From: Oscillospiraceae bacterium
Lineage (GTDB): Bacteria > Bacillota > Clostridia > Oscillospirales > Oscillospiraceae
Assembly (NCBI GenBank): GCA_021771635.1
Contig: JAETOQ010000006.1
Coordinates: forward strand, 1,908 to 65,907
Reading direction: 5' to 3'
Length of the DNA: 64,000 bases
In this document: positions 1 to 64,000 of the stretch, in pieces
How positions within the stretch are numbered: position 1 is the first letter of the stretch
Layout of the letters: each line of letters opens with the position of its first letter
The notes under the pieces: generated by a model
Seen by the model: the letters and a program-made list of their open reading frames with translations, nothing else
Told to the model about the DNA's origin: nothing
The model's database searches: none
Made by a program: the position numbers and the translations under genes

Positions 1-1
1 C

Positions 2-727
2 ATTATGGCCGGTCCCTGCTCCGTGGAATCCGAGGAACAGGTGGTGGCCATTGCCAAGGCCGTCAAGGCCAGCGGCGCCACCATGCTCCGCGGCGGCGCC
101 TTCAAGCCCCGCACCTCCCCCTACTCCTTCCAGGGCCTGGGCGCCGTGGGCCTGGAGTACCTGAAGGTGGCCCGTCAGGAGACCGGCCTGCCCATCGTCA
201 CCGAGCTGATGGACCTGAGCCAGCTGCCTCTGTTCAAGGATGTGGACGTGATCCAGATCGGCGCCCGGAACATGCAGAACTTCGATCTTTTGAAAGCCGT
301 GGGCCATCAGGAGAAGCCCGTGATGATCAAGCGGGGCATGTCCGCCACCTATGAGGAGTGGCTCATGAGCGCCGAGTATGTCATGGCCGGCGGCAACGAG
401 AACGTCATCCTCTGTGAGCGCGGCATCCGCACCTTCGAGTCCTACACCCGCAACACCCTGGACCTGGCGGCCATCCCCGTCCTGCGGAAGCTGACCCATC
501 TGCCCATCATCATCGACCCCAGCCACGCCACCGGCAAGAGCTGGCTGGTGGAGCCTCTGGCCATGGGCGCCGTAGCCACCGGCTGCGACGGCTTGCAGAT
601 TGAGGTCCACAACGACCCCGCCCACGCCCTGTGCGACGGTCCCCAGTCCCTGAAGCCCGAGGTGTTCGCCCCCCTGGCCAAGAAACTGCTGAAGCTTCAT
701 GAAATGATGAAGACTCTGGAGGATTGA
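2..727 (+). CDS. aroF: DAHP synthase (3-deoxy-7-phosphoheptulonate synthase, class I-beta), N-terminus cut by window edge
   Basis: Frame is open to base 2. Motifs [30 protein letters not shown] and IIIDPSH are typical of I-beta DAHPS. First gene of an aro operon. Confidence 0.9.
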
Positions 728-732
728 CTTCC

Positions 733-1569
733 ATGAATGTTGGTATTGTCGGCCTGGGCCTGATCGGCGGCTCCATGGCCAAGAGCATCAAAGCCCGCAC
801 AGCCCACACCGTCTGGGGAGTGGATCTGGATCAGGAGACGATGACCATGGCCCGGATGTGCGGCGCCATCGACGCGCCTCTGACGGATGAAAACCTGTCC
901 CAGTGCGATCTGATCCTGGTGGCGATCCGCCCCGGCGCCGCCATCGAATGGGTCCGCCGCCACGCGGACGCCATCGCCCAGTCCGCCATCCTGGTGGACC
1001 TGTGCGGTGTCAAGCGGGTGGTGGTGGCGGGCATCGCCCCCATCGCCGAGCAGCACGGCTTCGCCTACATCGGCGGCCATCCCATGGCGGGCCGTGAGCG
1101 GGGCGGCTTCACCGCTGCCACCGACAGCCTGTATGTGGGAGCCTCTATGATCCTGACGCCTGACAAACGGACGGACATGCAGCTGCTGGAAACCCTGAAG
1201 GACTTCTTCCTGGACATCGGCTTTGCCGGTCTGACCTTCTCCGATCCGGAGGAGCATGACCGCATCATCGCCTTCACCTCCCAGCTGGCCCACATCGTGT
1301 CCAGCTCCTATATCAAGTCCCCGGAGGCCCAGCGCCGCCGCGGCTTCTCCGCCGGCAGCTTCCAGGACATGACCCGTGTCGCCCGGCTGGACGAGGACAT
1401 GTGGACGGAGCTGTTTTTGGATGACGCGGACTATCTGACCTGTGAACTGGAGGAGATCATCCGCCACCTGACGGAATATCAGGAGGTCCTGAAGGCCAGA
1501 GATGCGGAAAAGCTCCGGGCCCTGCTCAAGGACGGCCGGGAGAAAAAAGCCGCCGCCGGAGGGAATTAA
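733..1569 (+). CDS. tyrA: prephenate dehydrogenase
   Basis: Rossmann motif GIVGLGLIGGSMAKS and IGGHPMAG. ATG 733 follows the aroF stop (725-727); TTG 724 is an alternative start. Confidence 0.85.
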   Translation: MNVGIVGLGLIGGSMAKSIKARTAHTVWGVDLDQETMTMARMCGAIDAPLTDENLSQCDLILVAIRPGAAIEWVRRHADAIAQSAILVDLCGVKRVVVAGIAPIAEQHGFAYIGGHPMAGRERGGFTAATDSLYVGASMILTPDKRTDMQLLETLKDFFLDIGFAGLTFSDPEEHDRIIAFTSQLAHIVSSSYIKSPEAQRRRGFSAGSFQDMTRVARLDEDMWTELFLDDADYLTCELEEIIRHLTEYQEVLKARDAEKLRALLKDGREKKAAAGGN

Positions 1570-1646
1570 AGGGGAGGGCCCGTACTCTCCCGGCGGGGCA
1601 GGGCGTCCCGCCCTTCGGAAAGCATATCTGCTATCTGCTAACTCCT

Positions 1647-1809
1647 AAGGCAGCACCGCACAATTCGGCAAAAGCGAATGGCCAGAAAATTTTTGTCAGA
1701 AAAAGGCGCGAAAACGCAGGAATACTTTGCGTATTTCAAGTTTTCGCAACGCATTTATGGCGAAAATTTTCGATCATACGCCGCAGGCGCAATTGTGCTG
1801 TGATGCCTT
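1647..1809 (+). repeat. Family A MITE-like palindromic repeat, copy 1 of 2
   Basis: 163-bp imperfect long hairpin. Termini AAGGCAGCACCGCACAATT and AATTGTGCTGTGATGCCTT are inverted repeats. A closely similar copy lies at 18756-18913. Confidence 0.85.
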
Positions 1810-1831
1810 CATGGTAATGAGGGATCTTCTT

Positions 1832-2902
1832 ATGTTCAACTCCATTCAAACCATCCAGGTCCGCACCTCCCCCGCCTATGCTGTCTCCATCGGCCCCGGC
1901 CTGCTGCGCACCTGCGGGCAGCGCCTGCGGGACCTGCTGGGTGCCTGCCATGTGGCGGTCATCACCGACAGCACCGTGGCGCCCCTGTACCTGGGCGTCG
2001 TGACCGGCAGTCTGCAGACGGCGGGCTTTGCCGTCAGTTCCTACGTATTTCCCGCCGGGGAGACCCACAAGAATTTTGACACGCTCTCCGGCATTCTGGA
2101 ATTCCTGGCGGAGGAGCGCCTGACCCGCACGGACTGCGTCATCGCCCTGGGCGGCGGCGTCACCGGCGATATGGCGGGCTTTGCCGCCGCCGTGTATCTC
2201 CGGGGCATCCGCTGCGTGCAGCTGCCCACCACGCTGCTCAGTGCCGTGGATTCCTCCGTGGGCGGCAAGACCGCCATTGACCTGAAAGCCGGGAAAAACC
2301 TGGCTGGTTCCTTCCGGCAGCCCGTCGCCGTCCTGTGCGACACAGACTGCCTTGCCTCCCTGCCCGCCGGCATCTTTGCCGACGGCGCCGCCGAGGCCAT
2401 CAAAACCGGCGTGTTGAGCGACGAGCACCTGTTCTCCCTGTTTGAGGACGGCACCCTGACCACCGCCCCCGGCTCTGTCATCGCCCAGTGCGTGGCCTAC
2501 AAGGCCGGCGTGGTGGAGCGGGACGAAAAGGAGCAGAACGAGCGCCGCCTCCTGAACCTGGGCCACACGGTGGGCCACGCCATCGAAACGTGCAGCGGCT
2601 ACACCATTCCCCACGGCCACGCCGTGGCGGCGGGACTTGCCATCATCGCCCGGTCCGCGGAAAAGCTGGGCTGGACGGACGCGCCCATCGCGGACCGCAT
2701 CGCCGCCTGCCTCCAAAAGAACGGCCTGCCCACCGGCACGGAATACGGCGCCGCCGAGCTGGCCCACGCCGCCTCCGCAGACAAAAAGCGGACCGGCGGA
2801 GACATCACCCTGGTGATCCCCAGGCGCATCGGCCTGTGTGAGCTGAAAAAGGTGCCGGTAGCGGAGCTGCTGCCTGTGATCCAGGCGGGATTGGAGGGCT
2901 GA
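1832..2902 (+). CDS. aroB: 3-dehydroquinate synthase
   Basis: Motifs GGGVTGDMAGFAAA and LPTTLLSAVDSSVGGKTAI. ATG 1832 (MFNSIQ) has a GAGGGA RBS. The longer ORF from 1727 reads through repeat A1 and is rejected. Confidence 0.9.
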   Translation: MFNSIQTIQVRTSPAYAVSIGPGLLRTCGQRLRDLLGACHVAVITDSTVAPLYLGVVTGSLQTAGFAVSSYVFPAGETHKNFDTLSGILEFLAEERLTRTDCVIALGGGVTGDMAGFAAAVYLRGIRCVQLPTTLLSAVDSSVGGKTAIDLKAGKNLAGSFRQPVAVLCDTDCLASLPAGIFADGAAEAIKTGVLSDEHLFSLFEDGTLTTAPGSVIAQCVAYKAGVVERDEKEQNERRLLNLGHTVGHAIETCSGYTIPHGHAVAAGLAIIARSAEKLGWTDAPIADRIAACLQKNGLPTGTEYGAAELAHAASADKKRTGGDITLVIPRRIGLCELKKVPVAELLPVIQAGLEG

Positions 2903-2903
2903 C

Positions 2904-4226
2904 ATGGATGTACGTATCATTCCCCGCCCCCTTTCCGGCACCGTCACCCCTCCCCCCAGCAAGTCCATGGCCCACCGCCTGATCATTGCCGCCGCCCTGG
3001 CCAAGGGGACCAGCACCATCCACAATGTGGCCCTCTCCCAGGACATCGAAGCCACCCTCCGGTGCATGGAGGCCCTGGGCGGCCGGTGGGAGCGTCCGGC
3101 CGCGGACACCCTCCGCGTCACCGGTATTGGCGGCGGATCCCGGCAGTTTGAGACGCTCCCCCGCTTTGACTGCGGAGAATCCGGCTCCACCCTGCGTTTT
3201 CTGATTCCCATCGCCCTGGCGGTGGCGGGAGGCGGCGTGTTCACCGGCCGCGGACGGCTGATGGAGCGGCCTCAAAAGCCCTACTTTGACCTGTTTGACG
3301 AAAAGGGGATCTCCTACACGCTGGAAAGCGGCGTGCTCACGGTCCGGGGGCGGCTGACCCCCGGCGAGTTCCGCCTCCCCGGCAACGTGTCCAGCCAATT
3401 CTTTACCGGACTGCTGTATGCCCTTCCCCTGCTGGACGGGCCATCCGCCATTGTCAGCACCACGGCCCTGGAGTCCGCCGACTACATCACCATGACGCGG
3501 GAAGCCATGCGGACCGCCGGTGTCTCCGTGACCGCGGGGTGGGCCCCGCCCCGCTTTCAGGTGTCCCCCTCGGCTTACCAAGCCTTTGACGGCGCGGTGG
3601 AGGCCGATTGGTCCCAGGCCGGGTTCTGGTACGCCGCCCAGGGCATCGGAAGCCCCCTTACCATCGCGGGCATGAATCGGTCCTCCGTCCAGGGGGACCG
3701 GGAGATCCTGGTCTACGGAGAGCTCCTCCGGGGAGAGGGTCTCCGGGGCGGTGTCACCGTGCCGGTCCTGGGTCCCGCCGGGGAAACCGCAGCTCCGCCG
3801 CCTGAGCGGCCGGGCTGGAGCACGCCCTGCGTGGGCAGTGTCAGTCTGGACATTGCCCGCTGTCCCGACCTGGCGCCGCCTCTGGCGGCCTGGGGGGCGC
3901 TGCTGAACGGCTCTTTGTACCTGAAAAACGCCGCCCGGCTCCGCATCAAGGAGAGCGACCGGCTGGCCACCATCACCGCTGCCCTGAAGGCCCTGGGGGC
4001 CGAGGTATATGAGGAGCCGGACCGGCTGACCATCGTCGGCAGGCCATCTCTCCCCGGCGGAACGGTGAACAGCGCCAACGACCACCGCATCGCCATGATG
4101 GCGGCCATCGCCGCCACCGGCTGCACGGGACCTGTGACGATCCTGGGGGCGGAATGCGTCAGAAAATCCTACCCGGACTTCTGGGAGGTCTACGAATCCC
4201 TGGGAGGTGAGATCCATGTCCTCTGA
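2904..4226 (+). CDS. aroA: EPSP synthase (3-phosphoshikimate 1-carboxyvinyltransferase)
   Basis: PPSKSMAHR and KESDR motifs, about 440 aa. Starts 1 nt after the aroB stop. Confidence 0.9.
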   Translation: MDVRIIPRPLSGTVTPPPSKSMAHRLIIAAALAKGTSTIHNVALSQDIEATLRCMEALGGRWERPAADTLRVTGIGGGSRQFETLPRFDCGESGSTLRFLIPIALAVAGGGVFTGRGRLMERPQKPYFDLFDEKGISYTLESGVLTVRGRLTPGEFRLPGNVSSQFFTGLLYALPLLDGPSAIVSTTALESADYITMTREAMRTAGVSVTAGWAPPRFQVSPSAYQAFDGAVEADWSQAGFWYAAQGIGSPLTIAGMNRSSVQGDREILVYGELLRGEGLRGGVTVPVLGPAGETAAPPPERPGWSTPCVGSVSLDIARCPDLAPPLAAWGALLNGSLYLKNAARLRIKESDRLATITAALKALGAEVYEEPDRLTIVGRPSLPGGTVNSANDHRIAMMAAIAATGCTGPVTILGAECVRKSYPDFWEVYESLGGEIHVL

Positions 4227-5307
4227 ATTCGGAAAAATTCTGAAGGTATCGGTATTCGGCCAGTCCCACGGCCGGGCCATCGGTGTCACGATGGATGGCC
4301 TGCCTGCCGGGGAGGCTGTCGATCTGGACGAGCTGAACGCCTTCCTGGACCGCCGGAAGCCGGGCAAAAGCCCTCTATCCACCCAGCGGCGGGAGGCGGA
4401 CGCCCCCATCTTCCTCTCCGGCTTAGAAAATGGCGTCACCTGCGGCGCACCCCTGTGCGCCATCATCGAAAACAGCGACCAGCACTCCTCGGATTACAGC
4501 GAATTGGCCGACAAGCCCCGGCCCTCCCACGCGGACTACACCGCCTGGGCAAAGTGGGGCGGCCATGCGGACATGCGGGGCGGCGGGCACTTCTCCGGGC
4601 GGCTGACAGCCCCCCTGTGCATCGCCGGCGGCATTGCCAGACAGATCCTGGCCCGCCGGGGCGTCCATGTGGGCGCCCATCTGGCAGCCGTTGGCACGGA
4701 GGACGACGCGGCCTTCCCCCTGCACCCCACGAAGGAATTGTTTGATTCCGTCGCCGCCAAGGCGTTTCCCGTTCTGGACGACCAGGCGGGGGCACGGATG
4801 CAGGCCCTGATCCTGGAGGCCCGGCAGAATCAGGATTCCGTGGGCGGCATCATCGAGTGCGCCGCCACGGGTATGCCCGCCGGACTGGGAGATCCCATGT
4901 TCGACGGGATTGAAAACCGGCTGGCAGCGGCGCTCTTCGGCATCCCCGCCGTCAAGGGCGTGGAATTCGGCCTGGGCTTTGGCTCCTCCCGCCTCCACGG
5001 CTCCGAAAACAACGACCCGTTCACTTTGGAGCACGGCGCCATCGTCACGGCGTCCAACCGCTCCGGCGGTATTTTGGGCGGCATCACTACCGGCATGCCC
5101 GTCACGCTCCGCGTGGCCGTCAAGCCCACGCCGTCCATCAGCCGTCCCCAGCAAACGGTCAGCCTGTCCGCCGGGGAGCCGGCGGAACTGGTCATCCATG
5201 GCCGGCACGACCCCTGCATCGCCCACCGGGCGGTCCCCGTGGTGGAGGCCGTCACCGCTGTTGTTTTATTAGATCTATTATTGGAGGGAAATCATGGAAC
5301 TTTCTGA
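4216..5307 (+). CDS. aroC: chorismate synthase
   Basis: FGQSHG signature and SGGILGGITTG. ATG 4216 is preceded by a GGGAGG RBS and overlaps the aroA end. Confidence 0.9.
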   Translation: MSSEFGKILKVSVFGQSHGRAIGVTMDGLPAGEAVDLDELNAFLDRRKPGKSPLSTQRREADAPIFLSGLENGVTCGAPLCAIIENSDQHSSDYSELADKPRPSHADYTAWAKWGGHADMRGGGHFSGRLTAPLCIAGGIARQILARRGVHVGAHLAAVGTEDDAAFPLHPTKELFDSVAAKAFPVLDDQAGARMQALILEARQNQDSVGGIIECAATGMPAGLGDPMFDGIENRLAAALFGIPAVKGVEFGLGFGSSRLHGSENNDPFTLEHGAIVTASNRSGGILGGITTGMPVTLRVAVKPTPSISRPQQTVSLSAGEPAELVIHGRHDPCIAHRAVPVVEAVTAVVLLDLLLEGNHGTF

Positions 5308-6430
5308 GATCCGCACGAAAATCGACGCTGTGGACGACCAGCTCCTGCGGCTGTTTCTGGAACGGATGAGTCTGGCCGAGGAAGTGGCCGCCTACAAAAA
5401 CGAGCATCACCTGCCCATTTTGAACAAGGAGCGGGAGCGCGCCGTCCTGGCGAAGGTCACAGAGAAGTCCGGCGAGAAGGAGCGCTACGCCTACCACCTC
5501 TTCTCCACCCTGTTCGAGCTGGCCCGCTCCCGCCAGGCGGAGCTGATCTCCGCCCCCACCAAGGTGGAGGCGAAGGTGAAGGCGTCTCTTGCCGCTGGCG
5601 GCGAGATCTTTCCCCAGACGGGCCTTGTGGCCTGCCAGGGCGTGGAGGGTGCCAACTCCCAGGTGGCCTGCGACCGCCTGCTGCCCCGGGGCAATGTGGT
5701 CTATGTCAAGACCTTTGAGGCCGTGGTCTCCGCCGTGGAATCCGGCTTCTGCAAATTTGGCGTGCTGCCCATTGAGAACAGTTCCAACGGCTCCGTCCGG
5801 GCGGTGTACGAGCTGCTGCTGGAGCACAACCTCTCCATCGTCCGCTCCACCCGCCTGTGCATCCGTCACGAACTGCTGACGCTGCCCGGTGTGAAGCTGT
5901 CTGACATCACGGAGATCTACTCCCACGAGCAGGCCATCGGCCAGTGCAGCAAGTTTCTGAACAGCCTGAACGGCATCCGTGTCATTCCCTGCGACAACAC
6001 CGCCATGGCCGCCAAAATGGTGGCCGAGAGCGGCAACCGCCACGCCGCCGCCATCTCCTCCCACCCCTGTGCGGCGCTGTACGGTCTGGAGTGCATCGAC
6101 GACCGCATCCAGAACAGTGACAACAACTACACCCGCTTTATCTGCGTCACCAAGGATCCGGCCATCTACGCCGGTGCCAACCGCATCAGCCTGATCATCG
6201 CCTTTGAAAACCGTCCCGGCGCTCTGTATGAACTGCTCTCCAAGCTGGCGGCCCTGGACATCAACCTGACGAAGCTGGAATCCTGCCCTGTTGTGGGCAG
6301 CGACTTTGAGTTCATCTTCTTCCTGGAGCTGGACGCCTCCGTGCAGGACCCCAGCGTACTTGCCATGCTGGAGGAGATGGAGCGCAGCTGCGCCCAGTTC
6401 CAGTTCCTGGGCAACTACGCGGAAGTCTGA
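5294..6430 (+). CDS. pheA: bifunctional chorismate mutase / prephenate dehydratase with ACT domain
   Basis: N-terminal CM helix (IDAVDDQLLRLFLERM), PDT core (NYTRFICV) and C-terminal ACT-like ENRPGALYELL. Confidence 0.85.
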   Translation: MELSEIRTKIDAVDDQLLRLFLERMSLAEEVAAYKNEHHLPILNKERERAVLAKVTEKSGEKERYAYHLFSTLFELARSRQAELISAPTKVEAKVKASLAAGGEIFPQTGLVACQGVEGANSQVACDRLLPRGNVVYVKTFEAVVSAVESGFCKFGVLPIENSSNGSVRAVYELLLEHNLSIVRSTRLCIRHELLTLPGVKLSDITEIYSHEQAIGQCSKFLNSLNGIRVIPCDNTAMAAKMVAESGNRHAAAISSHPCAALYGLECIDDRIQNSDNNYTRFICVTKDPAIYAGANRISLIIAFENRPGALYELLSKLAALDINLTKLESCPVVGSDFEFIFFLELDASVQDPSVLAMLEEMERSCAQFQFLGNYAEV

Positions 6431-6433
6431 CCT

Positions 6434-7678
6434 ATGGGGGAGAAGGTGTACGGCCTGCTGGGCCGGAAGCTGGGGCACAGCTGGTCTGTTCCCATCCACG
6501 CCGCTCTGGGCTGCGCGGATTACCAGCTGATCGAACTGGAGCCTGCACAGCTGGAACCGTTTCTGGCCCGGCGGGATATTGGCGGCCTGAATGTCACCAT
6601 TCCCTACAAGCGGGACGTGATGCCCTTCTGCGATGTGATCGACCCCATGGCGCGGGCCATCGGCAGCGTCAACACCCTGACCCGCCGGGCCGATGGGAAG
6701 CTATATGCCTTTAACACCGACGCCGCCGGCTTCTGCTGGATGGCTCAGCGGGCGTGCATCCAGCTCGCCGGCCGGAAGGTGGTCATTCTGGGCAGCGGCG
6801 GCGCGTCCTTGACGGCCGCGGCCTGCGCCCGCCGCCTGGGTGCCCGGGAGATCGTGGTGATCTCCCGCTCTGGCGAGAACAACTACGGTAATCTGGACCG
6901 TCATGCCGACGCGGAGATCGTGGTGAACACCACCCCCGTGGGGATGTATCCCAACACCGGCGCCGCCCCGGTGGACCTGTCCGCGTTCCCCCGCTGTAAA
7001 GGTGTTCTGGATGTCATCTACAATCCCCGGCGGACCGCCCTGCTGATGCAGGCGGAGGCGCTGGGCATTCCCTGCTCTGACGGCCTGCCCATGCTGGTGG
7101 CACAGGCCAAGGCGGCGGAGGAACACTTTTTTGAGAGGTCCATTCCTGACAGCGAAAATGAGCGCATCCTGTCCATGCTCCGCCGGGACGCCACCAATAT
7201 CGTTCTCATCGGCATGCCCGGCTGCGGCAAAACCACGGTGGGCGAAGCCCTGGCGGCGCTGACCGGCCGGGATGCCATCGATATCGACGCCCGCATCGTA
7301 TCGCGGGCCGGGTGCTCCATCCCCGAGATCTTTGCCCAGGGCGGCGAATCCGCCTTCCGGGCCCTGGAGCGGGAGGAGACGGCGGAGGCCGGCAAGCTGT
7401 CCGGCAAGATCATCCTGACCGGCGGCGGCGTGGTGAAGGACTCCCGCAACTATGCCCCGCTGCATCAAAACGGCCGCATCTATCATCTGATCCGGGACCT
7501 GCATGTGCTTCCCACAGACGGGCGGCCCCTCTCTCAGGGGGCGGACCTGGCCGTCATGTGGGTGGAGCGGGCGCCGCTGTATGCCCGGTTCCGGGACGCG
7601 GTCATCCAGAACAGCGGCACCATTCAGGAGACCGCCAGGCTGATTTGGAGGGATTTTTGTGAAAATTCTGGTACTTAA
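6434..7678 (+). CDS. aroE-aroK: shikimate dehydrogenase fused to shikimate kinase
   Basis: The N-terminal half has NVTIPYKRDV and GSGGAS (AroE). The C-terminal half has the P-loop GMPGCGKTTVG and the AroK-like IFAQGGESAFRALE. Confidence 0.85.
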   Translation: MGEKVYGLLGRKLGHSWSVPIHAALGCADYQLIELEPAQLEPFLARRDIGGLNVTIPYKRDVMPFCDVIDPMARAIGSVNTLTRRADGKLYAFNTDAAGFCWMAQRACIQLAGRKVVILGSGGASLTAAACARRLGAREIVVISRSGENNYGNLDRHADAEIVVNTTPVGMYPNTGAAPVDLSAFPRCKGVLDVIYNPRRTALLMQAEALGIPCSDGLPMLVAQAKAAEEHFFERSIPDSENERILSMLRRDATNIVLIGMPGCGKTTVGEALAALTGRDAIDIDARIVSRAGCSIPEIFAQGGESAFRALEREETAEAGKLSGKIILTGGGVVKDSRNYAPLHQNGRIYHLIRDLHVLPTDGRPLSQGADLAVMWVERAPLYARFRDAVIQNSGTIQETARLIWRDFCENSGT

Positions 7679-8108
7679 CGGCCCCAACATGAACATGCTG
7701 GGCATCCGCCAGCCGGAGATCTACGGCAAGGCCACCTATGAGGACCTATGCGCCATGATCCGGCAGGAGGCGGACCGTCTGGGCGTGGAGATCAGCTTTT
7801 TTCAGTCCAACCACGAGGGGGCTCTGGTGGATGCCATCCAGCAGGCTTACTTTGACAAGATGGACGGCATCATCATCAACCCTGCCGCCTATACCCACAC
7901 CAGCGTGGCCCTGTTGGACGCGGTGAAGGCCGTGGGTATCCCCACGGTGGAGGTCCATGTCTCCGACCCGGACAGCCGGGAGGAGTTCCGGCACATCTCC
8001 TATATCCGCGCCGCCTGTGTGGGCACCATCCGCGGCCACGGCCTGCCGGGCTATCTGGAGGCTCTGCATCTGTTGTGCGAAAGGCGGCAATATAGTCGGC
8101 ACACTTGA
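7659..8108 (+). CDS. aroQ: type II 3-dehydroquinate dehydratase
   Basis: LNGPNMNMLGIRQPEIYG signature. GTG 7659 has a GGAGGGA RBS. The last 5 codons plus the stop lie inside repeat B1. Confidence 0.9.
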   Translation: MKILVLNGPNMNMLGIRQPEIYGKATYEDLCAMIRQEADRLGVEISFFQSNHEGALVDAIQQAYFDKMDGIIINPAAYTHTSVALLDAVKAVGIPTVEVHVSDPDSREEFRHISYIRAACVGTIRGHGLPGYLEALHLLCERRQYSRHT

Positions 8109-8260
8109 AAATCGGTTAATACCGATTTTCTTACAGCGGCGGAGCCGCTGTGCTGACTATGAAGTCTGACGCAAGGCCGCTTTGCGGCCTTGTGGGGTGA
8201 GATGTCTCCCCCCACAAGTTGAAAAGAAGTTTTTACTTCCTTTCAACTGCGTCAACTATA
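8091..8260 (-). repeat. Family B structured repeat (about 175 bp, five hairpins, imperfect terminal inverted repeats TATAGTYGRC), copy 1 of 4, inverted
   Basis: Aligns by eye over its full length with 17442-17618, 38608-38782 and 42626-42811. The terminus TATAGTCGGCACACTTGA is identical to the reverse complement of the right end of copy 4. Confidence 0.9.
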
Positions 8261-8270
8261 AATACACCAA

Positions 8271-8497
8271 GAGAGCGGCTCCGCCGAAAAGTGGAGCCGC
8301 TCTCAGCTTGTCGAAAAGGTCTTTTCGACAAGCTGCTTAAGATTTCAGAACTTTTTAAAAGTTCTGAAATCTGTTGATTTGAATAGCGCAGGACACCCTT
8401 CCTGGGTTTCCCGCGCACACCTTTCCTTCCCGTTTTCCTGACTTTTCGGGTTTATCGACAGCCTGAGGGCGGCTCCGCCGAAAAGCGGAGCCGCCCT
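8271..8497 (+). repeat. Duplicated GC hairpin (8271-8304 and 8465-8497) bracketing a 160-bp hairpin cassette
   Basis: GAGAGCGGCTCCGCCGAAAAGTGGAGCCGCTCTC and GAGGGCGGCTCCGCCGAAAAGCGGAGCCGCCCT flank an insert. The insert holds the hairpins CTTGTCGAAAAGG/CTTTTCGACAAG and ATTTCAGAAC/GTTCTGAAAT. Confidence 0.8.
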
Positions 8498-8511
8498 GTT
8501 TCGTGTTCGTG

Positions 8512-8544
8512 TAAAAAAGGACTGCCGTTTTCACGGCAGTCCTT
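8512..8544 (-). terminator. intrinsic terminator downstream of cstA
   Basis: Stem AGGACTGCCG/CGGCAGTCCT is followed by a T-run on the minus strand. Confidence 0.7.
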
Positions 8545-8593
8545 TCTCTCAGCGGAGACTGGCAAAACTCCGCTGTTTTTTGAGGCAGAATGC

Positions 8594-10306
8594 TTACTTC
8601 GCAGCAGCCTTCTTCTGCTTGCTGAGGGTGGAAATACCCTCGATAGCCAGGACCACAGCCAGGACTACCAGCAGGACGCCCAGGATCGCCTGGACATAGG
8701 GACCCCAGTCGGCGCCGCCGGCGGAGATCAGACCGATCTGGGTCTTGGTGTTGATGATCAGAGAGCAGATGGTGACGACCAGCATGAAGGCCATGGGCAG
8801 CAGGAACATCTTGTTGTTCTTGCCGATGTTGCCCAGCCAGGTAGCCACAGCCAGCAGGCCCAGGGCGGCCAGCAGCTGGTTGGCGGAGCCAAACAGAGCC
8901 CAGATCTTGCCGTAGCCGTTCAGGCCCAGCAGCACGCCCAGGATGACGGTGATGATGGTGGCAACATACATGTTGGAGAAGAACTTCTTGTAGCCGGTGA
9001 CGTTCTCGGGGGTCTCACCCTTGCTGCCATCCAGCCAGAACTCCTGGAACATGAACCGGGCCAGACGGGTGGCGGTGTCCAGAGAGGTCAGGCAGAAGGA
9101 GGAATAGGTCAGGACCAGCAGGGTGTACAGCACGCTGTACACGCCGCCGTGGTTGGGATCGATCATGCCAGCGATACCGCCGCCGAAGAGGACGGTGGGG
9201 CCCACGCCGATGTCGCCGCCGTTGGCGTTGGCATAGCCAGCCACAGCGCACAGCACCAGGATGGCCAGCACGCACTCCAGCAGCATGCCGCCGTAAGCGA
9301 TGGGCTTGGCGTCGGTCTCTTTATCCAGCTGCTTGGAGGTGGTGCCGGAGGACACCAGGGAGTGGAAGCCGGAGATGGCGCCGCAGGCGATGGTGGTGAA
9401 CAGCACGGGGAAGATGGGGGTAGTGCAGGTCTCGCTGGTCATAGTGGGCAGATTCGCCAGAGTGGGATGACCCACAAACACGGCCACAGCGGCCAGAGCC
9501 AGCATGGCGTACAGCAGGAAGCTGGACAGATAGTCACGGGGCTGCAGCAGGATCCACACGGGGGTGACGGAAGCGATGGCGATGTACAGGCCGCAGATCC
9601 ACATCCAGGCGGTGGTGGACAGATAGATGGGGTGGAAGTTCATGCCGATGGCGATGATCGCCACGATGGCCAGCACGCCCACCACGGAGGCAACGCTCAT
9701 GGGGGCGTTGCGGCGATAGACGCAGAAGCCGAAGATGATGGCGATCACGATGAACAGCAGGGACACCATAGCAACGCGGGCGTTGCTCTCAGATGCCGCC
9801 ATGTCCACAGCACCCGCCTCGGTGAAGGTGGCGCCGAAGGTGCCGGCCACGATGGAGGCGAAGGCCGCCACGACCAGGATCAGCGTCAGATAGGCGAAGA
9901 TCAGGAACAGTGTCTTGGCGCGCTTGGACATATTCTCGGAGATGATCTCACCGATGGAGCGGCCGCCGTGGCGGACGGAGGCAAACAGGGCGCCGAAGTC
10001 ATGGACGCCGCCGAAGAAAATACCGCCGATGACGATCCACAGCAGGCAGGGGATCCAGCCGAAGCCCAGCTTCAAGGCGGAGATGGGGCCGGTGATGGGG
10101 CCGGCGCCTGCGATGGAGGAGAAGTGGTGGCCCATCAGAACAGGGGCCGGAGCGGGGACATAGTCGATCCCGTCTTCCATGGTGTGTGCGGGGGTCTCTT
10201 CGTTGTTCTCACCAACGCCCCACTGCTTGCACAGCCAGCGGCCATAGAAAATATAACCGCACAGCAGAGCCGCGACGCCAATGATGAAAAGTACCAGACC
10301 ATTCAT
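8594..10306 (-). CDS. cstA: carbon starvation protein CstA family transporter
   Basis: 570-aa polytopic membrane protein. The N-terminus MNGLVLFIIG..YIFYGRWL and overall organisation are typical of CstA. Confidence 0.85.
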   Translation of the reverse strand: MNGLVLFIIGVAALLCGYIFYGRWLCKQWGVGENNEETPAHTMEDGIDYVPAPAPVLMGHHFSSIAGAGPITGPISALKLGFGWIPCLLWIVIGGIFFGGVHDFGALFASVRHGGRSIGEIISENMSKRAKTLFLIFAYLTLILVVAAFASIVAGTFGATFTEAGAVDMAASESNARVAMVSLLFIVIAIIFGFCVYRRNAPMSVASVVGVLAIVAIIAIGMNFHPIYLSTTAWMWICGLYIAIASVTPVWILLQPRDYLSSFLLYAMLALAAVAVFVGHPTLANLPTMTSETCTTPIFPVLFTTIACGAISGFHSLVSSGTTSKQLDKETDAKPIAYGGMLLECVLAILVLCAVAGYANANGGDIGVGPTVLFGGGIAGMIDPNHGGVYSVLYTLLVLTYSSFCLTSLDTATRLARFMFQEFWLDGSKGETPENVTGYKKFFSNMYVATIITVILGVLLGLNGYGKIWALFGSANQLLAALGLLAVATWLGNIGKNNKMFLLPMAFMLVVTICSLIINTKTQIGLISAGGADWGPYVQAILGVLLVVLAVVLAIEGISTLSKQKKAAAK

Positions 10307-10325
10307 TGATGTATACTCTCCCTTC

Positions 10326-10838
10326 TTATTCTTTCCCGGCGGGGAAATTCCCCTCCAGGAGTTTGCGTGCTCCCTTGCCGGCTGGATTGGAAAGGAAGCT
10401 GTGTGTCGAAATTTCCATTGCTGCTATGTGATACTCCATCCAGCCATGGAGTGCCAGCCGAAAGTTTTTGCGGAAGCGGGTCTTTTTCATGAGCGCCTTC
10501 GCTTCCGGGTCGATGGTGTCCGCCAGGATCACCAGTGTCACAAAGGAGGACATATGCTCCCTGTTGGGCTTGATCCGGCCCAGGCCGTCCTGGAGACTCC
10601 TGTCGATCTGCGTCTGCAGGTCGGCGGCGTCCAGATGGTCCGCCAGATAAAAATATACGTACTCATGGTTTTCCACCGCGTTGAGCACATGCTTTTTGCT
10701 GATCAGATAGTTCTCATCCCGCAGAAAGTAAAATGCCGCCGCGGGAAAGCCGCCGCCCTCCACCTGCACATCCCTTGTGATGTCATAATGATGGGAATAG
10801 GCGTTCAGCAGCTTCTCAAGTGCCTCTGTCTTATTCAT
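10326..10838 (-). CDS. hypothetical protein (170 aa), directly upstream of cstA
   Basis: Clean ORF with coding-like composition. Its start overlaps the stop of the upstream gene by 4 nt. No motif recognised. Confidence 0.6.
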   Translation of the reverse strand: MNKTEALEKLLNAYSHHYDITRDVQVEGGGFPAAAFYFLRDENYLISKKHVLNAVENHEYVYFYLADHLDAADLQTQIDRSLQDGLGRIKPNREHMSSFVTLVILADTIDPEAKALMKKTRFRKNFRLALHGWMEYHIAAMEISTHSFLSNPAGKGARKLLEGNFPAGKE

Positions 10839-11236
10839 TCACTCTCTCCTGTATCCGGACTTTCCTGGGGATTGGGCTTGGTAAACGCCGCGTGGGGCGC
10901 CAGTTTCTTCAGGCGCTCCAGCAGGGGCGCCGCCTCCCGGGGGTCCCGCAGCTGGACCATAGCCAGCTCCTTCTCCGCGTCGCAGATCACCAGGTTTTCC
11001 ACCTTCAGCTCAACGCTGCGGTGGGGCGCCTTCACCGGGACCAGCAGCACCCTGCGGAAGCAGCGTTGGATATCGCCATAGGGGATGTAGTAGACACGCA
11101 TGCCCCTGCGGAAGAACAGGTGCCGCTCCCCCAGCCGAAGCACGTCTGCCTTTTCGGCCCTCCGGTACTCCGCCGCCAGGGCGGCCGGCTCCGTCGTCTC
11201 TGTTTTCAGCGGACAAAACCCCATAAAATTCTCCAT
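10835..11236 (-). CDS. hypothetical protein (about 130 aa); start uncertain (11236 or 11224)
   Basis: ORF overlaps the next gene by 4 nt. AGAAGGA and GGAGA RBS candidates precede Met22 and Met26. No motif recognised. Confidence 0.5.
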   Translation of the reverse strand: MENFMGFCPLKTETTEPAALAAEYRRAEKADVLRLGERHLFFRRGMRVYYIPYGDIQRCFRRVLLVPVKAPHRSVELKVENLVICDAEKELAMVQLRDPREAAPLLERLKKLAPHAAFTKPNPQESPDTGESE

Positions 11237-11661
11237 TCGTCCTTCTGCGGGGATGCAGTCTGGCTTCCGCGCCCTTTGATGCTCTCCAAGGGGCATCAAA
11301 GCGGGGACACCCCCATACGCCTTCCGCCGTGCGGAATATCTGCTATGATCATGATAGAAAATTTGCCCGATCTATAAAAAAATCGTTAAAAACGGTCTCC
11401 ATCGTATGTGAGTTATTATACACGTTCATTTCGATTTTGTTAAGAGGGGCAAGTTAAATTTGTGTACAATTTGTGAATGGCTCGTTAAAAATTGTGTATT
11501 TCGCGGCATTTTTTTTATGATTCCAGCCTTTTAACTTCCATTTTGCACAATTTTCTTTTTCCCATTTTATGTATTTTGCTCATTTCTTCTACAAACAAGA
11601 CAACAGCGCGTCCGGCCGGATGGCTGAACGCGCTGTTCATTTGGATGTTCGGTCTTCTCTT

Positions 11662-11823
11662 AGAACCTGTATTCACAACCGGTGAACGCCGTCTGAGCGG
11701 TCTTTTTTCCGCCATACTGCGTCGTTTTTCCTTGCCATACGTCAGTATGGCAAGGAAAATCTCCTTGTCTGACAGGAAAAATCCTCGTCCATCCAGCATT
11801 CCCCGGTTATGAATACAGGTTCT
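11662..11823 (+). mobile_element. Family F MITE-like element with 21-bp terminal inverted repeats, copy 1 of 2
   Basis: Ends AGAACCTGTATTCACAACCGG and CCGGTTATGAATACAGGTTCT are inverted repeats. The left half matches the reverse complement of 53275-53352. The right end abuts the GntR stop codon. Confidence 0.85.
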
Positions 11824-12506
11824 TATTCCTGTAACGTATTGATCAGATGCTTCATATGGATACTCATCGCGTACCGCGCCCCCGCCTCGTCCCGCTTCAG
11901 CAGAAAATCCAGGATCATCCGGTTGTCCGCCAGGGCGATCTCCTGCATATGCCGGCGGTTTTGGGAGATTTGCAGAATCTCATTGACGGCACTGTTGATG
12001 ATGGGATACAGCCGCCGCATATATTCATTGTGTGACGCCTTAATGATGGCCCAGTGGAACTCCTGGTCCGCCAGCGGCCAATCCCCATCCTCCGCGGCAA
12101 TGCGCTCCATCCGCTCCGCCTTTTTCAAGATCTGCTGCAGTTCCTCATCCGTCGCCCGCTGACAGGCCAGAGCCACGGTGGCCGGCTCAAAGATGAGCCG
12201 CATCTCAAACAGGTCCTTGGCCCGCACCCGGGAGCGCATTCCCGCCAGACTGGTCAGATCCAGTCCGACGGCGGGCAGGTCCTCCGCCACAAAGGTTCCT
12301 TTTCCCCGGCGGATCTCCAGGACTCCCTGCGCCACCAAAAAGGAGATCGCCTCCCGCAGGGTGGTGCGGCTGACCTCCAGAGCCGCGCTGAGCTCGTTCT
12401 CATTTGGAAGCTTGCTGCCAGGCGCGCAGCGGCGCTCGTCCACAATCATCTCATACAGGCGGTCAGCTGTCTTTTCCGACAGCTTCACTTTTTTGATCTC
12501 CGCCAT
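11823..12506 (-). CDS. GntR-family (FadR/FCD subfamily) transcriptional regulator
   Basis: N-terminal wHTH LPNENELSAALEVSRTTLREAISFLVAQGVLEIRRGKGTFV plus a helical C-terminal domain. Confidence 0.85.
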   Translation of the reverse strand: MAEIKKVKLSEKTADRLYEMIVDERRCAPGSKLPNENELSAALEVSRTTLREAISFLVAQGVLEIRRGKGTFVAEDLPAVGLDLTSLAGMRSRVRAKDLFEMRLIFEPATVALACQRATDEELQQILKKAERMERIAAEDGDWPLADQEFHWAIIKASHNEYMRRLYPIINSAVNEILQISQNRRHMQEIALADNRMILDFLLKRDEAGARYAMSIHMKHLINTLQE

Positions 12507-12602
12507 ACCGATCCCTCCATCCAGCAGATCATTCGACCCGTTATTCTAGCAACTTTCTTTTTTCACAATATAGTCCTTTTTCCCGAAAAACACAAGAATC
12601 TT

Positions 12603-12641
12603 CTTGACATCATACTTTCTTAAGTGTACAATGACATCATA
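12603..12641 (+). promoter_or_regulatory. sigma-A type promoter with two 11-bp direct repeats (candidate operator) upstream of the kor cluster
   Basis: TTGACA (12603-12608), 17-nt spacer, TACAAT (12626-12631). TGACATCATAC occurs at 12604-12614 and again at 12631-12641. Confidence 0.55.
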
Positions 12642-12705
12642 CAACATATCACAAAATAATACAACACTTCTTTTTTTGAAAATGCGCTCGTTAGGAGGAC
12701 CGCCC

Positions 12706-13383
12706 TTGACTGCCGATTTTTGTTCCCACCGCATCTCTATCATCACCGGCCATTACGGCACCGGCAAGACCGAGTTTTCCGTGAACCTGGCGCTGGCTCT
12801 GGCGGAGGACGGCGCCTCCGTGATGCTGGCCGACCTGGACATCGTGAATCCCTACTTCCGGTCCAGAGAGCGGCGGAAGCTGCTGGAGGAAGCCGGTGTC
12901 CGGCTGATCTCCTCCTCCCAGGCCTGCTCTGACGCCGATGTGCCCGCCCTGCCGGCAGAGCTGCTGACCATTCTGGAAAACCGGGATATCCGGGGCGTGC
13001 TGGATATCGGCGGAGACCCCGTGGGTGCCCGGGTGCTGGCCCGGTTCCAGCCCAAGATCGTCCAGGAGGACTACCAGCTCATCTATGTGCTCAACGCCAA
13101 CCGGCCGGAGGTGCGTACGGTAGAGACCGCCATCATGTATCTGCGCGGAATCGAAGCCACCACCGGACTGACCTGTTCCGGTATCGTCAACAACACCCAC
13201 CTCTGCGGTGAGACCACCGTGGAGGAGATCCGCAAGGGCGCGGCCCTGGCGGAAAGCGTCTCCAAGGAGACCGGCATCCCCGTGCTCTGCCACGTTGCCG
13301 AGGAGAAATTCGTCCCAGCTTTGTCCGATCTGCCGGAAACCGTGTTTCCGATCACCATTAAAATGAAAAAGCCGTGGGAATGA
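12706..13383 (+). CDS. P-loop NTPase (SIMIBI/MinD-ParA-CooC-like) of unknown role
   Basis: Walker A GHYGTGKT and Walker B-like VMLADLD. TTG 12706 has a strong AGGAGGA RBS; ATG 12682 is an alternative start. Confidence 0.7.
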   Translation: MTADFCSHRISIITGHYGTGKTEFSVNLALALAEDGASVMLADLDIVNPYFRSRERRKLLEEAGVRLISSSQACSDADVPALPAELLTILENRDIRGVLDIGGDPVGARVLARFQPKIVQEDYQLIYVLNANRPEVRTVETAIMYLRGIEATTGLTCSGIVNNTHLCGETTVEEIRKGAALAESVSKETGIPVLCHVAEEKFVPALSDLPETVFPITIKMKKPWE

Positions 13384-13416
13384 CCGCGGCAGAAGGGGAA
13401 GGAGGACCACACCACT

Positions 13417-13629
13417 ATGTCTGCGAAAGTCACATTTAATTCCGACCGCTGCAAAGGATGCGAGCTGTGCACCACCGTGTGTCCCAAGCACATCGTCATC
13501 ATCGATCGCGAGACCATCAACCGCAAGGGCTACCACCCCGCCACCGTGTCGGACATGGAACAGTGCATCGGCTGCGCCAGCTGCGCCAAGATCTGCCCTG
13601 ATTCCATCATCACTGTTGAGAAATTCTGA
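13417..13629 (+). CDS. korD: 2-oxoacid:ferredoxin oxidoreductase delta subunit (2x[4Fe-4S] ferredoxin)
   Basis: Two cluster motifs, CKGCELCTTVCP and CIGCASCAKICP; 70 aa. Confidence 0.85.
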   Translation: MSAKVTFNSDRCKGCELCTTVCPKHIVIIDRETINRKGYHPATVSDMEQCIGCASCAKICPDSIITVEKF

Positions 13630-13646
13630 GAAGGAGGTCGTTTATC

Positions 13647-14717
13647 GTGGCAAAGGAACTTTGGAAAGGTAATGAAGCCATCGCTGAGGCCGCTATCCGC
13701 GCCGGCTGCGACTGCTTCTTCGGTTATCCCATCACACCTCAGAGCGAGGTCCCTGAATATATGTCCGTCCATCTGCCGGAACACGGCGGCGTGTTTGTCC
13801 AGGCTGAGTCTGAGGTGGCCGCCATTAACATGGTGTACGGCGCCGCCGGCGCCGGTATGCGGGCCATGACCTCCTCTTCTTCTCCCGGCATCAGCCTGAA
13901 GCAGGAGGGCATTACATACATCGCGGGTGCTGAGCTGCCCGCCGTCATCGTCAACTGCATGCGCGGCGGTCCGGGCCTTGGCACCATCCAGCCGGGCCAG
14001 GGCGATTACTTCCAGGCCACCCGCGGCGGCGGCAACGGCGACTACCGCACCGTAGTCCTGTCTCCCTCCAACGTGCAGGAGACCGTGGACTTCATGCAGG
14101 AGGCCTTTGACATCGCCGACCAGTACCGCAACCCCGTCATGGTGGTCTGCGACGGCCTGATCGGCCAGATGATGGAGCCCATCGAGTGGCGGGAGATCCC
14201 CAAGCGGAACCTGCCTCCCAAGGATTGGGCCGCCAACGGCCGCAAGGGCCGCGACCACCACAACGTCATCAACTCCCTGTACATGGACCCCGAGGTCTGC
14301 GATGCGCATAACCGCCATCTGGACGAGAAGTACGCGGAGATCGCCAAAAACGAGGTCCGCTGGGAGGAAGTACAGTGCGAGGACGCCGAGATCGTCATCA
14401 CCGCTTACGGCACCCCCGCCCGGATCGCCCTGACCGCCCTGGACGCCCTGCGGGCCGATGGCATCAAGGCCGGATTGTTCCGTCCCATCACCCTGTGGCC
14501 CTTCCCCGAGAAGGCGCTGCATGAGCTGGCCGCCAAGGAGCATGTGAAGGCGTTCCTGGACGTGGAGATGAGCTCCTCCGGTCAGATGATCGATGACGTC
14601 CGTCTGGCCGTGGAAGGTCAGAAGCCCATTTCCTATCTGGGCCATGCCGGCGGCGTGATGCCTACTGTCGAGGAAATGATCGAATCGGCCAAAAAGGCCT
14701 TGAAGGAGGTCCAGTGA
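13647..14717 (+). CDS. korA: 2-oxoglutarate/2-oxoacid:ferredoxin oxidoreductase alpha subunit
   Basis: GNEAIAEAAIRAGC..FGYPITPQSE signature; GTG start. Confidence 0.85.
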   Translation: MAKELWKGNEAIAEAAIRAGCDCFFGYPITPQSEVPEYMSVHLPEHGGVFVQAESEVAAINMVYGAAGAGMRAMTSSSSPGISLKQEGITYIAGAELPAVIVNCMRGGPGLGTIQPGQGDYFQATRGGGNGDYRTVVLSPSNVQETVDFMQEAFDIADQYRNPVMVVCDGLIGQMMEPIEWREIPKRNLPPKDWAANGRKGRDHHNVINSLYMDPEVCDAHNRHLDEKYAEIAKNEVRWEEVQCEDAEIVITAYGTPARIALTALDALRADGIKAGLFRPITLWPFPEKALHELAAKEHVKAFLDVEMSSSGQMIDDVRLAVEGQKPISYLGHAGGVMPTVEEMIESAKKALKEVQ

Positions 14718-14718
14718 T

Positions 14719-15468
14719 ATGGCGATCGTATATCAGAAGTCCGCTGGTCTGACCGACGCGGAACTGCACTACTGCCCCGGCTGCCATCACGGCATCATCC
14801 ACAAGCTGGTGGCGGAATCCCTGGTGGAGCTGGGCCTGCTGGACGACGCCATCGGCGTGTGCCCCGTGGGCTGCTCCGTGTTCGCTTACAACTATTTCAC
14901 CTGCGATATGCAGGAGGCCGCCCACGGCCGTGCCCCTGCCGTGGCTACCGGCATCAAGCGCACCCATCCCAACCAGGCCGTGTTCACCTATCAGGGCGAC
15001 GGCGACCTGGCCTCCATCGGCGCGGCTGAGATCGTCCACGCCGCCATGCGCGGTGAGAAGTTCACCACCATTTTCGTCAACAACGCCATTTACGGCATGA
15101 CCGGCGGCCAGATGGCTCCCACCACCCTGATCGGCCAGCGGGCCACCACCTGCCAGTCCGGCCGTACCGTCGAGCAGGCCGGCATGCCCATCCGTATGGC
15201 GGAGATGCTGTCCACCCTGGACGGCTGCGTCTACGCCGAGCGCGTCTGCGTCACCGACATCGCCAACATCAACAAGGCCAAGCGGGCCATCAAGAAGGCT
15301 TTCGAGAAGCAGATGAACCGTGAGGGCTTCACCTTCATTGAGGTCCTGTCCACCTGCCCCACCAACTGGGGCATGACGCCGCTGAAGGCCAACCAGTGGC
15401 TGAAGGAGAATATGGCGGCCTATTATCCCCTGGGTGTCATCAAGGATTCCAGCGTGGAGGTGAAATAA
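14719..15468 (+). CDS. korB: 2-oxoacid:ferredoxin oxidoreductase beta subunit (TPP-binding)
   Basis: CPGCHHG and the TPP motif YQGDGDLASIG..NNAIYGMTGGQ. Confidence 0.85.
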   Translation: MAIVYQKSAGLTDAELHYCPGCHHGIIHKLVAESLVELGLLDDAIGVCPVGCSVFAYNYFTCDMQEAAHGRAPAVATGIKRTHPNQAVFTYQGDGDLASIGAAEIVHAAMRGEKFTTIFVNNAIYGMTGGQMAPTTLIGQRATTCQSGRTVEQAGMPIRMAEMLSTLDGCVYAERVCVTDIANINKAKRAIKKAFEKQMNREGFTFIEVLSTCPTNWGMTPLKANQWLKENMAAYYPLGVIKDSSVEVK

Positions 15469-15469
15469 G

Positions 15470-16006
15470 ATGAAGAAAGAAATCATCATTTCCGGGTTCG
15501 GCGGTCAGGGCGGCCTGGCCATCGGCAAGAACCTGGCGGAGGCCGGCATGGCCGAGGGCCTGAACGTCACCTGGGCCCCCTCCTACGGCCCCGAGATGCG
15601 GGGCGGCACCGCCAACTGCTCCGTGGTCCTGTCCGACAAGCCCGTCGGCTCCCCTGTGTTCGCCCATCCCACGGAGCTCATTGCCCTGAACGAGCCCTCC
15701 CTGGCGAAGTTTGAGGCGGGCGTCCTCCCCGGCGGTATCGTGTTCGTCAACAGCGATGTGGTCACCGACAAGGTGCAGCGCCCCGACCTGACCGCCTATT
15801 ACGTCCCCTGCTCTCAGATCGCCGAGGAAGTGGGCAACTCCAAGGTCAGCAACATGGTCATGCTAGGCGCCTATGTGGCGGCCACCGGGATCCTGAAGCC
15901 CGAGACCATTGAGAAGATGATCGAGGAGATGTTCGCCGGTCCCAAGGCCAAGTTCATCCCCCTGAACATCGAGGCCTTCCGGCGCGGCATGGCCTGCGTC
16001 CAGTAG
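15470..16006 (+). CDS. korC: 2-oxoacid:ferredoxin oxidoreductase gamma subunit
   Basis: ISGFGGQGGL..SYGPEMRGGTANC signature. Confidence 0.85.
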   Translation: MKKEIIISGFGGQGGLAIGKNLAEAGMAEGLNVTWAPSYGPEMRGGTANCSVVLSDKPVGSPVFAHPTELIALNEPSLAKFEAGVLPGGIVFVNSDVVTDKVQRPDLTAYYVPCSQIAEEVGNSKVSNMVMLGAYVAATGILKPETIEKMIEEMFAGPKAKFIPLNIEAFRRGMACVQ

Positions 16007-16282
16007 TCTTACCTCTTCAAAACGCGCGGCGGATCGGCATTTTTTAAGCCGGTCCGCCGTCTTTCTCTCTCCGGCAGCTGCCTTTCTGTGCATTTTAACG
16101 ATTGACTTTGCTTTATCATCAGCGTATAAAAGATAAAGAGAGATGGCGAAGATGTCGGCCGCCAAATAATGGGAACCTATGGATGTTTGACTTTCGTCTC
16201 TTCCGCGGCACGCGGAATTGCGCGAGAGTTTTTTTGTTTCCGCCAGCAAACTTTTAAATGAATGATAAGGGAGAGTATCGCA

Positions 16283-17356
16283 ATGCTGGATATCAAGATC
16301 ACCAAAACCGCAGCCCCCAAGGCGAAGCCGGATGAAAACAATCTGGGCTTCGGCAAGATCTTTACAGATCACATGTTTGTCATGGATTATACGGAAGGGC
16401 AGGGCTGGCATGACGCCCGCGTCGTGCCCTACGGCTCCTTTTCCATGGACCCCGCCACCGTTGTGTTCCACTATGCGCAGGAGGTCTTCGAGGGCTTGAA
16501 GGCCTACCGCTCCGCGGATAACACGATCCAGCTGTTCCGCCCCGACTGCAACGCGCAGCGGATGCAGGACTCCTGTGACCGCCTGTGCATCCCCCAGATC
16601 CCTGCCGAGGACTTTATCCAGGCCGTGAAGACACTGGTGGAAGTGGACAAGGACTGGGTCCCCCATGTGGAGGGCGCCTCCCTGTACATCCGCCCCTTTG
16701 TCTTTGCCAGTGACGTGGGCCTGGGCGTGCACGCCAGCAAGCACTACGTCTTCTGCATCATCTGCGCCCCCTCCGGCGCCTACTATGCCGAGGGCATCAA
16801 CCCCGTCCGCATCTACGTGGAGGACGAGTTTATCCGGGCCGCCCCCGGCCTGACCGGCTTCACCAAGTGCGGCGGCAACTACGCCGCCTCCATCAAGGCC
16901 GGCGAGATGGCCGAGGAGCAGGGCTTTGCCCAGGTCCTGTGGCTGGACGGCGTGGAGCGGAAGTACGTTGAGGAAGTCGGCAGCATGAACATCATGTTTA
17001 AGATCGACGGCAAGATCTACACCGCGCCCTGCACTGGCACCGTGCTGCCCGGCGTCACCCGCCGCAGCTGCATCGAGCTGCTGCGTGACTGGGGCTATGA
17101 GGTCGTCGAAGACCATCTGGCCATTGCCGACATCATGCGCTCCGGCCACGACGGCAGGCTGGAGGAGGTCTTCGGCACCGGCACCGCCGCCGTTGTCTCC
17201 CCTGTCAAGGAACTGGACTGGAAGGGCGACAAGGTCTTCATCAGCGAGGGCAAGATCGGTCCTGTCACCCAGAAGCTGTATGACACCATGACCGGCATGC
17301 AGTGGGGCAAGATCGCCGATACCAAGGGCTGGATCGTCCCTGTCTGCAAGGGCTGA
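16283..17356 (+). CDS. ilvE: branched-chain amino acid aminotransferase
   Basis: FGKIFTDHMF and EGLKAYR motifs. ATG 16283 follows an AAGGGAGAG RBS. Confidence 0.9.
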   Translation: MLDIKITKTAAPKAKPDENNLGFGKIFTDHMFVMDYTEGQGWHDARVVPYGSFSMDPATVVFHYAQEVFEGLKAYRSADNTIQLFRPDCNAQRMQDSCDRLCIPQIPAEDFIQAVKTLVEVDKDWVPHVEGASLYIRPFVFASDVGLGVHASKHYVFCIICAPSGAYYAEGINPVRIYVEDEFIRAAPGLTGFTKCGGNYAASIKAGEMAEEQGFAQVLWLDGVERKYVEEVGSMNIMFKIDGKIYTAPCTGTVLPGVTRRSCIELLRDWGYEVVEDHLAIADIMRSGHDGRLEEVFGTGTAAVVSPVKELDWKGDKVFISEGKIGPVTQKLYDTMTGMQWGKIADTKGWIVPVCKG

Positions 17357-17372
17357 TCCCACAAGGGCGTTT

Positions 17373-17409
17373 AAAAGAGGTCCGCGCTTGAAGCGCGGGC
17401 CTCTTTTTG
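17373..17409 (+). terminator. intrinsic terminator of ilvE
   Basis: Stem AGAGGTCCGCGC/GCGCGGGCCTCT followed by TTTTT. Confidence 0.85.
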
Positions 17410-17441
17410 TCCAAAATCCCTCCACACCTGCCGGTGCGGTT

Positions 17442-17618
17442 TATAGTTGGCGCAGTTGAAAAGAAGCAAAAACTTCTTTTCAACTTGTGGTGGGATATCT
17501 CGCCCCACAAGGCCGCAAAGCGGCCTTGTGTCAGACTCCATAGTCAGGCGGCGCCCGACAGCGGCCCTGCCGCTGTCAGAAAATCGGTATTTACCGATTT
17601 TCAAGTGTGCTGATTATA
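17442..17618 (+). repeat. Family B structured repeat, copy 2 of 4
   Basis: Same five hairpins as the other copies. The outer stem is kept by two G-U pairs on this strand. Confidence 0.9.
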
Positions 17619-17644
17619 CTGCACGGCGTACCGCGCCGTCTCTC

Positions 17645-18217
17645 TTATGCCTGCTGCCTCCGCAGAAGCTCCGCCAGCTCCGCTGCCGGCAGCTCCCGGA
17701 TGGGCAGAAATGGAGCCGGTCCGTCCTCGTAGGGTGCGATGGGCTTTTCAAACCAGGCCACGTCATGCCACGCGCCGCTCTTATATCCGGTGCTCCGGCA
17801 GGTCCCAACACGCCGGAACCCCATGGACAGGTGGAGGCCCTCGCTCTTTTCATTGGGCACTGTGACAATGCCGTAGACCGTCCGGACGCCCTGCATCCGC
17901 AGGATCTCCATCAGCAGTCCGTACAGCTTTTTTCCAAGCCCCCTGGCCGTATATCCCCTGTCCAGATAGATGGACAGCTCCGCGTTCCACTGGTAGGCCG
18001 CCCGCTCCATCTGCCGGTGGGCGTAGGCATATCCCACGATCCCGCCGCCGTCCTCGCAGACCAGATAGGGGTATTCCCTGCTGATCTCCCGGATGCGGGC
18101 CGCGAATTCCTCCTCGGTGGGAAGCCGGTATTCAAAGGTGATGGACGTGTCCATATACTGGCCGTAAATATCCAGCAGGGCCCGCGCGTCCCCTTCCTCC
18201 GCAAATCGAATGTGCAT
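17645..18217 (-). CDS. GNAT N-acetyltransferase (phosphinothricin acetyltransferase-like)
   Basis: MHIRFAEEGDARALLDIY.., ..RGLGKKLY.. acetyl-CoA motif. ATG at 18217; the upstream part of ORF 17645..18451 is Arg/Gly-rich junk. Confidence 0.8.
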   Translation of the reverse strand: MHIRFAEEGDARALLDIYGQYMDTSITFEYRLPTEEEFAARIREISREYPYLVCEDGGGIVGYAYAHRQMERAAYQWNAELSIYLDRGYTARGLGKKLYGLLMEILRMQGVRTVYGIVTVPNEKSEGLHLSMGFRRVGTCRSTGYKSGAWHDVAWFEKPIAPYEDGPAPFLPIRELPAAELAELLRRQQA

Positions 18218-18275
18218 CTCTCTCCTCCTCAAGCGCATGGAACAACCGCAGGGGCCGCCGGCGCGGCCCCGCCGC

Positions 18276-18707
18276 TCAAGTCTTTCCGTGGATCTGCGCG
18301 CCGCATTTGGGGCAGGTGATGATGATCTTCCCCTTCCCCACCGGCACCCGGCAGATGGCCTTGCAGTTTTTGCAGGTAAAATACTTGTGTTCCTTATCCG
18401 CGTGGCGCTCCTTCGCCCCCGCCCGGCGGTTTTTGATATTCCAGATCCCACGCATGAATCTGGAATTTTCCTCCCGCCGCTTGTACAGGTTTTTGGAGAG
18501 CATCCGGAACAGGATCAGGACCATCAGCGGCCACATCACGATCTCACAGACCAGCATCATCACCTGCAGCTTCGCAAAGGAGCAGATGATCTGGGCCAAA
18601 AACAGGATCAGGTATCCCCGCAGCAGCGTCACGTTCAGCTGGTCCATCCCGTTGCGCCCGTACATGAACCGCGCGATGGCATTTCCGGTTTTTTGGAAAA
18701 AACTCAT
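18276..18707 (-). CDS. membrane protein with C-terminal zinc ribbon
   Basis: Two TM helices, then CKNC..(17)..CPKC. Confidence 0.65.
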   Translation of the reverse strand: MSFFQKTGNAIARFMYGRNGMDQLNVTLLRGYLILFLAQIICSFAKLQVMMLVCEIVMWPLMVLILFRMLSKNLYKRREENSRFMRGIWNIKNRRAGAKERHADKEHKYFTCKNCKAICRVPVGKGKIIITCPKCGAQIHGKT

Positions 18708-18755
18708 AGCTCCCAAACTCCTTTACCGACGTATCGGCCCGCCGGCTCATTTTTT

Positions 18756-18913
18756 AAGGCAGCACCGCATCGTTCGGCAAGAGCGGATGGCCGGAAAATT
18801 TTCGTCAGAAAAAGGCGTGAAAACCCAGGAATACTTTGTGTGTTTCAAGTTTTCACAACGCATTTATGGCGAAAATTCTCGGTCATACGCCGCGGACGCA
18901 ATTGTGCGGTGAT
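18756..18913 (+). repeat. Family A MITE-like palindromic repeat, copy 2 of 2
   Basis: Collinear with 1647-1809 (AAGGCAGCACCGCA...GCAATTGTGCGGTGAT). Confidence 0.85.
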
Positions 18914-19046
18914 ATTTTATATTTTACTCGCAAAGCCGCCGCCAGACAACCACTTTTGGGCGGAATTTACAAAATGGTCATTTATTTCTTCTGTTTCCTG
19001 TGCTATATTTTAGTGTTGTAAAAAAATACGAAGGAGTGCATTTCCC

Positions 19047-20930
19047 ATGGCAAAAAAACAATTCAAGGCGGAGTCCAAGCGGCTGCTGGACCTGATGATC
19101 AACTCCATCTACACCCACAAGGAGATCTTTCTCCGGGAGATCATCTCCAACGCCAGCGACGCCTGCGACAAGCTGTGCTACCAGGCGCTGACCGATGATT
19201 CCGTGGGCATGAGCCGCAAGGACTTCAAAATCGAGGTAAAAACCGACAAGGAGAACCGTCTGCTCACCGTGTCCGACAACGGCATCGGCATGGACAAGTC
19301 GGATCTGGAGAACAATCTGGGCGTCATCGCCTCCTCCGGCTCCTACAAGTTCAAGCAGGAGGTGGGGGACGACGCCAAGAACACCGACGTCATCGGCCAG
19401 TTCGGCGTGGGCTTCTACTCCGCCTTCATGGTGGCGGACCACATCACCGTGGTGACGAAGAAGTACGGCGCGGACACCGCCTATATGTGGCAGTCCTCCG
19501 GCGCCGACGGCTACACCATCACGGAGTGCGAAAAGGATTTCGTGGGCACCGACATCATCATGCACATCAAGCCCGACTCCGATGACGAAAAGTACAGCGA
19601 ATTTCTGGAATCCTGGCGGCTCCAGGAGCTGGTGCGGAAGTACTCCGACTACATCCGCTTCCCCATCCGCATGGAGGTCAGCAAAACCCGGAAAAAGGAG
19701 GGCTGCCCCGATGACAAGCCGGAGTACGAGACCTACACAGAGGAAGAGACTCTCAACTCCATGGTGCCCATCTGGCAGCGGCGCAAGTCCAGTGTGAAGC
19801 CAGAGGAGTACAACAAGTTCTACCGGGACAAGTTCCACGACTACACCGATCCCCAGCGGGTCATCGCCGTGTCCGCCGAGGGCGCCGTCACCTACAAGGC
19901 CCTGCTGTTCATCCCCGGTGCCACGCCCTTTGACTACTACACCAAGGAGTATGAGAAGGGATTGCAGCTCTACTCCAACGGCGTGCTGATCATGGACAAG
20001 TGCGCCGATCTGCTGCCGGAGCACTTCCGCTTCATCCGGGGCGTGGTGGACTCCCCCGACCTGAGCCTGAACATCTCCCGGGAGCTTTTGCAGCACGACC
20101 GGCAGCTGAAGGTCATCGCCGCCAATCTGGAGAAGAAGATCAAGAGCGAGCTGGCCAAGATGCTGACGGACGACCGGGACGCCTATGAGACCTTCTGGAA
20201 GAACTTCGGCCGCCAGCTGAAATACGGCGTGGTGGGCGAGTACGGCGCCCACAAGGACCTGCTCCAGGACCTGCTGCTGTTCTACTCCTCCACGGAGAAA
20301 AAGCCCGTCACCCTGGCGGAGTACGTGTCCCGGATGAAAGAGGAGCAGAAATATATCTACTTCGCCGCCGGCGAGAGTCTGGACAAAATCGATAAGCTGC
20401 CCCAGACGGAAAGTCTGAAGGACAGCGGCACGGAGATCCTCTATTTCACCGAGGAGGTGGACGAATTCTGCGCCCAGATCCTCCACAGCTATCAGGACAA
20501 GGAGTTCCGCTCCGTGCTGGACCAGGAGATCGAGGAGGGCGCTGAGAAGAAGGCCGAGGAGGCCGCCGGCGCCCACAAGGCCGCCTTTGACCTGGTGAAG
20601 GAGACTCTGGGCAACACGGTGAAGGAGGTCCGGGCCAGCGCCCGGCTGAAATCCCACCCCGTGTGTCTGACCGCCGGGGAGGGCCTGAGCTTTGAGATGG
20701 AGAAGTACTTCCAGGCCGTTCAGCCGGACTCCGGGATCAAGGCCGACCGCATTCTGGAGCTGAACGTGGAGCACCCCGCTTTCCAGGCGCTGGAGGCAGC
20801 TGTCACCGCCGATCCGGAGAAGGCGAAGAAGTACGCAACGCTCTTGTATGACCAGGCCCTGCTGATCGCGGGCCTGCCGTTGGATGACCCCTCCGGGTAT
20901 ACTGACCTGGTGTGCGAGCTGATGAAATAA
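19047..20930 (+). CDS. htpG: molecular chaperone HtpG (Hsp90)
   Basis: EIFLREIISNASDACDK GHKL signature; 627 aa. Confidence 0.95.
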   Translation: MAKKQFKAESKRLLDLMINSIYTHKEIFLREIISNASDACDKLCYQALTDDSVGMSRKDFKIEVKTDKENRLLTVSDNGIGMDKSDLENNLGVIASSGSYKFKQEVGDDAKNTDVIGQFGVGFYSAFMVADHITVVTKKYGADTAYMWQSSGADGYTITECEKDFVGTDIIMHIKPDSDDEKYSEFLESWRLQELVRKYSDYIRFPIRMEVSKTRKKEGCPDDKPEYETYTEEETLNSMVPIWQRRKSSVKPEEYNKFYRDKFHDYTDPQRVIAVSAEGAVTYKALLFIPGATPFDYYTKEYEKGLQLYSNGVLIMDKCADLLPEHFRFIRGVVDSPDLSLNISRELLQHDRQLKVIAANLEKKIKSELAKMLTDDRDAYETFWKNFGRQLKYGVVGEYGAHKDLLQDLLLFYSSTEKKPVTLAEYVSRMKEEQKYIYFAAGESLDKIDKLPQTESLKDSGTEILYFTEEVDEFCAQILHSYQDKEFRSVLDQEIEEGAEKKAEEAAGAHKAAFDLVKETLGNTVKEVRASARLKSHPVCLTAGEGLSFEMEKYFQAVQPDSGIKADRILELNVEHPAFQALEAAVTADPEKAKKYATLLYDQALLIAGLPLDDPSGYTDLVCELMK

Positions 20931-20936
20931 ACGTGA

Positions 20937-20978
20937 AAATCCCGCCCTCTATTTTACATAGAGGGCGGGATTTTTGTA
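20937..20978 (+). terminator. intrinsic terminator of htpG
   Basis: Stem AAAATCCCGCCCTCTA/TAGAGGGCGGGATTTT followed by a T-run. Confidence 0.85.
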
Positions 20979-21058
20979 TTATTTTTACGTGCAACTTTTC
21001 CGTTTTGACTTTGGGAAGGAGTACTCAAATCAGCCTGATAAACTGGAATTTGCAAGTA

Positions 21059-21502
21059 TCATTTTGCATTTTTTGCATTTCTATATGAAATCGAAATATG
21101 ACTTGGTGCAAACAATACTGATGCAATAATCAATAGCACTGACCTACTCATAATCCCACTAAATAAGAACAACATGGAAGGAATCATAGAAAGTGCTAAT
21201 GATCTGAAAACGCTGTTTTTCTTAAAACATATAATCCAAATTGCACAATAAAGCATTACCAATATGGCATCTACAATCAGATATATTGCAAATGCTTCGT
21301 CAGACCACCACCCGAACCAAGTTCCCGGAATATTGATTATCATGAATCCGAAACAACCCAATCTCCCTACTTGTTCTATGGCCTCAACATATTTATTGCT
21401 CCACTTATTATCAAATCCATCTTTGCACTTAATCGCAAATACAATATTGGGCATCATAATGACTACCATTAAAATCAGCCCAAAAACATTAAACCATTCC
21501 AT
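21059..21502 (-). CDS. small polytopic membrane protein (147 aa) in an AT-rich islet
   Basis: MEWFNVFGLILMVVIMMPNIV... with 4-5 predicted TM helices. Sampled lines are 28-33% GC against about 65% next door. The ORF-track extension to 21991 overlaps the epimerase gene and is rejected. Confidence 0.65.
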   Translation of the reverse strand: MEWFNVFGLILMVVIMMPNIVFAIKCKDGFDNKWSNKYVEAIEQVGRLGCFGFMIINIPGTWFGWWSDEAFAIYLIVDAILVMLYCAIWIICFKKNSVFRSLALSMIPSMLFLFSGIMSRSVLLIIASVLFAPSHISISYRNAKNAK

Positions 21503-21540
21503 ATTATCTACCACCACAAATCCCGATTTGCGGGGCCACC

Positions 21541-22428
21541 TTATTCCTCCACCAGGGACACTGTATAGGCCAAAGTCTTTTCCTCCCCCGGCGCCAGTGT
21601 CACGCACCAGGGCTTGTCCTCGAAGTTCCCGCTCTCGTTGTCGAAAGCGGCGCAGCCCTGCCACGGCTCGATGCAGATGTAGGGCGCCGTCTTGCCGGGC
21701 ATGGTCCAGAAGGCCACCATGGGAAACTCCGAAAAGTCCACCCGAACGCCCCGGCCCGTGTCTTTGTGGCGCAGGCTGACGGTTTTTGACCGCAGCCCCT
21801 GGTAGATCAGCGTATCCACCCGGTCGAACACCCCGTGGTCCAGCGCAATGGTGTCCGTGTGGTCCAGGGGGATGCCCGCCACGCCGCTTTGCAGGCAGCC
21901 GCCCGCGCCCGGCGGGATGGACACGGCGTCCTCCGCCTGGTCGAACACCAGCCGGTAGTCCTCGAACCGCTCCCCCGCTTCCAGCGGGCACCGGAACGCC
22001 GTATGGCCGCCGATGCAGAAGGGCATGGGCACCGTGCCGGTGTTGGCAACGGTGAACCGGGTGGAGAAGCCGTCCTCCAACAGCTGGTGCCGGACCTTCA
22101 GGGAGAACGGGAGGGGATACCGCGCCAGCGTCTCCGCGCTCTCCCGCAGTTCAAATTCCACAAAGTCCCCGCCCTGGGCGGAGACCGCAAATTCACTCCG
22201 CCGGGCGAAGCCGTGGCGGGCCATCTCAAAGGGCTTTCCGCCGATGTTCACCCTGCCGTCCCGCAGGCCGCCCACGATGGGGAACAGCACCGGGTTCCGC
22301 CCGGACCAGTAGGCCGGGTCGCCGCCCCAGATATACTCCGTGCCCCGCCGGTCCCGGAGGGACACCAGCTCGCCGCCCAAAGTCTCCGCCTGGGCGGTCA
22401 GCCCGTTTTTCCGAATCGTCAGCTCCAT
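21541..22428 (-). CDS. aldose 1-epimerase family protein
   Basis: NPVLFPIVGGLRDG and ARHGFAR motifs typical of the YihR/LacX-like mutarotase fold. Confidence 0.8.
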   Translation of the reverse strand: MELTIRKNGLTAQAETLGGELVSLRDRRGTEYIWGGDPAYWSGRNPVLFPIVGGLRDGRVNIGGKPFEMARHGFARRSEFAVSAQGGDFVEFELRESAETLARYPLPFSLKVRHQLLEDGFSTRFTVANTGTVPMPFCIGGHTAFRCPLEAGERFEDYRLVFDQAEDAVSIPPGAGGCLQSGVAGIPLDHTDTIALDHGVFDRVDTLIYQGLRSKTVSLRHKDTGRGVRVDFSEFPMVAFWTMPGKTAPYICIEPWQGCAAFDNESGNFEDKPWCVTLAPGEEKTLAYTVSLVEE

Positions 22429-22441
22429 GGTTCCTCCTCCT

Positions 22442-22735
22442 TTACAGATGGTGGTCCCGCAGGAGCCTTTTCGCCTGCTCCCACAGCTCGTCGCTGACGG
22501 TCTGGACCACCGCCACCTTTTGGACCAGCTCCGGCAGGGCTTTCACCAATTCCGCCTCCACCAGCGTCTCGTTGGTCAGGTCCGCCGAGGGGCACCCGGC
22601 GCACTGGCCCAGCAGCTTGACGTACAGCACGCCGTCCTCCAGGCGGTCGATCTGGATCTCGCCGCCGTGTGCCCGCAGGGCGGGCCGGACTTTTTCGTCC
22701 AAAACCGCTTCGATCTGTTTCAATTCCTCACGCAT
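22442..22735 (-). CDS. NifU C-terminal (Nfu-type) Fe-S cluster carrier domain protein
   Basis: 97 aa with VRPALRAHGGEIQ...GQCAGCPSA (CxxC). The start overlaps the AAA+ gene stop by 8 nt. Confidence 0.75.
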   Translation of the reverse strand: MREELKQIEAVLDEKVRPALRAHGGEIQIDRLEDGVLYVKLLGQCAGCPSADLTNETLVEAELVKALPELVQKVAVVQTVSDELWEQAKRLLRDHHL

Positions 22736-24257
22736 GGCTCTCTCCCTCTCTTTCCGCCGCTTTCGCCGCGGCGATCTCCTCCCGGATACGGTGCCGGGTG
22801 TCGTCAAACAACAGCTCTTTATTGTGCCGGAAATAGGCGTCGCAGCCGAAATTCTCCACAAACCAGCTGGTGTCATAGCCCGCTGTGACCTCCGTCACGA
22901 AGATCACCAGCTCCTGGCCCTGACCGAAGGTCTGCTCCAAAAAGCGGAAGGCGTTGTCGAACTGGGCGCCGGTCTCCGCTCCCAGGGACCGGCGTTTCTC
23001 CACTTCCCCGCCGAACCAGCCCCGCACGGCGTCCATGGCCGCCTCCGGAGCGGTGATCTCCTCCCGCTGAAGGCGCTGGCGGTAGTCCTCCAGGGTGTTG
23101 ATCTCCCGCTGGCCCAGGTCCCGGGTCTCCTTGTCCAGCCGGCCCGCCTCTCTGGCCTGCCTCAGCTTCTCCTGCCGCCGCCGCACCAGCTGGGCCAGCA
23201 CGGTCTGGGGCTCCGCCCCGCCAGCGGTCTTGAACTCCGTCAGGGCACCGTGGAGGGCGGTGGTCAGGGCGTCCTGCCGCCGTGTCTCCCGGGCGGCCTC
23301 CGCCAGCCGGGAGAGCACCAGGCCCATGACGGACAGCTTTTCGTCAAAGGGCGCCTCCCGCAGCTGCAATACGGTGATATTCTGCCACTGTCCGCGCAGG
23401 ATGTCGTCCACATGGTAGGTCCGCTGGTACTTGTAGTACAGCTCCAGATAATTGGCAAAGTCCTTGGCGACACGGGGCAGCTGGATGTACTGCCCCACCA
23501 CCTCCCGGTCCACCCGGAGACCCAGCGCCTCATAGGCCAGGATCAGCTCACTGAGGTCCTCCCAGCCCCGGGCGGTGGCGAACTGCAATCCGTCCACCGT
23601 GGTCTCGATGCGGTAAAAGTTGTCCTTCTTGATGTCCAGATAGGAGATCACCGCGCCGTGGATGCCCTTCCGGCGGGCATACTCCTTCCAGACGGCGAAG
23701 TCCTCCGCCACGTCGATGCGCTTCACCCGGTCCAGCGTCACCACGTCGAAGTCCCGGACCGACTTGTTATACTCCGGCGGGTTGCCCGCCGCCACGATGA
23801 GCCACCCCTCCGGCAAGTGCTGGTTGCCGAAGGTCTTGCACTGTAAAAATTGCAGCATCATGGGGGCCAGCGTCTCGCTGACGCAGTTGATCTCGTCCAG
23901 GAAGAGAATGCCCTCGGTCAAGCCCGTCCGCTCCATCAGGCGGTACACCGACGCCAGGATCTCGCTCATGGTGTACTCGGTGACGGAGAATTCCTCCCCG
24001 CCGTAGGTCCGCTTTTCAATAAAGGGCAGGCCGATGGCGCTCTGGCGGGTGTGGTGGGTGATGGTGTAGGCCACCAGGCCCACGCCGCTTTCCGCCGCCA
24101 CCTGCTCCATGATCTGTGTCTTGCCGATGCCCGGAGGGCCCATCAGCAGCACCGGCCGCTGTCGGACGGAGGGGATCAGGTAATTCCCCAGCCCGTCCTT
24201 TGCCAGATACGCCCGCAGGGTGTTGGCGATCTCCTGCTTTGCCTGTTTGATGTTCAT
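22728..24257 (-). CDS. MoxR-class (AAA_5-like) AAA+ ATPase with long helical C-terminal extension
   Basis: Walker A GPPGIGKT and Walker B ILFLDEINC, with AAGNPPEY downstream; 509 aa. Confidence 0.8.
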   Translation of the reverse strand: MNIKQAKQEIANTLRAYLAKDGLGNYLIPSVRQRPVLLMGPPGIGKTQIMEQVAAESGVGLVAYTITHHTRQSAIGLPFIEKRTYGGEEFSVTEYTMSEILASVYRLMERTGLTEGILFLDEINCVSETLAPMMLQFLQCKTFGNQHLPEGWLIVAAGNPPEYNKSVRDFDVVTLDRVKRIDVAEDFAVWKEYARRKGIHGAVISYLDIKKDNFYRIETTVDGLQFATARGWEDLSELILAYEALGLRVDREVVGQYIQLPRVAKDFANYLELYYKYQRTYHVDDILRGQWQNITVLQLREAPFDEKLSVMGLVLSRLAEAARETRRQDALTTALHGALTEFKTAGGAEPQTVLAQLVRRRQEKLRQAREAGRLDKETRDLGQREINTLEDYRQRLQREEITAPEAAMDAVRGWFGGEVEKRRSLGAETGAQFDNAFRFLEQTFGQGQELVIFVTEVTAGYDTSWFVENFGCDAYFRHNKELLFDDTRHRIREEIAAAKAAEREGESHA

Positions 24258-24272
24258 ATCGTGATCCCTCCA

Positions 24273-25643
24273 TTACAATTGGGGAAGTTCGTCTAAATCG
24301 ATGAGGTCCGGCAGCTCCTCCGCCGTCTCCCGCGCCGCCCTTTCCAGCCCCGGCAGGTCCAGCACCAGGCGGATGGCCCAGGGCGGCATTCTGACGGACA
24401 GAGGCGGCTCCTCCAGCAGGACAAACGCCGTGTCGTAGGGCGGCCGCTTTTGGGGATAGACGCCCATGCCGTCGGTGAAATAGAGCAGGCCCCGCAGACT
24501 GGTGAAGGCCCCCTCCTTTTGGAGCCGCGCCACGTGCTCGAACACCGGGCGGAAGTCCGTGGCGCTGCCGCCGGCCAGTTCAAAATGGTCCATATAGCGC
24601 TTCAGCTCCTCCAGATCGTGAACAGCGGTGTCGGACCGGATCTGGTCGTCACATTGGAGGATACGGATGTTGACCTTGCGGGTAAAGGTCTCCGTGCTGC
24701 GAAGGATGGCGTAGGTGCAGGCCAGGAACTGCCGCACCAGCTCGCCGGAGGTGGACATGGAGGTGTCCACGGCAATGACAAAGTCCTCGATCCGCTTCTC
24801 CTCCTTCGTCTCCGGCGGCTCCACCAGGGGCATGTTGCCGTAGAGCTGGAGACCGTAGGTATAGAACCCGTAGTCAAAGGCGTCCCCGTCCACCGCCATG
24901 ACCTCCCGGGGCACGGCGAACCGCCGCAGAAAAGCCCGGTAGTCCACATCGTCCCGGTTGGCCACCTGGATCTGCTCCAAGACAGCCTCGCCGCCGGTGG
25001 ACTGGCCCGCCAGCACCGTCTCCATGCCGGTCTGTGTCTTTTCCGAGAGGTCCTTCCATGCTTCGTCCTGCCGCTGGCTCTGTTCCTGGTCGTCCCGCTT
25101 TTCCGGGTCCCAGAGGCCGTGGTCGTCCACCAGGAAGGCCCGCTGGAGCTGTGCCCGCTCATAGTCCGACAGGTCCAGCCGCAGCAGGCGGCGGTAGATG
25201 CCCTCAGCGGTGAGCACCGGCATGTCCTGGCGGCACTCGCCGTAGAATTTCCGCTTTGCCGGGGCGGCCCCCCCATCCAGGCAGGGATAGTCCAGCTCGT
25301 CCAGAATGCTCTCCACCGCCGCGTCACAGGCCAGGTCCCACAGCTCCGGGGCCTTGCCCCGCTTCTTCGCCAGGTGCCGCAGCATACAGTGGAGGATCAC
25401 ATGGAGATAGGCCCGGTTTGTATAGATCCGGCTGCGGAGATAGCGGTCCGCCAGCCAGTTCCCGTCGTAATAGAGTGTCTCGCCGTCCGTGGCCAGGGAG
25501 ACCGTCACCCCGCCGCCGGGCTGGAACCGCAGGGCGCACAGGGCCACGTCCAGATAGGGTAGGTTCATATACAGCTCATTGCGGGCGGTGTACAGGATCT
25601 CCCCGCCGATGGCGGAAAGGTCCTTTGGCGGCGTCTTGTCCAT
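24273..25643 (-). CDS. VWA-domain protein with N-terminal metallopeptidase-like domain (DUF2201-like architecture)
   Basis: MIDAS motif VDTSMSTSG (DxSxS) in the C-terminal half. The N-terminal half has HVILH where HExxH is expected. ATG 25643 has an AAAGGGG RBS. Confidence 0.7.
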   Translation of the reverse strand: MDKTPPKDLSAIGGEILYTARNELYMNLPYLDVALCALRFQPGGGVTVSLATDGETLYYDGNWLADRYLRSRIYTNRAYLHVILHCMLRHLAKKRGKAPELWDLACDAAVESILDELDYPCLDGGAAPAKRKFYGECRQDMPVLTAEGIYRRLLRLDLSDYERAQLQRAFLVDDHGLWDPEKRDDQEQSQRQDEAWKDLSEKTQTGMETVLAGQSTGGEAVLEQIQVANRDDVDYRAFLRRFAVPREVMAVDGDAFDYGFYTYGLQLYGNMPLVEPPETKEEKRIEDFVIAVDTSMSTSGELVRQFLACTYAILRSTETFTRKVNIRILQCDDQIRSDTAVHDLEELKRYMDHFELAGGSATDFRPVFEHVARLQKEGAFTSLRGLLYFTDGMGVYPQKRPPYDTAFVLLEEPPLSVRMPPWAIRLVLDLPGLERAARETAEELPDLIDLDELPQL

Positions 25644-25730
25644 TGCGTGCACCCCTTTCAATTAGGAATTGTGGTATTCCGCCGCAGGCGGACTGATTTG
25701 AAGTTGTCTGGCAAATCCGGACTCCAAAAA

Positions 25731-25765
25731 TTCCTAATTCCTAACTCCTAATTCCTCATTCCATC
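25731..25765 (-). repeat. 5 x 7-bp tandem repeat (TTAGGAA-like on the coding strand) between the LRR and VWA genes
   Basis: The plus strand reads TTCCTAA TTCCTAA CTCCTAA TTCCTCA TTCCATC. The last unit overlaps the LRR stop codon. Confidence 0.85.
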
Positions 25766-26741
25766 AAAGCGCAAAGCTTTTATCCAGTCCGCCGGGAAAA
25801 TGCTTGTGCCGCTCTTCCAGCAGCAGCGCCAGGGCCTCCGCGGCCTCCTGCTCCCGGGCCAGGGCGCAGGCCTCCGACAGAGTATCCTGGTCCCAGCGGG
25901 CACGTGTAAGCAGAAACCGCAGGCCCGCCGTGTCCCGCTCCGCCAGCAGCCAGCGGGCCGCCTCCCGGACGTGGTCCTGCACATAGGCCAGGTAGTCCGC
26001 CTCCGCCTGGCCGGTCAGCTCCGCCGGATACCGCAGGCGCCACCAGGCCAGCCGCAGGGCGCAGCCTTTGTCATGCTCCATGCCCAGCATGGGCCGCCAC
26101 AGCTCGTCGTATGCCTTGATGCTCAATTTTTTCTGGTAAAAGCAGTGGTGATAGGAATAGCCCGCGCCATAGATGTTATAGTCAAAATGGTGGGCCGGAC
26201 AGTTTTCCTCATAGACCTCCACATATTCCGGGAAGATCAGCCGGGCGTCCTCTCCGTCCGTCCGGTACAGCGTCACGTCCAGCTCTCTGGGGAGTTCGTC
26301 CGCGAAATAGGCCAGCAGCTCTCCCTCCCGGCCGGTACAGGTCATGTGGAACGTGCTCAGGTCCCGGCAGTTCATCAGGGCGCCGCCGCCCCAATACCGC
26401 ACCGTGTCCCGCAGGCGGAGCGTTTTCAGCCCGGTGCAGTTGAAAAATCCGTAGTCTCCCACCTGAAGCAGGCGGTCCGGCAGGCGCAGGTCCTCCAGCT
26501 CGCTGTTGTCCCAGCGGTCCGATCCCCCCGCGGGGCCGCAGGTGACCAGCACCTCCTCCCCTTCCGGCATGGAGCGGCCGGGTGTCAGGGCGTGGTCGCC
26601 CAATGTTGTCACCGGCAGGCCGAACAGCTCCTCCGGCAGAGCGGCCCTGCGGTCACAGGTGGCCGCCCGCAGCAATGTGATGCCCTCCCGCTCCCGGCGG
26701 ATGGTCAGTCTCCAGTTGTTGACACCGCCGATCGTCTCCAA
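25764..26741 (-). CDS. leucine-rich repeat (BspA/LRR_5-like) protein with helical C-terminal domain, no signal peptide
   Basis: Repeats such as LRLPDRLLQVGDYGFFNCTGLKTLRLRDTVRYWGGGALMNCRDL. No N-terminal hydrophobic segment. Confidence 0.65.
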   Translation of the reverse strand: METIGGVNNWRLTIRREREGITLLRAATCDRRAALPEELFGLPVTTLGDHALTPGRSMPEGEEVLVTCGPAGGSDRWDNSELEDLRLPDRLLQVGDYGFFNCTGLKTLRLRDTVRYWGGGALMNCRDLSTFHMTCTGREGELLAYFADELPRELDVTLYRTDGEDARLIFPEYVEVYEENCPAHHFDYNIYGAGYSYHHCFYQKKLSIKAYDELWRPMLGMEHDKGCALRLAWWRLRYPAELTGQAEADYLAYVQDHVREAARWLLAERDTAGLRFLLTRARWDQDTLSEACALAREQEAAEALALLLEERHKHFPGGLDKSFAL

Positions 26742-26911
26742 TGGCCGCGCCTCCTTCGTTTCATCGTGTCCTGTATCCTTTGTTCACTGAGGGAAGTGTA
26801 TCACAAATCCCCGCCGTTTCCTAGGCCGCGGAAAAAATTTTCAAAAACCCCTTGACACTTCTGTTTATACTGTATATACTGTTCATGTACAGTACGAACG
26901 GAGGAACTTCC

Positions 26912-27289
26912 ATGGAACTCATTATCCGCAATACCGTGAATCAGCCGATCTACGATCAGATCTGTTCCCAGATCAAGGCACAGATCATCGCGGGACAGCT
27001 GGCGCCGGGAGAGGCTCTGCCCTCCATCCGGGCGCTGGCAAAGGACCTGAAGATCTCCGTCATCACCACCAAGCGGGCCTATGACGAGCTGGAGGCCGAG
27101 GGCTTCCTCTTCACCGTGGCGGGCAAGGGGTGCTTCGTGGCGGAGAAAAACCTGGACATCATCCGGGAGCAGCAGCTGAAGGACCTGGAAGCCCATCTGG
27201 CCTCCGCCGTGGAGCTGGCCGGGACCTGCGGCGTCTCGCCGCCGGAACTGCATGAAATGCTGCGCATCCTGTTGGAGGAGGAATCATGA
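26912..27289 (+). CDS. GntR-family (YtrA subfamily) transcriptional regulator
   Basis: IYDQICSQIKAQIIAGQLAPGEALPSIRALAKDLKISVITTKRAYDELE wHTH; short, 125 aa. Confidence 0.85.
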   Translation: MELIIRNTVNQPIYDQICSQIKAQIIAGQLAPGEALPSIRALAKDLKISVITTKRAYDELEAEGFLFTVAGKGCFVAEKNLDIIREQQLKDLEAHLASAVELAGTCGVSPPELHEMLRILLEEES

Positions 27290-28143
27290 TGAATGCCATC
27301 GAGTTATCCCATATCCGCAAATCCTTCGGCGGCTTCGCCATCCAGGACCTGTGCCTGACGGTGCCCAGCGGCACCATCTGCGGCCTGGTGGGCGAAAACG
27401 GCGCCGGTAAATCCACCACCATCCGCCTGCTGATGGGCGCCCTGCGGCCCGACGGCGGTACGGCCAAAGTGCTGGGCACGGACGTGTCCTCCCCGGAATT
27501 CCAGGATGTGAAGGAGGACGTGGGCGTGGTGCTGGACGAGGCCTATTTCCCAGAGGTCCTGAACGCCGTGCAGGTGGGGAATATCATGGCCAGCACCTAC
27601 CGCCGCTGGGACGACAGCCTGTACCAAAGCTATCTCCGCCGGTTCGACCTGCCGGAGAAAAAGCCCTTCCGGGACTATTCCCGGGGCATGCGGATGAAGC
27701 TGTCCATCGCCGTGGCCCTGAGCCACCAGCCAAGGCTCCTGGTGCTGGACGAGGCCACCGCCGGACTGGACCCCATCGTCCGGGACGAGGTGCTGGACAT
27801 CTTCAACGAATTCACCCGGGAGGAGGACCACTCCATCCTCATCTCCTCCCACATCCTCAGCGATCTGGAAAAACTGTGCGACTACATCGCCTTCCTCCAC
27901 CAGGGAGAGCTGTTGTTCTGCGATGAGAAAGACCGGCTCCTGGAGACCTACGGCATCCTCACCGACACCGCCGAGCAGGTGGACTGTCTGACGCCGGAGG
28001 CGGTGGTGGCCCGGGAGCCCAGCGGCTACGGCGGCGTCCGGGCGCTGGTGCGCCGGGACCTGGCCCCCAGCGGGTTCCAGCTGGAGCGGCCCACAGTGGA
28101 GGACATCATTCTCTTCATGGTGAAAGGAGCGAAGAACGCATGA
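27286..28143 (+). CDS. ABC transporter ATP-binding protein
   Basis: Walker A GENGAGKST, signature YSRGMRMKL and Walker B LLVLDEATAGLD. Confidence 0.9.
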   Translation: MMNAIELSHIRKSFGGFAIQDLCLTVPSGTICGLVGENGAGKSTTIRLLMGALRPDGGTAKVLGTDVSSPEFQDVKEDVGVVLDEAYFPEVLNAVQVGNIMASTYRRWDDSLYQSYLRRFDLPEKKPFRDYSRGMRMKLSIAVALSHQPRLLVLDEATAGLDPIVRDEVLDIFNEFTREEDHSILISSHILSDLEKLCDYIAFLHQGELLFCDEKDRLLETYGILTDTAEQVDCLTPEAVVAREPSGYGGVRALVRRDLAPSGFQLERPTVEDIILFMVKGAKNA

Positions 28144-28748
28144 AAGCCCTGCTGATGAAAGACTGCTTCGTTTTGTGGAAGCAGCTTCGGATCTTTATCT
28201 TTGTCATGCTGGTCATCTCCGTGTTCAACGGCGGGTTCGGCAATGTGTTCGTCGTCATCTGGGCGGCCATGCTGCCCTACACCGCCATGGCCTACGACGA
28301 GCGGAGCAAGTGGGACCAGCTGGCCGCCATGATGCCCTACTCCGTCCGGGACATCGTGCTGAGCAAATACGTGCTGGGCTGGCTGTGCACCGGCGCGGCG
28401 GCGCTGTTCACCCTGGTCTGCCAGCTGCTGCAGACGGTGCTGGGCTCTCCCTTTGCCGCCTTTGACCCCGCCGCCAATCTCATCGGCCTGTGCAGCAGTC
28501 TTTGCGTTCTGGCCATCACGTCGCCCATGATGTTCCGCTTCGGCGTGGAGCGGGGGCGGTTGACCATGTTCCTGATGATCTTTCTGGGGTGCGGCACCGC
28601 CGGGGCACTGGGGTCCGTCGTCGTGGACGGGGAGGGCCCTGCCCGCCTTCCGGCCCTTTTGACGCTGATCCTGCCCATCGCGGCGGTGGTTTTGACCGCC
28701 GTCTCCATCCCCCTGTCCATGGGGCTGTACCGGAAGCGGTCCTGCTGA
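28140..28748 (+). CDS. ABC-2 type membrane permease
   Basis: Six hydrophobic segments. Overlaps the ATPase stop by 4 nt. Confidence 0.7.
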   Translation: MKALLMKDCFVLWKQLRIFIFVMLVISVFNGGFGNVFVVIWAAMLPYTAMAYDERSKWDQLAAMMPYSVRDIVLSKYVLGWLCTGAAALFTLVCQLLQTVLGSPFAAFDPAANLIGLCSSLCVLAITSPMMFRFGVERGRLTMFLMIFLGCGTAGALGSVVVDGEGPARLPALLTLILPIAAVVLTAVSIPLSMGLYRKRSC

Positions 28749-28760
28749 GAGGCGGGCGCC

Positions 28761-28979
28761 ATGAAAAGAACCGGCATCTGCCCCAAGTGCGGCTCCCGGG
28801 ACCTCGTCCGGGTGCCGGACGACGCCCACCGCTATCTGGCCAACAGCATCTGCATCACAAAGCTGGTGACAGTGGAGCGTGTGCCCGTCGGGCGCTATGT
28901 CTGCTGTGACTGCGGGTATGTGGAAAACTGGGTGGAGACGCGGAGAGACCTGGATCGGATCAAGGGTGCCTTTGGCTGA
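28761..28979 (+). CDS. zinc-ribbon protein (72 aa)
   Basis: CPKC ... CCDC pairs; follows the permease. Confidence 0.55.
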   Translation: MKRTGICPKCGSRDLVRVPDDAHRYLANSICITKLVTVERVPVGRYVCCDCGYVENWVETRRDLDRIKGAFG

Positions 28980-29057
28980 ATGCGGGCGGGGCCTGGACCG
29001 CATCTCCGGCATTTCTCCTGGGCGCGCCGGGCCGCCGTGCCCACAGCCGCACAACCG

Positions 29058-29095
29058 AAAAAGGGCCCGGATGCTGTGCATCCGGGTCCTTTTTA
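29058..29095 (+). terminator. hairpin terminator after the ytrA-ABC operon (bidirectional shape)
   Basis: AAAAGGGCCCGGATG/CATCCGGGTCCTTTTT. Confidence 0.7.
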
Positions 29096-29410
29096 TCTGA
29101 AAATCTGTTTTGCCGGAATTCACTTCCGGCAAAACACCTCTGCCCGCCGCAGCGACACGTCCGCCGTGCGGACGTGAGGGGGGCTAAATTGTTGTGCCCA
29201 CCGTCGCGGCTTTGCGATTCCCGGCCCACGTCGATGCAAAGTCCGCTCAACTCCGTTTCCGCCTTTCGGCGAAAACTGCGTTCGCTTCCTTGCATCTCCT
29301 CTTCCCAATGCGCCCGCTCCGCTGGGCCGCATCGGGAACCCTGTATGGCCGCCGGGGGCAGCGCGGCGGTTTCGTATCCAGGGGGGATAAAATCCCCCCT
29401 GGAGGAACCC

Positions 29411-31027
29411 TTACCCCCACAGCGCCGACAGCATGGGAATGACCTGCTTCTTCCGGGACATGATCTTGGGCAGGAAGGAGGCGTTTTCCCCGTCATTTCT
29501 GATGTTGAACGCCTGGCGGATGGTGTCCTCATCCCCCACATACAGCAGCTGGGTGCCCTCCAGCAGCACGTCGGTGATCATCAGGACCACCGTGTCCAGG
29601 TGCTTTTCCTTCCGGACCGCCCGCATCCGCTCCAGAAACTCCGCCTTTCGGGCCATCAGGCGGTCGGAGTCCATGCAGGTGATCTGGCTCACCGCCAGAT
29701 CGTGTCCCGCGATGTGGAATTCCTTATAGTCCGTGTGGAGCATGGCGTCCACGCTCTTGTCATCGCCGCAGGTGGCGGAGAAAATAGCCTTGCCCAGCTC
29801 ATCCAGGGATTCGTTGGCAATGCGGGCCATCCGGTTCGCCACGTCGATGTCCCGCTGGGTGCAGGTGGGGGACTTGAACATGACTGTGTCGGACACGATG
29901 GCGGCGGCCATCAGGCCCGCCATCTTCGCCGTGGGCATCAATCCCTTTTCCTGATACATGCCCGCCACGATGGTGGTGCTGCTGCCCACCGGCTCGTTCC
30001 GGACATAGATGGGGTTCTTGGTCTCGATATCCGCCAGGCGGTGGTGGTCCACGATCTCCAGGATCTCCGCCTGCTCCAACCCCACCACGGACTGGGCCCT
30101 TTCATTGTGGTCCATCAGCACCACACGCTTCCGGCGGGGGCGCAGCAGGTGGAAGCGGGACAGGGTGCCCACCACCCGCTCCTCGTCGTCCAGGATGGGA
30201 TAGGCCCGGAAGCGGCTCTCCAGCACCGTGTTCTGCACATCGTCGATGTAGTCGTCCAGGTGGAAGCAGACCAGATCCCTGCTCTTGCAGATGTGGCCGA
30301 TGGGCAGGGCATGGCAGATCAGGCGCACCGACTGATAGGCGTCATAGGGGGTGGAGATGATGCAGGTGTCGGTGTCCATGTCCAGCAGCTCCTGATCCAC
30401 CTCCGCCTGGCAGACCACCACGCAGTTCACCCGCAGCTCCAGTGCCCGGCGGATCATCTCCGGCTGGTCGCCGCAGATGACGATGCTGTTCGGGTCGGAG
30501 AACATCAGGTTTTCCCGCCCGGTGGGCAGCGCCACCGTCACCTCGCCGGAGACGACGTCCTTCAGCTCGCCGCCCACGTTCAGCACCTTGCCCTCCAGCA
30601 CAGACAGCAGGTTATAGACCGGCACCTCCCCCACCCGGGGATTCCGGACGGAGCTCATATCGTAGTTCGCCACATCTCCCGCGGAGAGCATGCCGTACAG
30701 CGTCCCATCCTCGTTCGCCACAGGGAGGACGGAGATGCGGTGCTGCTGCATGGTCTGCCAGCCCCGGCTGATGGTGGCGGCGGCGGACAGTGTGGGAGGG
30801 GTATCGTAATTCAGATCCCGCACCTGGGTCCGAACGTTGGTAATCAGCTGAGGCGCCTGGAATCCGAAGCGGTCCAGCACGATCTGCGTCTCATCGCTGA
30901 CCTGGCCCAGGCGGGCCGCCTGATATTCCCGCTGGCCCAGCGCGTTTTTCAGGGCGGCGTAGGCCATGGAGGACACGATGGAATCCGTGTCCGGATTGCG
31001 GTGCCCGGTGATATAGATGGTATCCAT
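29411..31027 (-). CDS. CBS-domain family II (DHH/DHHA2) inorganic pyrophosphatase
   Basis: N-terminal GHRNPDTDSI DHH motif, internal CBS pair region and IVDHHRL; 538 aa. Confidence 0.8.
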   Translation of the reverse strand: MDTIYITGHRNPDTDSIVSSMAYAALKNALGQREYQAARLGQVSDETQIVLDRFGFQAPQLITNVRTQVRDLNYDTPPTLSAAATISRGWQTMQQHRISVLPVANEDGTLYGMLSAGDVANYDMSSVRNPRVGEVPVYNLLSVLEGKVLNVGGELKDVVSGEVTVALPTGRENLMFSDPNSIVICGDQPEMIRRALELRVNCVVVCQAEVDQELLDMDTDTCIISTPYDAYQSVRLICHALPIGHICKSRDLVCFHLDDYIDDVQNTVLESRFRAYPILDDEERVVGTLSRFHLLRPRRKRVVLMDHNERAQSVVGLEQAEILEIVDHHRLADIETKNPIYVRNEPVGSSTTIVAGMYQEKGLMPTAKMAGLMAAAIVSDTVMFKSPTCTQRDIDVANRMARIANESLDELGKAIFSATCGDDKSVDAMLHTDYKEFHIAGHDLAVSQITCMDSDRLMARKAEFLERMRAVRKEKHLDTVVLMITDVLLEGTQLLYVGDEDTIRQAFNIRNDGENASFLPKIMSRKKQVIPMLSALWG

Positions 31028-31222
31028 AGACAGTTCTCCTTTGGATCGTACTCTGATATCCTGATTATGCTGGTTTCAAGGGGCTTTGTCAACGGCCCGT
31101 CCGCTAAAAAAACACGCGGAAACGATTGCCTCCGCGTGCTTTCTCTTATTTTTACAAACTCCGCCCGGTTTTCCCGTGGTGCGGGCGGGACTGTCCGCCC
31201 CGGCCGTCCCCTCCTGTCTTCC

Positions 31223-32296
31223 TCACAGGACGATCAGGTCCTTGGGGGCCTTTGTGATATTCTTGCACCCGTCCTCTGTCAGCAAAATGACATCCTCGAT
31301 GCGGACGCCCAGCTTTCCCGGCAGGTAGATGCCCGGTTCCGCCGAGATCACCGCGCCGACGGGCAGGGGGCTGTCGTTCATGGGAGAGGCGTTGGGGCTT
31401 TCATGGATCTCCACACCCACGCCGTGGCCGAAGCTGTGGCCAAAATAATCGCCGTATCCGGCGGCTTCAATGACGGCCCGGGCGGCGCCGTCCACCTCCC
31501 GGCCCGTGAGGCCGGCCTTGGCCGCGGCGATCCCCGCCAGCTGTGCGGAGAACACCGTCTGATAGACACGCTGCATCTCCTCTGTGGCATAGCCCACGGC
31601 TACGGTCCGGGTCATGTCGGAGCAATAGCCATGGCAGATGCACCCAAAGTCCATGGTCACAAATTCGCCCTGACGGATCTCCTTTTCAGAGGGAACTCCG
31701 TGGGGCAGGCTGCCGTTGGGCCCGGAGACCACGATGGGATCAAAGGACATGTCCGATGCGCCGTAATGGAGCATCAGGTACTGGAGCCGGGCCGCGATCT
31801 CCTTCTCCGTCACACCGGGGCGGATCTCCTCCAAAATATCCGCCAAAGCCCGCTCCGCGATGCGCTGGGCGGCCACCATGGCCTCCAGTTCCTCTTCGTC
31901 CTTGACCATCCGCAGCTGCCGCAGAAGCTCTGCGGCGGGGACCAGCTCGCAGGACAGGGCCTTCCGATACCGCTCCCAGTCCTGCACGGTCATGTAAGCA
32001 TCCTCGAATCCCATGCGGCGGATCTGGTGCTCCGCGATCACCTCCCCGATCAGGGCCGCATAGCCGCGGCCCCGGCCGATCTCCCGCAGCTCCGCCCCCT
32101 GGACGCAGCGGGCCGCGGCCTCAGTATACCGGGAGTCGGTGAAGTAATACGCCTTTCTGCGTGTCACCAGTGCCACGCCGTCCGTCCCGGCGGAGTGGAA
32201 GCCGGAGGCGTAAAAGCGGTTGGCCTCTCCGGTCAGCAGCATGGCGTCCAGGTCATGGGCCTCCAGCCGGGCGGCGATTTTCTGAAAATGATTCAT
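31223..32296 (-). CDS. M24 family Xaa-Pro aminopeptidase/dipeptidase
   Basis: Creatinase-like N-domain plus the metal ligand motif GHSFGHGVGVEIHE. Confidence 0.85.
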   Translation of the reverse strand: MNHFQKIAARLEAHDLDAMLLTGEANRFYASGFHSAGTDGVALVTRRKAYYFTDSRYTEAAARCVQGAELREIGRGRGYAALIGEVIAEHQIRRMGFEDAYMTVQDWERYRKALSCELVPAAELLRQLRMVKDEEELEAMVAAQRIAERALADILEEIRPGVTEKEIAARLQYLMLHYGASDMSFDPIVVSGPNGSLPHGVPSEKEIRQGEFVTMDFGCICHGYCSDMTRTVAVGYATEEMQRVYQTVFSAQLAGIAAAKAGLTGREVDGAARAVIEAAGYGDYFGHSFGHGVGVEIHESPNASPMNDSPLPVGAVISAEPGIYLPGKLGVRIEDVILLTEDGCKNITKAPKDLIVL

Positions 32297-32308
32297 AAAC
32301 GGTCCTTT

Positions 32309-32445
32309 CTATGAACATGCAGATCGCTCTGCTTTCTCCACGGCGGCTCTCACAAATCCGTAAAACAGCGGGTGGGGCCGGTCCGGCCGGGCGTCCTCCG
32401 GATGCCCGAATGATGCCGCACCGCCTCGCCGCTGATGCGGCAACC
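32309..32445 (-). pseudogene. orphan duplicate of the pyrG 3' end
   Basis: 32333-32390 is identical to 32496-32553 inside pyrG. The fragment reads ..[37 protein letters not shown] against pyrG ..[34 protein letters not shown]. Confidence 0.8.
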
Positions 32446-32480
32446 GCCGGTGATGGCATAAGAGCCGCCCCTCTGCCCGC

Positions 32481-34088
32481 TTATTCTGCCTCCATTTTCT
32501 CCACGGCGGCTCTCACAAATCCGTAAAACAGCGGGTGGGGCCGGTCCGGCCGGCTCTTGAACTCCGGATGGAACTGGGCGCCCACGAACCAGGGGTGGTC
32601 CGGCAGCTCCACGATCTCCACCAGACGGCCGTCGGGGGACAAACCCGCCAGAACCATGCCCTTTTCCTCCATCTCCGCCCGGAAATCGTTGCTGAACTCA
32701 TAGCGGTGGCGGTGGCGTTCGGAGATCTCCCTGGAGCCGTACAGTCCGGCGCTGCGGCTGCCCTCCGTCAGGACGCAGGGGTACTTTCCAAGCCGCATGG
32801 TGCCGCCCTTTTCCGTCACGTTTACCTGGTCCGGCATCAGATCGATGACCGGGTGCCGGGTAGACTCGGAAAATTCGGAGGAATTGGCGTCCTCATACCC
32901 CAGGACATGGCGGGCAAACTCAATGACCGCCATCTGCATCCCCAGGCAGATGCCGAAATAGGGGATGCGGTTCTCCCGGGCATAGCGAACGGCGCAGAGC
33001 ATGCCCTCGATGCCCCGGTCGCCGAAGCCGCCGGGCACCAGAACGCCGGCGCAGCCCGCCAGCCGCTCCGCCGCGTTGCCGTCGGTCAGGCCCTCGGAGT
33101 CGATCCAATCGATGTCCACGATGGCGTCGTTGGCGGTGCCGGCGTGGTTCAGAGACTCCACCACGGAGAGGTAGGCGTCATGGAGCTGGGTGTATTTGCC
33201 GACCAAAGCGATGCGGACCTTTTTGTGGGCGTTTTTCTCCCGCCTGACCATGGCGCTCCACTCCCGCAGGTCCGGCTGGTGGGTGATCAGCCCCAGCTTG
33301 CGGCAGACCGCCTCATCCAGTCCCTCCCTGGCCATCAGCAGGGGGACCTCATACAGCGTCTCCGCCGTGGTGTTCTGGATCACACAGTCCGGCTCCACAT
33401 TGCAGAAGAGGGCGATCTTCCGGCGGATATCCTCGGTGATGGGCTCGTCGCAGCGGCAGACCAGCACATCCGGCTGGATACCCAGGGACAGAAGTTCCTT
33501 CACAGAGTGCTGGGTGGGCTTGGACTTCAGCTCACCGGAGCCAGGGATCTGCACGATCAGGGGCACATGGATGAACACCACGTCCCCGTGGGGCCGCTCC
33601 GCGGCCACCTGGCGGATGGCCTCCAGGAAGGGCTGGGACTCGATGTCGCCCACAGTGCCGCCGATCTCGGAGATCACCACGTCCACATCCTCACCGGCCA
33701 TGGCGTAGATGCGGCTCTTGATCTCGTTGGTGATGTGGGGGATGATCTGGACCGTGGCGCCCAGATAGTCGCCCCGGCGCTCCCGATTCAGCACGGACCA
33801 CCAGATCTTGCCGGAGGAGATGGAGCTGTTGCCCGACAGGTCCTCGTCCACGAACCGCTCGTAATGGCCCAGGTCCAGGTCTGTCTCCGCGCCGTCGTCG
33901 GTGACGAAGACCTCTCCGTGCTGATAGGGGCTCATGGTGCCGGGGTCCACATTGATATAGGGATCGAATTTCTGGTTGCGCACCCGGACGCCCCGCTGTT
34001 TCAAAAGCCGTCCCAGAGACGCCGCGCAGATCCCCTTTCCCAACCCGGAGACCACGCCGCCGGTCACAAATACGAATTTTGTTGACAT
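32481..34088 (-). CDS. pyrG: CTP synthase
   Basis: [20 protein letters not shown]-terminus and the glutamine amidotransferase GICLGMQ; 535 aa. Confidence 0.95.
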
Positions 34089-34172
34089 ACTGACCTCACC
34101 TTACCTTTACACACAACAGTTTTCACCTGAAAAGGGTTTTGTACGCATAAAATGGACAAAACAGCGCCTTAT

Positions 34173-34358
34173 GAAAAACAAAAAAGCACCGCCGGACCAT
34201 TTTGCGGTGAAAAGTCCCAGCCTCTTTCGGGACTCTTCGCTGCGATCCGCGGTGTCGCTCGTCTGTTCGATTATCGCTCTGCGGCTCACGCCGCAAACCG
34301 CCGCCAAAGCGTTTCCAAAATACTTTTCCAATATATCACCCTCCATTTTCCTTGTCAA
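34173..34358 (-). promoter_or_regulatory. pyrG promoter plus leader with intrinsic terminator (candidate attenuator)
   Basis: On the minus strand: TTGACA (34353-34358), 17-nt spacer, TATATT (34330-34335). A leader hairpin CACCGC/GCGGTG followed by a T-run lies at 34173-34209, upstream of the pyrG ATG. Confidence 0.5.
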
Positions 34359-34504
34359 CGGGTCACTTTCGCCTGAAGCAGAAGAAATTCCCGCATTTCG
34401 CCCAAGTCCTGAACAGACCGCGAGGCAGTCGGTTTTGGGCATTTTCCCCGGCGGATTGTGGCGGATGCCAGACTCCTTTGGATTTATTTTGTAAAAAATG
34501 ACGA

Positions 34505-34533
34505 TTGACTTTATCCCTTTAAAGCTATATATT
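34505..34533 (+). promoter_or_regulatory. sigma-A type promoter of ABC importer operon 1
   Basis: TTGACT (34505-34510), 17-nt spacer, TATATT (34528-34533). Confidence 0.6.
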
Positions 34534-34580
34534 GTAAAAGCGAATCACAGACATCCAGATGGAGGAAAGGAGTTCCCGCC

Positions 34581-34688
34581 ATGCGTCACATGACTGCGTT
34601 GTCCCTGCGGCCCGCGACGGGCTCCTATTACTTTATGAAGGCCCGCCTTGCGGGCCGCTTTGCGTGCGTCAAAAGGCAGTCCGTCTGA
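34581..34688 (+). CDS. putative 35-codon leader peptide containing Tyr-Tyr-Phe
   Basis: AAAGGAG RBS 8 nt upstream of the ATG. Reads MRHMTALSLRPATGSYYFMKARLAGRFACVKRQSV*. The ORF runs through alternative hairpins ahead of a terminator. Not in the ORF track because it is under 60 aa. Confidence 0.35.
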   Translation: MRHMTALSLRPATGSYYFMKARLAGRFACVKRQSV

Positions 34689-34710
34689 AACACGACCGTT
34701 GTATGAAGAG

Positions 34711-34742
34711 CGGCCCTGTTCTCACGGACAGGGCTGTTTTTT
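34711..34742 (+). terminator. leader terminator upstream of SBP gene 1
   Basis: Stem CGGCCCTGT/ACAGGGCTG (one G-U) followed by TTTTTT. Its 5' arm overlaps AGCGGCCC, which can pair with GGGCCGCT at 34652-34659. Confidence 0.75.
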
Positions 34743-34782
34743 ATAGTGTCCTTGCAAATCATTACATAAGGAGATCTGAAAG

Positions 34783-35796
34783 ATGAAAAAGAAGCTGCTT
34801 GCATTGATCCTAGCGGGCGCCATGACTCTGAGCCTGGCCGCCTGCGGCGGCGCGAAGGATGAGCCCGCTCCCGCCGATACCACCGGCCCTGCCGAGACGC
34901 AGGAACCCGCTGGCGAGACCTATAAGGTCGGCATCTGCCAGCTGGTCCAGCATGACGCGCTGGACGCCGCCACCCAGGGCTTCATCGACGCGCTGAATGA
35001 GAAGCTGCCCGGCCAGGTGGAGATCGACAACCAGAACGCCTCCAACGACATCCCCATGTGCTCCACCATCGTCAACCAGTTCATTGCCGCTGATGTGGAC
35101 CTGATCATGTGCAATGCCACGCCCGCCCTGCAGGCTGCCGTGGCCGCCACCACCACCATCCCCATCCTGGGCACCTCCGTCACCGAGTACGGCGTGGCCC
35201 TGGGCATCAGCGACTTCTCCGGCACCGTGGGCGGCAACGTCTCCGGCACCTCCGACCTGGCTCCTCTGGACCAGCAGGCCGCTATGATCCAGGAGCTGTT
35301 CCCCGACGCCAAGAGCGTGGGCCTGATCTACTGTTCCGCCGAGGCGAACAGCCAGTATCAGGTGGACGCGGTCAAGGCCGAGCTGGAGAAGCTGGGCTAC
35401 ACCGCCACCCTGTACTCCTTCTCTGACTCCAACGACCTGGCCGCCGTCACCGAGAGCGCCGCTGCCGCTTCCGATGTGATCTATGTTCCCACCGACAACA
35501 CCGTTGCCGCCAACACCGGCATCATCGACAACATCTGCCGCCCCGCCGGTATCCCCGTGGTCGCCGGTGAGGAGGGCATCGTCAAGGGCTGCGGCTTGGC
35601 CGCCCTGTCCATCAGCTACTATGACATCGGCTACAAGACCGGCGAGATGGCCGCTCAGATCCTGACCGGCGAGGCTGATATCTCCACCATGCCCATCGAG
35701 TATGCACCTCAGTTCGTCAAGAAGTACAACGCTGAAATCTGCGAATCCCTGAACCTGACCATGCCCAGCGACTATGTCGCCGTGGAGACCGAATAA
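34783..35796 (+). CDS. ABC transporter substrate-binding lipoprotein (ABC_sub_bind / TrpX-like family)
   Basis: Lipobox LSLAAC. YKVGICQLVQHDALDAATQGF is typical of the PF04392-type SBPs. Confidence 0.8.
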   Translation: MKKKLLALILAGAMTLSLAACGGAKDEPAPADTTGPAETQEPAGETYKVGICQLVQHDALDAATQGFIDALNEKLPGQVEIDNQNASNDIPMCSTIVNQFIAADVDLIMCNATPALQAAVAATTTIPILGTSVTEYGVALGISDFSGTVGGNVSGTSDLAPLDQQAAMIQELFPDAKSVGLIYCSAEANSQYQVDAVKAELEKLGYTATLYSFSDSNDLAAVTESAAAASDVIYVPTDNTVAANTGIIDNICRPAGIPVVAGEEGIVKGCGLAALSISYYDIGYKTGEMAAQILTGEADISTMPIEYAPQFVKKYNAEICESLNLTMPSDYVAVETE

Positions 35797-35818
35797 GTTT
35801 TTTGAGGGAATTTTTTAG

Positions 35819-35860
35819 AAAACAGCGGGAAAGGGCTTTTCTTTCCCGCTGTTTTTTGAT
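35819..35860 (+). terminator. intra-operon terminator after SBP gene 1
   Basis: AACAGCGGGAAAG/CTTTCCCGCTGTT followed by TTTT. Confidence 0.8.
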
Positions 35861-36039
35861 AAGATGCTGATATCTTTGACCAAACGGCTTGGAAAAGAAC
35901 AAAGATCCTTTTCAGGTGCTTCAATGTGATGCGCTGCGGCGCCGATCTGGAGCGCATGGTCAAATGCCGCGTGTTTCACACGCAGGCGGGCTGTTTTCCG
36001 GTCATTTGACGACATCAACACTTTTGGGGGAAGATCATT

Positions 36040-36963
36040 ATGAATCCAATCGCGCTTCTCAACTCGCTTCCCGGCGCGGTCTCACAGGGACTGATCTGGG
36101 GCATCATGGCCATCGGTGTCTACCTCACCTATAAGATCCTGGACGTGGCCGATCTGACAGTGGACGGCACCATGTGCACGGGCGGCGCCGTGTTTATTAT
36201 GCTGACCATGGCCGGCTGGTCCATCCCCGCGGCGCTTCTGGCAGCCTTTGCCGCCGGTATGCTGGCAGGTCTCGCCACCGGCCTGCTGCACACCGCCTGC
36301 GGCATCCCCGCCATCCTGTCCGGTATTCTGACGCAGCTGGCCCTGTATTCCGTGAACCTGCGGATCATGGGCAAGTCCAACCAGCCCATCAACGCCAACA
36401 ACTATCACCTGCTGGTGTCCTCCCGGAATGTGAAGGTCCTGACCGTGGAGAACCCCATCCTGGTGGTGGGCGTTTTCTGTGTGGCGCTGATCGCCGTGCT
36501 GTACTGGTTCTTCGGCACGGAGCTGGGCTGCTCCCTCCGCTCCACCGGCTCCAACTCCGCCATGAGCCGGGCACAGGGCATCAACACCAACTTCACCACC
36601 GTGCTGGGCCTGATGCTCTCCAATGGCCTGGTGGCCCTGTCCTCCGCCCTGCTGAGCCAGTATCAGGGCTTTGCCGACATCAGCATGGGCCGCGGCGCCA
36701 TCGTCATCGGTCTGGCGGCGGTCATCATCGGCGACGTGGTCTTTGGCAAGATCTTTATCAACTTCGCCCTGCGGCTCCTCAGCGTGGTGTTCGGCTCCAT
36801 CATTTACTACGCCGTGTACTCCCTGGTCATCTGGCTGGGCATGAGCGGCGACGACATGAAGCTGATCACCTCCGTGATCGTGGCGCTGTTCCTGTCCATC
36901 CCCTACTGGAAGGGCAAGTATTTCAGCAAGCCCATCAAGAAAGGAGATGCGGCAAATGTTTGA
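36040..36963 (+). CDS. ABC transporter permease (TrpY-like, BPD_transp_2 type)
   Basis: 307-aa polytopic protein; paralogue of 40726-41664. Confidence 0.8.
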   Translation: MNPIALLNSLPGAVSQGLIWGIMAIGVYLTYKILDVADLTVDGTMCTGGAVFIMLTMAGWSIPAALLAAFAAGMLAGLATGLLHTACGIPAILSGILTQLALYSVNLRIMGKSNQPINANNYHLLVSSRNVKVLTVENPILVVGVFCVALIAVLYWFFGTELGCSLRSTGSNSAMSRAQGINTNFTTVLGLMLSNGLVALSSALLSQYQGFADISMGRGAIVIGLAAVIIGDVVFGKIFINFALRLLSVVFGSIIYYAVYSLVIWLGMSGDDMKLITSVIVALFLSIPYWKGKYFSKPIKKGDAANV

Positions 36964-37750
36964 GGTCAAGAATATCCATAAGACATTCAACGCGGGCACG
37001 GTCAACGAAAAGCACGCCCTGCGGGGCGTGAGCCTGACGCTGAACGACGGCGACTTCGTCACGGTCATCGGCGGCAACGGCGCCGGCAAGTCCACCCTGT
37101 TGAACGCCGTGGCCGGCGTGTGGGCCGTGGACAGCGGCAGCATCTCCATCGACGGCAGAGACCTGACCCACATGCCGGAACACAAGCGGGCCCGGTACAT
37201 CGGCCGCGTGTTCCAGGATCCCATGCAGGGCACCGCCGCCACCATGCAGATCGAGGAAAACCTGGCCCTGGCCGCCCGCCGGGGCAAGCGCCGCACACTC
37301 CGCCCCGGCATCACCAAGGCGGAGCGGGCGGAGTATATCGAGCGGCTGAAAATTCTGGACCTGGGCCTGGAGGAGCGGCTGACCAGCAAGGTGGGCCTGC
37401 TCTCCGGCGGACAGCGCCAGGCGCTGACACTGCTGATGGCCACCCTGATCAAGCCCCAGCTGCTGCTGTTGGACGAACACACCGCCGCCCTGGATCCCAA
37501 GACCGCCGCAAAGGTGCTGGACGCCACGGACCTCCTGGTGTCCAAGGACCATTTGACGACACTCATGATCACCCACAACATGAAGGATGCCATTGCCCAT
37601 GGCAACCGGCTCATCATGATGTATGAGGGGCGCATCGTCATCGACGTCTCCGGTGAGGAGAAAAGGAAGCTGACCGTCCCCCAGCTGCTGGAGCTGTTCA
37701 ACAAGGTCAGCGGCAGTGACGAGGCAGACGACAAGCTGCTGCTCTCGTAA
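36956..37750 (+). CDS. ABC transporter ATP-binding protein (TrpZ-like)
   Basis: Walker A GGNGAGKST, LSGGQRQ and LLLLDEHTAALD. ATG 36956 follows an AAGGAG RBS. Confidence 0.9.
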   Translation: MFEVKNIHKTFNAGTVNEKHALRGVSLTLNDGDFVTVIGGNGAGKSTLLNAVAGVWAVDSGSISIDGRDLTHMPEHKRARYIGRVFQDPMQGTAATMQIEENLALAARRGKRRTLRPGITKAERAEYIERLKILDLGLEERLTSKVGLLSGGQRQALTLLMATLIKPQLLLLDEHTAALDPKTAAKVLDATDLLVSKDHLTTLMITHNMKDAIAHGNRLIMMYEGRIVIDVSGEEKRKLTVPQLLELFNKVSGSDEADDKLLLS

Positions 37751-38022
37751 GCCGCTGACCGGGGCCCCGCGCAGCGGGGCGCGCCGTATGGCGCGTCAAG
37801 CGTTTGCCCCAGGCAAACCTTGGAGCGGGCGGGCTCTGCCTGTCCGCTCCAGTCCTATCGCAGGGCTCCCGTCCGGAAATCCGGACGGGAATCAGCGGCA
37901 GCGATGAGGCGGACGACAAGCTGCTGCTCTCATAAGCCGCTGAACGGGGCCCCGCGCAGCGGGGCGCGCCGTATGGCGCGTCAAGCGTTTGCCCCAGGCA
38001 AACCTTGGAGCGGGCGGGCTCT
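37707..38022 (+). repeat. 131-bp direct duplication (37707-37837 and 37892-38022) including the last 12 codons of the ATPase gene
   Basis: The copies differ at 5 positions. All 4 differences inside the coding fragment are synonymous (both read SGSDEADDKLLLS*). A 54-bp hairpin spacer lies between them. Confidence 0.9.
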
Positions 38023-38200
38023 ATGTCCCATGGGATATGATGCCGGGCAGGGATCTCCTGCCCGGCGTTTTTATGCGGAGCAGGATCTGCCGGCCTCGGC
38101 CTGCGTTTATGCTGCCCTCCCTGGCAGATGCCGCAGGGCCCTTTTGGGCAATCCCCTTTATCTATTTAAATCGGCAGCGCAAATTTGTGCATTTTCACAG

Positions 38201-38229
38201 TTGACAATCGTTCGCCGGTTGCGTATAAT
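38201..38229 (+). promoter_or_regulatory. consensus sigma-A promoter of the T-box leader
   Basis: TTGACA (38201-38206), 17-nt spacer, TATAAT (38224-38229). Confidence 0.8.
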
Positions 38230-38235
38230 GCAAAG

Positions 38236-38517
38236 CAATCAAATATAAAACCGATGAGCAAGAGGAGTAACCGGCTAGGGGACCTTTCAGAGAGCTGTGG
38301 ATGGTGGGATCACAGCAGAGAACTTTCCGGCGAATGGACTTGCGAGGGCAGCGCGAACGAGCAAACCGCTTCAGTAGCATATGACGGGGACCGCACCCGT
38401 TATCAGGGCGGCACGGATGAATGTCCGTGAAAGGAGCGGGCGCTATGCGTCAACTTGGGTGGTACCGCAGGATTTAAGTCTTGTCCCAACTTTGGGATAG
38501 GGCTTTTTATTTTTTTC
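38236..38517 (+). promoter_or_regulatory. T-box riboswitch leader, tryptophan specifier (UGG)
   Basis: GA/K-turn GAUGAG, AGUA, AG bay CAGAGAG, distal GGUGGGA. Specifier loop GAA-UGG-A-CUUGCGAG with UGG at 38335-38337. T-box TTGGGTGGTACCGCAGG at 38455-38471. Terminator at 38476-38517. Confidence 0.9.
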
Positions 38518-38607
38518 CTGGGAGGTCAAATGACATGAAGCTTTACACAAAACGATGGCGCGGCTGGTGACAGACAGCAGTTTCCATCCCCGGCCGCAAT
38601 GAGCTGA

Positions 38608-38782
38608 TATAGTTGACGCAGTTGAAAAGAAGCAAAGCCTTCTTTTCAACTTGTGGGGGCAGCTCACCCCACAAGGCCGCAAAGCGGCCTTGTGGCAGAC
38701 GTCCGCACAGGGGCAGCGCCCGGCAGCGGCTCCGCCGCTGTCAGGAAATCGGTATTTGCCGATTTTCAAGTGTGCCGACTAT
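38608..38782 (+). repeat. Family B structured repeat, copy 3 of 4, inside the 5' UTR between the T-box terminator and SBP gene 2
   Basis: Full-length alignment with the other B copies. Confidence 0.9.
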
Positions 38783-38817
38783 CTCATCATTATCATATAT
38801 AGATTGGAGAAATCACG

Positions 38818-39819
38818 ATGAAAAACTTGAAGAAGATCACTTCCGCCGTTCTGGCGCTGACTCTGGCCCTCTCTCTGACCGCCTGCGGCGGCAAGACCGA
38901 GACTCCCGACACCCCCGATGAACCCGCCAAGATGTATAAGATCGGCATCTCCCAGTACGGCGAGCACGCCTCGCTGGACAACTGCCGGGAGGGCTTCCTC
39001 CAGGGTCTGGCCCAGGCCGGCCTTGTAGAAGACGTGGACTTTAAGGTGGATTACCAGAATGCCGGTTTTGATGACGCCATCGCCACCCAGATCGGCCAGA
39101 GCTTCTCCGCCGGGGATGTGGATCTGATGGTGGGCATCGCCACCCCCTCCGCCGTGGCCTGCTTCAACGCCGCGGAGGACAAGGATATCCCCGTGATCTT
39201 CACCGCCATCACCGATCCCGTCCAGGCCAAGCTGGATTCCGGCAACGTCACCGGGACCTCCGATAAGCTCCCCGTGGAGGCCCAGCTGGACCTGATCCGC
39301 CAGCTGCAGCCCAGCGCCAAGACCATCGGCATCATCTACACCACCAGCGAACCCAACTCCGTCTCCACCATCGCCGAGTACAAAGAGAAGGCCGGGGACT
39401 ACGGCTTTACCATCGATGCCATCGGCGTCACCGCCCAGTCCGAGGTCACCCAGGCCGCCGATACCCTGATCTCCCACGAGGTGGACTGCTTCTCCAACCT
39501 GACCGACAACAACGTGGTGGGCGTTCTTCCCGCCATTCTGGAAAAGACCGACGCCGCGGGGATCCCTGTGTACGGCTCTGAGGTGGAACAGGTCAAGATC
39601 GGCTGTGTGGCCTCCGCCGGCATCGATTACGTCCAGCTGGGCATCCAGACCGGCCTGATGGCCGCCAAGGTCCTCCGGGGAGAGGCCGCCTGCCAGGATA
39701 TCCCCTACGAGACCATCTCCGAATACGGCATCTATGTGAACTCCGACGCGCTGAACGCCCTGGGCATCGTCCTGCCGGAGGCCGTGGCGGAGAAAGCCAT
39801 TGAATCCGCTGATGCCTGA
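38818..39819 (+). CDS. ABC transporter substrate-binding lipoprotein (TrpX-like), paralogue 2
   Basis: Lipobox LSLTAC. YKIGISQYGEHASLDNCREGF resembles the SBP at 34783. Confidence 0.8.
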   Translation: MKNLKKITSAVLALTLALSLTACGGKTETPDTPDEPAKMYKIGISQYGEHASLDNCREGFLQGLAQAGLVEDVDFKVDYQNAGFDDAIATQIGQSFSAGDVDLMVGIATPSAVACFNAAEDKDIPVIFTAITDPVQAKLDSGNVTGTSDKLPVEAQLDLIRQLQPSAKTIGIIYTTSEPNSVSTIAEYKEKAGDYGFTIDAIGVTAQSEVTQAADTLISHEVDCFSNLTDNNVVGVLPAILEKTDAAGIPVYGSEVEQVKIGCVASAGIDYVQLGIQTGLMAAKVLRGEAACQDIPYETISEYGIYVNSDALNALGIVLPEAVAEKAIESADA

Positions 39820-39842
39820 TTTCCCGCAAAGGAGCTGCGCTT

Positions 39843-40703
39843 ATGAAACTCGTCACCTACCGCCATGGAGACAGGGAGCTGGCAGGCGCCCTGACAGCGG
39901 ATATGGCCGCTGTTCTTCCCCTCCCCTACTCCGATATGAACGATCTGATCGGCTCCGCGTCCTTCACGGAACTGCTCTCCGCCGCACAAGCGGCGGAGAG
40001 CCGCGGCGCTTGTGTGCCCCTGTCCGAGGTGTCGTTGTGCGCCCCCATCCCCCGGCCCCGGCAGGATGTGATCTGCCTGGGCATCAACTACAAGGCCCAC
40101 GCCGATGAATCCACCCGGTATGACGCCTCCGCGTTCGGCGGCGAGCGTCCCGTTCCCATCTACTTCTCCAAGCGTGTCAGCGAGGCCGTGGCCCCGGAGG
40201 GCTTCATCGATAGCCACCCCGGCCTGGTCCAGCGGCTGGACTACGAGGCCGAGCTGGCCGTCATCATCGGGAGGGCCGCCCGGAATGTCAAAGCCGCCGA
40301 GGACCATATCTTCGGCTACACCGTTCTCAACGACGTCTCCGCCCGGCTGCTGCAGACCACCCATAAGCAGTGGTATTTCGGCAAGGGCCTGGACGGCTTC
40401 ACCCCCATGGGCCCCTGCATCGTCACGGCGGACGAGATCAGCTTTCCCCCGGCCCTGGCCATCTCCTCCCGCGTCAACGGCGAGCTGCGGCAGAACTCCA
40501 CCACAGACCTGCTGATTACCGGCATCGCGGAGATCATAGAGGAGCTGTCCTCCGGCATGACGCTGCTGCCCGGCACCATCATCGCCACCGGCACGCCCGC
40601 CGGTGTGGGCATGGGCTTTGATCCCCCAAAGTTCTTAAGCCCCGGCGACGTGGTGGAATGCACCATCGAGGGCATCGGCACCTTGCGGAACACGGTCCGC
40701 TGA
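39843..40703 (+). CDS. fumarylacetoacetate hydrolase (FAH) family protein
   Basis: LDYEAELAVIIG, GYTVLNDVSAR and GTPAGVG motifs of the FAH fold. Confidence 0.8.
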   Translation: MKLVTYRHGDRELAGALTADMAAVLPLPYSDMNDLIGSASFTELLSAAQAAESRGACVPLSEVSLCAPIPRPRQDVICLGINYKAHADESTRYDASAFGGERPVPIYFSKRVSEAVAPEGFIDSHPGLVQRLDYEAELAVIIGRAARNVKAAEDHIFGYTVLNDVSARLLQTTHKQWYFGKGLDGFTPMGPCIVTADEISFPPALAISSRVNGELRQNSTTDLLITGIAEIIEELSSGMTLLPGTIIATGTPAGVGMGFDPPKFLSPGDVVECTIEGIGTLRNTVR

Positions 40704-40725
40704 CTTTCAAAAGGAGGATTTCTCT

Positions 40726-41664
40726 ATGCAGGACCTGCTTATCAGCACTCTGATCCAGGGGCTGATCTACGCGCTGATCTCCTTCGGCGTCTATATCACC
40801 TATTCCATTCTGGACTTCCCCGACCTGGGCGTGGACGGCACCTTTCCCCTTGGCGCCGCCATCACCGCCGTGCTGCTGACCAGGGGCGTCAACGCCTGGC
40901 TGACGCTGCCGACCGCCATCCTGGTGGGCACGCTGGCCGGACTGTTCACCGGGCTCATCCATGTGCGGCTGAAGATCCGGAACCTGCTGGCCGGCATCAT
41001 CACCATGACCGCCCTCTTCTCCGTCAATCTGCAGATCGCCGGTTCCAATCTGGCGGTGGACCGGGACACGGACACCATTTTCACCTCCCCCGCCGTCATG
41101 GCCCTGTTCGGGGATATGACGCTGATGGGACGGAAGCTGGTGATCTCCCTGCTTCTGGTAGCAGCCGTCAAGGTGCTCCTGGACCTCTACTTTAAGACCA
41201 AATCCGGCCTGCTTCTGCGGGCCGTGGGCGACAATGCCGGGCTGGTCACCGCCCTGGCAAAGGACCGCGGCAGCGTGAAGATCCTGGGCTTGGCGATCTC
41301 CAACGCCCTGGTGGCCCTGGCGGGCTGCATCGTCTGCCACGACCTGCGGAGCTACTCCGCCACCATGGGCACCGGCCAGCTGGTATACGGCCTGGCGGCG
41401 GTCATCATCGGCATCTCCACCTTCCGCTTTTATGAGGGTTCTCCCCTTGCCCGGATGTTCCGGAGCCGGAAGGCCCTGCGCTGGCTGGGCGCGCCCGCCG
41501 GGACCACGGCGGTCATCGTGGGCAGCGTGCTCTACAAGCTGTGCATCCAGATCGCCCTGAGCATGGGCCTGCCCGCCAACATGATGAAGCTGATCACCGC
41601 CATGCTGTTTTTGCTGGTGCTGGTCCTGTCCGGACGGAAGGGAGAGGAGATCATCCATGCTTGA
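40726..41664 (+). CDS. ABC transporter permease (TrpY-like), paralogue 2
   Basis: 312-aa polytopic protein, similar to 36040-36963. Confidence 0.8.
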   Translation: MQDLLISTLIQGLIYALISFGVYITYSILDFPDLGVDGTFPLGAAITAVLLTRGVNAWLTLPTAILVGTLAGLFTGLIHVRLKIRNLLAGIITMTALFSVNLQIAGSNLAVDRDTDTIFTSPAVMALFGDMTLMGRKLVISLLLVAAVKVLLDLYFKTKSGLLLRAVGDNAGLVTALAKDRGSVKILGLAISNALVALAGCIVCHDLRSYSATMGTGQLVYGLAAVIIGISTFRFYEGSPLARMFRSRKALRWLGAPAGTTAVIVGSVLYKLCIQIALSMGLPANMMKLITAMLFLLVLVLSGRKGEEIIHA

Positions 41665-42430
41665 GATACAGAACATCACAAAAGTCTACAATCCCGGCAC
41701 CATTACGGAGCATTGCCTGTTCGACCGCTTCTCCCTGACGGTGGAGGAGGGCCAGTTTGTGGCCATCGTGGGCAGCAACGGCAGCGGCAAGACCTCCCTG
41801 CTGAACATCATCTGCGGCTCCATCCCCATCGAGGGCGGCGACGTGCTTGTGGACGGCCAAAGCATTGCCAGGATGAAGGATTACCAGCGCTATGCCGCCA
41901 TGGGCCGTGTCTATCAAAATCCTGCGGCGGGCACCTGCCCCAATCTGACCATGCTGGAAAACCTGTCCCTGGCGGACAACAAGGGCAAGACCTTCGGCCT
42001 CAGCCGGGCCGTGAATAAAAAACGCGTCGACTTTTACCGGGAGCAGCTCCAGTCTCTGGGGCTGGGCCTGGAGGATAAGCTGGATGTGAAGATGGGCGCC
42101 CTCTCCGGCGGGCAGAGGCAGGCCGTCTCCCTGCTGATGGCCACCATGACGCCTCTCCGCTTCCTGATTCTGGACGAACACACCGCCGCACTGGACCCCA
42201 AGACCGCGGAGATCATCATGGAGCTGACGGACAAGGTGGTCCGGGAAAAGCACCTCACCGCCATGATGGTGACACACAACCTGCGCTATGCCGTGGAGTA
42301 CGGCGACCGTGTCCTGATGATGGACCGGGGCCATGTGGTCCTGGACCGGGCGGGAGAGGAAAAAAAGAACACCTCTATTGACGACATTCTTGAGATGTTC
42401 AATCAGATCTCCATCGTATGCGGAAACTAA
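41657..42430 (+). CDS. ABC transporter ATP-binding protein (TrpZ-like), paralogue 2
   Basis: GSNGSGKTS, LSGGQRQ and FLILDEHTAALD. Confidence 0.9.
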   Translation: MLEIQNITKVYNPGTITEHCLFDRFSLTVEEGQFVAIVGSNGSGKTSLLNIICGSIPIEGGDVLVDGQSIARMKDYQRYAAMGRVYQNPAAGTCPNLTMLENLSLADNKGKTFGLSRAVNKKRVDFYREQLQSLGLGLEDKLDVKMGALSGGQRQAVSLLMATMTPLRFLILDEHTAALDPKTAEIIMELTDKVVREKHLTAMMVTHNLRYAVEYGDRVLMMDRGHVVLDRAGEEKKNTSIDDILEMFNQISIVCGN

Positions 42431-42590
42431 GAGTTTATCCGTAAATTAGGCGTGCGCAGGTTGCGCCGTCAGATTTTGTGTCAGACGAGGCGGTTTTTTG
42501 CAGGCGGGCTAACGCCCGGCAAGAAAAAGCAGCGAAGTATGCCGCAAAATATGCAAGCAAGCTGTGCGCGCATAATTTATGGATAAGCTC
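42431..42590. repeat. Family H 160-bp palindromic element starting on the base after the ATPase stop codon
   Basis: 34-bp terminal inverted repeats GAGTTTATCCGTAAATTAGGCGTGCGCAGGTTGC and GCAAGCTGTGCGCGCATAATTTATGGATAAGCTC, about 27/34 complementary. Confidence 0.75.
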
Positions 42591-42596
42591 TAAAAG

Positions 42597-42626
42597 AAAG
42601 CGGGCCGTCTTGACGGCCCGCTTTTT
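42597..42626 (+). terminator. intrinsic terminator of ABC operon 2
   Basis: GCGGGCCGTC/GACGGCCCGC followed by TTTTT. Confidence 0.8.
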
Positions 42627-42811
42627 ATAGTTGACGCAGTTGAAAAGAAGTAAAGACTTCTTTTCAACTTGTGGGGTGAGATGTCTCCCCCCACAAGGCC
42701 GCAAAGCGGCCTTGCGTCAGACTTCATAGTCAGCACACGGGCGGCGCCCGGCAGCGGCTCTGCTGCTGTAAGAAAATCGGTATTTACCGATTTTCAAGTG
42801 TGCCGACTATA
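42626..42811 (+). repeat. Family B structured repeat, copy 4 of 4
   Basis: TATAGTTGACGCAG...GTGTGCCGACTATA. Outer stem TGACGCA/TGCGTCA encloses three hairpins, followed by two more. Confidence 0.9.
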
Positions 42812-42894
42812 TCAGCTTTCACAAGCGTCAAGCCGGCGGTCCGAAAGGACCGCCGGCTTGCTCATAGGGGGAGAGTATGGAAGTTTTCGTCTGC

Positions 42895-44100
42895 TTATTT
42901 CGCAGCAGCAGTCTTCTTCTTGCCGGTAATGGCGTCCATCAGGACAGCGATGGCGCCGTCACCAGTGACGTTGCAGGCGGTGCCGAAGGAGTCCTGCGCG
43001 ATGTACAGGGCGATCATGAGGCCGCACATGGTCTCGTCAAAGCCCAGCATGGACTGCAGGATGCCCAGAGCGGCCATAACAGCGCCGCCGGGGACGCCGG
43101 GAGCGGCAACCATGGTGACACCCAGCATCAGGATGAAGGGGAACATCTTGCCGAAGGTGATGGGCTGGCCCATCATCATCATAACGGCGATGGAGCAGCT
43201 GGTCAGGGTGATGGTGGAGCCGGACAGGTGGATGGTGGCGCACAGGGGGCACACGAACTCCGCGATGGAATCAGACACACCGTTCTTCTTGGTGCACTCC
43301 ACGGTAACGGGAATGGTGGCGGCGGAGGACTGGGTGCCGATGGCGGTGGTGTAAGCGGGGATCATGTTCTTGATCAGAGCGAAGGGGCTCTTCTTGGCCG
43401 CGGAACCAGCAATGGTGTACTGGAACAGCAGGATGACCACATGCAGCACGATGATGACGGCGAAGACCTTGATGAAGGAGGTCATCAGCTCAACGATGGT
43501 GCCGGCGTAGGCCAGCTTGGCGAAGATGCCGTACACGTGGAAGGGCAGCAGGGGGATGACGATGCTGGCCACCAGCTTGTTGATGATCTCAGCGAAGTCG
43601 TCCATCACCAGCTTCATGGAGTTGTTCTTGATGATAGCCATGCCCAGGCCCAGGATGAAGGCCATCAGCAGAGCGGTCATAACGCCCATGATGGGAGGCA
43701 TGTCAATGGTGAACAGAGAGCTGACGACGGTCTCTTCAGCGTTCTCAGCGTCTTCCATGAACATGTCGGCGTGGACCAGCATGGGGAACAGCAGGGTGTC
43801 GACCACATAGGCCAGCGTGCCGGCGATGATGGTGGACAAATAGGCGATGCCGGTGGTCTGAGCCAGTGTCTTGCCGGCGCCGGCGCCCAGGTCAGCAATG
43901 CCGGGGGCGACGAAGCCGATGATGATCAGAGGAATGACGAAGCTCAGGAAGTTGCCGAAAATGCTGTTGTAGGTAGCACCGATGCGGATGATGATCTCAC
44001 CGACGCTGCCCATGGGCTGAGCGACGAAGCCAACCACGATACCGAGAACGATCGCGATGACCAGTTTGGGCAGCAAGCCCAGTTTTTTCTTCTTTTCCAT
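42895..44100 (-). CDS. sstT: dicarboxylate/amino acid:cation symporter family transporter (serine/threonine transporter SstT-like)
   Basis: 401 aa with SSAATIPV and DSFGTACNVTGD motifs of the DAACS fold. Co-directional with threonine dehydratase. Confidence 0.7.
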   Translation of the reverse strand: MEKKKKLGLLPKLVIAIVLGIVVGFVAQPMGSVGEIIIRIGATYNSIFGNFLSFVIPLIIIGFVAPGIADLGAGAGKTLAQTTGIAYLSTIIAGTLAYVVDTLLFPMLVHADMFMEDAENAEETVVSSLFTIDMPPIMGVMTALLMAFILGLGMAIIKNNSMKLVMDDFAEIINKLVASIVIPLLPFHVYGIFAKLAYAGTIVELMTSFIKVFAVIIVLHVVILLFQYTIAGSAAKKSPFALIKNMIPAYTTAIGTQSSAATIPVTVECTKKNGVSDSIAEFVCPLCATIHLSGSTITLTSCSIAVMMMMGQPITFGKMFPFILMLGVTMVAAPGVPGGAVMAALGILQSMLGFDETMCGLMIALYIAQDSFGTACNVTGDGAIAVLMDAITGKKKTAAAK

Positions 44101-44177
44101 GTTTTCCTTTGGTCCCCGGCCTTTCTCCCGGAGGACCCCCTCCTTATTTTTTTTATTGATTGCCGAGTTTGTATGTA

Positions 44178-45371
44178 TTACTTGCTCAGCAAAGAATAAC
44201 CCTTGGATTCCATAGCCTCTTCGATCTGCGCCACGTGCTCGGCATTGCGGGTCTCCAGGACCATGGAGACGATGCAGGCGCCCACGTCGGAGTCCTTGTC
44301 CTCACGCTCGTGGTTGACGCTGAGGATGTTGGCGCCGCAGTCAGACACCACCTGGAGCACCTGGATCAGGCTGCCGGGCTTGTCGATGACCTTGGTGGTG
44401 ATCTCAGCGATGCGGCCGGCCTTGGTCAGGCCGCGGGTGACCACACGGTTCAGCGTGGTCACGTCCACGTTGCCGCCGGACACGACGCAGACGGTCTTCT
44501 TGGTGCTGATGTCCACCTTGCCGTACAGGCAGGCGGCCACGGTGGTGGCGCCGGCGCCCTCGGCAACGGTCTTCTGGCCCTCCATCAGTGTCAGGATGGC
44601 GCCGGCGATCTCGTCCTCGGTGACGGTGACGATCTCGTCCACATACTTCTGGACCATCTCGAAGGTCTTGTCGCCGGGGGTCAGGACGTGGATGCCGTCG
44701 GCAATGGTGTCGCCGTCGGGCACGGTGACCACATGGCCGGCCTTCACGGCCTCATACATGGAGGGCACCTTGGCGGCCTGCACGCCGATGACGCGGCACT
44801 CGGGCTTCAGGCTCTTGATGGCGCAGGCGATGCCGGAGATCAGGCCGCCGCCGCCGATGGGGCAGACCACCTGCTCCACATCGGGGAGCTGTTCCAGGAT
44901 CTCCAGGCCGATGGTGCCCTGGCCGGCCATCACGTACTCGTCATTGAAGGGATGGGCGATGGTGTAGCCCTTTTCGGCGGCCAGACGGGCGCACTCCCGG
45001 GCGGCGTCGTCAAACACGCCGGGGACCAGCACCACCTCTGCGCCGTACTTCTTGGTGGCCTCCACCTTGGAGATGGGGGCGCCGGCGGGCATGCAGATGA
45101 CGGACTTGATACCCTGCTTGGTGGCGGCCAGGGCGATGCCCTGGGCGTGGTTGCCGGCGGAGCTGGCGATGACGCCCTTGGAGGCCTCCTCCGGTGTCAG
45201 AGAGCGGATCTTGTTGTAGGCGCCGCGAAGCTTGAACGCGCCGGTCTCCTGCAGGTTCTCAGCCTTGATGTACAGATTGTCGGCGATCTTGGACGCGGCG
45301 TCCAGAGGCGTCCGGCGGACAACTCCCTTCAGCGCGGCCTGCGCCTCCTGGATCATTTCCAAAGTAAGCAT
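44178..45371 (-). CDS. threonine ammonia-lyase (threonine dehydratase) with C-terminal ACT-like domain
   Basis: PLP lysine motif ETGAFKLRGAYNK and SAGNHAQG. ATG 45371 has a GGGAGGG RBS. Confidence 0.85.
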   Translation of the reverse strand: MLTLEMIQEAQAALKGVVRRTPLDAASKIADNLYIKAENLQETGAFKLRGAYNKIRSLTPEEASKGVIASSAGNHAQGIALAATKQGIKSVICMPAGAPISKVEATKKYGAEVVLVPGVFDDAARECARLAAEKGYTIAHPFNDEYVMAGQGTIGLEILEQLPDVEQVVCPIGGGGLISGIACAIKSLKPECRVIGVQAAKVPSMYEAVKAGHVVTVPDGDTIADGIHVLTPGDKTFEMVQKYVDEIVTVTEDEIAGAILTLMEGQKTVAEGAGATTVAACLYGKVDISTKKTVCVVSGGNVDVTTLNRVVTRGLTKAGRIAEITTKVIDKPGSLIQVLQVVSDCGANILSVNHEREDKDSDVGACIVSMVLETRNAEHVAQIEEAMESKGYSLLSK

Positions 45372-45865
45372 AAAAAACCCTCCCAAATAAATATTTATTC
45401 ACTTCCGTGCTTTGCGCTTCTTGTCTCGTGAATCCGGGAAAAATATTCGTCGTTTTACTTAAACTTCAAACTCATCTTCAAAGTTTTTTTATTTGTTTTG
45501 TTTTCCCGTCCATACTCAATGAACAATCAGGGCGCAATCGTCCCTTTTTCTGCTACAATTATACAAGTAGTTCCGGGGTAATACAATGCACAAATCTCCC
45601 AAACGTTTCCCGGTCGAATACTGCCTTTTGACGAACTGTCTTTCTATCAAATACAAATGAATGCTTCCTGTAAATATGTGGATGCCTCTGCCCGCGGTGC
45701 CGGCTCTTCCCGCAAATTTCTCCCCTCTGCGACCGCTGTACCGCTTTTTCGGAAATGTCCCCCGGCGGACCGATGAAGGCACAGCGGAGCCGTGATTTTT
45801 TTCAAATCATGTCTCCGCCGTCCGTCTGCCGTGTCCCTGTATGCTCAGATGTATAAAGAAGTGTA

Positions 45866-46114
45866 TTATTCAGTGAGTAAATCATCTGCCGTGACGCCCA
45901 GGGCCTGGGCGATCACCTTCAATTCAATGTCGGTAACAAAGCGGTTTCCGCTCTCGATGCACTGTACGGTATTCTTGGTGACTTCCAGGCCCAAAAGCTG
46001 TAACTTGTCCGCAAATGCCTTCTGGGAGCACTTGGGGCGTATTGCCATGCGCAGCTTTGCAATCTTAAGTCCGCAGATGTTCAGCCGTCCATCCGGCCCC
46101 TTTGTCTTATACAT
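45866..46114 (-). CDS. XRE-family HTH transcriptional regulator (about 82 aa)
   Basis: ICGLKIAKLRMAIRPKCSQKAFADKLQLLGLEVTKNTVQCIESGNR HTH_3-like. Lower GC than its surroundings. Confidence 0.75.
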   Translation of the reverse strand: MYKTKGPDGRLNICGLKIAKLRMAIRPKCSQKAFADKLQLLGLEVTKNTVQCIESGNRFVTDIELKVIAQALGVTADDLLTE

Positions 46115-46217
46115 CATTGTCCCCCTTTGACCTTTTGTGCTTGTCATTGGGGCTATTTTATGGTATGATAGGAGTATAATTGACCAGTACCGCTGGTTTT
46201 TTCAGGGAGGGACCGCA

Positions 46218-46487
46218 ATGGATGACCGACTGGTTTTTTTACAGTGCATGGCAGAGATGATGGAAGAACAGGGGATCGTCTGCAGCTTTGATCACTGTAT
46301 GCCGCGCCTGGACCGGAAGTTTTGGGAGGGCCCGGCGGTATGCCAGCAGACCGAGGACCACAAGCTCCTGGAGAACATCGCCCATTGTCTCCGGCAGAAC
46401 ACCTCTGATTTTTACTGCATCGACCAGATCATCGCCCTGCTGGAGCGGGCCGGGTACTCCACGGTCCCGCGCCACGACTTCGGCTGA
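46218..46487 (+). CDS. small Cys-rich hypothetical protein (89 aa), divergent from the XRE gene
   Basis: AGGGAGGGA RBS. Six Cys residues. No motif recognised. Confidence 0.5.
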   Translation: MDDRLVFLQCMAEMMEEQGIVCSFDHCMPRLDRKFWEGPAVCQQTEDHKLLENIAHCLRQNTSDFYCIDQIIALLERAGYSTVPRHDFG

Positions 46488-46492
46488 AAAGC

Positions 46493-46520
46493 ACGCCCCC
46501 TGTGCCTTTGCACAGGGGGC
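46493..46520. terminator. bidirectional hairpin between the small ORF and ftsH
   Basis: CGCCCCCTGTGC/GCACAGGGGGCG, a 12-bp perfect stem. Confidence 0.7.
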
Positions 46521-46532
46521 GCGTCTATAAAT

Positions 46533-48386
46533 TCAAGGCTCAGCGGGGGCAGATGTCTCGCCGAACACCGCCAGGAACGCTTCCCGCTCCATGGTCTCGT
46601 TGGCCAGCAGGTATTCCGCCACCGCATCCAGCTCGCCGCGCTGGCTCCGCAGGATGGACTCGCACCGCTCATAGGCGGCGTTCACCACGGCTTTCACCTC
46701 GTCGTCGATCTGGGCCGCCACGGCCTCGGAGTAGCTGCGGCCCTGGCTCATGGTGCGGCCGATGAACACCTCGTCATGGCCGGACTCGAAGGAGACCGTG
46801 CCGATCTTCTCGCTCATGCCGTAGGACGCCACCATCTTCCGGGCGATGGCGGTGGCCCGCTGGATGTCGTTGCTGGCGCCGGTGGAGATATCCCCCAGGC
46901 ACAGCTTCTCCGCCACCCGGCCGCCCAGCAGCGCCACGATCTGATCCTCCATATACCGCTTGGAGAGGTAGGAGCGGTCCTCCTCCGGCAGGGAGATGGT
47001 CATGCCGCCCGCCTGCCCCCGGGGGACGATGGTAATCTGGCTCACCGGATCATGGTCCGGCAGGGCGTGCATCACCACGGCGTGGCCCGCCTCATGCCAG
47101 GCGGTCAGCCGCCGCTCGTGCTCCGGGATCACCCGGCTCTTCTTCTCGGGACCGGCGATGACCTTGATCTCCGCCTCTTTCAGGTCCGCCATGGTGATGA
47201 ACCGCTGGTTCTTTCGGGCCGCCAGAAGAGCGCCCTCGTTGATGAGGTTCTCCAGATCCGCGCCGGTGAATCCGGCGGTGCCCTGGGCCAGCTTCTTCAG
47301 GTCCACGTCCTCCGCCAAAGGCTTTTCCCTGGCGTGGACCTTCAGGATCTCCTCCCGGCCCTTAATATCCGGCAGGCCCACGTAGATCTGCCGGTCGAAC
47401 CGGCCTGGGCGCAGCAGGGCGGGGTCCAGCACATCCGCCCGGTTGGTGGCGGCCAGGACCACCACGCCCTCGTTGGCGGCAAAGCCGTCCATCTCCACCA
47501 GCAGCTGATTCAGCGTCTGCTCCCGCTCGTCATGACCGCCGCCCACGCCGGTTCCACGCTGGCGGCCCACGGCGTCGATCTCGTCGATGAATACGATAGC
47601 GGGGGAGGTCTTTTTCGCCTGGTCGAACAGGTCCCGGACCCGGCTGGCGCCCACGCCCACGTACAGCTCCACAAAGTCAGAACCGGAGATGGACAGGAAT
47701 CCCACGCCCGCCTCACCGGCCACGGCCTTGGCCAGCAATGTCTTGCCGGTGCCCGGAGGCCCCACCAGCAGCACGCCCTTGGGGATGCGGGCGCCCAGGG
47801 AGATAAAGCGCTTGGGGTCTTTCAGAAACTCCACGATCTCCTGCAGTTCCTCTTTTTCCTCATCGGCCCCGGCCACGTCGTCAAAGGTGACTTTCTTGTC
47901 CTTGTCGGAGAGGGTGCGTGTCCGGGCGGCGCCGAATTTCGCCATCCGGTCCGCGCCCATGCCGCCGCCCTGGGCGCGGATCACGAAGAAATACAGCATA
48001 AAGCCCAGCAGAAGCGCGGTCAGAATGACCGGAAGCAGGATCTCCAGCCAGTCTCTGGCGGGCGCCGACGGGTAATCGTAGGTGAGAATGCCCTTGGCCT
48101 TCTGTGCCTCCAGCAGCTCGTGCATATCCTCGTAAAAGATTTGAAAATCGTAGATCCTGTACCGGATGGTCTGGCTGCCCTCCACCTCTCTGCGGAGCGT
48201 CAAAACCAGGGTGTGTTCATCGGGAAAGCTGACTTCCTCCACATTTTCCTGTTCAAACTGCTGGCGGATCTCGGAATAATTCAGATGGGGCGCCTTATTG
48301 TCCATCTGCCACACCCAGCTGAAGCACACCAGGATCACCAGCGCCAGAAACAGAAAACTCAGATTGGATCCTCTTTGCTTTGTCAA
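46533..48386 (-). CDS. ftsH: ATP-dependent zinc metalloprotease FtsH
   Basis: [11 protein letters not shown] region and the HEAGHA zinc motif. TTG 48386 has an AAGGAGGG RBS. Confidence 0.95.
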
Positions 48387-48475
48387 ACAAGTCCCTCCTT
48401 TGGGAGTATTGCCGTCTTTATGATAAAAATGGCTCCGTGGTCTCAAGCCCGCGATCCGGGGCCGGCGCCCCGGCC

Positions 48476-48561
48476 GGCCTCACTTGGAATAGACCTCCGG
48501 CTTCAGCACGCCGATGTACGGCATGTTGCGGTACTGCTGGCAGTAGTCCAGGCCATAGCCC
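48476..48561 (-). pseudogene. orphan duplicate of the hpt 3' end (last 27 codons plus stop)
   Basis: 86 bp identical to 48709-48794. Separated from the intact hpt by a 147-bp hairpin cassette (48562-48708). Confidence 0.9.
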
Positions 48562-48712
48562 CTTCCCACCGGACAAGTCCGGCGGGAGCCCTTTGAGATC
48601 TTTCCAACCAGGCCGAAATGAATCCGGCCTGGTTCGAGGTTTTGCTTTCCGCAAAACCCTCGTACGCCGTACCCGGCGGTCCCGCTCTGCGGGACCGTGG
48701 TGGTCTATGGCC

Positions 48713-49264
48713 TCACTTGGAATAGACCTCCGGCTTCAGCACGCCGATGTACGGCATGTTGCGGTACTGCTGGCAGTAGTCCAGGCCATAGCCCACCACG
48801 AATTCATCGGGCACCACAAAGCCCGCCAGATCCGCGGTGACAGCCTTGGTGCGGCGGGAGGGCTTATCCAGCAGGGTGACGATGGTGATGGACGCGGCGC
48901 CCTTGGCCTTGAAGTAATCCCGCAAAAACGCCAGGGTGTTGCCGGAGTCCAGAATGTCCTCCACGATGATCAGGTGCCGCCCAGTGATATCCTGCTGGAT
49001 GTCATGATTGATCTTCACCCGGCCGGAGGACACGGTGGCGTTCTCGTAGGAGCTGACGGCGATGAACTCCACATCGCTCTTCAGCTGGCAGGCCCGGACC
49101 AGGTCCGCCATGAACACGAAGGAGCCCTTCAGTACGCTGAGAAACAGCGGGTCCTTGCCCTGGAACTTCTCATACAGCGCGTCACCCATCTCCGCGATGC
49201 GGGCCTTGATCTCCTCCTCCGTCACCAGGACTTTCAGGATGTCGTTTTCCATCTCACTTCTCAT
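48713..49264 (-). CDS. hpt: hypoxanthine phosphoribosyltransferase
   Basis: PRPP motif LIIVEDILDSGNTL. The start may be 49264 or 49252. Confidence 0.9.
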   Translation of the reverse strand: MRSEMENDILKVLVTEEEIKARIAEMGDALYEKFQGKDPLFLSVLKGSFVFMADLVRACQLKSDVEFIAVSSYENATVSSGRVKINHDIQQDITGRHLIIVEDILDSGNTLAFLRDYFKAKGAASITIVTLLDKPSRRTKAVTADLAGFVVPDEFVVGYGLDYCQQYRNMPYIGVLKPEVYSK

Positions 49265-50597
49265 GGTCGTTCTCCTCTGTCTGTTTGATTTGAATGAACC
49301 GGCAGGTCTCACCCTCCGGCAGGAATTCCGTATCCACGCCCAGCCGCCACACCGCGGCAAGGCGGCCATCCGCATAGATGGCAGGCAGGCGGTCCCGCTC
49401 CTCCAGCGGAATATGCCGCTCCAGGCACAGCCGCTTGACGCTGCGTCCGCCCCTGGCCCCCGGCAGTGTCAGCCGGTCCCCCGGCGCCACAGGGGCCACG
49501 GTGACGGTGCCGCTTTCCCATTCTCTCCGGTCCCGCAGCGCCAGGCCCCCGCCCTCCCTGCGGTCCATCAGTGTCAGGATGCAGTCCCCCCAGCGGAGAG
49601 GCGTGTCCGGGCACAGCTCTGTCTGTTCCAGTATCTCCCGGCGGCTGATGGAGAGGGTGTCCCCCAGCCTTCGGGCTGTCAGGCCGTAGGGCAGCCGCAC
49701 TTCTCCCGCGCCCCGCTCCGCAAGGTCCAGCACCGCCTCCACATGGGCCGCCGTAAAATCCTTTCGGCGGCCGGCGGCGGCGGCCAGCATCTGCATCACC
49801 GTCCGTTCCGCCAGCGCGGGCGGCACATCCAGCAGCACCCGGCAGGAGACGGATACGTCCTCTTCCGCGGCGGCCCGCTCCAGCAGTCCCGCCGCCAGAC
49901 GCTCCATGCCCTCGTTCTCCCGGCTCAAAATGCCCGCCGCAGCGCTCATATTCTCCACAGCGCGGCCATTCAGCTGCCGCAGCACCGGCAGCACTTTGTG
50001 CCGCAGGATATTGCGGGCCGCGTCATCCAGTTCGTTGGTCTCGTCCTCCACATGGGGGACACCGTGGGCGGCGGCGTAGCCCACCAGCTGTTCCCGTCCG
50101 ATCCTCAAAAGGGGCCGGTAAATTCTGCCCCGTATCTGTGGGATCCCCGCCAGGCCCGCCGATCCGGTGCCCCGGATCAGATTCAGCAGCATGGTCTCCG
50201 CGTTGTCGTCAGCGTGGTGGGCGGTAAAAATGGCGTCAAATCCGCCGCTTTTCGCCGTCTCCTCCAAAAAGGCGTACCGCAGCATCCGGGCTGCCTCCTC
50301 AATCGTCCGCCCCTCCCGCTGTGCCAGGCCCCTGGTATCTCCCCGCCCGACAGCAAGCGGAATGCCCCTGGCGGCGCACCAGCCCCGGACAAAAGCCTCG
50401 TCCCGGTCCGCCGCCTCACCTCGCAGCTGGTGGTTAAAATGGGCGGCAGTCACGGAGAAGTCCCTCTGGCGGCACAGGAGATCCAGCAGGCACATGGAGT
50501 CCAGTCCCCCGGACACGGCGCACAGCACCTTTCCCCCCGTGGGGAAATGCTTCTGCAAAAATGTCCTGGCGGAGATCAGCTCACTCGTCATCGTCAT
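49254..50597 (-). CDS. tilS: tRNA(Ile)-lysidine synthetase
   Basis: PP-loop VSGGLDSMCLL. Start near 50597/50591, overlapping the dnaB end. Confidence 0.9.
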   Translation of the reverse strand: MTMTSELISARTFLQKHFPTGGKVLCAVSGGLDSMCLLDLLCRQRDFSVTAAHFNHQLRGEAADRDEAFVRGWCAARGIPLAVGRGDTRGLAQREGRTIEEAARMLRYAFLEETAKSGGFDAIFTAHHADDNAETMLLNLIRGTGSAGLAGIPQIRGRIYRPLLRIGREQLVGYAAAHGVPHVEDETNELDDAARNILRHKVLPVLRQLNGRAVENMSAAAGILSRENEGMERLAAGLLERAAAEEDVSVSCRVLLDVPPALAERTVMQMLAAAAGRRKDFTAAHVEAVLDLAERGAGEVRLPYGLTARRLGDTLSISRREILEQTELCPDTPLRWGDCILTLMDRREGGGLALRDRREWESGTVTVAPVAPGDRLTLPGARGGRSVKRLCLERHIPLEERDRLPAIYADGRLAAVWRLGVDTEFLPEGETCRFIQIKQTEENDHEK

Positions 50598-51942
50598 AGC
50601 GTCTGTCCAATGTGGAGAAGGTCGTATATTCAGGCATCCAGCGCAGCTCCACCTTGCCGGTCTCGCCATGGCGGTTCTTCGCCACGATGCACTCGGCGAT
50701 GTTGTGCTTATCGGAGTCCTCATTATAATAGTCGTCCCGGTACAAAAACAGAACGATATCCGCGTCCTGCTCGATGGCGCCGGATTCCCGGAGGTCCGAC
50801 AGCATGGGCCGCTTGTCGTCCCGCTTTTCATTGGCACGGCTGAGCTGGCTCAGGCAGATCACAGGTACATCCAGGTCCTTGGCCATGATTTTCAGCATAC
50901 GGGAGATATCGGAAACCACCTGTTGGCGGTTCTCACCGCCGCGGGTCTGTCCTCCGGCGGAGGTCATCAGCTGCAGGTAGTCGATCACGATCAGCCCCAG
51001 GCTGTCGTTGCTGTTCAGGCGGCGGCACTTGGCCTGCATGTCCGCCACGGAGAGCAGGGGGTTGTCATCGATGCGGATATCCAGCTTATTCAGGATCGTG
51101 GCGGCGCCGGCGATCTTCTCCCAGTCGGTCTCCCGCAGGTAGCCGGTCTTGAGGCGGTTGTTCTCCACCAGTGCCTCGGAGGACAGCAGGCGGGTGGCCA
51201 GCTGCTCCCGGGACATTTCCAGTGAGAAGACCGCCACCGTTTTTTGGGCGCTCTTTGCCACGTTCAAAGCGATGTTCAGCGCGAAGGAGGTCTTGCCCAT
51301 GCCGGGACGGGCGGCCACCAGGATCAGGTCGGACTTGTTCAATCCGGTGATCTTCTGGTCCACGGCGGAGAGGCCGGTGGAGAGGCCGGGCAGGTGGTTT
51401 TCGTTTTCGCTCATTTCGCTCAGGCGGTCCAGCACATCCGGCAGGACCTGCCGCAGGGGCACCATGTCCTGGGCGCTCTGGCCCCGGCGGATGGCATACA
51501 CTTTCTGTTCCGCAATATCCAGGATCTTGCCCGCCTCGCCGGTGCCCTCCTGCACCAGCGCCGTGATCTCCGACGCGGCCTGGGCCACGCCCCGCAGCAG
51601 GGCCTTGTCCCGGACGATCGCCGCATACTCCATCACATTGGCGCTGGTGGGGGTGATCTCCATCAGCTGGGCCAGGTAGGAGCGGGTGGTGTTCTCATCG
51701 TAGGTGCCGGCCTTCTGCATCTCCTCGCAGACGGTGATGCCGTCGATGGGCTTGGCATAGGAGAACATGGAATAGATGGTCTCAAAGATCTCCCGGTTCT
51801 GCCGCAGATAAAAGTCCGACGGGCGCAGCTTGTCCATCACGTCCTTGACGCAGTCGGGATCAATGAGCATGGAGCCGAGAACGGCCTGTTCGCCCTCCAG
51901 GCTGTGGGGCATTTGCCGTGTCAGCAGATCTTCTATTGCCAT
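50581..51942 (-). CDS. dnaB: replicative DNA helicase
   Basis: EGEQAVLGSML N-domain, Walker A ARPGMGKTSF and DYLQLM. Start at MAIEDLL (51942). Confidence 0.95.
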   Translation of the reverse strand: MAIEDLLTRQMPHSLEGEQAVLGSMLIDPDCVKDVMDKLRPSDFYLRQNREIFETIYSMFSYAKPIDGITVCEEMQKAGTYDENTTRSYLAQLMEITPTSANVMEYAAIVRDKALLRGVAQAASEITALVQEGTGEAGKILDIAEQKVYAIRRGQSAQDMVPLRQVLPDVLDRLSEMSENENHLPGLSTGLSAVDQKITGLNKSDLILVAARPGMGKTSFALNIALNVAKSAQKTVAVFSLEMSREQLATRLLSSEALVENNRLKTGYLRETDWEKIAGAATILNKLDIRIDDNPLLSVADMQAKCRRLNSNDSLGLIVIDYLQLMTSAGGQTRGGENRQQVVSDISRMLKIMAKDLDVPVICLSQLSRANEKRDDKRPMLSDLRESGAIEQDADIVLFLYRDDYYNEDSDKHNIAECIVAKNRHGETGKVELRWMPEYTTFSTLDRRYDDDE

Positions 51943-52646
51943 GGGAGAACCTCCTTTGTGTTCCCTGACAGGGAACGGGGGATTTGCACGGCTTTGCCGT
52001 GCGGACATGTTTCACCGTCGCGGCGATACGATTCCCGGCCCCCGCCAGGGGCCGCCAATCGTGCCGCTTCCTCGAAACGGACTCGCTTCATCCGCCGCTG
52101 GCGGCGCTTCGCCCATTTCCCCCATTTTCTTTTCGTCTTGCCGAAAAGGAAACGGCCGTGCACGGTCCAAAAGAAAGGCGCTTTATGACCAACTTTGTCC
52201 CAAAAGGGGGAAAGTTGGACGACGGGAGTTGTTGGTTAGGTGTGCCACCAGGTCCGGGAGGCTTTTACCGAGTGCGCCGGACAGGGTACGGGGGTAGGGG
52301 TGCTGCTCCGCATTTGGGAGCACGAGGCCAGCGGCAGGGGCCTTGCGTTGACCGCCCCGGCTTTTTACCGCACCGCCAAATGCGGGGAAGCAAGGGCCGA
52401 TGTAGGCATCGGCCCCTACGAACTGCTTGGTACGGCGCACCCGGCAGAAAGCCGGCGATCCTCCACCGCACCGACTCGCTCGACTCCCGTTTTAAGCAAA
52501 TAAGGCGTGAAGCGCCGTTTTGCGCCTAAGCGCCTTTCTTTTCCACCGGGCGCGGCGGCTTTTCTTTGGGCACACCCCAAAGAAAAGCGGGGGCGCATCC
52601 TACCCGGACAGGGCCACCTGGCGGGAGCCAAATCCCCCTGCGGCTG
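51943..52646. repeat. about 700-bp non-coding, hairpin-dense tract upstream of dnaB
   Basis: At least 8 perfect or near-perfect stems, e.g. GGGCCGATG/CATCGGCCC and CTTTTCTTTGGG/CCCAAAGAAAAG. 52013-52041 matches 29199-29227 at 26/29. Confidence 0.7.
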
Positions 52647-52859
52647 TCAGTCGCATGCACCGCTCCGCCCCACAAGCTCGTCCAGCGTCACTTTAAAATA
52701 ATCTGCCAATGCGATCAATTTGTCAATATTCGGCTCATGAATGCCTTTTTCATAATTCTGATAAGTCGTCACGCTGACATCCAGATATTCCGCCAGTTCC
52801 CTTTGATAGATTCTTTGCTTTGTACGCAGTTCTTTCAAATTTTTCGCAAAATGATTCAT
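52647..52859 (-). CDS. XRE-family HTH transcriptional regulator (70 aa)
   Basis: NLKELRTKQRIYQRELAEYLDVSVTTYQNYEKG HTH_3 signature. Confidence 0.8.
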   Translation of the reverse strand: MNHFAKNLKELRTKQRIYQRELAEYLDVSVTTYQNYEKGIHEPNIDKLIALADYFKVTLDELVGRSGACD

Positions 52860-52875
52860 TCGGCACCTCTTGACA

Positions 52876-52911
52876 CCATATTTTCTATATGTTAACATGT
52901 AGAAAATATGG
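52876..52911. promoter_or_regulatory. 36-bp near-perfect palindrome (candidate operator) in the divergent promoter region
   Basis: CCATATTTTCTA-TATGTTAACATG-TAGAAAATATGG with 12-bp perfect arms. A TTGACA -35 lies at 52870-52875. Confidence 0.7.
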
Positions 52912-52927
52912 TATTGGAGTTGATTCT

Positions 52928-53182
52928 ATGTCAGATTTAATGCAAGCCCTGCTGGAGTACACCGAGCGTACCCGCCTGCCGGACCTGCTCTACGCAAACG
53001 GCTACTGGTCCGCCGCCCGCCAGTCGGAATCCCGCTGGGAACAGTTCCGTGAAACGCTGAGCGCGGAGCAGAGCGGCCGCCTGGAGGCCCTGCTGGCCCA
53101 GGAAAACGCGCTCCGCGCCAGAGAAGTGGAAGCCACGTTCCAGTCCGGCGTGTCCCTGGGCCTGGAACTGGGCCGTCTCTGA
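52928..53182 (+). CDS. small helical hypothetical protein (84 aa) divergent from the XRE gene
   Basis: MSDLMQALLEYTER...FQSGVSLGLELGRL. Its layout resembles small proteins commonly paired with XRE regulators in Clostridia mobile DNA (recollection, not searched). Confidence 0.5.
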   Translation: MSDLMQALLEYTERTRLPDLLYANGYWSAARQSESRWEQFRETLSAEQSGRLEALLAQENALRAREVEATFQSGVSLGLELGRL

Positions 53183-53191
53183 TTTATACTA

Positions 53192-53352
53192 GGGAACCTC
53201 TGAATAAATTCCCGCACGCATCTTCACGCCATAAATTCCCCCTGATCTGCGTCAGAAAACCTTGAAATCCGCCATATGGCAAGGAAAAACGACGCAGTAC
53301 GGCGGGAAAAAGACCGCTCAGACGGCGTTCAACGGTTGTGAATACAGGTTCT
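53192..53352 (-). mobile_element. Family F MITE-like element, copy 2 of 2 (one terminus degenerate)
   Basis: 53275-53352 is the reverse complement of 11662-11740 with few mismatches. Same length class (161 vs 162 bp). Ends 5 bp before the rplI stop. Confidence 0.8.
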
Positions 53353-53357
53353 TAGTA

Positions 53358-53807
53358 TTACTTCTCCTCAAACACGGACACGTACACCGTGGCGCTGACC
53401 TCAAAGCCCAGCTTGGCCTTGACCTGATAGGAGCCGAATGCCTTGATGGGCTCATCCAGCACCAGCTTCTGCTTGGGGATCTCCACGCCGTACTGGGCCT
53501 TCAGGCCGTCGGAGATCTCCTTGGTGGTGACGGCGCCGAAGAGCTTGCCGCCGTTGCCGGCCCTGGCGGTCAGCTTCACCTGGCACTCCTTCAGCTTTTC
53601 GGCGATGGCCTGGGCCTCGGCCTTCTGGCGGGCCTCTTCAGCCCTGCGGGCCTTTTCCTTCAGGTTCATGGTGTTGATGGCGTCCGCCGTGGCGGCGATG
53701 GCCAGCTTCCGGGGCAGGAGGAAGTTGCGGGCATAGCCCTCGGAGACCTCCACCATCTGGCCCTTCTTGCCCTGGCCCTTCACATCCTGCTGTAAAATCA
53801 CTTTCAT
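53358..53807 (-). CDS. rplI: 50S ribosomal protein L9
   Basis: [36 protein letters not shown] signature. Confidence 0.95.
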
Positions 53808-53836
53808 GGGAATATCTCCTTTATTATGATCAGTTT

Positions 53837-55831
53837 TTATTTCTCAAAATACGCGTCGATGGCCTCGGTCAGCTGTTCCCGCACATCCAGCACGTCGCTG
53901 TTTTCCACCCGGCCTCCGGCGGTGGTGGAGTTTCCGCCGCCGCCCAGGGCCTCCAGGATGACCTGGACATTGACCTCACCCAGCGAGCGTGCGGACATCT
54001 GCACGCTTTCGCCGCTGCGGTAGACCACAAAGGACGCCTTCACGCCCTTCAGTGTCAGCAGCTCGTCGGCCGCCTGGGCCGCCGTCACCCGGTCCACCCC
54101 GTCCTGGGGGACCACCGCCAGGGCGATGTCCTCCCGGTACAGCTCCGCCCGGCGGATGATGTCGTAGCGGGAGACCATGTCGCTCAGATCATTCTGGAAC
54201 AGGCGCTGGACGTCCGCCGTATCAGCGCCCGCCCGGCGCAGGAATGCCGCCGCCTCAAAGGTGCGGCCGCCGGTGCGGAGGGTAAAGTGCTTGGTGTCCA
54301 GAACGATGCCGGCAAGCAATGCCTCCGCCTCCTCCCGCATCAGGTCGGCGGGGTCCACCAGGTATTGCAGCAGCTCCGTCACCAGCTCGGATGCGGAGGA
54401 CGCATAGGGCTCGTGGAAGCTGAAGGCGGCGTTTTCGATGTAGCTGGCCGCCCGGCGGTGATGGTCGATGACCGCCACCCGGTTGCAGGACTCCAGCAGC
54501 TGGGGACTCTCCACAATATCGGGCCGGTTGGTATCCACCACCACCAGCAGCGCGCCGGGACGCATTTTCAAAAACGCCTCTCCCGCGGGAATGAACACAT
54601 CCTCATACTCCGGCAGCGCCCGCAGGCGTGTCAGAACGGCCTGGGCTGCGTTGTGCTCCAGATCGATGACGATCTGGGCCTTTTTGCCCCGTTTCCGGGC
54701 GGCGCAGCACATGCCCACGGCGGCGCCCACAGCGTCCATGTCCGCGTAGCTGTGGCCCATGACATAGACCTGCTCCGCGTCCGCCAGCAGCTCGCTGAGG
54801 GCGTTGGCCATGACCCGGGACTTGACCTTGGTGCGCTTTTCGGTGGTCTTGGCCCGGCCGCCGTAAAACGCGAAATCCGTCTTGTTCCGCACAACGGCCT
54901 GGTCTCCGCCCCGGCTGAGCGCCATCTCCAGGGAGAGGTTGGCGTTCTTGTACAGCTCCGGAATGCTGGCGGTATCCCGGCCGATGCCGATGGAGAGCGT
55001 GGGATGTGTCCCCTCTCCCACCTTGATATCCCGGATGGCGTCCAGGACGGAAAATTTCTCCTCCACAAAGTACTCGTAGTGCTGTTCCTCAAACATAAAG
55101 AGGTAGCGGTCCCGCTCGGTCTTCAGCAGAAGGCCCTCGCCTGCGGCGGCCCACTTGTTCAGCTTCTCGTCGATCTGCGCCAGCACGGCGCTGCGCTGGG
55201 TGTCCGCGCAGGCTTTCATCAGGTCCTCGTAATTGTCCACCATCAGCAGCGCCAGCACGGGGCGGGTGGCGGTGTAGGTCTCCCTCAGCTCGTCGCCCTC
55301 GGTGGTGTCCACCCAGTAGGTGGTGGCCACCAGATTCTGCTCCCCATTGCGGCCCTTGGCCCGGACCAGGCTCCCGTACACCCGGAAGCGGCGGCTGTTC
55401 ATCAGCACGCGGGCCGGGCACTCCTGCTTTCCCTCCAGCAGCCACTGGACCGGGAAATCCGGCACCGCGTCCTCCACCTTCATCTCAAACAGATGCTCCC
55501 GCACGCCTGCCAGCTGGAGGAAGTTTTCATTGCTCCAAATGACCTCTCCGGTGTCGGGCCGGAACACCATGATGGGCAGCGGGGAGTTGATGAGCGTGGA
55601 TTTGCTGGCGGTGTCCACGCTGCCGGTCACGCTGTCGATATACTGCAGGATCCCCTGGCGGCGTTTTTTGCCGGCCTGTCTGGAATAGAGATACAGTGCC
55701 ACCGTGGCGCAGCACTCCGCTGCGGCCAGCAGGGGGCTCACCGTCACGGCGGCCAGGGAAAATGCCACCAGGCACAGGAAGTACAGCTGCAAATTGGGTT
55801 CCAGCAACCGGGAGAGTTTTTTATTATTCAT
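53837..55831 (-). CDS. gdpP: GdpP/YybT-type DHH-DHHA1 phosphodiesterase (cyclic-di-AMP phosphodiesterase family)
   Basis: Two N-terminal TM helices, a degenerate GGDEF-like middle and DHH motifs ([17 protein letters not shown]). Conserved yybT-rplI-dnaB synteny. Confidence 0.85.
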
Positions 55832-55868
55832 ACCAAAAGCTCCTTCTACCGGAAAACATACTGATACT

Positions 55869-55993
55869 AATTCTTGGTAAAACGGTTAAACCGTTTTATA
55901 GGGCCGCATTCTGCGGCCCTACGGCGAAGCCGTCAAGAATGACGTCCATACGCTTCTTGGCGCGCCGCAGGCGCGGCGGCGTGTAAACGCCGC
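55869..55993 (+). repeat. Family D hairpin repeat, copy 1 (left arm of an inverted pair)
   Basis: Aligns with the reverse complement of 56639-56761, sharing the hairpins AAAACGG../..CCGTTTT, GGGCCGCATTCTGCGGCCC and GCGGCGTGTAAACGCCGC. Confidence 0.85.
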
Positions 55994-56112
55994 AATAAAA
56001 AGGTTTTTAAACCTTTTTATCAAGAAACAGTATGATAGATTTTATTAGTATAGCATTTTCCTTCAAAAGAAGCAAGAGCGATACGCCTCCGGAATGGGAA
56101 AAGAGCGCGGTG

Positions 56113-56274
56113 TCACCCGCGCTCTTTCTTGTCAATGGCCCGGAGGGAGGCCTCCCCCGCGAAGCGGAACAGCGCGTCGGCCATCACCTGCTCCGCCGTC
56201 TTTCCCACCCGGGCGCCGATCTTCCGGTAAAATTCATAGAGGGTCTCCTCCATCCACAGCTCTGTCTTTTTCAT
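56113..56274 (-). CDS. small ribbon-helix-helix-like protein (53 aa)
   Basis: Strong GGAGGTG RBS. The beta-alpha-alpha pattern KTELWMEETLYEFYRKIGARVGKTAEQVMADALFRF suggests a CopG/RHH fold (inference). Confidence 0.45.
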   Translation of the reverse strand: MKKTELWMEETLYEFYRKIGARVGKTAEQVMADALFRFAGEASLRAIDKKERG

Positions 56275-56310
56275 GGCGCACCTCCTATTTTCCATTTAAT
56301 GGCAACATTA

Positions 56311-56356
56311 TACTACTTAACAAGTAGTAAATCAATCTTAAATAGTAGTAAATCAA
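56311..56356. promoter_or_regulatory. operator-like repeats in the divergent promoter region
   Basis: Inverted repeat TACTACTT-AAC-AAGTAGTA (56311-56329). Direct repeats AGTAGTAAATCAA at 56323-56335 and 56344-56356, 21-bp period. Confidence 0.65.
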
Positions 56357-56401
56357 AAATTGAGGAAGTGATACCATAGTATAGAAGAAAGGGGTGTGCA
56401 G

Positions 56402-56632
56402 ATGGAAGAATACCGGGAGCAATATCGGATGCTGGGACTGCGCATCGCTTTTTACCGGAAAAAAGCCGGATGGACGCAGGAGGAATTTGCGGACAAGGTC
56501 GGATGCAGCATGGGCTTTTTGAGCCGCATCGAGGCCAACAACGGCAAGCATGTGGCCGGAATCTCTTTATCGATGCTGTTCCGCATGGCACAGGTTCTGG
56601 AAATTCCCGTCTCCAAGCTGTTTGAGGAATAA
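56402..56632 (+). CDS. XRE-family HTH transcriptional regulator (76 aa)
   Basis: LGLRIAFYRKKAGWTQEEFADKVGCSMGFLSRIE HTH_3 signature. ATG 56402 follows an AGAAAGGGG RBS. Confidence 0.8.
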   Translation: MEEYREQYRMLGLRIAFYRKKAGWTQEEFADKVGCSMGFLSRIEANNGKHVAGISLSMLFRMAQVLEIPVSKLFEE

Positions 56633-56638
56633 TACATG

Positions 56639-56761
56639 GCGGCGTAAACCGCCGCCGCGCCCGCGGCGCACCAAGAAGAGTATTGACAACATTCTTGCGG
56701 CTGCGCCGCCGGGCCGCAGAATGCGGCCCCATAAAACGATTGCATCGTTTTATGAAGAATT
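56639..56761 (-). repeat. Family D hairpin repeat, copy 2 (right arm of the inverted pair)
   Basis: See 55869-55993. Starts 6 bp after the XRE stop codon. Confidence 0.85.
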
Positions 56762-56907
56762 CGTATAAAAAAACCGCCCGGACGGGCGGTTTTTTCGTTC
56801 CGCCCCTCTCCCGGAGGCCGCCGGTTCTCCGGAGAGAAGCGCAAAAGAGACCGCCGGCATTCAATCGGCAGTCTCTTTTCGAAAAAGGAGAAAAGGCAGA
56901 TACGCAT

Positions 56908-58110
56908 TCAGCTGATCCGCCCGGGAATCGGATTTGCGGCGCGGTCCGCGCGGAGCAGCGCCAGATTCAGCGCCAGGGCCGCCAAAGCCACCGCCGCCGC
57001 GGGCAGGCCGAGATTTCGCAGGCCCACCGCCTCCTGCAAGGCGCTGCTGGCAAAGGAGCCGGCGGCGATGCCGATATTCCCCGCCACAGACAGTGTGGAG
57101 GCGCAGAGGCTGGCGGCAAAGGGATACTCCCGCTCCGCCAGCGCCATGGCATAGACCTGGACGGGGGTGCTCAGCAGATACATGAGCAGCGCCATCAGGA
57201 GCACACCTGCGAGCCCCGTCCGGAACTGTCCCAGCAGCAGCGGCATGGCCGCAAACAAGATCGCCTGCAGAAGCAGGAAGCCGGGCGTTTTGACCACTCC
57301 GCCGCGGGAGCCCAGCCATCCGGCCAGAAGATTGCTGCCCATGCAGCACAGGCCCACCAGCATCAGCAGCAGGCTGACGGCATTCTCCGTCCCATGGAGC
57401 ACATCCGTCAGGATCGGCGTCAGATACGTATAAACAACATAGGTCGCGGCATAGGCGCAGATCGTCATCAGCACGCACAGGGAATAGCGCCGGTCCCGCA
57501 GCACAGTGAACTGGTGAATAAAGCCGGTCCCCTCCGCCGGAGCCTCCACAGTGCGGGGCAGCAGCCGGGCCAGGATCGGAAGCAGGACAGCGCCCAGCAG
57601 CAGGATCACGGCAAAGGTCGCCCGCCATCCCAGCAGGCGGCAGATCGCCTTGTTCAGCGGATTCCCCACCACAGTGGCCAGAGACATCCCGGTGTAGACC
57701 ATCGCCACGGCCCGGGCCGTCTGCTCCGGCCGCGCCACCTGGCGCACAAAGAGCAGCGCCACCGCGGTCAGCGTTCCGGTGAGTATGGCCGCCAGTGTCC
57801 GGGTGAGATACAGCACCCAGATATTCGGCGCCAGCATGCTCAGGGCGTTCACCACCAGGAACAGCGCCATCAGGACCATCAGGAACCGAAACCGGGGGAC
57901 CCGGGCCGTGGCTGCCATCACAACAGGCGTGCCTATGGCATATCCGGCGGCAAACACGCTCACCAGCCGCCCCGCCGCGCTGAGAGATACCTCCAGGTCC
58001 GCGGCAATGTCCGGCAGAATGACCACGGATACATATTCGCAGGCCCCCAGCATCACGCCCAGCCCCGCCAGGGCCAGCACCGGCGCCGACATCACATGCT
58101 TCTTCCTCAT
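56908..58110 (-). CDS. MFS transporter (12 TM, sugar/drug efflux-like)
   Basis: 400-aa polytopic protein with an MFS motif-A-like GRLVSVFAAGYAIG. GGAGGA RBS 9 nt upstream of ATG 58110. Confidence 0.8.
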   Translation of the reverse strand: MRKKHVMSAPVLALAGLGVMLGACEYVSVVILPDIAADLEVSLSAAGRLVSVFAAGYAIGTPVVMAATARVPRFRFLMVLMALFLVVNALSMLAPNIWVLYLTRTLAAILTGTLTAVALLFVRQVARPEQTARAVAMVYTGMSLATVVGNPLNKAICRLLGWRATFAVILLLGAVLLPILARLLPRTVEAPAEGTGFIHQFTVLRDRRYSLCVLMTICAYAATYVVYTYLTPILTDVLHGTENAVSLLLMLVGLCCMGSNLLAGWLGSRGGVVKTPGFLLLQAILFAAMPLLLGQFRTGLAGVLLMALLMYLLSTPVQVYAMALAEREYPFAASLCASTLSVAGNIGIAAGSFASSALQEAVGLRNLGLPAAAVALAALALNLALLRADRAANPIPGRIS

Positions 58111-58200
58111 ATGGCATTTTCCTCCGTTCTGTGTCCGTACACAGAATTGTTTCGATAAATGGGGGACCGCGGTCCCCCGGGATATTTCCGCAAGCCTTTC

Positions 58201-58363
58201 ATACTAGGATCCATTAAAAAGATTTTTCCCCGCAAGTGGGACGCGGCATCCGTAAGCGGCGGAGCCGTCAACGGCTGCCCAGTATAGCGCCGAAGGCGCG
58301 TTGGATTCTTATGAGACGTGTTTTGCGTCATTTATGGCGCAAAGCGGAACGTGTTTTATTTGA
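58201..58363 (+). repeat. Family C hairpin repeat, copy 1
   Basis: Aligns with the reverse complement of 59624-59766 (ATACTAGGATCCATTAAAAAG..., ...GCGTTGGATTCTTATGAGACG...). Confidence 0.85.
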
Positions 58364-58371
58364 AATTAGTA

Positions 58372-59397
58372 TCACAGCATCTCCGCGTTCAGGATCGGGC
58401 TTGCGGGATAAAAACAGTCCTTTTCCGGCGGCTTGTGTTCGGCGATCATCCGGAACAGCAGCGTCAGCGACTGGTAGCTCTGGTAGACCAGATTCTGGTC
58501 GATGGTGAAATCCACCAGTCCCTCCTTCAGGAACCGCCGGATCTCAGGCCCGCTGTCGTGGGACAGCACCCGGACCTTCCCGGTCCGCCCCTGGCGGCGG
58601 ATGGCCTCCACACAGGCGGGCACGCTGATATTGGCCATATAGATATAGCCCAGGGCGGGGTCCTCTTCCAGGGCGGCGGATACCGCCGCGAAGGTCTTGT
58701 CATAGTCGTTGTGGGTGGCGGCGATCCGGCAGTCCTCCCGCCGGAAGCCCAATTCCTCCAACCGCTCCAGGAAACCGTCCGCCCGGGCTTTGTGGCCCGC
58801 GTAGGCCGGGCCGGCGTAAACCAGCAGCAGCGGATCACCGGGCCTCAAAAACTTGGCGGCGATCTCCCCCGCCACCCGTCCGGCGTGATGGGCGTCCTCC
58901 CCCACATAGCACAGGCGGGGGCCAGATGGAATATCCGAGTTGAACGTCACCACGGGGATCTTCCGCTCCGCCAGCGCCGTCAGCTTTGCCCGAACCGCCT
59001 CACAGTCGGAAGCGCACAGGGCGATCCCCTGGGCGCCGTTCTTCGCCACCTGGTCCACCAGCTTCAGGCAGGCCGCCGTGTCGTCCGGCTCATAACAGCG
59101 GACGTCCACCGTGACGTTGTAATCCCGGCGCTCCTCCCGAAAATCGGCCACGCCCTCCGCTATGGAGTCCCGCACATACGGCTCCCACTCCGGCTGGACC
59201 ACTGCCAGCCGCCGGGCCGTTCCGCTGGTGGCCAGGGCGCTGGCCATCCGGTTCGGCTGGTAATCCAGCTCCTCCAGGACCTGAAGGACTCGCTCCCGCA
59301 CCTCCGCCTTCACGTAGGGCCGGTCATGCAGCACCCGGTCCACCGTGCCGATGGACACCCCCGCCTTTTCCGCGATCATCTTGATGGTAGCCCGCAT
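58372..59397 (-). CDS. LacI-family transcriptional regulator
   Basis: N-terminal HTH IKMIAEKAGVSIGTVDRVLHDRPYV plus a periplasmic-binding-fold C-domain. Confidence 0.9.
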   Translation of the reverse strand: MRATIKMIAEKAGVSIGTVDRVLHDRPYVKAEVRERVLQVLEELDYQPNRMASALATSGTARRLAVVQPEWEPYVRDSIAEGVADFREERRDYNVTVDVRCYEPDDTAACLKLVDQVAKNGAQGIALCASDCEAVRAKLTALAERKIPVVTFNSDIPSGPRLCYVGEDAHHAGRVAGEIAAKFLRPGDPLLLVYAGPAYAGHKARADGFLERLEELGFRREDCRIAATHNDYDKTFAAVSAALEEDPALGYIYMANISVPACVEAIRRQGRTGKVRVLSHDSGPEIRRFLKEGLVDFTIDQNLVYQSYQSLTLLFRMIAEHKPPEKDCFYPASPILNAEML

Positions 59398-59623
59398 GAG
59401 ATCCGCCTCCCCACGTTTCTGTTAACGTACACATGATAGCATTCCCAGCGGTTTTGTCAAGCCGCTTTTTTGTTTTTTGTGCAGAAAGTTACCATTACAC
59501 AAAAATTTTTGTATACAAACACGGGTGCCTGTGCTATACTATATCAAGTTAAGCGTTGAGGAGCTTGGCTTCTCCGCTGTTTTTTCTTGTATTTCACCGG
59601 TTCGGAACGCGCTTTTCCCCCGG

Positions 59624-59766
59624 TCAAATAATACGCATTTTGCGTTTTCGTTTTGTGCCCAAATGGCACAAAACCCGTCTCATAAGAATCCAACGCGTCT
59701 TTGACGCTATACTGGGCATCCCCCTCGCGGGGAAAACTTTTCAAGCTTTTTAATGGATTCTAGTAT
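59624..59766 (-). repeat. Family C hairpin repeat, copy 2 (inverted)
   Basis: See 58201-58363. Confidence 0.85.
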
Positions 59767-59956
59767 AAATCGACAGTTTCCCCATATCTGATCTCGACAT
59801 GACGTGAACGAACCCCTGCCGGCGAAACGGGGCCGCGCAGGCAACGGACGTCTCTTTTTTGCGTACGCTTTTTCGCGTATCGTGTCCCGCCGCGTCCTGT
59901 CCGGCTGAGGGGAACTGCCGCTACATATCCGTAAATTCAAAGGAGTATTTTGATCT

Positions 59957-61615
59957 ATGGCAGAAAAACTGAAAATCATTCCCCTGGGCGGTCTCAACGA
60001 GATCGGCAAGAACATGACCGCCTACGAGTACGGCGGGGAGATCATCGTGGTGGACTGCGGCATGGCCTTCCCCGGCGATGATATGTACGGCATCGACAGC
60101 GTGATCCCCGACGTCACCTATCTCATCAAGAACCGCTCCCGCATCCGCGGGCTCTTCATCACCCACGGCCACGAGGACCATGTGGGCGCCATCCCCTATG
60201 TCCTCAAGCAGGTCAACATGCCCATCTACTGCACCCGCTTTACCGCCGGCCTCATCAAGCTGAAGCTGGAGGAGCACCAGCTGGTGAAGTCCACCAAGCT
60301 CATCACCGTGGAACCGGGCAAATCCGTCCGGGCGGGCAAGTTCACCGTGGAGTTCATCCACGTGAACCACTCCATCGCCGACTCCGTGGCCTTCGCCATC
60401 CACACGAAGATGGGTACCGTGGTCCACACCGGCGACTTCAAGATCGACTCCACCCCCATCGACGGGGAGGTCATCGACCTGGCCCGGCTGGGCGAGCTGG
60501 GCAAGGAGGGTGTCCTGTGCCTGTGCGCCGACTCCACCAATGTGGAGCGCCCCGGCTTTACACCCTCCGAAAAGACGGTGGGCGCCACCTTCACCCGCCA
60601 GTTCCAGAACTGCGATGAGCGCATCATCGTCACCACCTTCGCCTCCAATGTCCACCGTATCCAGCAGGTGCTGGATGCCGCCGCCCAGTGCGGGCGGAAG
60701 GTGGCCGTCACCGGCCGCAGCATGGAGAACATGATGAGGGTCTCCACGGAACTGGGCTATATGAAGGTGCCCAAGAACACCCTCATGGACATCAACAAAC
60801 TCAAGGGCCTGCCCAAAAACAAGCAGGTCATTGTCACCACCGGAAGCCAGGGCGAGGAGATGAGCGCCCTGTACCGCATGGCCTTCTCCACCCATAAGCA
60901 GGTGGAGCTGGGCGCCGGCGACAAGGTCATCATCTCCGCCTCCGCCATCCCCGGCAACGAGGTGACGGTGGGCCGTGTCATCAACGAGCTGTTCCGCAAG
61001 GGCGTGAAGGTGGTCTATGACAAGGCGGACATCCTCCACGTCTCCGGCCACGCCTGCCAGGAGGAGCTGAAGATCGTCCACGCCCTGACGAAGCCCCGTT
61101 TCTTCGTCCCCCTCCACGGCGAGCAGCGGATGCTCCAGATCCACAGCCAGCTGGCCCAGGACATGGGCATGGACCGCAACCACATCGCCATCGCGGACAA
61201 CGGCTCCGTCATCGAGTTCACCGCCAAGACGCTGAAGATCAACGGCTCCGTCCCCGCCGGCGAGGTGTATGTGGACGGCTCCGGCGTGGGCGACGTGGGG
61301 GCCGTGGTCATGCGGGACCGCAAGCGCCTGGCCGAGGACGGCATGGTGGTGGTGGTCCTGCCCATCTCCGCCCACAACGGCGACCTGCTGACGCCGCCGG
61401 AGATCGTCACCCGGGGCTTCATCTATGTGAAGGAGTCCGGGGACCTGATGAAGGAGCTGCAGGCTGTGGCTCTGGACGCGGCGGACGCCGTCTCCCGCAA
61501 GCGCGGGCGGGATGACAGCGAGCTGAAGGGCGCGGTGAAATCCGCCGTCAGCAGCTATCTGTTCAAAAACACCAAGCGCAGCCCCATGGTCATCCCTGTG
61601 GTGACGCGGCTGTAA
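59957..61615 (+). CDS. rnj: ribonuclease J
   Basis: KIIPLGGLNEIGKNM and the beta-CASP metallo-beta-lactamase motif THGHEDHVGAIPY; 552 aa. Confidence 0.95.
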   Translation: MAEKLKIIPLGGLNEIGKNMTAYEYGGEIIVVDCGMAFPGDDMYGIDSVIPDVTYLIKNRSRIRGLFITHGHEDHVGAIPYVLKQVNMPIYCTRFTAGLIKLKLEEHQLVKSTKLITVEPGKSVRAGKFTVEFIHVNHSIADSVAFAIHTKMGTVVHTGDFKIDSTPIDGEVIDLARLGELGKEGVLCLCADSTNVERPGFTPSEKTVGATFTRQFQNCDERIIVTTFASNVHRIQQVLDAAAQCGRKVAVTGRSMENMMRVSTELGYMKVPKNTLMDINKLKGLPKNKQVIVTTGSQGEEMSALYRMAFSTHKQVELGAGDKVIISASAIPGNEVTVGRVINELFRKGVKVVYDKADILHVSGHACQEELKIVHALTKPRFFVPLHGEQRMLQIHSQLAQDMGMDRNHIAIADNGSVIEFTAKTLKINGSVPAGEVYVDGSGVGDVGAVVMRDRKRLAEDGMVVVVLPISAHNGDLLTPPEIVTRGFIYVKESGDLMKELQAVALDAADAVSRKRGRDDSELKGAVKSAVSSYLFKNTKRSPMVIPVVTRL

Positions 61616-61621
61616 AGCAGA

Positions 61622-61899
61622 AAAGCGGAACGGCAGAGCCGTTCCGTTTCAGCCTGTCGAAAAAGTCCGTTGGTGACTTTTTCGACAGGCTTCAAAATGC
61701 CTCGCTTTTGGTCTGTTTCACAGGCCAAAAGGCTCCCGCTTCGCGGGGCAAACGCCTGTTATCACAGGCTTTTTGCAGGCATTCGATCCAATACGAGGGG
61801 ACTACCGCCCCCTCGTACTCCCCCTGCAAGAATGGCAATTTCTGCTCTTGATAACACTGAAGCGGAACGGCGCTGCCGTTCCGCTTTCTTTGCGTCCGT
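61622..61899 (+). repeat. Duplicated rnj terminator hairpin (61622-61650 and 61871-61899) bracketing a 220-bp hairpin cassette
   Basis: AAGCGGAACGGCAGAGCCGTTCCGTTTC and AAGCGGAACGGCGCTGCCGTTCCGCTTTC. The insert starts with CCTGTCGAAAAAGT/ACTTTTTCGACAGG and has at least 4 further stems. Confidence 0.85.
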
Positions 61900-61939
61900 G
61901 GAAAGTTGCATCATTTTGTACAATCCTGGAAGATTCTCC

Positions 61940-61975
61940 GGTTAAGGTAAAGGTAAGGGTAAAGGTCATGGTAAG
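61940..61975. repeat. 6 x 6-bp tandem repeat (GGTAAR-like)
   Basis: GGTTAA GGTAAA GGTAAG GGTAAA GGTCAT GGTAAG. Confidence 0.8.
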
Positions 61976-62161
61976 GCGCGGGGGCGCTCAGGGCATAGTG
62001 AAAAACGCGCTGAACTGCGGCGCCTGCCCGGAGCCGGTGCCCCCCCCCGCGCGGGGCATCATCGTCTCCCAGGAGAGGGGCATACAGGCGATGCGGTCCC
62101 TGCCGCGGCGGCTGACAGGCAAAAGGCGCACGGCTTCCGCCGTGCGCCCTTTTTTCGCATA

Positions 62162-62896
62162 TTACTCCGCCTTGGGCTCCTCGCTCTCAAAGACCGCCTT
62201 GGCGCTGGCGGCGAGGCCCGCCAGGCCCTGCAATTCAGAGGGGATGATGATCTTGGTGGCCTTGCCGTCCGCCACCTTCTGCATGGCCTCCAGGGCCTTC
62301 AGCTTCACCACCTGGTCGTTGGGGGCGGACTCGTTCAGCAGCTTCAGGGAGTCGGCCAGGGCCTGCTGCACCCGCGTGATGGCCTGGGCCTCCGCCTCGG
62401 CGGCCATGATGCGGGCCTCCTTCTCGCCCTCGGCCCGCTTGATGGCGGCCTCCTTGGCGGCCTCGGCCTTCAGGATGGCGGACTGCTTCTCGCCCTCGGC
62501 CACCAGGATCTGGGACTGCTTCTGTCCCTCCGCCTGAAGGATGGATTCCCGGCGCTCCCGCTCCGCCTTCATCTGCTTCTCCATGGCGTTCTGGATCTCC
62601 TTGGGCGGGATGATGTTCTTCAGCTCCACCCGGTTGACCTTGATGCCCCAGGGGTCCGTGGCGACGGGCTGGGGCGCGAAGTCCGCCACCTGCTCCTTCA
62701 GGGACACCTTTTTGGCCACCCGCTCGATGAAGGGCACCTTCAGATGCAGGCCCACGTTCCAAACCGTGCGGAACGCGCCCAGGCGCTCCACCACGTAGGC
62801 CCGGGACTGCTGGACGATGACGATGTTGCTGACGACCAGTGCCAGTACGATGATGATCAGGACCACAACGGGAAGAATGCTCAACAACAGATCCAT
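62162..62896 (-). CDS. SPFH/band-7 (stomatin/prohibitin-like) protein, apparently lacking the central part of the SPFH domain
   Basis: N-terminal TM plus YVVERLGAFRTVW..VPFIERVAKKVSLKEQVADFAPQPV is joined directly to ATDPWGIKVNRVELKNI and a long coiled coil. 244 aa, against the roughly 300+ aa I recall for homologues. Confidence 0.75.
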   Translation of the reverse strand: MDLLLSILPVVVLIIIVLALVVSNIVIVQQSRAYVVERLGAFRTVWNVGLHLKVPFIERVAKKVSLKEQVADFAPQPVATDPWGIKVNRVELKNIIPPKEIQNAMEKQMKAERERRESILQAEGQKQSQILVAEGEKQSAILKAEAAKEAAIKRAEGEKEARIMAAEAEAQAITRVQQALADSLKLLNESAPNDQVVKLKALEAMQKVADGKATKIIIPSELQGLAGLAASAKAVFESEEPKAE

Positions 62897-63345
62897 TACG
62901 TTACCTCCACTTTTTCCTCACATGTTTTTACAAAGAGCTTCACGCCCTCCATACGCTCGATCCGCACCTGGGCTCCCGCGGGGATGACGCCGCCGGCATC
63001 ACTGCGGGCGGTCCAGGTCTTGCCGTCCACATAGACGGCGCCGGTGGAATTTTCGTTGTCAATGGTCTCCGTGACCTTGCCCACGCCGCCGATGATCCGG
63101 TCCAGGTTGGTTGCCACCGCCTTTCCGGTGAACCGTTTCACCAGCGGACGTGTCACCGCCAGGGCCGCGGCGGACACCAGCACGAACAGCATCAGCTGTA
63201 CAGCAAGTCCCGCGTGCAGGATCGCCGCGATCAGCGCCGCCACGGCGCCCGCCACGAACCAGATGGACACCAGGCCCGCCGTCGCCGCCTCCACGACGCC
63301 GAACAGCACAATGGCGCCCAGCCAAAGCCAAATCAAATAACTCAT
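62896..63345 (-). CDS. NfeD-family membrane protein
   Basis: Three TM helices plus a C-terminal OB-like domain (GKVTETIDNENSTGAVYVDGKTWTARS). The stop overlaps the SPFH start by one base. Confidence 0.85.
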   Translation of the reverse strand: MSYLIWLWLGAIVLFGVVEAATAGLVSIWFVAGAVAALIAAILHAGLAVQLMLFVLVSAAALAVTRPLVKRFTGKAVATNLDRIIGGVGKVTETIDNENSTGAVYVDGKTWTARSDAGGVIPAGAQVRIERMEGVKLFVKTCEEKVEVT

Positions 63346-63504
63346 GCCCAAAACTCCTCCTTTCAGGCCGGTCTCTTCTCTGTCTTTTTTAGTGTAGCAT
63401 ACCCGTGGGGAGAAAAGCATTTCATTTTGGTTACAATTCACCCGCATAACGCAAACAGGAACCATCTTTTCCAAGATGGTTCCTGTTTTGCTGTTTTTGC
63501 TGTG

Positions 63505-64000
63505 TCACGCGGTCTCCTTCTCCCCCTGCGCTTCCCCGTTTCGCCGGAACAGCGCTTTAAACAGGGTGCGCACCAGCGGCTGAATGAAGAACAGCTGGGA
63601 GAAAAATGCAAAGGGGAAGTTCAGGCAAACCAGCTTCAGCCAGTTTGCCAACAGGGTCACCGCATGGAATCCCGCGTAGTACGGATAGTACAGCAGCGCC
63701 GCCAAAAAGCTCATGGCCGGGCACATCAGCCCCACGGTCGCGCAGATGACGGCGGACTCAAAGATCATGGGATGGCTCGTCCGGGGATCGAACACCCGGC
63801 AGGCCAGCCTGAAGGAGCAGGGACTGCCCATGGTGACCTCCAGGCCATAGGCCAGGCAGAACTCCGTCAGGACCACCGCCCAGACCGGCAGATACCGTCC
63901 AAACATGTACACGCCGCCCTGCTTGGCAATGGCGGCTAGGACGCCGGTCGTCCCGTTGAGTGCTATGAGCAGGTCTCCGTTCACAACATACAGGCTGTAA
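63505..64000 (-). CDS. polytopic membrane protein, N-terminus outside the window (possibly an ECF-type S component)
   Basis: The reading frame stays open to base 64000. Hydrophobic helices throughout. The family call is a guess. Confidence 0.45.
   Translation of the reverse strand, partial: YSLYVVNGDLLIALNGTTGVLAAIAKQGGVYMFGRYLPVWAVVLTEFCLAYGLEVTMGSPCSFRLACRVFDPRTSHPMIFESAVICATVGLMCPAMSFLAALLYYPYYAGFHAVTLLANWLKLVCLNFPFAFFSQLFFIQPLVRTLFKALFRRNGEAQGEKETA

Follow-up and report, generated by a model that had tools for sequence, protein, structure and literature searches.

The window, that is, the whole stretch of 64,000 nucleotides that was analysed, lies on contig C130 of a 2.8-Mb assembly of the species, a draft of 170 contigs that is called G000 here. 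Downstream of aroQ, at the 3' ends of pyrG, of an ABC ATPase gene and of hpt, and at the rnj terminator, an insert lies between two copies of a gene end or of a terminator hairpin (Table 1). This copy-insert-copy layout had been proposed for the five loci by a sequence-only reading of the window, and it was verified in the sequence at each of them. At the ABC ATPase locus, 126 of 131 positions are identical between 37707-37837 and 37892-38022. Two of the three differences between the stem-loop copies downstream of aroQ form a compensatory stem pair.

Table 1. Features of the five copy-insert-copy loci (positions in the window; A, duplicated segment)
Feature	Position	Strand	Observation
Terminator-like GC-rich stem-loop downstream of aroQ, left copy of the MITE target duplication	8272..8303	.	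29/32 identical to 8466-8497
IS1182-type MITE, 163-nt size class	8304..8465	+	starts CAGCTTGTCGAAAAG, finishes TTTATCGACAGCCTG; ends match the IS in L036/L039
Same stem-loop, right copy	8466..8497	.	pair of 8272..8303
Native pyrG tail, AERSACS and stop	32309..32332	-	terminates pyrG in empty alleles; the M24 peptidase start follows after 12 nt
pyrG orphan copy of A	32333..32390	-	matches the working copy at 58/58 positions
pyrG insert, made up of hairpins followed by a pyrG-like stretch that has diverged (GAASFGHPEDA), this being the orphan's inner edge after erosion	32391..32480	-	sequence comparison
pyrG tail of the filled allele, MEAE and stop	32481..32495	-	the insert's initial 15 nt encode it
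pyrG working copy of A, 19 codons	32496..32553	-	58/58 identical to the orphan copy
ABC ATPase working gene end, comprising 13 terminal codons and the stop	37707..37750	+	copy comparison
Family-1 hairpin module, five hairpins, gene-sense, the last being HP1 (GGGCTCCCGTCCGGAAATCCGGACGGGAA)	37751..37891	+	orthologue in G094 lies between two identical 46-nt gene ends
ABC ATPase orphan gene end, unchanged in peptide and stop, with 4 synonymous differences	37892..37935	+	copy comparison
Second family-1 module copy, truncated in the loop of the second hairpin	37936..38022	+	what is left of another array unit
hpt orphan copy of A, adjoining the ftsH leader	48476..48561	-	matches the working copy at 86/86 positions
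Family-1 hairpin module between hpt and ftsH	48562..48708	- (gene-sense)	orthologues of 15 species keep the stems by compensatory changes
hpt working copy of A, comprising 27 terminal codons, the stop codon and 4 nt more	48709..48794	-	86/86 identical to the orphan copy
rnj terminator stem-loop, left copy	61623..61649	+	8 nt past the stop codon of rnj (61613-61615); agrees with the right copy at 23/27 positions
IS1182-type MITE, about 210 nt	61650..61859	+	starts CAGCCTGTCGAAAAAG; right end degenerate (TTGATAACACTG)
rnj terminator stem-loop, right copy, then T-rich tract	61860..61886	+	pair of 61623..61649

A genome-wide k-mer scan of the 2.8-Mb assembly for local A-x-A repeats (A of at least 28 nt) found 36. 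A gene 3' end lies no more than 8 nt from a copy in 15 of them and within about 20 nt in four more; two lie at a gene 5' end, and four are protein repeats within a single ORF. Because 3'-end windows make up about 2% of the genome, gene 3' ends are strongly over-represented among these repeats, as the sequence-only reading had expected. Its description of the copy as either a gene 3' end or a terminator hairpin fits the five loci but not the rest of the genome, where a whole tRNA-Leu(CAG) gene (G000:C79) and the first 15 codons of a gene (G000:C101) are also duplicated. A single process for all five loci was not borne out, since the inserts at aroQ and rnj are IS1182-type MITEs and those at hpt, the ABC ATPase gene and pyrG are gene-end modules. 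We consider it rather probable that two causes stand behind the pattern, namely IS1182-type MITEs at hairpins and older gene-end hairpin units that are kept by recombination.

The inserts downstream of aroQ and rnj are non-autonomous derivatives (MITEs) of an IS1182-family insertion sequence, and they duplicate a whole terminator hairpin. Their ends (CAGnnTGTCGAnAA) match those of a 1.57-kb IS of the same genus (Oscillibacter/Dysosmobacter), of which complete copies are present in two other genomes of the genus (L036:1403-2971 and L039:1403-2975); the IS termini, CAGTCTGTCGAG at the left and TTTTCGACAGACTG at the right, match those of the MITE downstream of aroQ. Both complete copies have duplicated a terminator stem-loop, of 24 bp and 32 bp, and the T-tract follows the right copy only. 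The IS encodes a protein of 490 aa (L036:1433-2902, minus strand) that reaches 407 bits with NF033551 (IS1182 family transposase, cut-off 270) and also matches DUF772, DDE_Tnp_1 and DDE_Tnp_1_6; NF033559 gave 25 bits only. A profile search found no IS1182 transposase assembled in G000 itself, the autonomous partner being known from other genomes of the genus. The MITE downstream of aroQ has about 90 BLAST matches in G000, and its first 32 nt are a palindrome fused from the left and the right end. Relatives of the rnj MITE, 221 nt long, have hairpin duplications of 23-33 bp at both sides, and direct repeats of 23-36 bp, each a complete hairpin, surround 19 of 23 paired MITE copies in the genome. 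These results show that the IS1182-type DDE transposase joins the element to both feet of a GC-rich stem-loop, whereupon gap repair doubles the entire terminator hairpin (23-36 bp). Insertion with staggered breaks at terminator hairpins, one of the explanations offered earlier, is upheld at these two loci by the complete IS copies and the 19 MITE copies; template switching, offered beside it, leaves the far junction inside the coding sequence in the coding cases unexplained.

The direct repeats of IS1182-family elements span 2-60 bp (PMC7335449), and palindromic or hairpin targets have been reported, e.g., for IS1272/TnSha1 of staphylococci (PMC4923244, PMC5678879). The two inserts agree with this family in having the termini of the genus IS, which encodes a transposase of NF033551 grade, and in targeting terminator hairpins. 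In IS1272, part of the hairpin is reportedly deleted or replaced, with no duplication (PMC4923244, PMC5678879), whereas the IS and MITEs of this genus duplicate the whole stem-loop. Hairpin duplication by IS1182-type elements is a known family trait, and these MITEs are ordinary. The IS1182 family was rejected as a source of the hpt, ABC ATPase and pyrG inserts because the terminal inverted repeats of the IS are absent from them; unlike IS1182 elements, the family-1, family-2 and pyrG modules lack such termini and have much longer duplications.

Gene-end units occur at hpt, the ABC ATPase gene, pyrG and at least eight further genes. The module lies in gene sense, directly after the stop codon or a few codons before it, and behind it the gene end occurs a second time. 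The non-coding inserts have lengths of 54-170 nt, and the array units (copy and module) measure 163-235 bp. The modules have no terminal inverted repeats and no CAGnnTGTCGA ends; one end, formed by the hairpin HP1, is precise and the other is variable. Families 1 and 2 are related and have HP1 in common. The module orientation follows the gene even at hpt and the ABC ATPase gene, which are 11 kb apart in opposite orientations. All seven full-length family-1 copies of this genome are flanked by duplications (47-132 nt), as are almost all those retrieved from other genomes of the genus, the sole exception lying at a contig end. Family-1 copies without HP1 have no flanking duplication, and in G065 and G092 the ABC ATPase gene carries a module without HP1 and without an orphan copy. 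The pyrG hairpin insert is locus-specific and stands apart from both families.

Empty sites, looked for within the species, were found at hpt and pyrG as alleles that lack exactly the insert and one copy. At hpt the module and the orphan (233 bp) are missing together from six contigs and present in four; at pyrG two contigs are empty and six filled, and they differ by 163 bp, exactly one period (insert and one copy). The empty pyrG alleles (L194, L195) end in AERSACS*, the orphan tail, and the filled ones in MEAE*, so that the insert supplies a replacement gene end and leaves the gene intact, as att-site logic would have it. Orthologues of the pyrG insert occur in at least 17 species (up to four units in G165), and the inner edge of the pyrG orphan copy has decayed non-synonymously. 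At least 13 species have the hpt structure; it recurs in many independent assemblies and is also present in the isolate O. valericigenes An890, and the junction of HP1 and orphan is identical in 13 species. Overall, the same gene-end junctions recur in at least 13-20 species, the (A-x)n-A arrays have 0-4 units (2-4 in other species and strains), and conspecific alleles differ by exactly one unit. That strain bubbles of a metagenome-assembled genome had collapsed to false repeats has a negligible probability: the draft has 170 contigs and repeats of 160-235 bp are near read length, but the structures span at least 13-20 species and assemblies from different pipelines, both copies carry species-specific substitutions, and the isolate genome has them too.

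Working and orphan copies show concerted evolution, differing within one genome at a median of 1 in 69 nt and between species at a mean of 7.2. The copy differences at six loci comprise 24 synonymous and 3 non-synonymous codons (binomial p about 3e-10). At C131, seven of the last eight codons (stop included) differ between the copies and the peptide PGSNYKR* is unchanged, and at guaB two synonymous variants have swapped their order between strains; some orphan copies decay, with a 1-nt frameshift in L206, L212 and L213. Our results demonstrate that the gene-end units are ancient and persist as (A-x)n-A arrays, that, through homologous recombination between the A copies, single units are deleted with precision, others are added and the copies are made uniform, and that the downstream "orphan" is the native gene end, which is functional again when the unit is lost. 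Because both ends would be exposed to selection in turn and exchanged across lineages by homologous recombination, we infer that they are kept in frame with almost only synonymous differences. Of the earlier idea of repeated integration and loss beside a replacement gene end, gain and loss stand, given the one-unit allele differences, the arrays of two to four units and the different pyrG tail of filled alleles; a site-specific att recombinase does not.

Each gene most likely acquired its unit through a founding insertion in which 40-130 bp of the target were duplicated. Every locus examined is old, and no pristine target duplication was seen among them. At 8 of 10 loci, only about 0-6 nt separate the stop codon from the outer boundary of A; since a random staggered cut does not predict such placement, selection or erosion of non-coding similarity is needed. 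It is unlikely that no mobile element took part and that replication slippage or template switching in hairpin-rich 3' regions made tandem duplications that straddle gene ends by chance. Plain tandem duplications without a gene end do occur (G000:C165:7476-7795, C80:176-474 and C18:28744-28990; periods 129-170), arrays grow and shrink, and the ABC ATPase duplication takes in 87 nt of the module and resembles a tandem duplication rather than an insertion. However, tandem duplication predicts A-x-A-x, and the usual form is A-x-A with native downstream sequence right after the second A. Moreover, one module family sits at at least ten unrelated genes, always in sense and with HP1 always exactly at the junction, modules without HP1 have no duplication, and a module at a new gene, against an empty ancestral site without module sequence, was observed for old events.

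A founding insertion by a site-specific recombinase was also considered. A profile search of the genome with Pfam PF00589, PF00239, PF00665, PF01609, PF13751, PF01797, PF07282 and PF00078 gave no match on contig C130, so that the absence of a recombinase gene, stated earlier for the window, extends to transposase and reverse-transcriptase matches on the whole contig. The 14 tyrosine-recombinase and 13 serine-recombinase matches are all on other contigs, and the sole Y1 transposase match (PF01797, contig C144) has two in-frame stop codons. Prophages and islands carry a replacement end of their target gene at tRNA genes, icd or guaA, and integrative elements of this kind include phage 21 and e14 at icd, islands at tRNA and tmRNA genes and SXT at prfC. 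Like them, the gene-end units leave the gene intact with an orphan native end downstream, the similarity of the copies stops at the gene boundary (stop codon, tRNA ends or start codon), the two ends differ synonymously like alleles, as in an end imported from another lineage, and the insert side at pyrG supplies a new tail and stop, different from that of the empty allele. Recombinases of both types are encoded elsewhere in the genome. Nevertheless, it is improbable that the inserts are miniature or decayed integrative elements that were placed by a tyrosine or serine recombinase and carried a replacement gene end: they are only 54-170 nt long and encode nothing, and recombinase matches are absent from the contig. 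The duplicated segments of hpt, the ABC ATPase gene, pyrG, guaB, C56, C91, C92 and C1 are unrelated to one another and have no common core, and one recombinase could therefore not recognise all loci. The variation between 0 and 4 units, their gain and loss and the homogenisation of copies resemble the outcome of RecA-type homologous recombination between repeats. Without inverted-repeat ends on the inserts and an att core in the duplicated segments, a site-specific recombinase is unlikely, and the strict att-site explanation is not supported for the coding cases.

The stems of the modules are kept by compensatory changes, and the consensus fold is more stable on the sense strand. Wobble pairs on the sense strand are biased to G-U over A-C (22:1 at hpt and 19:2 at C56), an asymmetry that may partly reflect strand-biased mutation and comes from related, not independent, sequences; it suggests selection on the sense transcript. 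Compensatory change and sense-strand wobble together make it probable that the module functions at the transcript level, as a REP-like structure in 3' or intercistronic position. The Rfam 15 covariance models gave only chance-level matches to the gene-end modules. In the window, a T-box at 38245-38491 alone reaches its gathering score.

A structure apparently selected on the sense strand would also fit insertion through RNA, in which a reverse transcriptase copies a module transcript, primed at a target nick, and leaves an insert that is exact at its 3' end and variable at its 5' end, between duplications of variable length. The gene-sense 3' end (HP1) is indeed precise, the 5' side consists of 12-24 nt of unrelated sequence, the duplications range from 36 to 131 nt with the orientation always sense, and one reverse transcriptase is encoded in the genome, on another contig than the window. 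But judged by its motifs this enzyme resembles a retron type; an endonuclease domain is missing from it, and no sequence is shared between its surroundings and the modules. Truncated copies miss the 3' hairpin and not the 5' part, the reverse of target-primed reverse transcription, and the junction has no tail or priming motif, which makes this route very improbable. A diversity-generating retroelement was considered as well and rejected: no reverse transcriptase adjoins the repeats, the only one being encoded on another contig, the copies differ by synonymous transitions at any base instead of at adenines specifically, and housekeeping genes are affected.

The literature searches found no published description of gene-end hairpin units, and known repeats resemble them in part. 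REP/BIME sequences of enterobacteria are extragenic palindromes that stabilise upstream mRNA, mediate duplications and are mobilised by RAYT Y1 transposases. Like them, the modules are strings of GC-rich hairpins at 3' ends and between operon genes, kept by compensatory change, co-oriented with transcription and hot spots of local duplication; unlike them, they show no REP consensus, and REPs are not known to be flanked by gene-end copies. In the MIRU minisatellites of mycobacteria, the unit ends coincide with the stop and start codons of the flanking genes. MIRUs are reportedly (Supply et al. 1997) tandem, co-oriented units between operon genes with strain-variable copy number. The gene-end units share all these properties, but they are 163-235 bp long, consist of a true copy of the last codons and a hairpin module, and have no sequence relation to MIRUs. 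IS1634 and IS1549 are autonomous, IS4-related DDE elements with inverted-repeat ends and long direct repeats whose length varies from 17 to about 480 bp. Their variable target duplications of tens to hundreds of bp are a precedent for the gene-end units, whose modules, unlike these elements, have no inverted-repeat ends or associated transposase.

As a tentative joint reading, which we regard as possible rather than likely, the gene-end units would be an undescribed, widespread class of small structured elements that insert just inside gene ends with a duplication of 40-130 bp, possibly by a transcription- or RNA-linked mechanism, and then remain in place as reversible cassettes for millions of years. 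The gene-end copies would be built-in homology arms by which a cassette is precisely lost, amplified or passed from lineage to lineage, and the presence/absence polymorphism would be maintained because the module alters mRNA stability or operon polarity, e.g., at hpt/ftsH. The gene-end hairpin unit is an old, poorly described type of module that is gained, lost and multiplied by recombination without damage to the gene. Such units account for "orphan" gene tails annotated as pseudogene fragments, which here are native ends kept usable. Housekeeping operons of a common gut genus (tilS-hpt-ftsH, pyrG, guaB) hold old, recombinationally reversible non-coding cassettes, and the genus has cultured strains and many polymorphic gene-end loci. 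These cassettes are a hidden strain-to-strain variation that alters the PyrG C-terminus and may affect expression.

The copy-insert-copy layout was found at all five loci where it had been read from the sequence alone, and the positions and identities of the two copies are listed in the table. A k-mer scan across the entire genome under study, a draft of 2.80 Mb in 170 contigs with 59.7% G+C whose closest relatives at hpt (97% identity) carry the labels Dysosmobacter or Oscillibacter, gut Oscillospiraceae, detected 36 local repeats of this kind. With genes called roughly by ORF length and third-position G+C, 19 of the 36 were located at a gene 3' end, 2 at a 5' end, and 4 were protein repeats within one ORF; the suspected excess at 3' ends is thus present genome-wide. 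The sequence-only reading had treated the five loci as one pattern, produced by staggered or template-switching insertion or by repeated integration and loss of elements carrying a replacement gene end. This stands in part: two of the five are ordinary MITEs, and three are gene-end cassettes. The hpt, ABC ATPase and pyrG loci represent an interesting and seemingly undescribed kind of gene-end cassette, and a literature search on long duplications of target DNA at the ends of genes gave nothing relevant except papers on IS1182.

Table. Coordinates of the features discussed (C, contigs of the genome under study; L, contigs fetched from related genomes or conspecific strains)
Feature	Sequence	Position	Strand	Details
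pyrG, copy 1 and copy 2	window	32333-32390; 32496-32553		identity 58/58
pyrG orphan tail AERSACS*	window	32309-32332		
hpt, copy 1 and copy 2	window	48476-48561; 48709-48794	-	identity 86/86
ABC ATPase, copy 1 and copy 2	window	37707-37837; 37892-38022	+	identity 126/131
rnj terminator hairpin, copy 1 and copy 2	window	61623-61649; 61860-61886		identity 23/27
Hairpin downstream of aroQ, copy 1 and copy 2	window	8272-8303; 8466-8497		identity 29/32
MITE insert, aroQ-downstream	window	8304-8465		
MITE insert, rnj	window	61650-61859		
Fused-end palindrome	window	8304-8335		32 nt
Third repeat family, copy 1	window	8092-8262		overlaps aroQ end (ORF 7659-8108)
Third repeat family, copy 2	window	17440-17626		
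Third repeat family, copy 3	window	38606-38791		
Third repeat family, copy 4	window	42624-42819		
T-box leader	window	38245-38491	+	Rfam RF00230, 101 bits; upstream of gene starting 38818
tRNA-Leu(CAG) duplication	C79	8761-9102		L091:363-703
5'-end duplication, family 2	C101	7306-7522	-	L097
Tandem repeat	C165	7476-7795		period 170 nt
Tandem repeat	C80	176-474		period 156 nt
Tandem repeat	C18	28744-28990		period 129 nt
Reverse transcriptase	C51	12407-13519	+	370 aa, Pfam RVT_1
IS1182-type IS	L036	1403-2971		
IS1182-type IS	L039	1403-2975		
IS30-like ORF	L028	180-1277		365 aa; contig C88 of genome G015

The aroQ-downstream and rnj loci are explained as IS1182-type MITEs. Their inserts start with CAGCTTGTCGAAAAG or CAGCCTGTCGAAAAAG and finish with TTTATCGACAGCCTG or with a degenerate version. 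Of 23 paired copies in the genome, which fall into classes of about 128, 163 and 221 nt, 19 stand within direct repeats of 23-36 bp that each form a complete GC-rich stem-loop. Elsewhere in the genus, a 1.57-kb IS (L036 and L039) has the same ends, and a terminator stem-loop (24 and 32 bp) is duplicated around it, the left copy lying before the IS and the right copy after it with the T-tract behind. This IS encodes a transposase of the IS1182 family (NF033551, 407 bits; also DUF772, DDE_Tnp_1 and DDE_Tnp_1_6); no IS1182 transposase is assembled in the genome under study. Two other IS1182-like elements of the genus (L024 and L029) were rejected as the MITE parent, their ends being different and the hairpin duplication absent. 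Direct repeats of IS1182 range from 2 to 60 bp according to the ISfinder figure quoted in PMC7335449, and IS1272 and its relatives target hairpins or palindromes, there without duplication (PMC4923244, PMC5678879). Palindromes of 32 nt in which the left end is fused to the right end (CAGCTTGTCGAAAAG-GT-CTTTTCGACAAGCTG) have about 180 matches across the genome and resemble minimal relics of two ends or copies of a circle junction. On L028, an ORF resembling an IS30-type (integrase-core) transposase is immediately followed by an isolated C-terminal fragment and the right end of an IS1182-type IS, in which it may be nested. A third repeat family (about 175-190 nt, five hairpins, ends TATAGTYGRC.../...GYCRACTATA) has four copies in the window, one of which provides the last codons and the stop codon of aroQ.

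The inserts at hpt, the ABC ATPase gene, pyrG and related loci lack inverted-repeat ends. Family 1, a string of four to five hairpins, occurs at hpt, the ABC ATPase gene, guaB (C165), tRNA-Leu (C79) and loci on C56, C131 and C91. In gene-sense reading its 3' limit is exact at a hairpin, HP1, which stands directly against the orphan copy, i.e., the downstream second copy; the foot of HP1 is conserved (CCCAC...GYGGGA) and its inner stem varies. The opposite side of the module has 12-24 nt of unrelated sequence behind the stop codon. Family 2 (loci on C92, C1 and C101) also has HP1, but terminates in a different long hairpin followed by GACGC. Flanking duplications of 47-132 nt were found at 7/7 full-length family-1 copies of this genome and at nearly all full-length copies from other genomes, the sole exception being at a contig end, and were absent from all module copies without HP1. 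The strictness of this link fits a target-duplicating insertion, which is the simplest single event giving two copies around an insert with native flank after the second. Plain tandem duplication predicts a further insert after the second copy and fits only secondary features, such as the second partial module at the ABC ATPase gene, an extension in genome G022 and the plain tandem repeats on C165, C80 and C18. These three repeats (98-99% identity) consist of hairpin-rich non-coding DNA behind genes and carry no gene-end copy. Movement of the modules by a site-specific recombinase is unlikely, as the inserts code for nothing, the loci have no common core and no such gene is present on the window's contig. 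Target-primed reverse transcription fits in part, with the exact 3' end and variable 5' end in its favor, but truncated copies without the 3' hairpin are not what it predicts, and the only reverse transcriptase of the genome looks retron-type by its motifs.

No consistent microhomology or target motif was found at the module junctions, no Rfam family matched the modules, and no parent IS was found in the genome when the third hairpin was taken for a fused pair of ends. Hidden transposon ends in family 1 were rejected, the ends having no inverted repeats, and so were a link to a TnpB element (C11), a broken Y1 gene (C144) or the retron-type reverse transcriptase, with which the modules share no sequence, and in-frame translation of the orphan from the module, since the HP1 frame differs among loci and no ORF is conserved. 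The coding cases fall outside the hairpin-foot rule of IS1182, because their duplicated segments do not close end to end: such folding was found for the tRNA only, and for 0/10 coding or intergenic segments vs 26/401 control gene ends (DNA parameters). At C79, the module lies between two identical 89-nt tRNA-Leu(CAG) genes (100%), the duplicated unit running from position -1 to CCA, and a tRNA-Leu(GAG) gene is located just upstream. At C101, the module lies between two copies of the first 15 codons of a minus-strand gene, and an AAAGAGG ribosome-binding site on the module side stands 9 nt ahead of the working ATG. A T-box leader is located just downstream of the ABC ATPase duplication.

The empty-site comparison confirmed that the duplication is tied to the insert. 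Among public contigs encoding an identical Hpt protein, 6 lack and 4 have exactly 233 bp, i.e., the module plus one copy, and among contigs encoding an identical M24 peptidase, 2 lack and 6 have exactly 163 bp at pyrG. Copies and inserts are therefore gained or lost jointly, which refutes a duplication independent of the insert. The empty pyrG allele ends in ...VEKAERSACS*, 12 nt ahead of the peptidase start, and the filled allele has this AERSACS* tail on its orphan; pyrG itself ends in ...VEKMEAE* in the filled allele, a tail that the insert encodes in its first 15 nt. Thus the downstream copy is native and the upstream copy is the replacement. At six loci the two copies share the frame and both have a stop codon, with 24 synonymous vs 3 non-synonymous codon differences (binomial p ~3e-10 against 30% synonymous), and at C131, 7 of the 8 terminal codons (stop counted) differ while the peptide is still PGSNYKR*. 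Judged from these codon comparisons, neutral decay of a target duplication could not give such a pattern. Both ends would be under selection, the upstream one in filled alleles and the downstream one after loss of the unit. Protection of the orphans is not absolute: a 1-nt frameshift is present in one of the guaB lineages, and the pyrG orphan shows non-synonymous decay at its inner edge.

Strains carry the same two synonymous variants of guaB with positions swapped between working and orphan copy. In the guaB 3' region of conspecific contigs (L204-L213), two haplotype groups have the variants of three codons, GCT CAT GAC and GCG CAC GAT, swapped and also differ in the downstream DNA; two of these contigs (L204 and L205) have two units. 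The orphan of genome G111 has 6 differences to the genome under study vs 7 to G111, being no nearer to its own gene than to alleles of other species. From the swap and these distances we infer that the ends were exchanged between lineages, probably via homologous recombination. At 8 of 10 loci the copies cease to be similar within about 0-6 nt of the stop codon; the limits are the tRNA ends at C79 and the ATG at C101. These limits would follow if non-coding similarity were not renewed between lineages, and modules behind a terminator would have no transcript effect and would be lost quickly.

The units are old and shared among species. The HP1/orphan junction of hpt is the same in the 13 species examined, and match lengths place the hpt unit in 8 of the 12 closest named genomes, among them the isolate O. 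valericigenes An890; at least 20 species have the C56 unit and at least 17 the pyrG unit. The ABC ATPase unit is a simple module between 46-nt copies (100%) in genome G094, is absent from G019, and in G065 and G092 consists of the module with neither HP1 nor an orphan. The two hpt copies within a genome share species-specific substitutions (median 1 difference per 69 nt vs a mean of 7.2 between species), and the working copy of the same genome is the orphan's nearest, or ties, in 11 of 13 species. Genomes G159, G113, G091, G129 and G165 and contigs L116, L118, L204 and L205 carry arrays of two to four units.

The module direction is the gene direction even at hpt and the ABC ATPase gene, which lie 11 kb apart on opposite strands, so the orientation is tied to transcription and not to replication direction. 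Orthologous modules retain their stems via compensatory changes. On the sense strand, G-U pairs vs A-C mismatches were 22:1 at hpt (15 species) and 19:2 at C56 (7 species), and the sense-strand consensus fold was more stable (-57.9 vs -49.9, and -79.3 vs -65.1), in a comparison of related sequences to which strand-biased mutation may contribute. This sense bias suggests selection on the transcript, as a REP-like stabiliser or an intercistronic processing site. The gene-end cassettes resemble integrative elements restoring a gene end, REP/BIME elements, MIRU-like minisatellites and IS elements making long direct repeats, but do not appear to fit the defining features of any of them. These loci contribute direct evidence that empty alleles use the orphan as their functional end, together with the behaviour of arrays and copy number, a measure of concerted evolution across 13 species and a structure signal on the sense strand.

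Follow-up and report, generated by a model that had tools for sequence, protein, structure and literature searches.

A conserved three-gene LRR-VWA-AAA+ operon in gut Clostridia, a candidate ternary MoxR-type remodelling machine

Many gut Clostridia share a three-gene chromosomal operon that encodes, in this order, an LRR protein, a VWA protein and an AAA+ ATPase (LRR -> VWA -> AAA+). In our reading the trio is probably (at a probability of about 0.6) a chromosomal ternary remodelling machine of the MoxR type whose client is not encoded nearby. No function of an LRR-VWA-AAA+ operon is reported in the literature that we searched, and no description of its composition was found there either, in agreement with the original prediction made on this DNA. 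That prediction had counted a fourth gene, for an Nfu-type Fe-S protein, as part of the system; it is treated below as a local neighbour.

Layout of the locus

In the window (the whole 64,000-nucleotide stretch of DNA analysed here) the LRR, VWA, AAA+ and NifU-domain genes all lie on the minus strand, in the order first proposed. The LRR-like gene (26741..25764; 325 aa) has a TTG start with GAAGGAGG upstream of it. The VWA gene (25643..24273; 456 aa) starts with an ATG behind AAAGGGG, and the public gene call agrees. The AAA+ gene (24257..22728) encodes 509 aa and the NifU-domain (Nfu-type) gene (22735..22442) 97 aa. Between the VWA stop and the AAA+ start lie 15 nt, with GGAGGG inside, while the AAA+ stop and the Nfu start overlap by 8 nt, both within ATGCGTGA; both distances are as originally given. 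The claim that all four genes are tightly packed holds for these two junctions but not for that between the LRR and VWA genes, which in this genome are separated by a 120-nt spacer (25644..25763, minus strand) with AGGAATT-like repeats. The spacer contains no terminator and no significant fold (z = +0.83). The co-directional block runs on past Nfu: 13 nt further, behind AGGAGGAGG, starts an aldose-1-epimerase-family gene (22428..21541, minus strand; Pfam Aldose_epim, 90.7 bits), and then follows a 150-aa putative membrane ORF (21511..21059, minus strand), possibly the last gene of the transcription unit. By eye this ORF has hydrophobic segments and a membrane-spanning look; it has no family match and is present solely in contigs of the same species. 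The sole terminator-like hairpin found (20936-20977) is bidirectional and common to the convergent htpG gene. The Pfam families named in the original prediction (LRR_5, DUF2201_N, DUF2201, AAA_5 and NifU) were all matched.

Conservation across Clostridia

The comparison covers 80 species-level genomes with a relative of the ATPase, the best 80 of at least 561 scanned stretches in which the operon is present, all from a one-genome-per-species collection. These best 80 loci belong to Oscillospiraceae, Ruminococcaceae, Lachnospiraceae and related Clostridia, and just three adjacent families recur in them: LRR_5, then a VWA protein with DUF2201_N plus DUF2201, then an ATPase of the AAA_5 type. All-versus-all clustering returned the same three (AAA 66, VWA 59, LRR 57), the next being a generic ABC ATPase cluster, and profile searches found the VWA protein in 78 and the LRR protein in 73 of 83 loci. 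The LRR gene adjoins the VWA gene in 70 of the 80 loci, spanning two orders. Seven of the ten exceptions are contig ends; the three loci that have upstream sequence without an LRR gene next to VWA are L034, L055 and L066. The VWA gene is missing in two loci (L057 and L069). Order and strand are constant save in L074, where the ATPase gene is on one strand and the LRR and VWA genes are on the other. The VWA and AAA+ genes are -11 to -4 nt apart in 31 of 74 loci, often as a 4- or 11-nt overlap, and in other genomes the LRR-VWA gap is mostly below 30 nt.

The three genes also diverge together, their pairwise-identity matrices correlating at r = 0.92, 0.88 and 0.88, and the identity of the ATPase mostly tracks taxonomy. 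Median identities amount to 54 % (AAA), 46 % (VWA) and 28 % (LRR), the LRR protein evolving about twice as fast as its VWA and AAA+ partners. Fast evolution of this kind is also expected of a sensor under diversifying selection.

That the LRR protein is a dedicated partner, as was first suggested, is borne out by its adjacency in 70 of these best 80 species loci. It could instead be an independent protein in an operon of convenience, with a VWA/AAA+ pair that works without it. The three loci without an adjacent LRR gene would fit, as would the wider family on a cyanobacterial plasmid and in phages, which is a two-gene pair without LRR. We nevertheless hold this to be very improbable: the gene is adjacent, co-oriented and often less than 30 nt away across two orders, its divergence parallels that of its partners (r = 0.88), and the LRR family was found in 618 protein clusters, of which every member viewed in its genomic context has the LRR-VWA-AAA setting.

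The AAA+ ATPase

Walker A (GPPGIGKT, residues 40-47) and Walker B (ILFLDEINC, residues 117-125) are intact, as originally noted. Across 31 homologues of 35-52 % identity K46, T47, D121, E122, N159, D176 and R230 are invariant and R177 is near-invariant; the family also has a signature, THHTRQS. With labels assigned by motif position, Walker A and B, the sensor 1 Asn, the Arg finger and the sensor 2 Arg all appear to be present. The core and lid take up residues ~1-300; beyond them the protein has a linker that varies and is little conserved, and then a conserved segment at the C-terminus. AAA_5 scores 29.8 bits against a cutoff of 22, and the generic AAA profile 30.6 bits; hhalign gives 99.6 % over residues 35-293 to a Synechocystis MoxR family ATPase, and tblastn gives E 4e-14. 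The Synechocystis ATPase adjoins a VWA-like protein, and the original placing of the clostridial pair in the MoxR-VWA world stands. Sequence and profile searches of the PDB gave matches at P-loop level only, the best single-sequence match being midasin 6or5 (E 4.8e-8, P-loop region only). The bpMoxR profile (PF20030) stays below its cutoff of 27 bits throughout, with 19.1 bits in the window ATPase and 19.8-22.8 bits in relatives. Seven subfamilies of MoxR ATPases have been named: MRP, APE0892, RavA, CGN, APE2220, PA2707 and YehL (PMC3893208).

The VWA adaptor

The VWA protein matches DUF2201_N (54.9 bits) and DUF2201 (43 bits). Its predicted MIDAS motif proved intact (DTSMS, residues 293-297, as D293xS295xS297) and is completed by T362 and D391; these five residues are invariant in 72 homologues. 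An AF2 model (pLDDT 76.9) matches VWA domains of the PDB in Foldseek at probability 1.0, including that of NorD in the NorQ-NorD complex (9qh8), and the MIDAS domain of MDN1 (8ql1) also came up as a fold match; full-length 'metallopeptidase/VWA-like' proteins of phages match at E 1e-16. The zincin-like domain reads H81-V-I-L-H85...H90, C106, D107 and E111 in the window, with H81, H85, H90 and E111 invariant in the 72 homologues. In the alignment with the Synechocystis homologue, position 82 faces the Glu of HELLH, and the corresponding stretch in the translation from Pantoea phage G19 reads HEAWH by eye; in the clostridial family position 82 is M, S, T, V, L or I in at least 65 of 72 homologues, Glu not being among the six commonest residues. 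Because the catalytic Glu of HExxH is not found there, the protein is predicted to have the zincin fold and family (DUF2201_N) but not to be an active zincin. Nearly all of the 120 VWA relatives listed carry PF13203 and/or PF09967 only, with no effector fusion or beta-propeller among them.

The LRR subunit

LRR_5 scores 28.6 bits in the window protein against a Pfam cutoff of 27.7 and matches all 51 family members scanned (best E 6.7e-13). The AF2 model (pLDDT 86.5, pTM 0.82) has TpLRR (6mlx, E 1.8e-5) as its top Foldseek match, besides the BspA-type LRR structures 4gt6, 4fs7 and 4oju; the matches cover the N-terminal half only, where some 150-190 residues are LRR. The third subunit is a predicted cytoplasmic protein with a BspA-type LRR in its N-terminal half and an alpha-helical repeat domain. 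Inspected by eye, with no predictor, the N-termini of the window protein and of its aligned homologues lack a hydrophobic segment, matching the original claim that the window protein has no signal peptide; the solved examples of BspA-type LRR proteins, in contrast, are secreted or surface-located. The family conserves a segment FPEYxExxEENxPA...GxGYxYRxCF, in which F170, P171, E175, E179, P182, A183, G192, G194 and Y197 are nearly invariant, and residues 171-200 are poorly modelled (block pLDDT 61, 50 and 69). A [KR]x[FY][DE]L tail forms the extreme C-terminus in 63 of 63 sequences; in the window genome it is KSFAL, with Ala where most have Asp or Glu.

Downstream genes and genomic context

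The Nfu protein matches Pfam NifU (PF01106) at 73.2 bits and has a CAGC motif (CxxC) in GQCAGCPS. Its gene follows that of the ATPase in only four of the 80 loci (L004, L005, L006 and L010), all from close Dysosmobacter/Oscillibacter-like relatives with ATPase identities of at least 81 %, and the 8-nt overlap is kept in all four. The epimerase gene is found downstream in two loci only (L004 and L005), and in the rest of the 80 genomes the genes that come after the ATPase gene bear no relation to one another. Nfu is a recent, lineage-specific local neighbour outside the conserved module. The four-gene LRR+VWA+MoxR+Nfu system of the original prediction does not survive this comparison: the synteny expected in related genomes exists for LRR-VWA-AAA but not for Nfu, which is absent from the other 76 loci, including Oscillospiraceae with 62-77 % identical ATPases. 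Its coupling to the ATPase gene is a local feature, which in the Dysosmobacter/Oscillibacter-like lineage may be functional or not.

That coupling had been taken to favour Fe-S or metal-cofactor insertion by all four gene products, with Nfu as a carrier that hands a cluster over to the client which LRR-VWA-MoxR holds. Insertion of metal centres is indeed the task of MoxR/VWA pairs like NorQ/D and CoxD/E, and the overlap in all four Nfu loci and the intact CAGC motif would suit such a role. RavA-ViaA, moreover, is genetically linked to Fe-S assembly (PMC3893208). Nfu being present in 4 of 80 loci, its coupling is therefore no guide to this reading for the family; the window operon has also gained an epimerase gene, which is unrelated, and the putative membrane ORF, the downstream gene varies by genome, and the flanks show no recurrent family of Fe-S proteins or metalloenzymes. 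We rate cofactor insertion by the four genes as improbable and at best a lineage-specific add-on.

Beyond the trio no gene family recurs within ~8 kb in the 80 loci, and no conserved client gene lies nearby. A set of 145 flanking proteins, drawn from 37 loci, gave matches to 172 Pfam families, the commonest being HAD hydrolases, ABC transporters, DegV, and enzymes of folate and arginine metabolism; mobile-element and defence families are absent from the flank matches listed. PADLOC gave no real match, none going beyond the P-loop level, and the plasmids searched hold no full-length copy. The full-length 'phage' matches come solely from seven faecal contigs, unannotated and labelled 'Bacteriophage sp.'; one of them, 15 kb long and flagged UNVERIFIED, was inspected and contains nothing but bacterial housekeeping genes.

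Comparison with known systems

The Synechocystis PCC 6803 plasmid pSYSA carries a homologous pair of adjacent genes, WP_011153698 (MoxR family ATPase) and WP_011153697 (VWA-like, DUF2201_N/DUF2201), whose function is likewise obscure. The ATPases align over core and lid (hhalign 99.6 %, 26 % identity) and the VWA proteins over both domains (99.7 %, 24 % identity); the MIDAS and a His-x3-His-x4-His arrangement are common to both VWA proteins. A pair from Pantoea phage G19, annotated as ATPase and VWA-like, matches more weakly than that of pSYSA, and Pseudomonas phages gave ATPase matches only. In these cyanobacterial and phage pairs the ATPase gene comes before the VWA gene and an LRR gene is missing; HExxH is intact in their peptidase domain (HELLH, HEAWH), the clostridial one having H[MSTVL]xxH instead; and their ATPases, of ~340 aa (341 in Synechocystis), are without the ~200-aa C-terminal extension that holds the conserved segment of the clostridial protein. 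They occur among plasmid and toxin-antitoxin genes or in lytic phages, whereas the clostridial trio sits in a chromosomal metabolic neighbourhood.

With NorQ/NorD, CbbQ/CbbO, CoxD/CoxE and RavA/ViaA the trio shares the combination of an AAA_5/MoxR-type ATPase and a MIDAS-bearing VWA protein, yet neither Pfam nor PDB sequence searches linked it to these particular families. NorQ/D, CbbQ/O and CoxD/E lie by their client genes and the trio does not, and unlike NorQ/D-type chaperones it includes a dedicated LRR third subunit, while its VWA protein bears an additional zincin-like pseudo-enzyme domain. Midasin (Rea1/MDN1) is alike in its AAA_5-type modules and in a MIDAS that grips an acidic residue of a partner for ATP-driven removal, but it is a giant single eukaryotic polypeptide with six AAA modules, and the likeness is limited to generic motifs and folds.

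Ternary MoxR-vWA conflict systems of VMAP, iSTAND, FtsH and beta-propeller types have also been described (Kaur, Burroughs, Iyer, Aravind 2020, PMC7159879), and inactive peptidase domains are common in them (PMC7159879, section 12). The trio resembles these in joining MoxR and vWA to a distinct third protein, in its dead peptidase domain and in its weak, sub-threshold bpMoxR similarity (19-23 bits). It might accordingly be read as a conflict or immune system, with the LRR protein as the sensor of an invader protein, the VWA-MoxR pair as an ATP-dependent threshold switch, and a response that comes from an effector encoded elsewhere or from sequestration. The LRR subunit does diverge fastest (median identity 28 % against 54 % for the ATPase), and homologous pairs do occur amid toxin-antitoxin genes on a cyanobacterial plasmid and in phages. 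Its third component, however, is a BspA-type LRR/helical protein and none of the four known types; there is no hypervariable effector array; the VWA architecture is constant among the 120 relatives listed; and the hosts are unicellular gut Clostridia, while conflict systems are enriched in multicellular actinobacteria, cyanobacteria and myxobacteria. The PADLOC result, the housekeeping flanks, the co-divergence of three genes that mostly track taxonomy and the lack of plasmid copies point the same way, and an immune role seems to us rather unlikely.

Proposed mechanism

MoxR-VWA pairs are maturation or remodelling chaperones (PMC3893208; PMC7159879, section 8), and as a remodelling machine the trio would work like the others of this kind, probably in a housekeeping rather than an immune role. 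The ATPase would form a ring and, driven by ATP, pull at the VWA adaptor or change its shape, and the adaptor would hold a protein through its MIDAS metal site, normally by capturing an acidic side chain, and possibly also through the cleft of the N-terminal zincin-like domain. The latter should bind peptide without cutting it, because the three invariant His are kept and the catalytic Glu is lost. The LRR/helical-repeat protein would be the third, specificity-giving subunit, either presenting the client or being itself the handle, and would dock probably by the conserved, poorly modelled acidic segment (FPEYxExxEEN), the C-terminal [KR]x[FY][DE]L tail, or both. In the Dysosmobacter/Oscillibacter-like lineage the Nfu and epimerase genes were added downstream.

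Some observations speak against remodelling: no neighbour is conserved, the AAA_5 match lies only just above its threshold, and the PDB matches are to the P-loop only. The fast evolution of the LRR protein and the few loci without an LRR or VWA gene count on the same side, as does, for the proposed docking, the Ala in the tail of the window protein. Distant relatives, moreover, are found in lytic phages and, on Synechocystis pSYSA, amid toxin-antitoxin genes.

The original prediction also likened the trio to a split NLR-like sensor. As it stands the analogy is loose: the NTPase is MoxR-like and not STAND, there is no effector, and the peptidase-like domain is without its catalytic Glu. More speculatively, and against the odds as we see them, the trio could be an undescribed, widely conserved cytoplasmic surveillance system, in which the fast-evolving LRR protein picks out a protein that is foreign or damaged, the MIDAS/pseudo-peptidase adaptor clamps this protein and the MoxR ring turns binding into an ATP-gated response. 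If that were true, these Clostridia would run an NLR-like logic on a MoxR rather than a STAND NTPase.

Gene layout in the window

The four genes joined in the original prediction lie co-directionally on the minus strand: an LRR-like gene (26741..25764, 325 aa), a VWA gene (25643..24273, 456 aa from the same ATG as in public gene calls), an AAA+ ATPase gene (24257..22728, 509 aa), and a NifU-domain gene, Nfu (22735..22442, 97 aa). As described there, the ATPase stop overlaps the Nfu start by 8 nt (common sequence ATGCGTGA) and the VWA and ATPase genes are 15 nt apart, this gap including GGAGGG. The claim of tight packing holds for these two junctions but passed over the LRR-VWA spacer, which measures 120 nt in this genome. 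The four-gene extent likewise overlooked that the same-strand block runs past Nfu: a gene of the aldose-1-epimerase family begins 13 nt after it, followed by a 150-aa membrane ORF (21059-21511, minus strand), and the sole terminator-like hairpin (20936-20977) lies beyond that ORF. The ORF itself, 29 nt 3' of the epimerase gene and just ahead of the hairpin, is lower in G+C than its surroundings, has hydrophobic segments that appear membrane-spanning by eye, and has no Pfam match; its only occurrences are in contigs of the same species, whose public annotation instead places a 51-aa ORF on the other strand. The Pfam families proposed for checking were all matched: LRR_5 in the LRR protein (narrowly, at 28.6 bits against a cutoff of 27.7), DUF2201_N and DUF2201 in the VWA protein, AAA_5/AAA in the ATPase, and NifU in Nfu. 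The quoted Walker A, Walker B and DTSMS motifs are present in the window proteins, and we agree that the LRR protein carries no signal peptide.

In the LRR-VWA spacer (25644-25763, minus strand) there are direct repeats resembling AGGAATT and, distally, a complementary AATTCCTAATT. A regulatory RNA at this place was considered and rejected: the fold is no better than that of shuffled sequences (z = +0.83), and there is no Rfam match. The corresponding spacer in one relative (L005) is 131 nt long and looks similar by eye. The sole Rfam match of the window is a T-box leader at 38245-38491 (plus strand; RF00230, 101 bits). Divergently oriented 5' of the LRR gene (26852-28748, plus strand) are genes for a GntR-family regulator, an ABC ATPase and an ABC-2 permease, with a near-consensus sigma-70-like promoter at 26852-26880 (plus strand); this arrangement beside the trio is not kept in other genera.

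Conservation of the trio and position of Nfu

The ATPase family is large, amounting to more than 8000 protein clusters in a word-indexed search and 617 clusters at E <= 1e-30 in a library of 50%-identity representatives. With an alignment of 31 full-length relatives (A1; 35-52% identity) as query, a scan of one genome per bacterial species found a relative encoded in at least 561 stretches among the first 600 listed. The 80 best loci of these come from Dysosmobacter/Oscillibacter, other Oscillospiraceae, Agathobaculum, Gemmiger, Intestinimonas, Caproiciproducens, and MAGs labelled Faecalibacterium, from numerous Lachnospiraceae (Blautia, Dorea, Anaerostipes, Coprococcus, Mediterraneibacter, Robinsoniella, Anaerocolumna), and from Anaerotignaceae. 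Exactly three gene families recur at the loci, as found concordantly by tblastn with five window proteins, ORF tables, all-against-all clustering of all locus ORFs, and family HMMs. Their order and strand are constant (LRR, VWA, AAA+), with one exception, L074, in which LRR and VWA are on the opposite strand. By family HMMs, VWA is present in 78 and LRR in 73 of 83 loci, the latter total including three same-species contigs. LRR is missing from ten loci, of which seven are truncated at a contig end and three (L034, L055, L066) have upstream sequence; VWA is missing from two (L057, L069). According to the ORF tables, the VWA-AAA junction is a 4-11 nt overlap in 31 of 74 cases, and the LRR-VWA gap is below 30 nt in the majority of loci. 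The three proteins co-diverge, their pairwise identity matrices correlating at r = 0.92, 0.88 and 0.88, with median identities of 54% (AAA), 46% (VWA) and 28% (LRR).

The original prediction had staked both LRR and Nfu on synteny with the VWA/AAA+ pair in related genomes. The LRR gene shows this synteny and Nfu does not: of the 80 best loci, just four (L004, L005, L006 and L010) have a NifU-domain gene 3' of the ATPase. Each of these is Dysosmobacter/Oscillibacter-like, with an ATPase identity of at least 81% and the identical 8-nt overlap; the epimerase gene is next only in L004 and L005. At ATPase identities of 77% or less, the downstream gene varies between genomes. Since Nfu is absent from all but these four loci, we place it outside the system; the Fe-S reading that had been built on its coupling to the ATPase is left, improbably, as a lineage-specific add-on. 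The conserved unit is very probably the trio of LRR, VWA and AAA+ genes, with Nfu excluded.

Several loci depart from the common pattern. In the related Lachnospiraceae L055 (6195-6644) and L066 (6128-6595), the LRR gene is gone; a gene for a protein of about 150 aa abuts the VWA gene, with a 4-nt overlap in L055, and the gene before it looks by eye like that of a D-tyrosyl-tRNA deacylase. Two MAG loci have no VWA gene, the LRR gene (L057, 6910-7938; L069, 6086-7090) lying immediately 5' of the ATPase gene; this could reflect deletion or an assembly artefact. ATPase identity largely tracks taxonomy, with a few oddities: the copies of 'Faecalibacterium' MAGs (L064, L070, L076) are 84-85% identical to an Acutalibacteraceae copy (L020) and only 51% to Gemmiger, and those of Anaerocolumna (L065) and Caproiciproducens (L026) share 63% across orders. 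These high cross-lineage identities suggest occasional transfer or mis-binning.

The three proteins

In the 31-relative alignment of the ATPase, K46/T47, D121/E122, N159, D176 and R230 are invariant and R177 nearly so, and an invariant family signature, THHTRQS, lies between Walker A and Walker B. From their motif positions, N159, R177 and R230 can be read as sensor 1, the Arg finger and sensor 2, respectively. Residues 35-293 align with a 341-aa 'MoxR family ATPase' of the Synechocystis plasmid pSYSA (hhalign probability 99.6%); the other ca. 200 residues, which only the clostridial family has, form a variable linker of low conservation and a C-terminal segment that is conserved. Sequence and profile searches of the PDB gave matches confined to the Walker-A/P-loop region of Cdc48, p97 or midasin. 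Domain fusions in longer relatives were uninformative, the single methyltransferase fusion probably being a read-through.

The VWA protein retains a complete MIDAS (D293, S295, S297, T362 and D391 invariant in 72 sequences). Within its DUF2201_N domain, no sequence departs from H81, H85, H90 or E111, and C106 and D107 are kept in 71 of 72. In zincins, the position after the first His of HExxH is the catalytic Glu. After H81, this position is M, S, T, V, L or I in at least 65 of the 72 sequences, and these six commonest residues exclude Glu. The Glu is kept in the Synechocystis neighbour protein (HELLH), where it pairs with the clostridial M/S/T/V position (hhalign, 99.7%), and in a protein of Pantoea phage G19 (HEAWH, matched to the clostridial motif by eye). 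Because the Glu position is altered in clostridia and retained in these two proteins, the clostridial DUF2201_N domain is best read as a pseudo-peptidase with three invariant His retained. PDB sequence and profile searches gave nothing for the VWA protein; its AF2 model (pLDDT 76.9) finds VWA domains among PDB structures, such as NorD of the NorQ-NorD complex and the MDN1 MIDAS, and along its whole length resembles phage 'metallopeptidase/VWA-like' proteins (E about 1e-16).

LRR_5 is matched in all 51 members scanned of the LRR family. The AF2 model, built on a relatively shallow alignment of database matches (pLDDT 86.5, pTM 0.82), has a beta-solenoid as its N-terminal half, which in the PDB is most similar to BspA-type LRR proteins (TpLRR, E 1.8e-5, then 4gt6, 4fs7 and 4oju). 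For the helical-repeat C-terminal half, PDB matches were unconvincing. The most conserved stretch (F170, P171, E175, E179, P182, A183, G192, G194, Y197) is also the worst modelled, with block pLDDT values of 61, 50 and 69. All 63 LRR sequences end in [KR]x[FY][DE]L after basic residues, the penultimate position being Asp or Glu in most and the window genome having KSFAL. Since the conserved segment folds unconfidently alone and the terminal peptide is conserved, F170-Y197 and the C-terminal tail are candidate docking elements.

Genomic context and mobility

In 37 diverse loci, 145 proteins encoded beside the trio gave matches to 172 Pfam families. HAD hydrolases, ABC transporters, DegV, and enzymes of folate, arginine and diaminopimelate metabolism are the commonest, and the top 25 families include no integrase, transposase, restriction or toxin family. 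PADLOC matches to IetA, RtcR and mad8 are P-loop-level only and were discarded as evidence. Plasmid carriage was rejected, with zero full-length copies in 72,556 plasmids, as was phage origin, full-length copies occurring only in seven short, unannotated 'Bacteriophage sp.' contigs from human faecal viromes (MT835935.1, MT837836, MT837937 and MT836813 among them). The first of these (L086; 15.1 kb, marked UNVERIFIED) carries a complete LRR-VWA-AAA trio amid genes for an ABC exporter, a radical-SAM protein, a NUDIX protein, an M18 aminopeptidase, DegV, a Mur-ligase-family protein and an aminotransferase. As these are ordinary housekeeping genes, this record at least looks like bacterial DNA inside a phage collection.

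Proposed function and relation to known systems

Homology and the established precedent of MoxR-VWA pairs (PMC3893208; PMC7159879, section 8) point to an ATP-driven remodelling machine. The ATPase would form a ring, and the VWA adaptor would hold an acidic residue by its MIDAS and might also take a peptide into the dead-peptidase cleft, with the LRR/helical protein serving as specificity subunit or handle. Constant architecture, mostly vertical inheritance, metabolic flanks and the absence of an effector argue for a housekeeping role in assembly or maintenance, with the client encoded elsewhere; machine and role taken together, we would give this reading a probability of roughly 60%. The same four features weigh against the main rival, in which the LRR protein would be the sensor of an immune or conflict system and which we consider unlikely. 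In favour of that rival, the LRR subunit diverges faster, ternary MoxR-vWA conflict systems offer a precedent, and relatives sit on a TA-rich plasmid and in phages. The trio lacks what defines the ternary conflict systems of Kaur et al., namely their type of third component, variable effectors and a bpMoxR score above threshold; from client-linked cofactor chaperones it differs in having no adjacent client gene, their defining feature.

The nearest relatives of the trio are two-gene MoxR/DUF2201 pairs, themselves uncharacterised, that occur on cyanobacterial plasmids and in phages. Compared to these, the clostridial system has another gene order, a VWA protein without the catalytic Glu, a C-terminal extension on the ATPase, an additional LRR subunit, and a chromosomal context. 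We found no description of it in the literature (DUF2201, COG3864, and MoxR with vWA, NifU or LRR in Clostridia), of which our coverage is incomplete, no functional name for any of the three proteins in the source annotations examined, and no solved sequence relatives past the P-loop. The general logic of the trio is familiar from known systems.

Work on Fe-S biogenesis from this lead would pursue a lineage-specific neighbour. The trio itself offers three testable handles: a pseudo-zincin domain that has kept its invariant His and lost the catalytic Glu, an intact MIDAS, and a conserved, strictly C-terminal tail on a cytoplasmic BspA-type LRR protein. Many Firmicutes that are abundant in the gut of humans and animals carry the operon, among them Dysosmobacter, Oscillibacter, Faecalibacterium-like MAGs, Blautia, Dorea, Anaerostipes, Coprococcus and Mediterraneibacter.

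Follow-up and report, generated by a model that had tools for sequence, protein, structure and literature searches.

A conserved putative Tyr/Phe leader-peptide attenuator in front of an aromatic amino acid ABC importer of Oscillospiraceae

The leader region of an ABC importer operon from an Oscillospiraceae bacterium is highly likely to be a classical ribosome-mediated transcription attenuator, which senses charged tRNA-Tyr and tRNA-Phe and controls a Tyr/Phe ABC importer. The region lies in a stretch of 64,000 nt of genomic DNA, which is referred to as the window. An attenuator had been proposed in a preliminary description of this DNA. This reading is supported by tests on the sequence, namely the conservation of 60 leaders, the gene context and the finding of a second leader in front of an aro operon.

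Results

Layout of the leader and of the importer operon

The features of the locus are collected in Table 1. The promoter TTGACT-17-TATATT, the ribosome binding site followed by a 35-codon ORF, and the consecutive Tyr-Tyr-Phe codons in frame had been proposed before, and all of them were found in their places by direct reading, the promoter also by a promoter scan and the ORF in the ORF list. Likewise, the proposed segments 1 and 2 are present as GGCCCGC (34640–34646) and GCGGGCC (34650–34656), and GGGCCGCT (34652–34659) is complementary to AGCGGCCC (34709–34716), as had been claimed for segments 2 and 3. This antiterminator pairing can be extended to 10 bp (34652–34661 with 34707–34716). For segments 3 and 4, described as a terminator with a U-run, RNAfold found an 18-bp stem (34704–34721/34726–34743) of -26.5 kcal/mol, the 3' arm of which ends in U6. 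A simple terminator scan did not list the leader hairpin, because the U-run pairs with an upstream A-rich tract in an extended stem. The fold of the whole leader reaches -87.9 kcal/mol versus -67.1 kcal/mol in shuffled sequences (z = -4.9), and none of the 200 shuffles was as good.

Table 1. Features of the importer leader and operon (coordinates of the window)
Feature	Position	Strand	Basis
Promoter block with -35 TTGACT (34505–34510) and -10 TATATT (34528–34533)	34486–34540	+	promoter scan, 10/12 matches
Shine-Dalgarno sequence AAAGGAG	34566–34572	+	8 nt before leader ATG (34581), read directly
Leader-peptide ORF, 35 codons, MRHMTALSLRPATGSYYFMKARLAGRFACVKRQSV and stop	34581–34688	+	ORF list
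Lineage-specific upstream copy GCGGCCCGCGACGGGCUCC, extends the hairpin by pairing with 34640–34658	34607–34625	+	MFE fold
Putative control codons TAT TAC TTT (Tyr-Tyr-Phe)	34626–34634	+	in frame
Hairpin 1:2, GGCCCGC-CUU-GCGGGCC, putative anti-antiterminator, possibly also pause hairpin	34640–34656	+	consensus fold
Putative antiterminator segment 2 (GGGCCGCUUU), partner 34707–34716	34652–34661	+	read directly
Predicted intrinsic terminator, loop UCAC, 5' arm including segment 3 (34707–34716), U6 at 34737–34742	34704–34743	+	RNAfold
Substrate-binding lipoprotein, PF04392, CD0873-like	34783–35796	+	Pfam, E 3e-55
ABC permease, PF02653	36040–36963	+	Pfam
ABC ATPase, PF00005	36947–37750	+	Pfam

The genes behind the leader had been described as an aromatic-type ABC importer. 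The assignment is in accordance with the CD0873-like binding protein and with orthologous loci that carry T-boxes for Tyr or Phe (see below). Among solved structures, the binding protein is closest to 6HNI, CD0873 of C. difficile (E 9e-55), followed by 3LFT and 3LKV. CD0873 binds tyrosine, whereas tryptophan is bound by 3LFT and phenylalanine by 3LKV (PMC6816091). The equivalents of Glu-263 and Tyr-279 of CD0873 are present in the binding protein. As markers of specificity these two residues were rejected, since they occur in every orthologue checked, including the paralogue behind the Trp T-box. This downstream paralogue had also been announced correctly: RF00230 matches at 38245–38491, with the specifier UGG.

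Conservation of the leader ORF

When 36 further genomes of the genus were searched by BLAST, 12 of these, in addition to the genome from which the window comes, proved to have leaders with the ORF. Besides, a pattern derived from the hairpin region was run against a set of prokaryote genomes, one for each species, which resulted in 84 hits. About 60 of these are from Oscillibacter, Dysosmobacter and other Oscillospiraceae, including the cultured O. valericigenes Sjm18-20, whose leader (locus L030) reads MRNNLSVAASFYYFTEVRFAGRNYRAQKLEKRLKD, and O. ruminantium GH1. Downstream of each hit of the Oscillospiraceae type an orthologue of the binding-protein gene is found, except for one locus that ends too early to show the gene. 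None of the remaining 25 hits, which come from unrelated phyla, is followed by such an orthologue. No second copy of the importer-type leader was found in the genome under study.

Comparison of the orthologous leaders revealed that the small ORF, the Shine-Dalgarno sequence, the start codon and the aromatic codons beside segment 1 are kept in 60 distinct leaders. All 60 have a Shine-Dalgarno sequence (equivalents are GAAAGGAG or GAGAGGAG) and an in-frame start codon, which is ATG in 59 cases and GTG in one. Between the start and the core the frame of the ORF is never interrupted by a stop codon (0/60), whereas the other two frames contain stops in 21 and 14 of the 60 leaders. In the N-terminal part ten lengths occur, each divisible by three, and beyond that no alignment is possible. 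The C-terminal part varies as well; its stop codon is located 13–28 codons past the core and, in the median, 24 nt before the terminator core. On the level of the sequence, a frame that is kept in this way while its content varies is typical of a translated ORF for which the sequence of the product is irrelevant.

Aromatic codons in front of the hairpin

All 60 leaders have TTT as the codon 8 nt ahead of the hairpin. This was forced by the search pattern, yet the same codon is also present in each of the 13 leaders that BLAST had recovered. Tyr or Phe is encoded at the three positions preceding the invariant Phe codon in 27, 53 and 44 of the 60 leaders, respectively, that is at 124 of 180 unforced positions (69%); the genome-wide average of Tyr plus Phe is 5.6%. 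Every one of the 60 leaders has two to four aromatic codons within this four-codon window.

The choice between synonymous codons depends on the position: at -3 TAT was counted 29 times and TAC once, at -1 TAC 27 times and TAT not at all. Such a bias suggests that a constraint at the nucleotide level or shared ancestry contributes to the pattern. Moreover, aromatic codons are also enriched in the hairpin loop (52/60; position +15) and just past segment 2 (47/60; position +27). Stalling at these codons should favour termination. The additional aromatic codons may reflect constraints on the RNA, namely the U-rich loop and the U-tract, or a role of the peptide itself.

Alternative RNA structures

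The consensus fold and the counts of base pairs were derived from an alignment of 59 leaders. The consensus fold consists of only two elements, the 7-bp hairpin and the terminator. Hairpin 1:2 is 100% paired and invariant in the family, an invariance that is partly imposed by the search pattern. For the 2:3 helix, 92% of the cells of the alignment are paired versus 35–63% if the partner is slid along the sequence. Within the strict family no covariation was found in the 1:2 and 2:3 helices; both are nearly invariant, and the support for them is their complementarity. The variable positions of segment 3 are C or U facing a G in both partners, as expected of a strand that is obliged to pair in two ways. 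The terminator does covary: 10 pairs are altered on both sides, and none of 500 shuffles reaches the observed values.

A diverged leader, L143, was found via its binding protein. Its segment 1 reads GGUCUGC, its segment 2 GCAGACC and the 5' arm of its terminator GGU(G)CUGC. All three segments are thus changed, and both pairings are kept, while the encoded peptide changes from KVRYAGR to QVCYADR. The upstream copy listed in Table 1 is restricted to the closest relatives (L002, L063, L099, L105 and L109). A pairing of the aromatic-codon region with the terminator arm (CCGCUUU/AAAGCGG) was considered as well and rejected, its pairing probability being 0.013.

In a search of Rfam with the importer leader, at the gathering threshold as well as with E values up to 10, no relevant match was obtained, including Phe_leader, the Leu-phe leader and the T-box. 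The best match obtained with this leader and the one of the aro operon (see below), ncS011, scored 29 bits against a threshold of 48 and covers essentially the terminator. The earlier remark that the leader resembles no known riboswitch class is thereby corroborated. A single ligand-binding fold had been named as the alternative to an attenuator. No conserved multi-helix core of this kind was found in the leaders: their conserved structure comprises only hairpin 1:2 and the terminator, and the rest of the leader is variable yet open-framed. As to T-boxes, RF00230 matches the window at 38245–38491 only, and not at the importer leader.

One could assume that attenuation proceeds independently of translation, by a protein or a small molecule binding to the hairpin or to another part of the leader RNA, and that the ORF is incidental. 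It would suit such a binding site that no parts of the RNA are better conserved than the hairpin and the terminator, and that the position-biased synonymous codons hint at a constraint at the nucleotide level. It would then be difficult to understand why the Shine-Dalgarno sequence, the start and the open frame persist in all 60 leaders although the N-termini cannot be aligned and come in ten lengths. Neither a conserved multi-helix core nor an Rfam match accompanies the leader, and the unrelated leaders at orthologous loci, described below, have in common only an aromatic ORF and a terminator. We consider an explanation without translation to be extremely improbable.

Folding of the leader with a ribosome at defined positions

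The attenuator reading predicts that a ribosome at the aromatic codons sets segment 2 free. In our model only the RNA downstream of the ribosome, which was placed codon by codon, was folded. The transcripts ended just before the 3' arm of the terminator, and the specific 2:3 pairs were scored in 59 leaders. The probability of the 2:3 helix was 0.03–0.09 in the absence of a ribosome or with the A site at least 6 nt upstream of the last TTT codon. It was 0.38–0.62 with the A site at 0 to +9 (footprint +9) or at -3 to +6 (footprint +12), and 0 once the ribosome covered segment 2.

In the model, segment 2 is therefore freed by a ribosome at the last Phe codon and, with the footprint of +12, also at the preceding codon; the aromatic codons located 6–9 nt further upstream do not have this effect. 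The model puts the last Phe codon, perhaps along with its predecessor, on the 5' border of the productive region. A contribution of the aromatic codons further upstream is still conceivable, namely if they slow the ribosome down. Another measure of masking, which counted every upstream partner of the terminator's 5' arm, proved uninformative and was abandoned: such a partner is always available. The same measure also allowed helices to form across the ribosome, the upstream repeat pairing with segment 2 over the mask.

Leaders at orthologous loci

To obtain an unbiased sample, 80 metagenomic loci were picked by the binding protein alone. Four of the 80 carry the same leader as the window. In five further groups of this sample the locus has an aromatic mini-ORF that is unrelated in sequence and is in each case followed by a terminator. 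The encoded peptides read MLSRYSFFIFAFRFAGRYF.., ..AYSYFGFIQVCYADRYF.., ..GIYYYYFYATG.., MRQNSYAYYFTYARFYAGFFYD.. and ..RFSYAYFYFFTDG..; the stretch ..RFSYAYFYFF.. also belongs to these five groups.

Other loci of the sample carry T-boxes. At locus L024, from another family of the same order, the conserved promoter is the same as in the window, the T-box specifier is UAC (Tyr) and the binding protein is 70% identical to that of the window. For L132 and L133 the specifier, read by the same register, is UUC; the base after this codon is a pyrimidine, and the assignment to Phe is probable. The Tyr and Phe T-boxes indicate that the same locus responds to uncharged tRNA-Tyr or tRNA-Phe. Judged by their specifiers, the orthologous loci demonstrably listen to the charging of tRNA-Tyr or tRNA-Phe, which is the signal that the leader-peptide model requires.

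These observations also bear on the question whether the leader peptide itself could be the sensor. In that case the pattern [YF][YF]x0-1F..VR[YF]AGR[FY] would act as an arrest peptide in the ribosomal tunnel. Arrest would occur a few codons past the aromatic cluster, where segment 1 is masked, and a ligand may modulate it, as in TnaC. Exchanges between Tyr and Phe at the same positions would indeed be conservative for a peptide. Furthermore, aromatic residues are encountered again in the loop codon and past segment 2, places at which stalling at a hungry codon would be unproductive, and the modelled window (A site 0 to +9) lies just past the aromatic cluster and not on most of it. Against an arrest peptide it must be said that the conserved KVRxAGR coincides with the RNA hairpin, and that L143 keeps this hairpin by compensatory changes while its peptide becomes QVCYADR. 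Quite different aromatic peptides are encoded at other orthologous loci, and the response of the T-box loci to uncharged tRNA follows the logic of hungry codons. Finally, an importer that is induced by free Tyr or Phe would be regulated in the wrong direction. Taken together, it is very unlikely that the leader works as an arrest peptide.

The promoter block

The promoter block contains the palindrome CTTTAAAG between the -35 and -10 elements, and ATTTTGTAAAAAAT is found upstream. Among congeners it is 85–95% identical, even where the leaders differ, and it stands before leader-peptide, T-box and leaderless versions of the locus. The combination of its motifs occurs once in the genome. Eleven further sampled congeners have kept the promoter and the binding-protein gene and lack the leader ORF; three of the 11 keep the terminator only. 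Consequently, the leader is not indispensable.

This conservation raises the possibility that control of the operon is exerted chiefly at the promoter, where a transcription factor would bind to the block, and that the terminator merely sets a constant low level of read-through. The high identity of the block throughout the genus and before all three versions of the locus, the uniqueness of its motif combination in the genome, and the congeners that have the promoter without the leader ORF would all fit a factor of this kind. What promoter control leaves unexplained are the conserved aromatic ORF and the complementarity of segments 2 and 3, and no regulator gene was identified. Moreover, control of the promoter can coexist with attenuation, as in the E. 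coli trp operon, and would be an addition more than a rival. As the main mode of regulation it has, in our view, scarcely any probability.

A second leader in front of an aro operon

The genome was also searched by a crude screen for mini-ORFs with clusters of codons that are followed by a terminator. The screen was very noisy (245 hits), and its only convincing hit was a leader in front of an aro operon. The leader ORF, MTMTNIARAAEYRYFSFTYFYGKAYFGLAESIRV and stop, is located at L193:1418–1522, about 490 bases before the first base of the window on the same contig. The peptide contains the Tyr/Phe-rich stretch ..EYRYFSFTYFYGKAYFG.., and a terminator follows at about L193:1558–1590. The genes after it code for DAHP synthase, prephenate dehydrogenase (tyrA), aroB, aroA, aroC, chorismate mutase/prephenate dehydratase (pheA) and aroE-aroK.

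Among the other genomes of the genus, 24 have kept the aro-operon leader, and two further families of the order proved to possess an aromatic-rich ORF sharing its core. The aro-operon leader has no match in Rfam. Judging from the two leaders, the organism seems to rely on Tyr/Phe leader peptides in the synthesis of aromatic amino acids as well as in their uptake. A likeness between the promoters of the importer and the aro operon was examined and found not to be significant (alignment score of 23; shuffles with a mean of 17.4 and a maximum of 28).

In both leaders aromatic codons occupy fixed places, namely before the hairpin, in the loop codon and just after the hairpin. This suggested to us a combined scheme, in which the leader is a hybrid of hungry-codon and arrest-peptide sensor and a repressor acts in addition at the conserved promoter. 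The growing peptide would contribute to halting the ribosome within the narrow stretch in which segment 1 is masked. The importer and the DAHP synthase-tyrA-pheA operon would then form a two-tier Tyr/Phe regulon in gut Oscillospiraceae. We regard the combined scheme as unlikely.

Discussion

The attenuator in front of the importer can be pictured as follows. Transcription would start from the promoter at 34505–34533 and yield a leader of about 200 nt, which is translated from 34581. With ample charged tRNA the ribosome would proceed to the stop codon at 34686–34688, and segment 2 would be covered or would pair again with segment 1. The terminator would then form and RNA polymerase would stop in the U-run. 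If Tyr-tRNA or Phe-tRNA is scarce, the ribosome would stall at the TAT-TAC-TTT codons. With the last control codon in the A site, its leading edge would cover segment 1. The freed segment 2 could then pair with the 5' arm of the terminator, the terminator would be blocked, and the genes for the binding protein, the permease and the ATPase would be transcribed. Without translation hairpin 1:2 would form and lead to termination. The 1:2 hairpin and the following U-rich stretch presumably constitute a pause site. The stalling of the ribosome at these codons, the kinetic order of folding and the direction of regulation are what we infer for this scheme.

Proteobacteria and Actinobacteria are the classical hosts of leader-peptide attenuation. 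That this mechanism is uncommon in Firmicutes, as stated in the preliminary description, is right, but not in an absolute sense: His leaders have been predicted in the Bacillus cereus group (PMC2965389), His attenuators in Peptostreptococcaceae and Erysipelotrichales (PMC9413887) and a Leu/phe leader, RF01743, in Lactococcus lactis (PMC2864571). The literature searched yielded no account of Tyr/Phe leaders in Oscillospiraceae, nor of any in front of PF04392 importers. The importer leader, which is absent from Rfam, is very probably a genuine and conserved attenuator of the Tyr/Phe-sensing type, and its sequence family is a new one within a well-known mechanism.

The leader assigns a likely role, the starvation-induced uptake of Tyr and Phe, to a widespread, little characterised ABC importer found in abundant gut Clostridia. 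It also extends the reach of the mechanism, which Oscillospiraceae would use for the uptake as well as for the biosynthesis of aromatic amino acids. Both leaders were missed by annotation pipelines because they are absent from Rfam. The orthologous loci, which switch between T-box and leader peptide, offer a clean natural example of sensor replacement, and the cultured carriers O. valericigenes Sjm18-20 and O. ruminantium GH1 make the element testable.

Among the known systems, the E. coli leaders pheL-pheA, pheM-pheST (Phe_leader in Rfam), trpL, hisL, leuL and thrL are similar in that a short ORF with a run of control codons is combined with alternative 1:2, 2:3 and 3:4 helices ending in an intrinsic terminator, and a shortage of the cognate charged tRNA is expected to cause induction. 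In contrast to these, the importer leader mixes Tyr and Phe among its control codons, and its ORF runs 13–28 codons past them. Its target is an importer and not a biosynthetic or synthetase operon, its host belongs to the phylum Bacillota (Oscillospiraceae), and homology in sequence or structure is absent, with no Rfam match at E values up to 10.

With the His and Leu/phe leaders predicted in Firmicutes it shares the class of mechanism and the phylum, and these leaders also appear to replace T-boxes at orthologous loci. They differ from it in the amino acids and the target genes, and their sequences are unrelated.

Arrest peptides depend on a specific peptide sequence, and TnaC in addition on free tryptophan and on Rho. 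As in TnaC and other arrest peptides, the position of a ribosome on a short leader would decide on the transcription of the operon. Unlike TnaC, the importer leader has an intrinsic terminator, and outside the aromatic cluster its peptide is not conserved independently of the RNA structure.

The T-box leaders of TrpX/CD0873-type operons, such as trpX of Streptococcus suis (PMC9382623) and the T-box at 38245–38491 of the window, resemble the importer leader in the kind of operon, in the signal, which is the charging of an aromatic tRNA, and in the read-through of a terminator. The difference lies in the sensor: the T-box binds the tRNA directly, whereas in the importer leader this part would be taken by a ribosome translating the mini-ORF.

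Promoter region and leader variants of the importer operon

The promoter of the importer operon lies in a conserved block that is retained upstream of versions of the operon with the leader peptide, with a T-box or without a leader. Its combination of motifs occurs only once in this genome, and the block may be an operator for a regulator. A similar CTTTAAAC-ATCTAAAG element is found in the promoter of the aro operon; the overall similarity of the importer and aro promoters is not significant. A strong promoter in the divergent orientation, on the opposite strand, points towards the CTP synthase gene, and its leader contains a 111-codon open reading frame without a match in Pfam.

Within the importer leader, an upstream near-repeat of the 5' arm of the first hairpin (segment 1) is able to pair with 34640-34658, which places the Tyr-Tyr-Phe codons inside the loop of a long hairpin. 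This repeat is limited to the genome of the window and its closest relatives and is absent from other members of the family.

Several congeners have lost the leader open reading frame and retained the promoter and the binding protein gene. One of these loci, L017, looks like a decayed leader in which the start codon is absent. At the three terminator-only loci the terminator follows immediately 3' of the promoter and should terminate constitutively, barring relief by another factor. The T-boxes upstream of two orthologous binding proteins have the specifier loop GAA-UUC-C, in which the base 3' of the Phe codon is a pyrimidine rather than the purine that is usual at this position; in an alternative register the specifier would be UCC.

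Features of the importer and aro loci (window coordinates unless a locus is named)
Feature	Position	Strand	Remarks
Tyr/Phe-rich aro leader peptide and terminator	L193:1418-1590 (G000:C130)		MTMTNIARAAEYRYFSFTYFYGKAYFGLAESIRV*; some 490 to 320 bases ahead of window base 1
CTP synthase gene	32481-34088	minus	
111-codon ORF	34107-34442	minus	
Divergent promoter	34330-34358	minus	TTGACA-17-TATATT with TG; 11/12 matches
Importer promoter block	34486-34540		ATTTTGTAAAAAAT..TTGACTTTATCCCTTTAAAGCTATATATTG; 85-95% identity across the genus
Near-repeat of segment 1	34607-34625		GCGGCCCGCGACGGGCUCC
Binding protein under Trp T-box	38818-39819		
FAA-hydrolase-family gene	39843-40703		within Trp T-box operon
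T-boxes at orthologous loci	L132:587-825, L133:585-822		
Terminator-only loci	L009, L013, L019		
Loci without leader ORF	L005, L007, L010, L011, L016, L017, L020, L021		

A second leader peptide

Another leader peptide with a terminator precedes the genes for DAHP synthase-tyrA-aroB-aroA-aroC-pheA(CM-PDT)-aroE/aroK, an operon extending across window positions 1-6430 and further. This leader has no match in Rfam. It is kept in 24 other genomes of the same genus, and an aromatic-rich open reading frame sharing its core is present in two other families.

The paralogous binding protein

In CD0873, the tyrosine-binding homologue of C. difficile, a Glu and a Tyr are the basis of the tyrosine preference, and in SP1069 tryptophan is accommodated by a Gln (PMC6816091). 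The binding protein encoded under the Trp T-box retains both the Glu and the Tyr and lacks the Gln, so that a specificity for tryptophan is not obvious from these residues.
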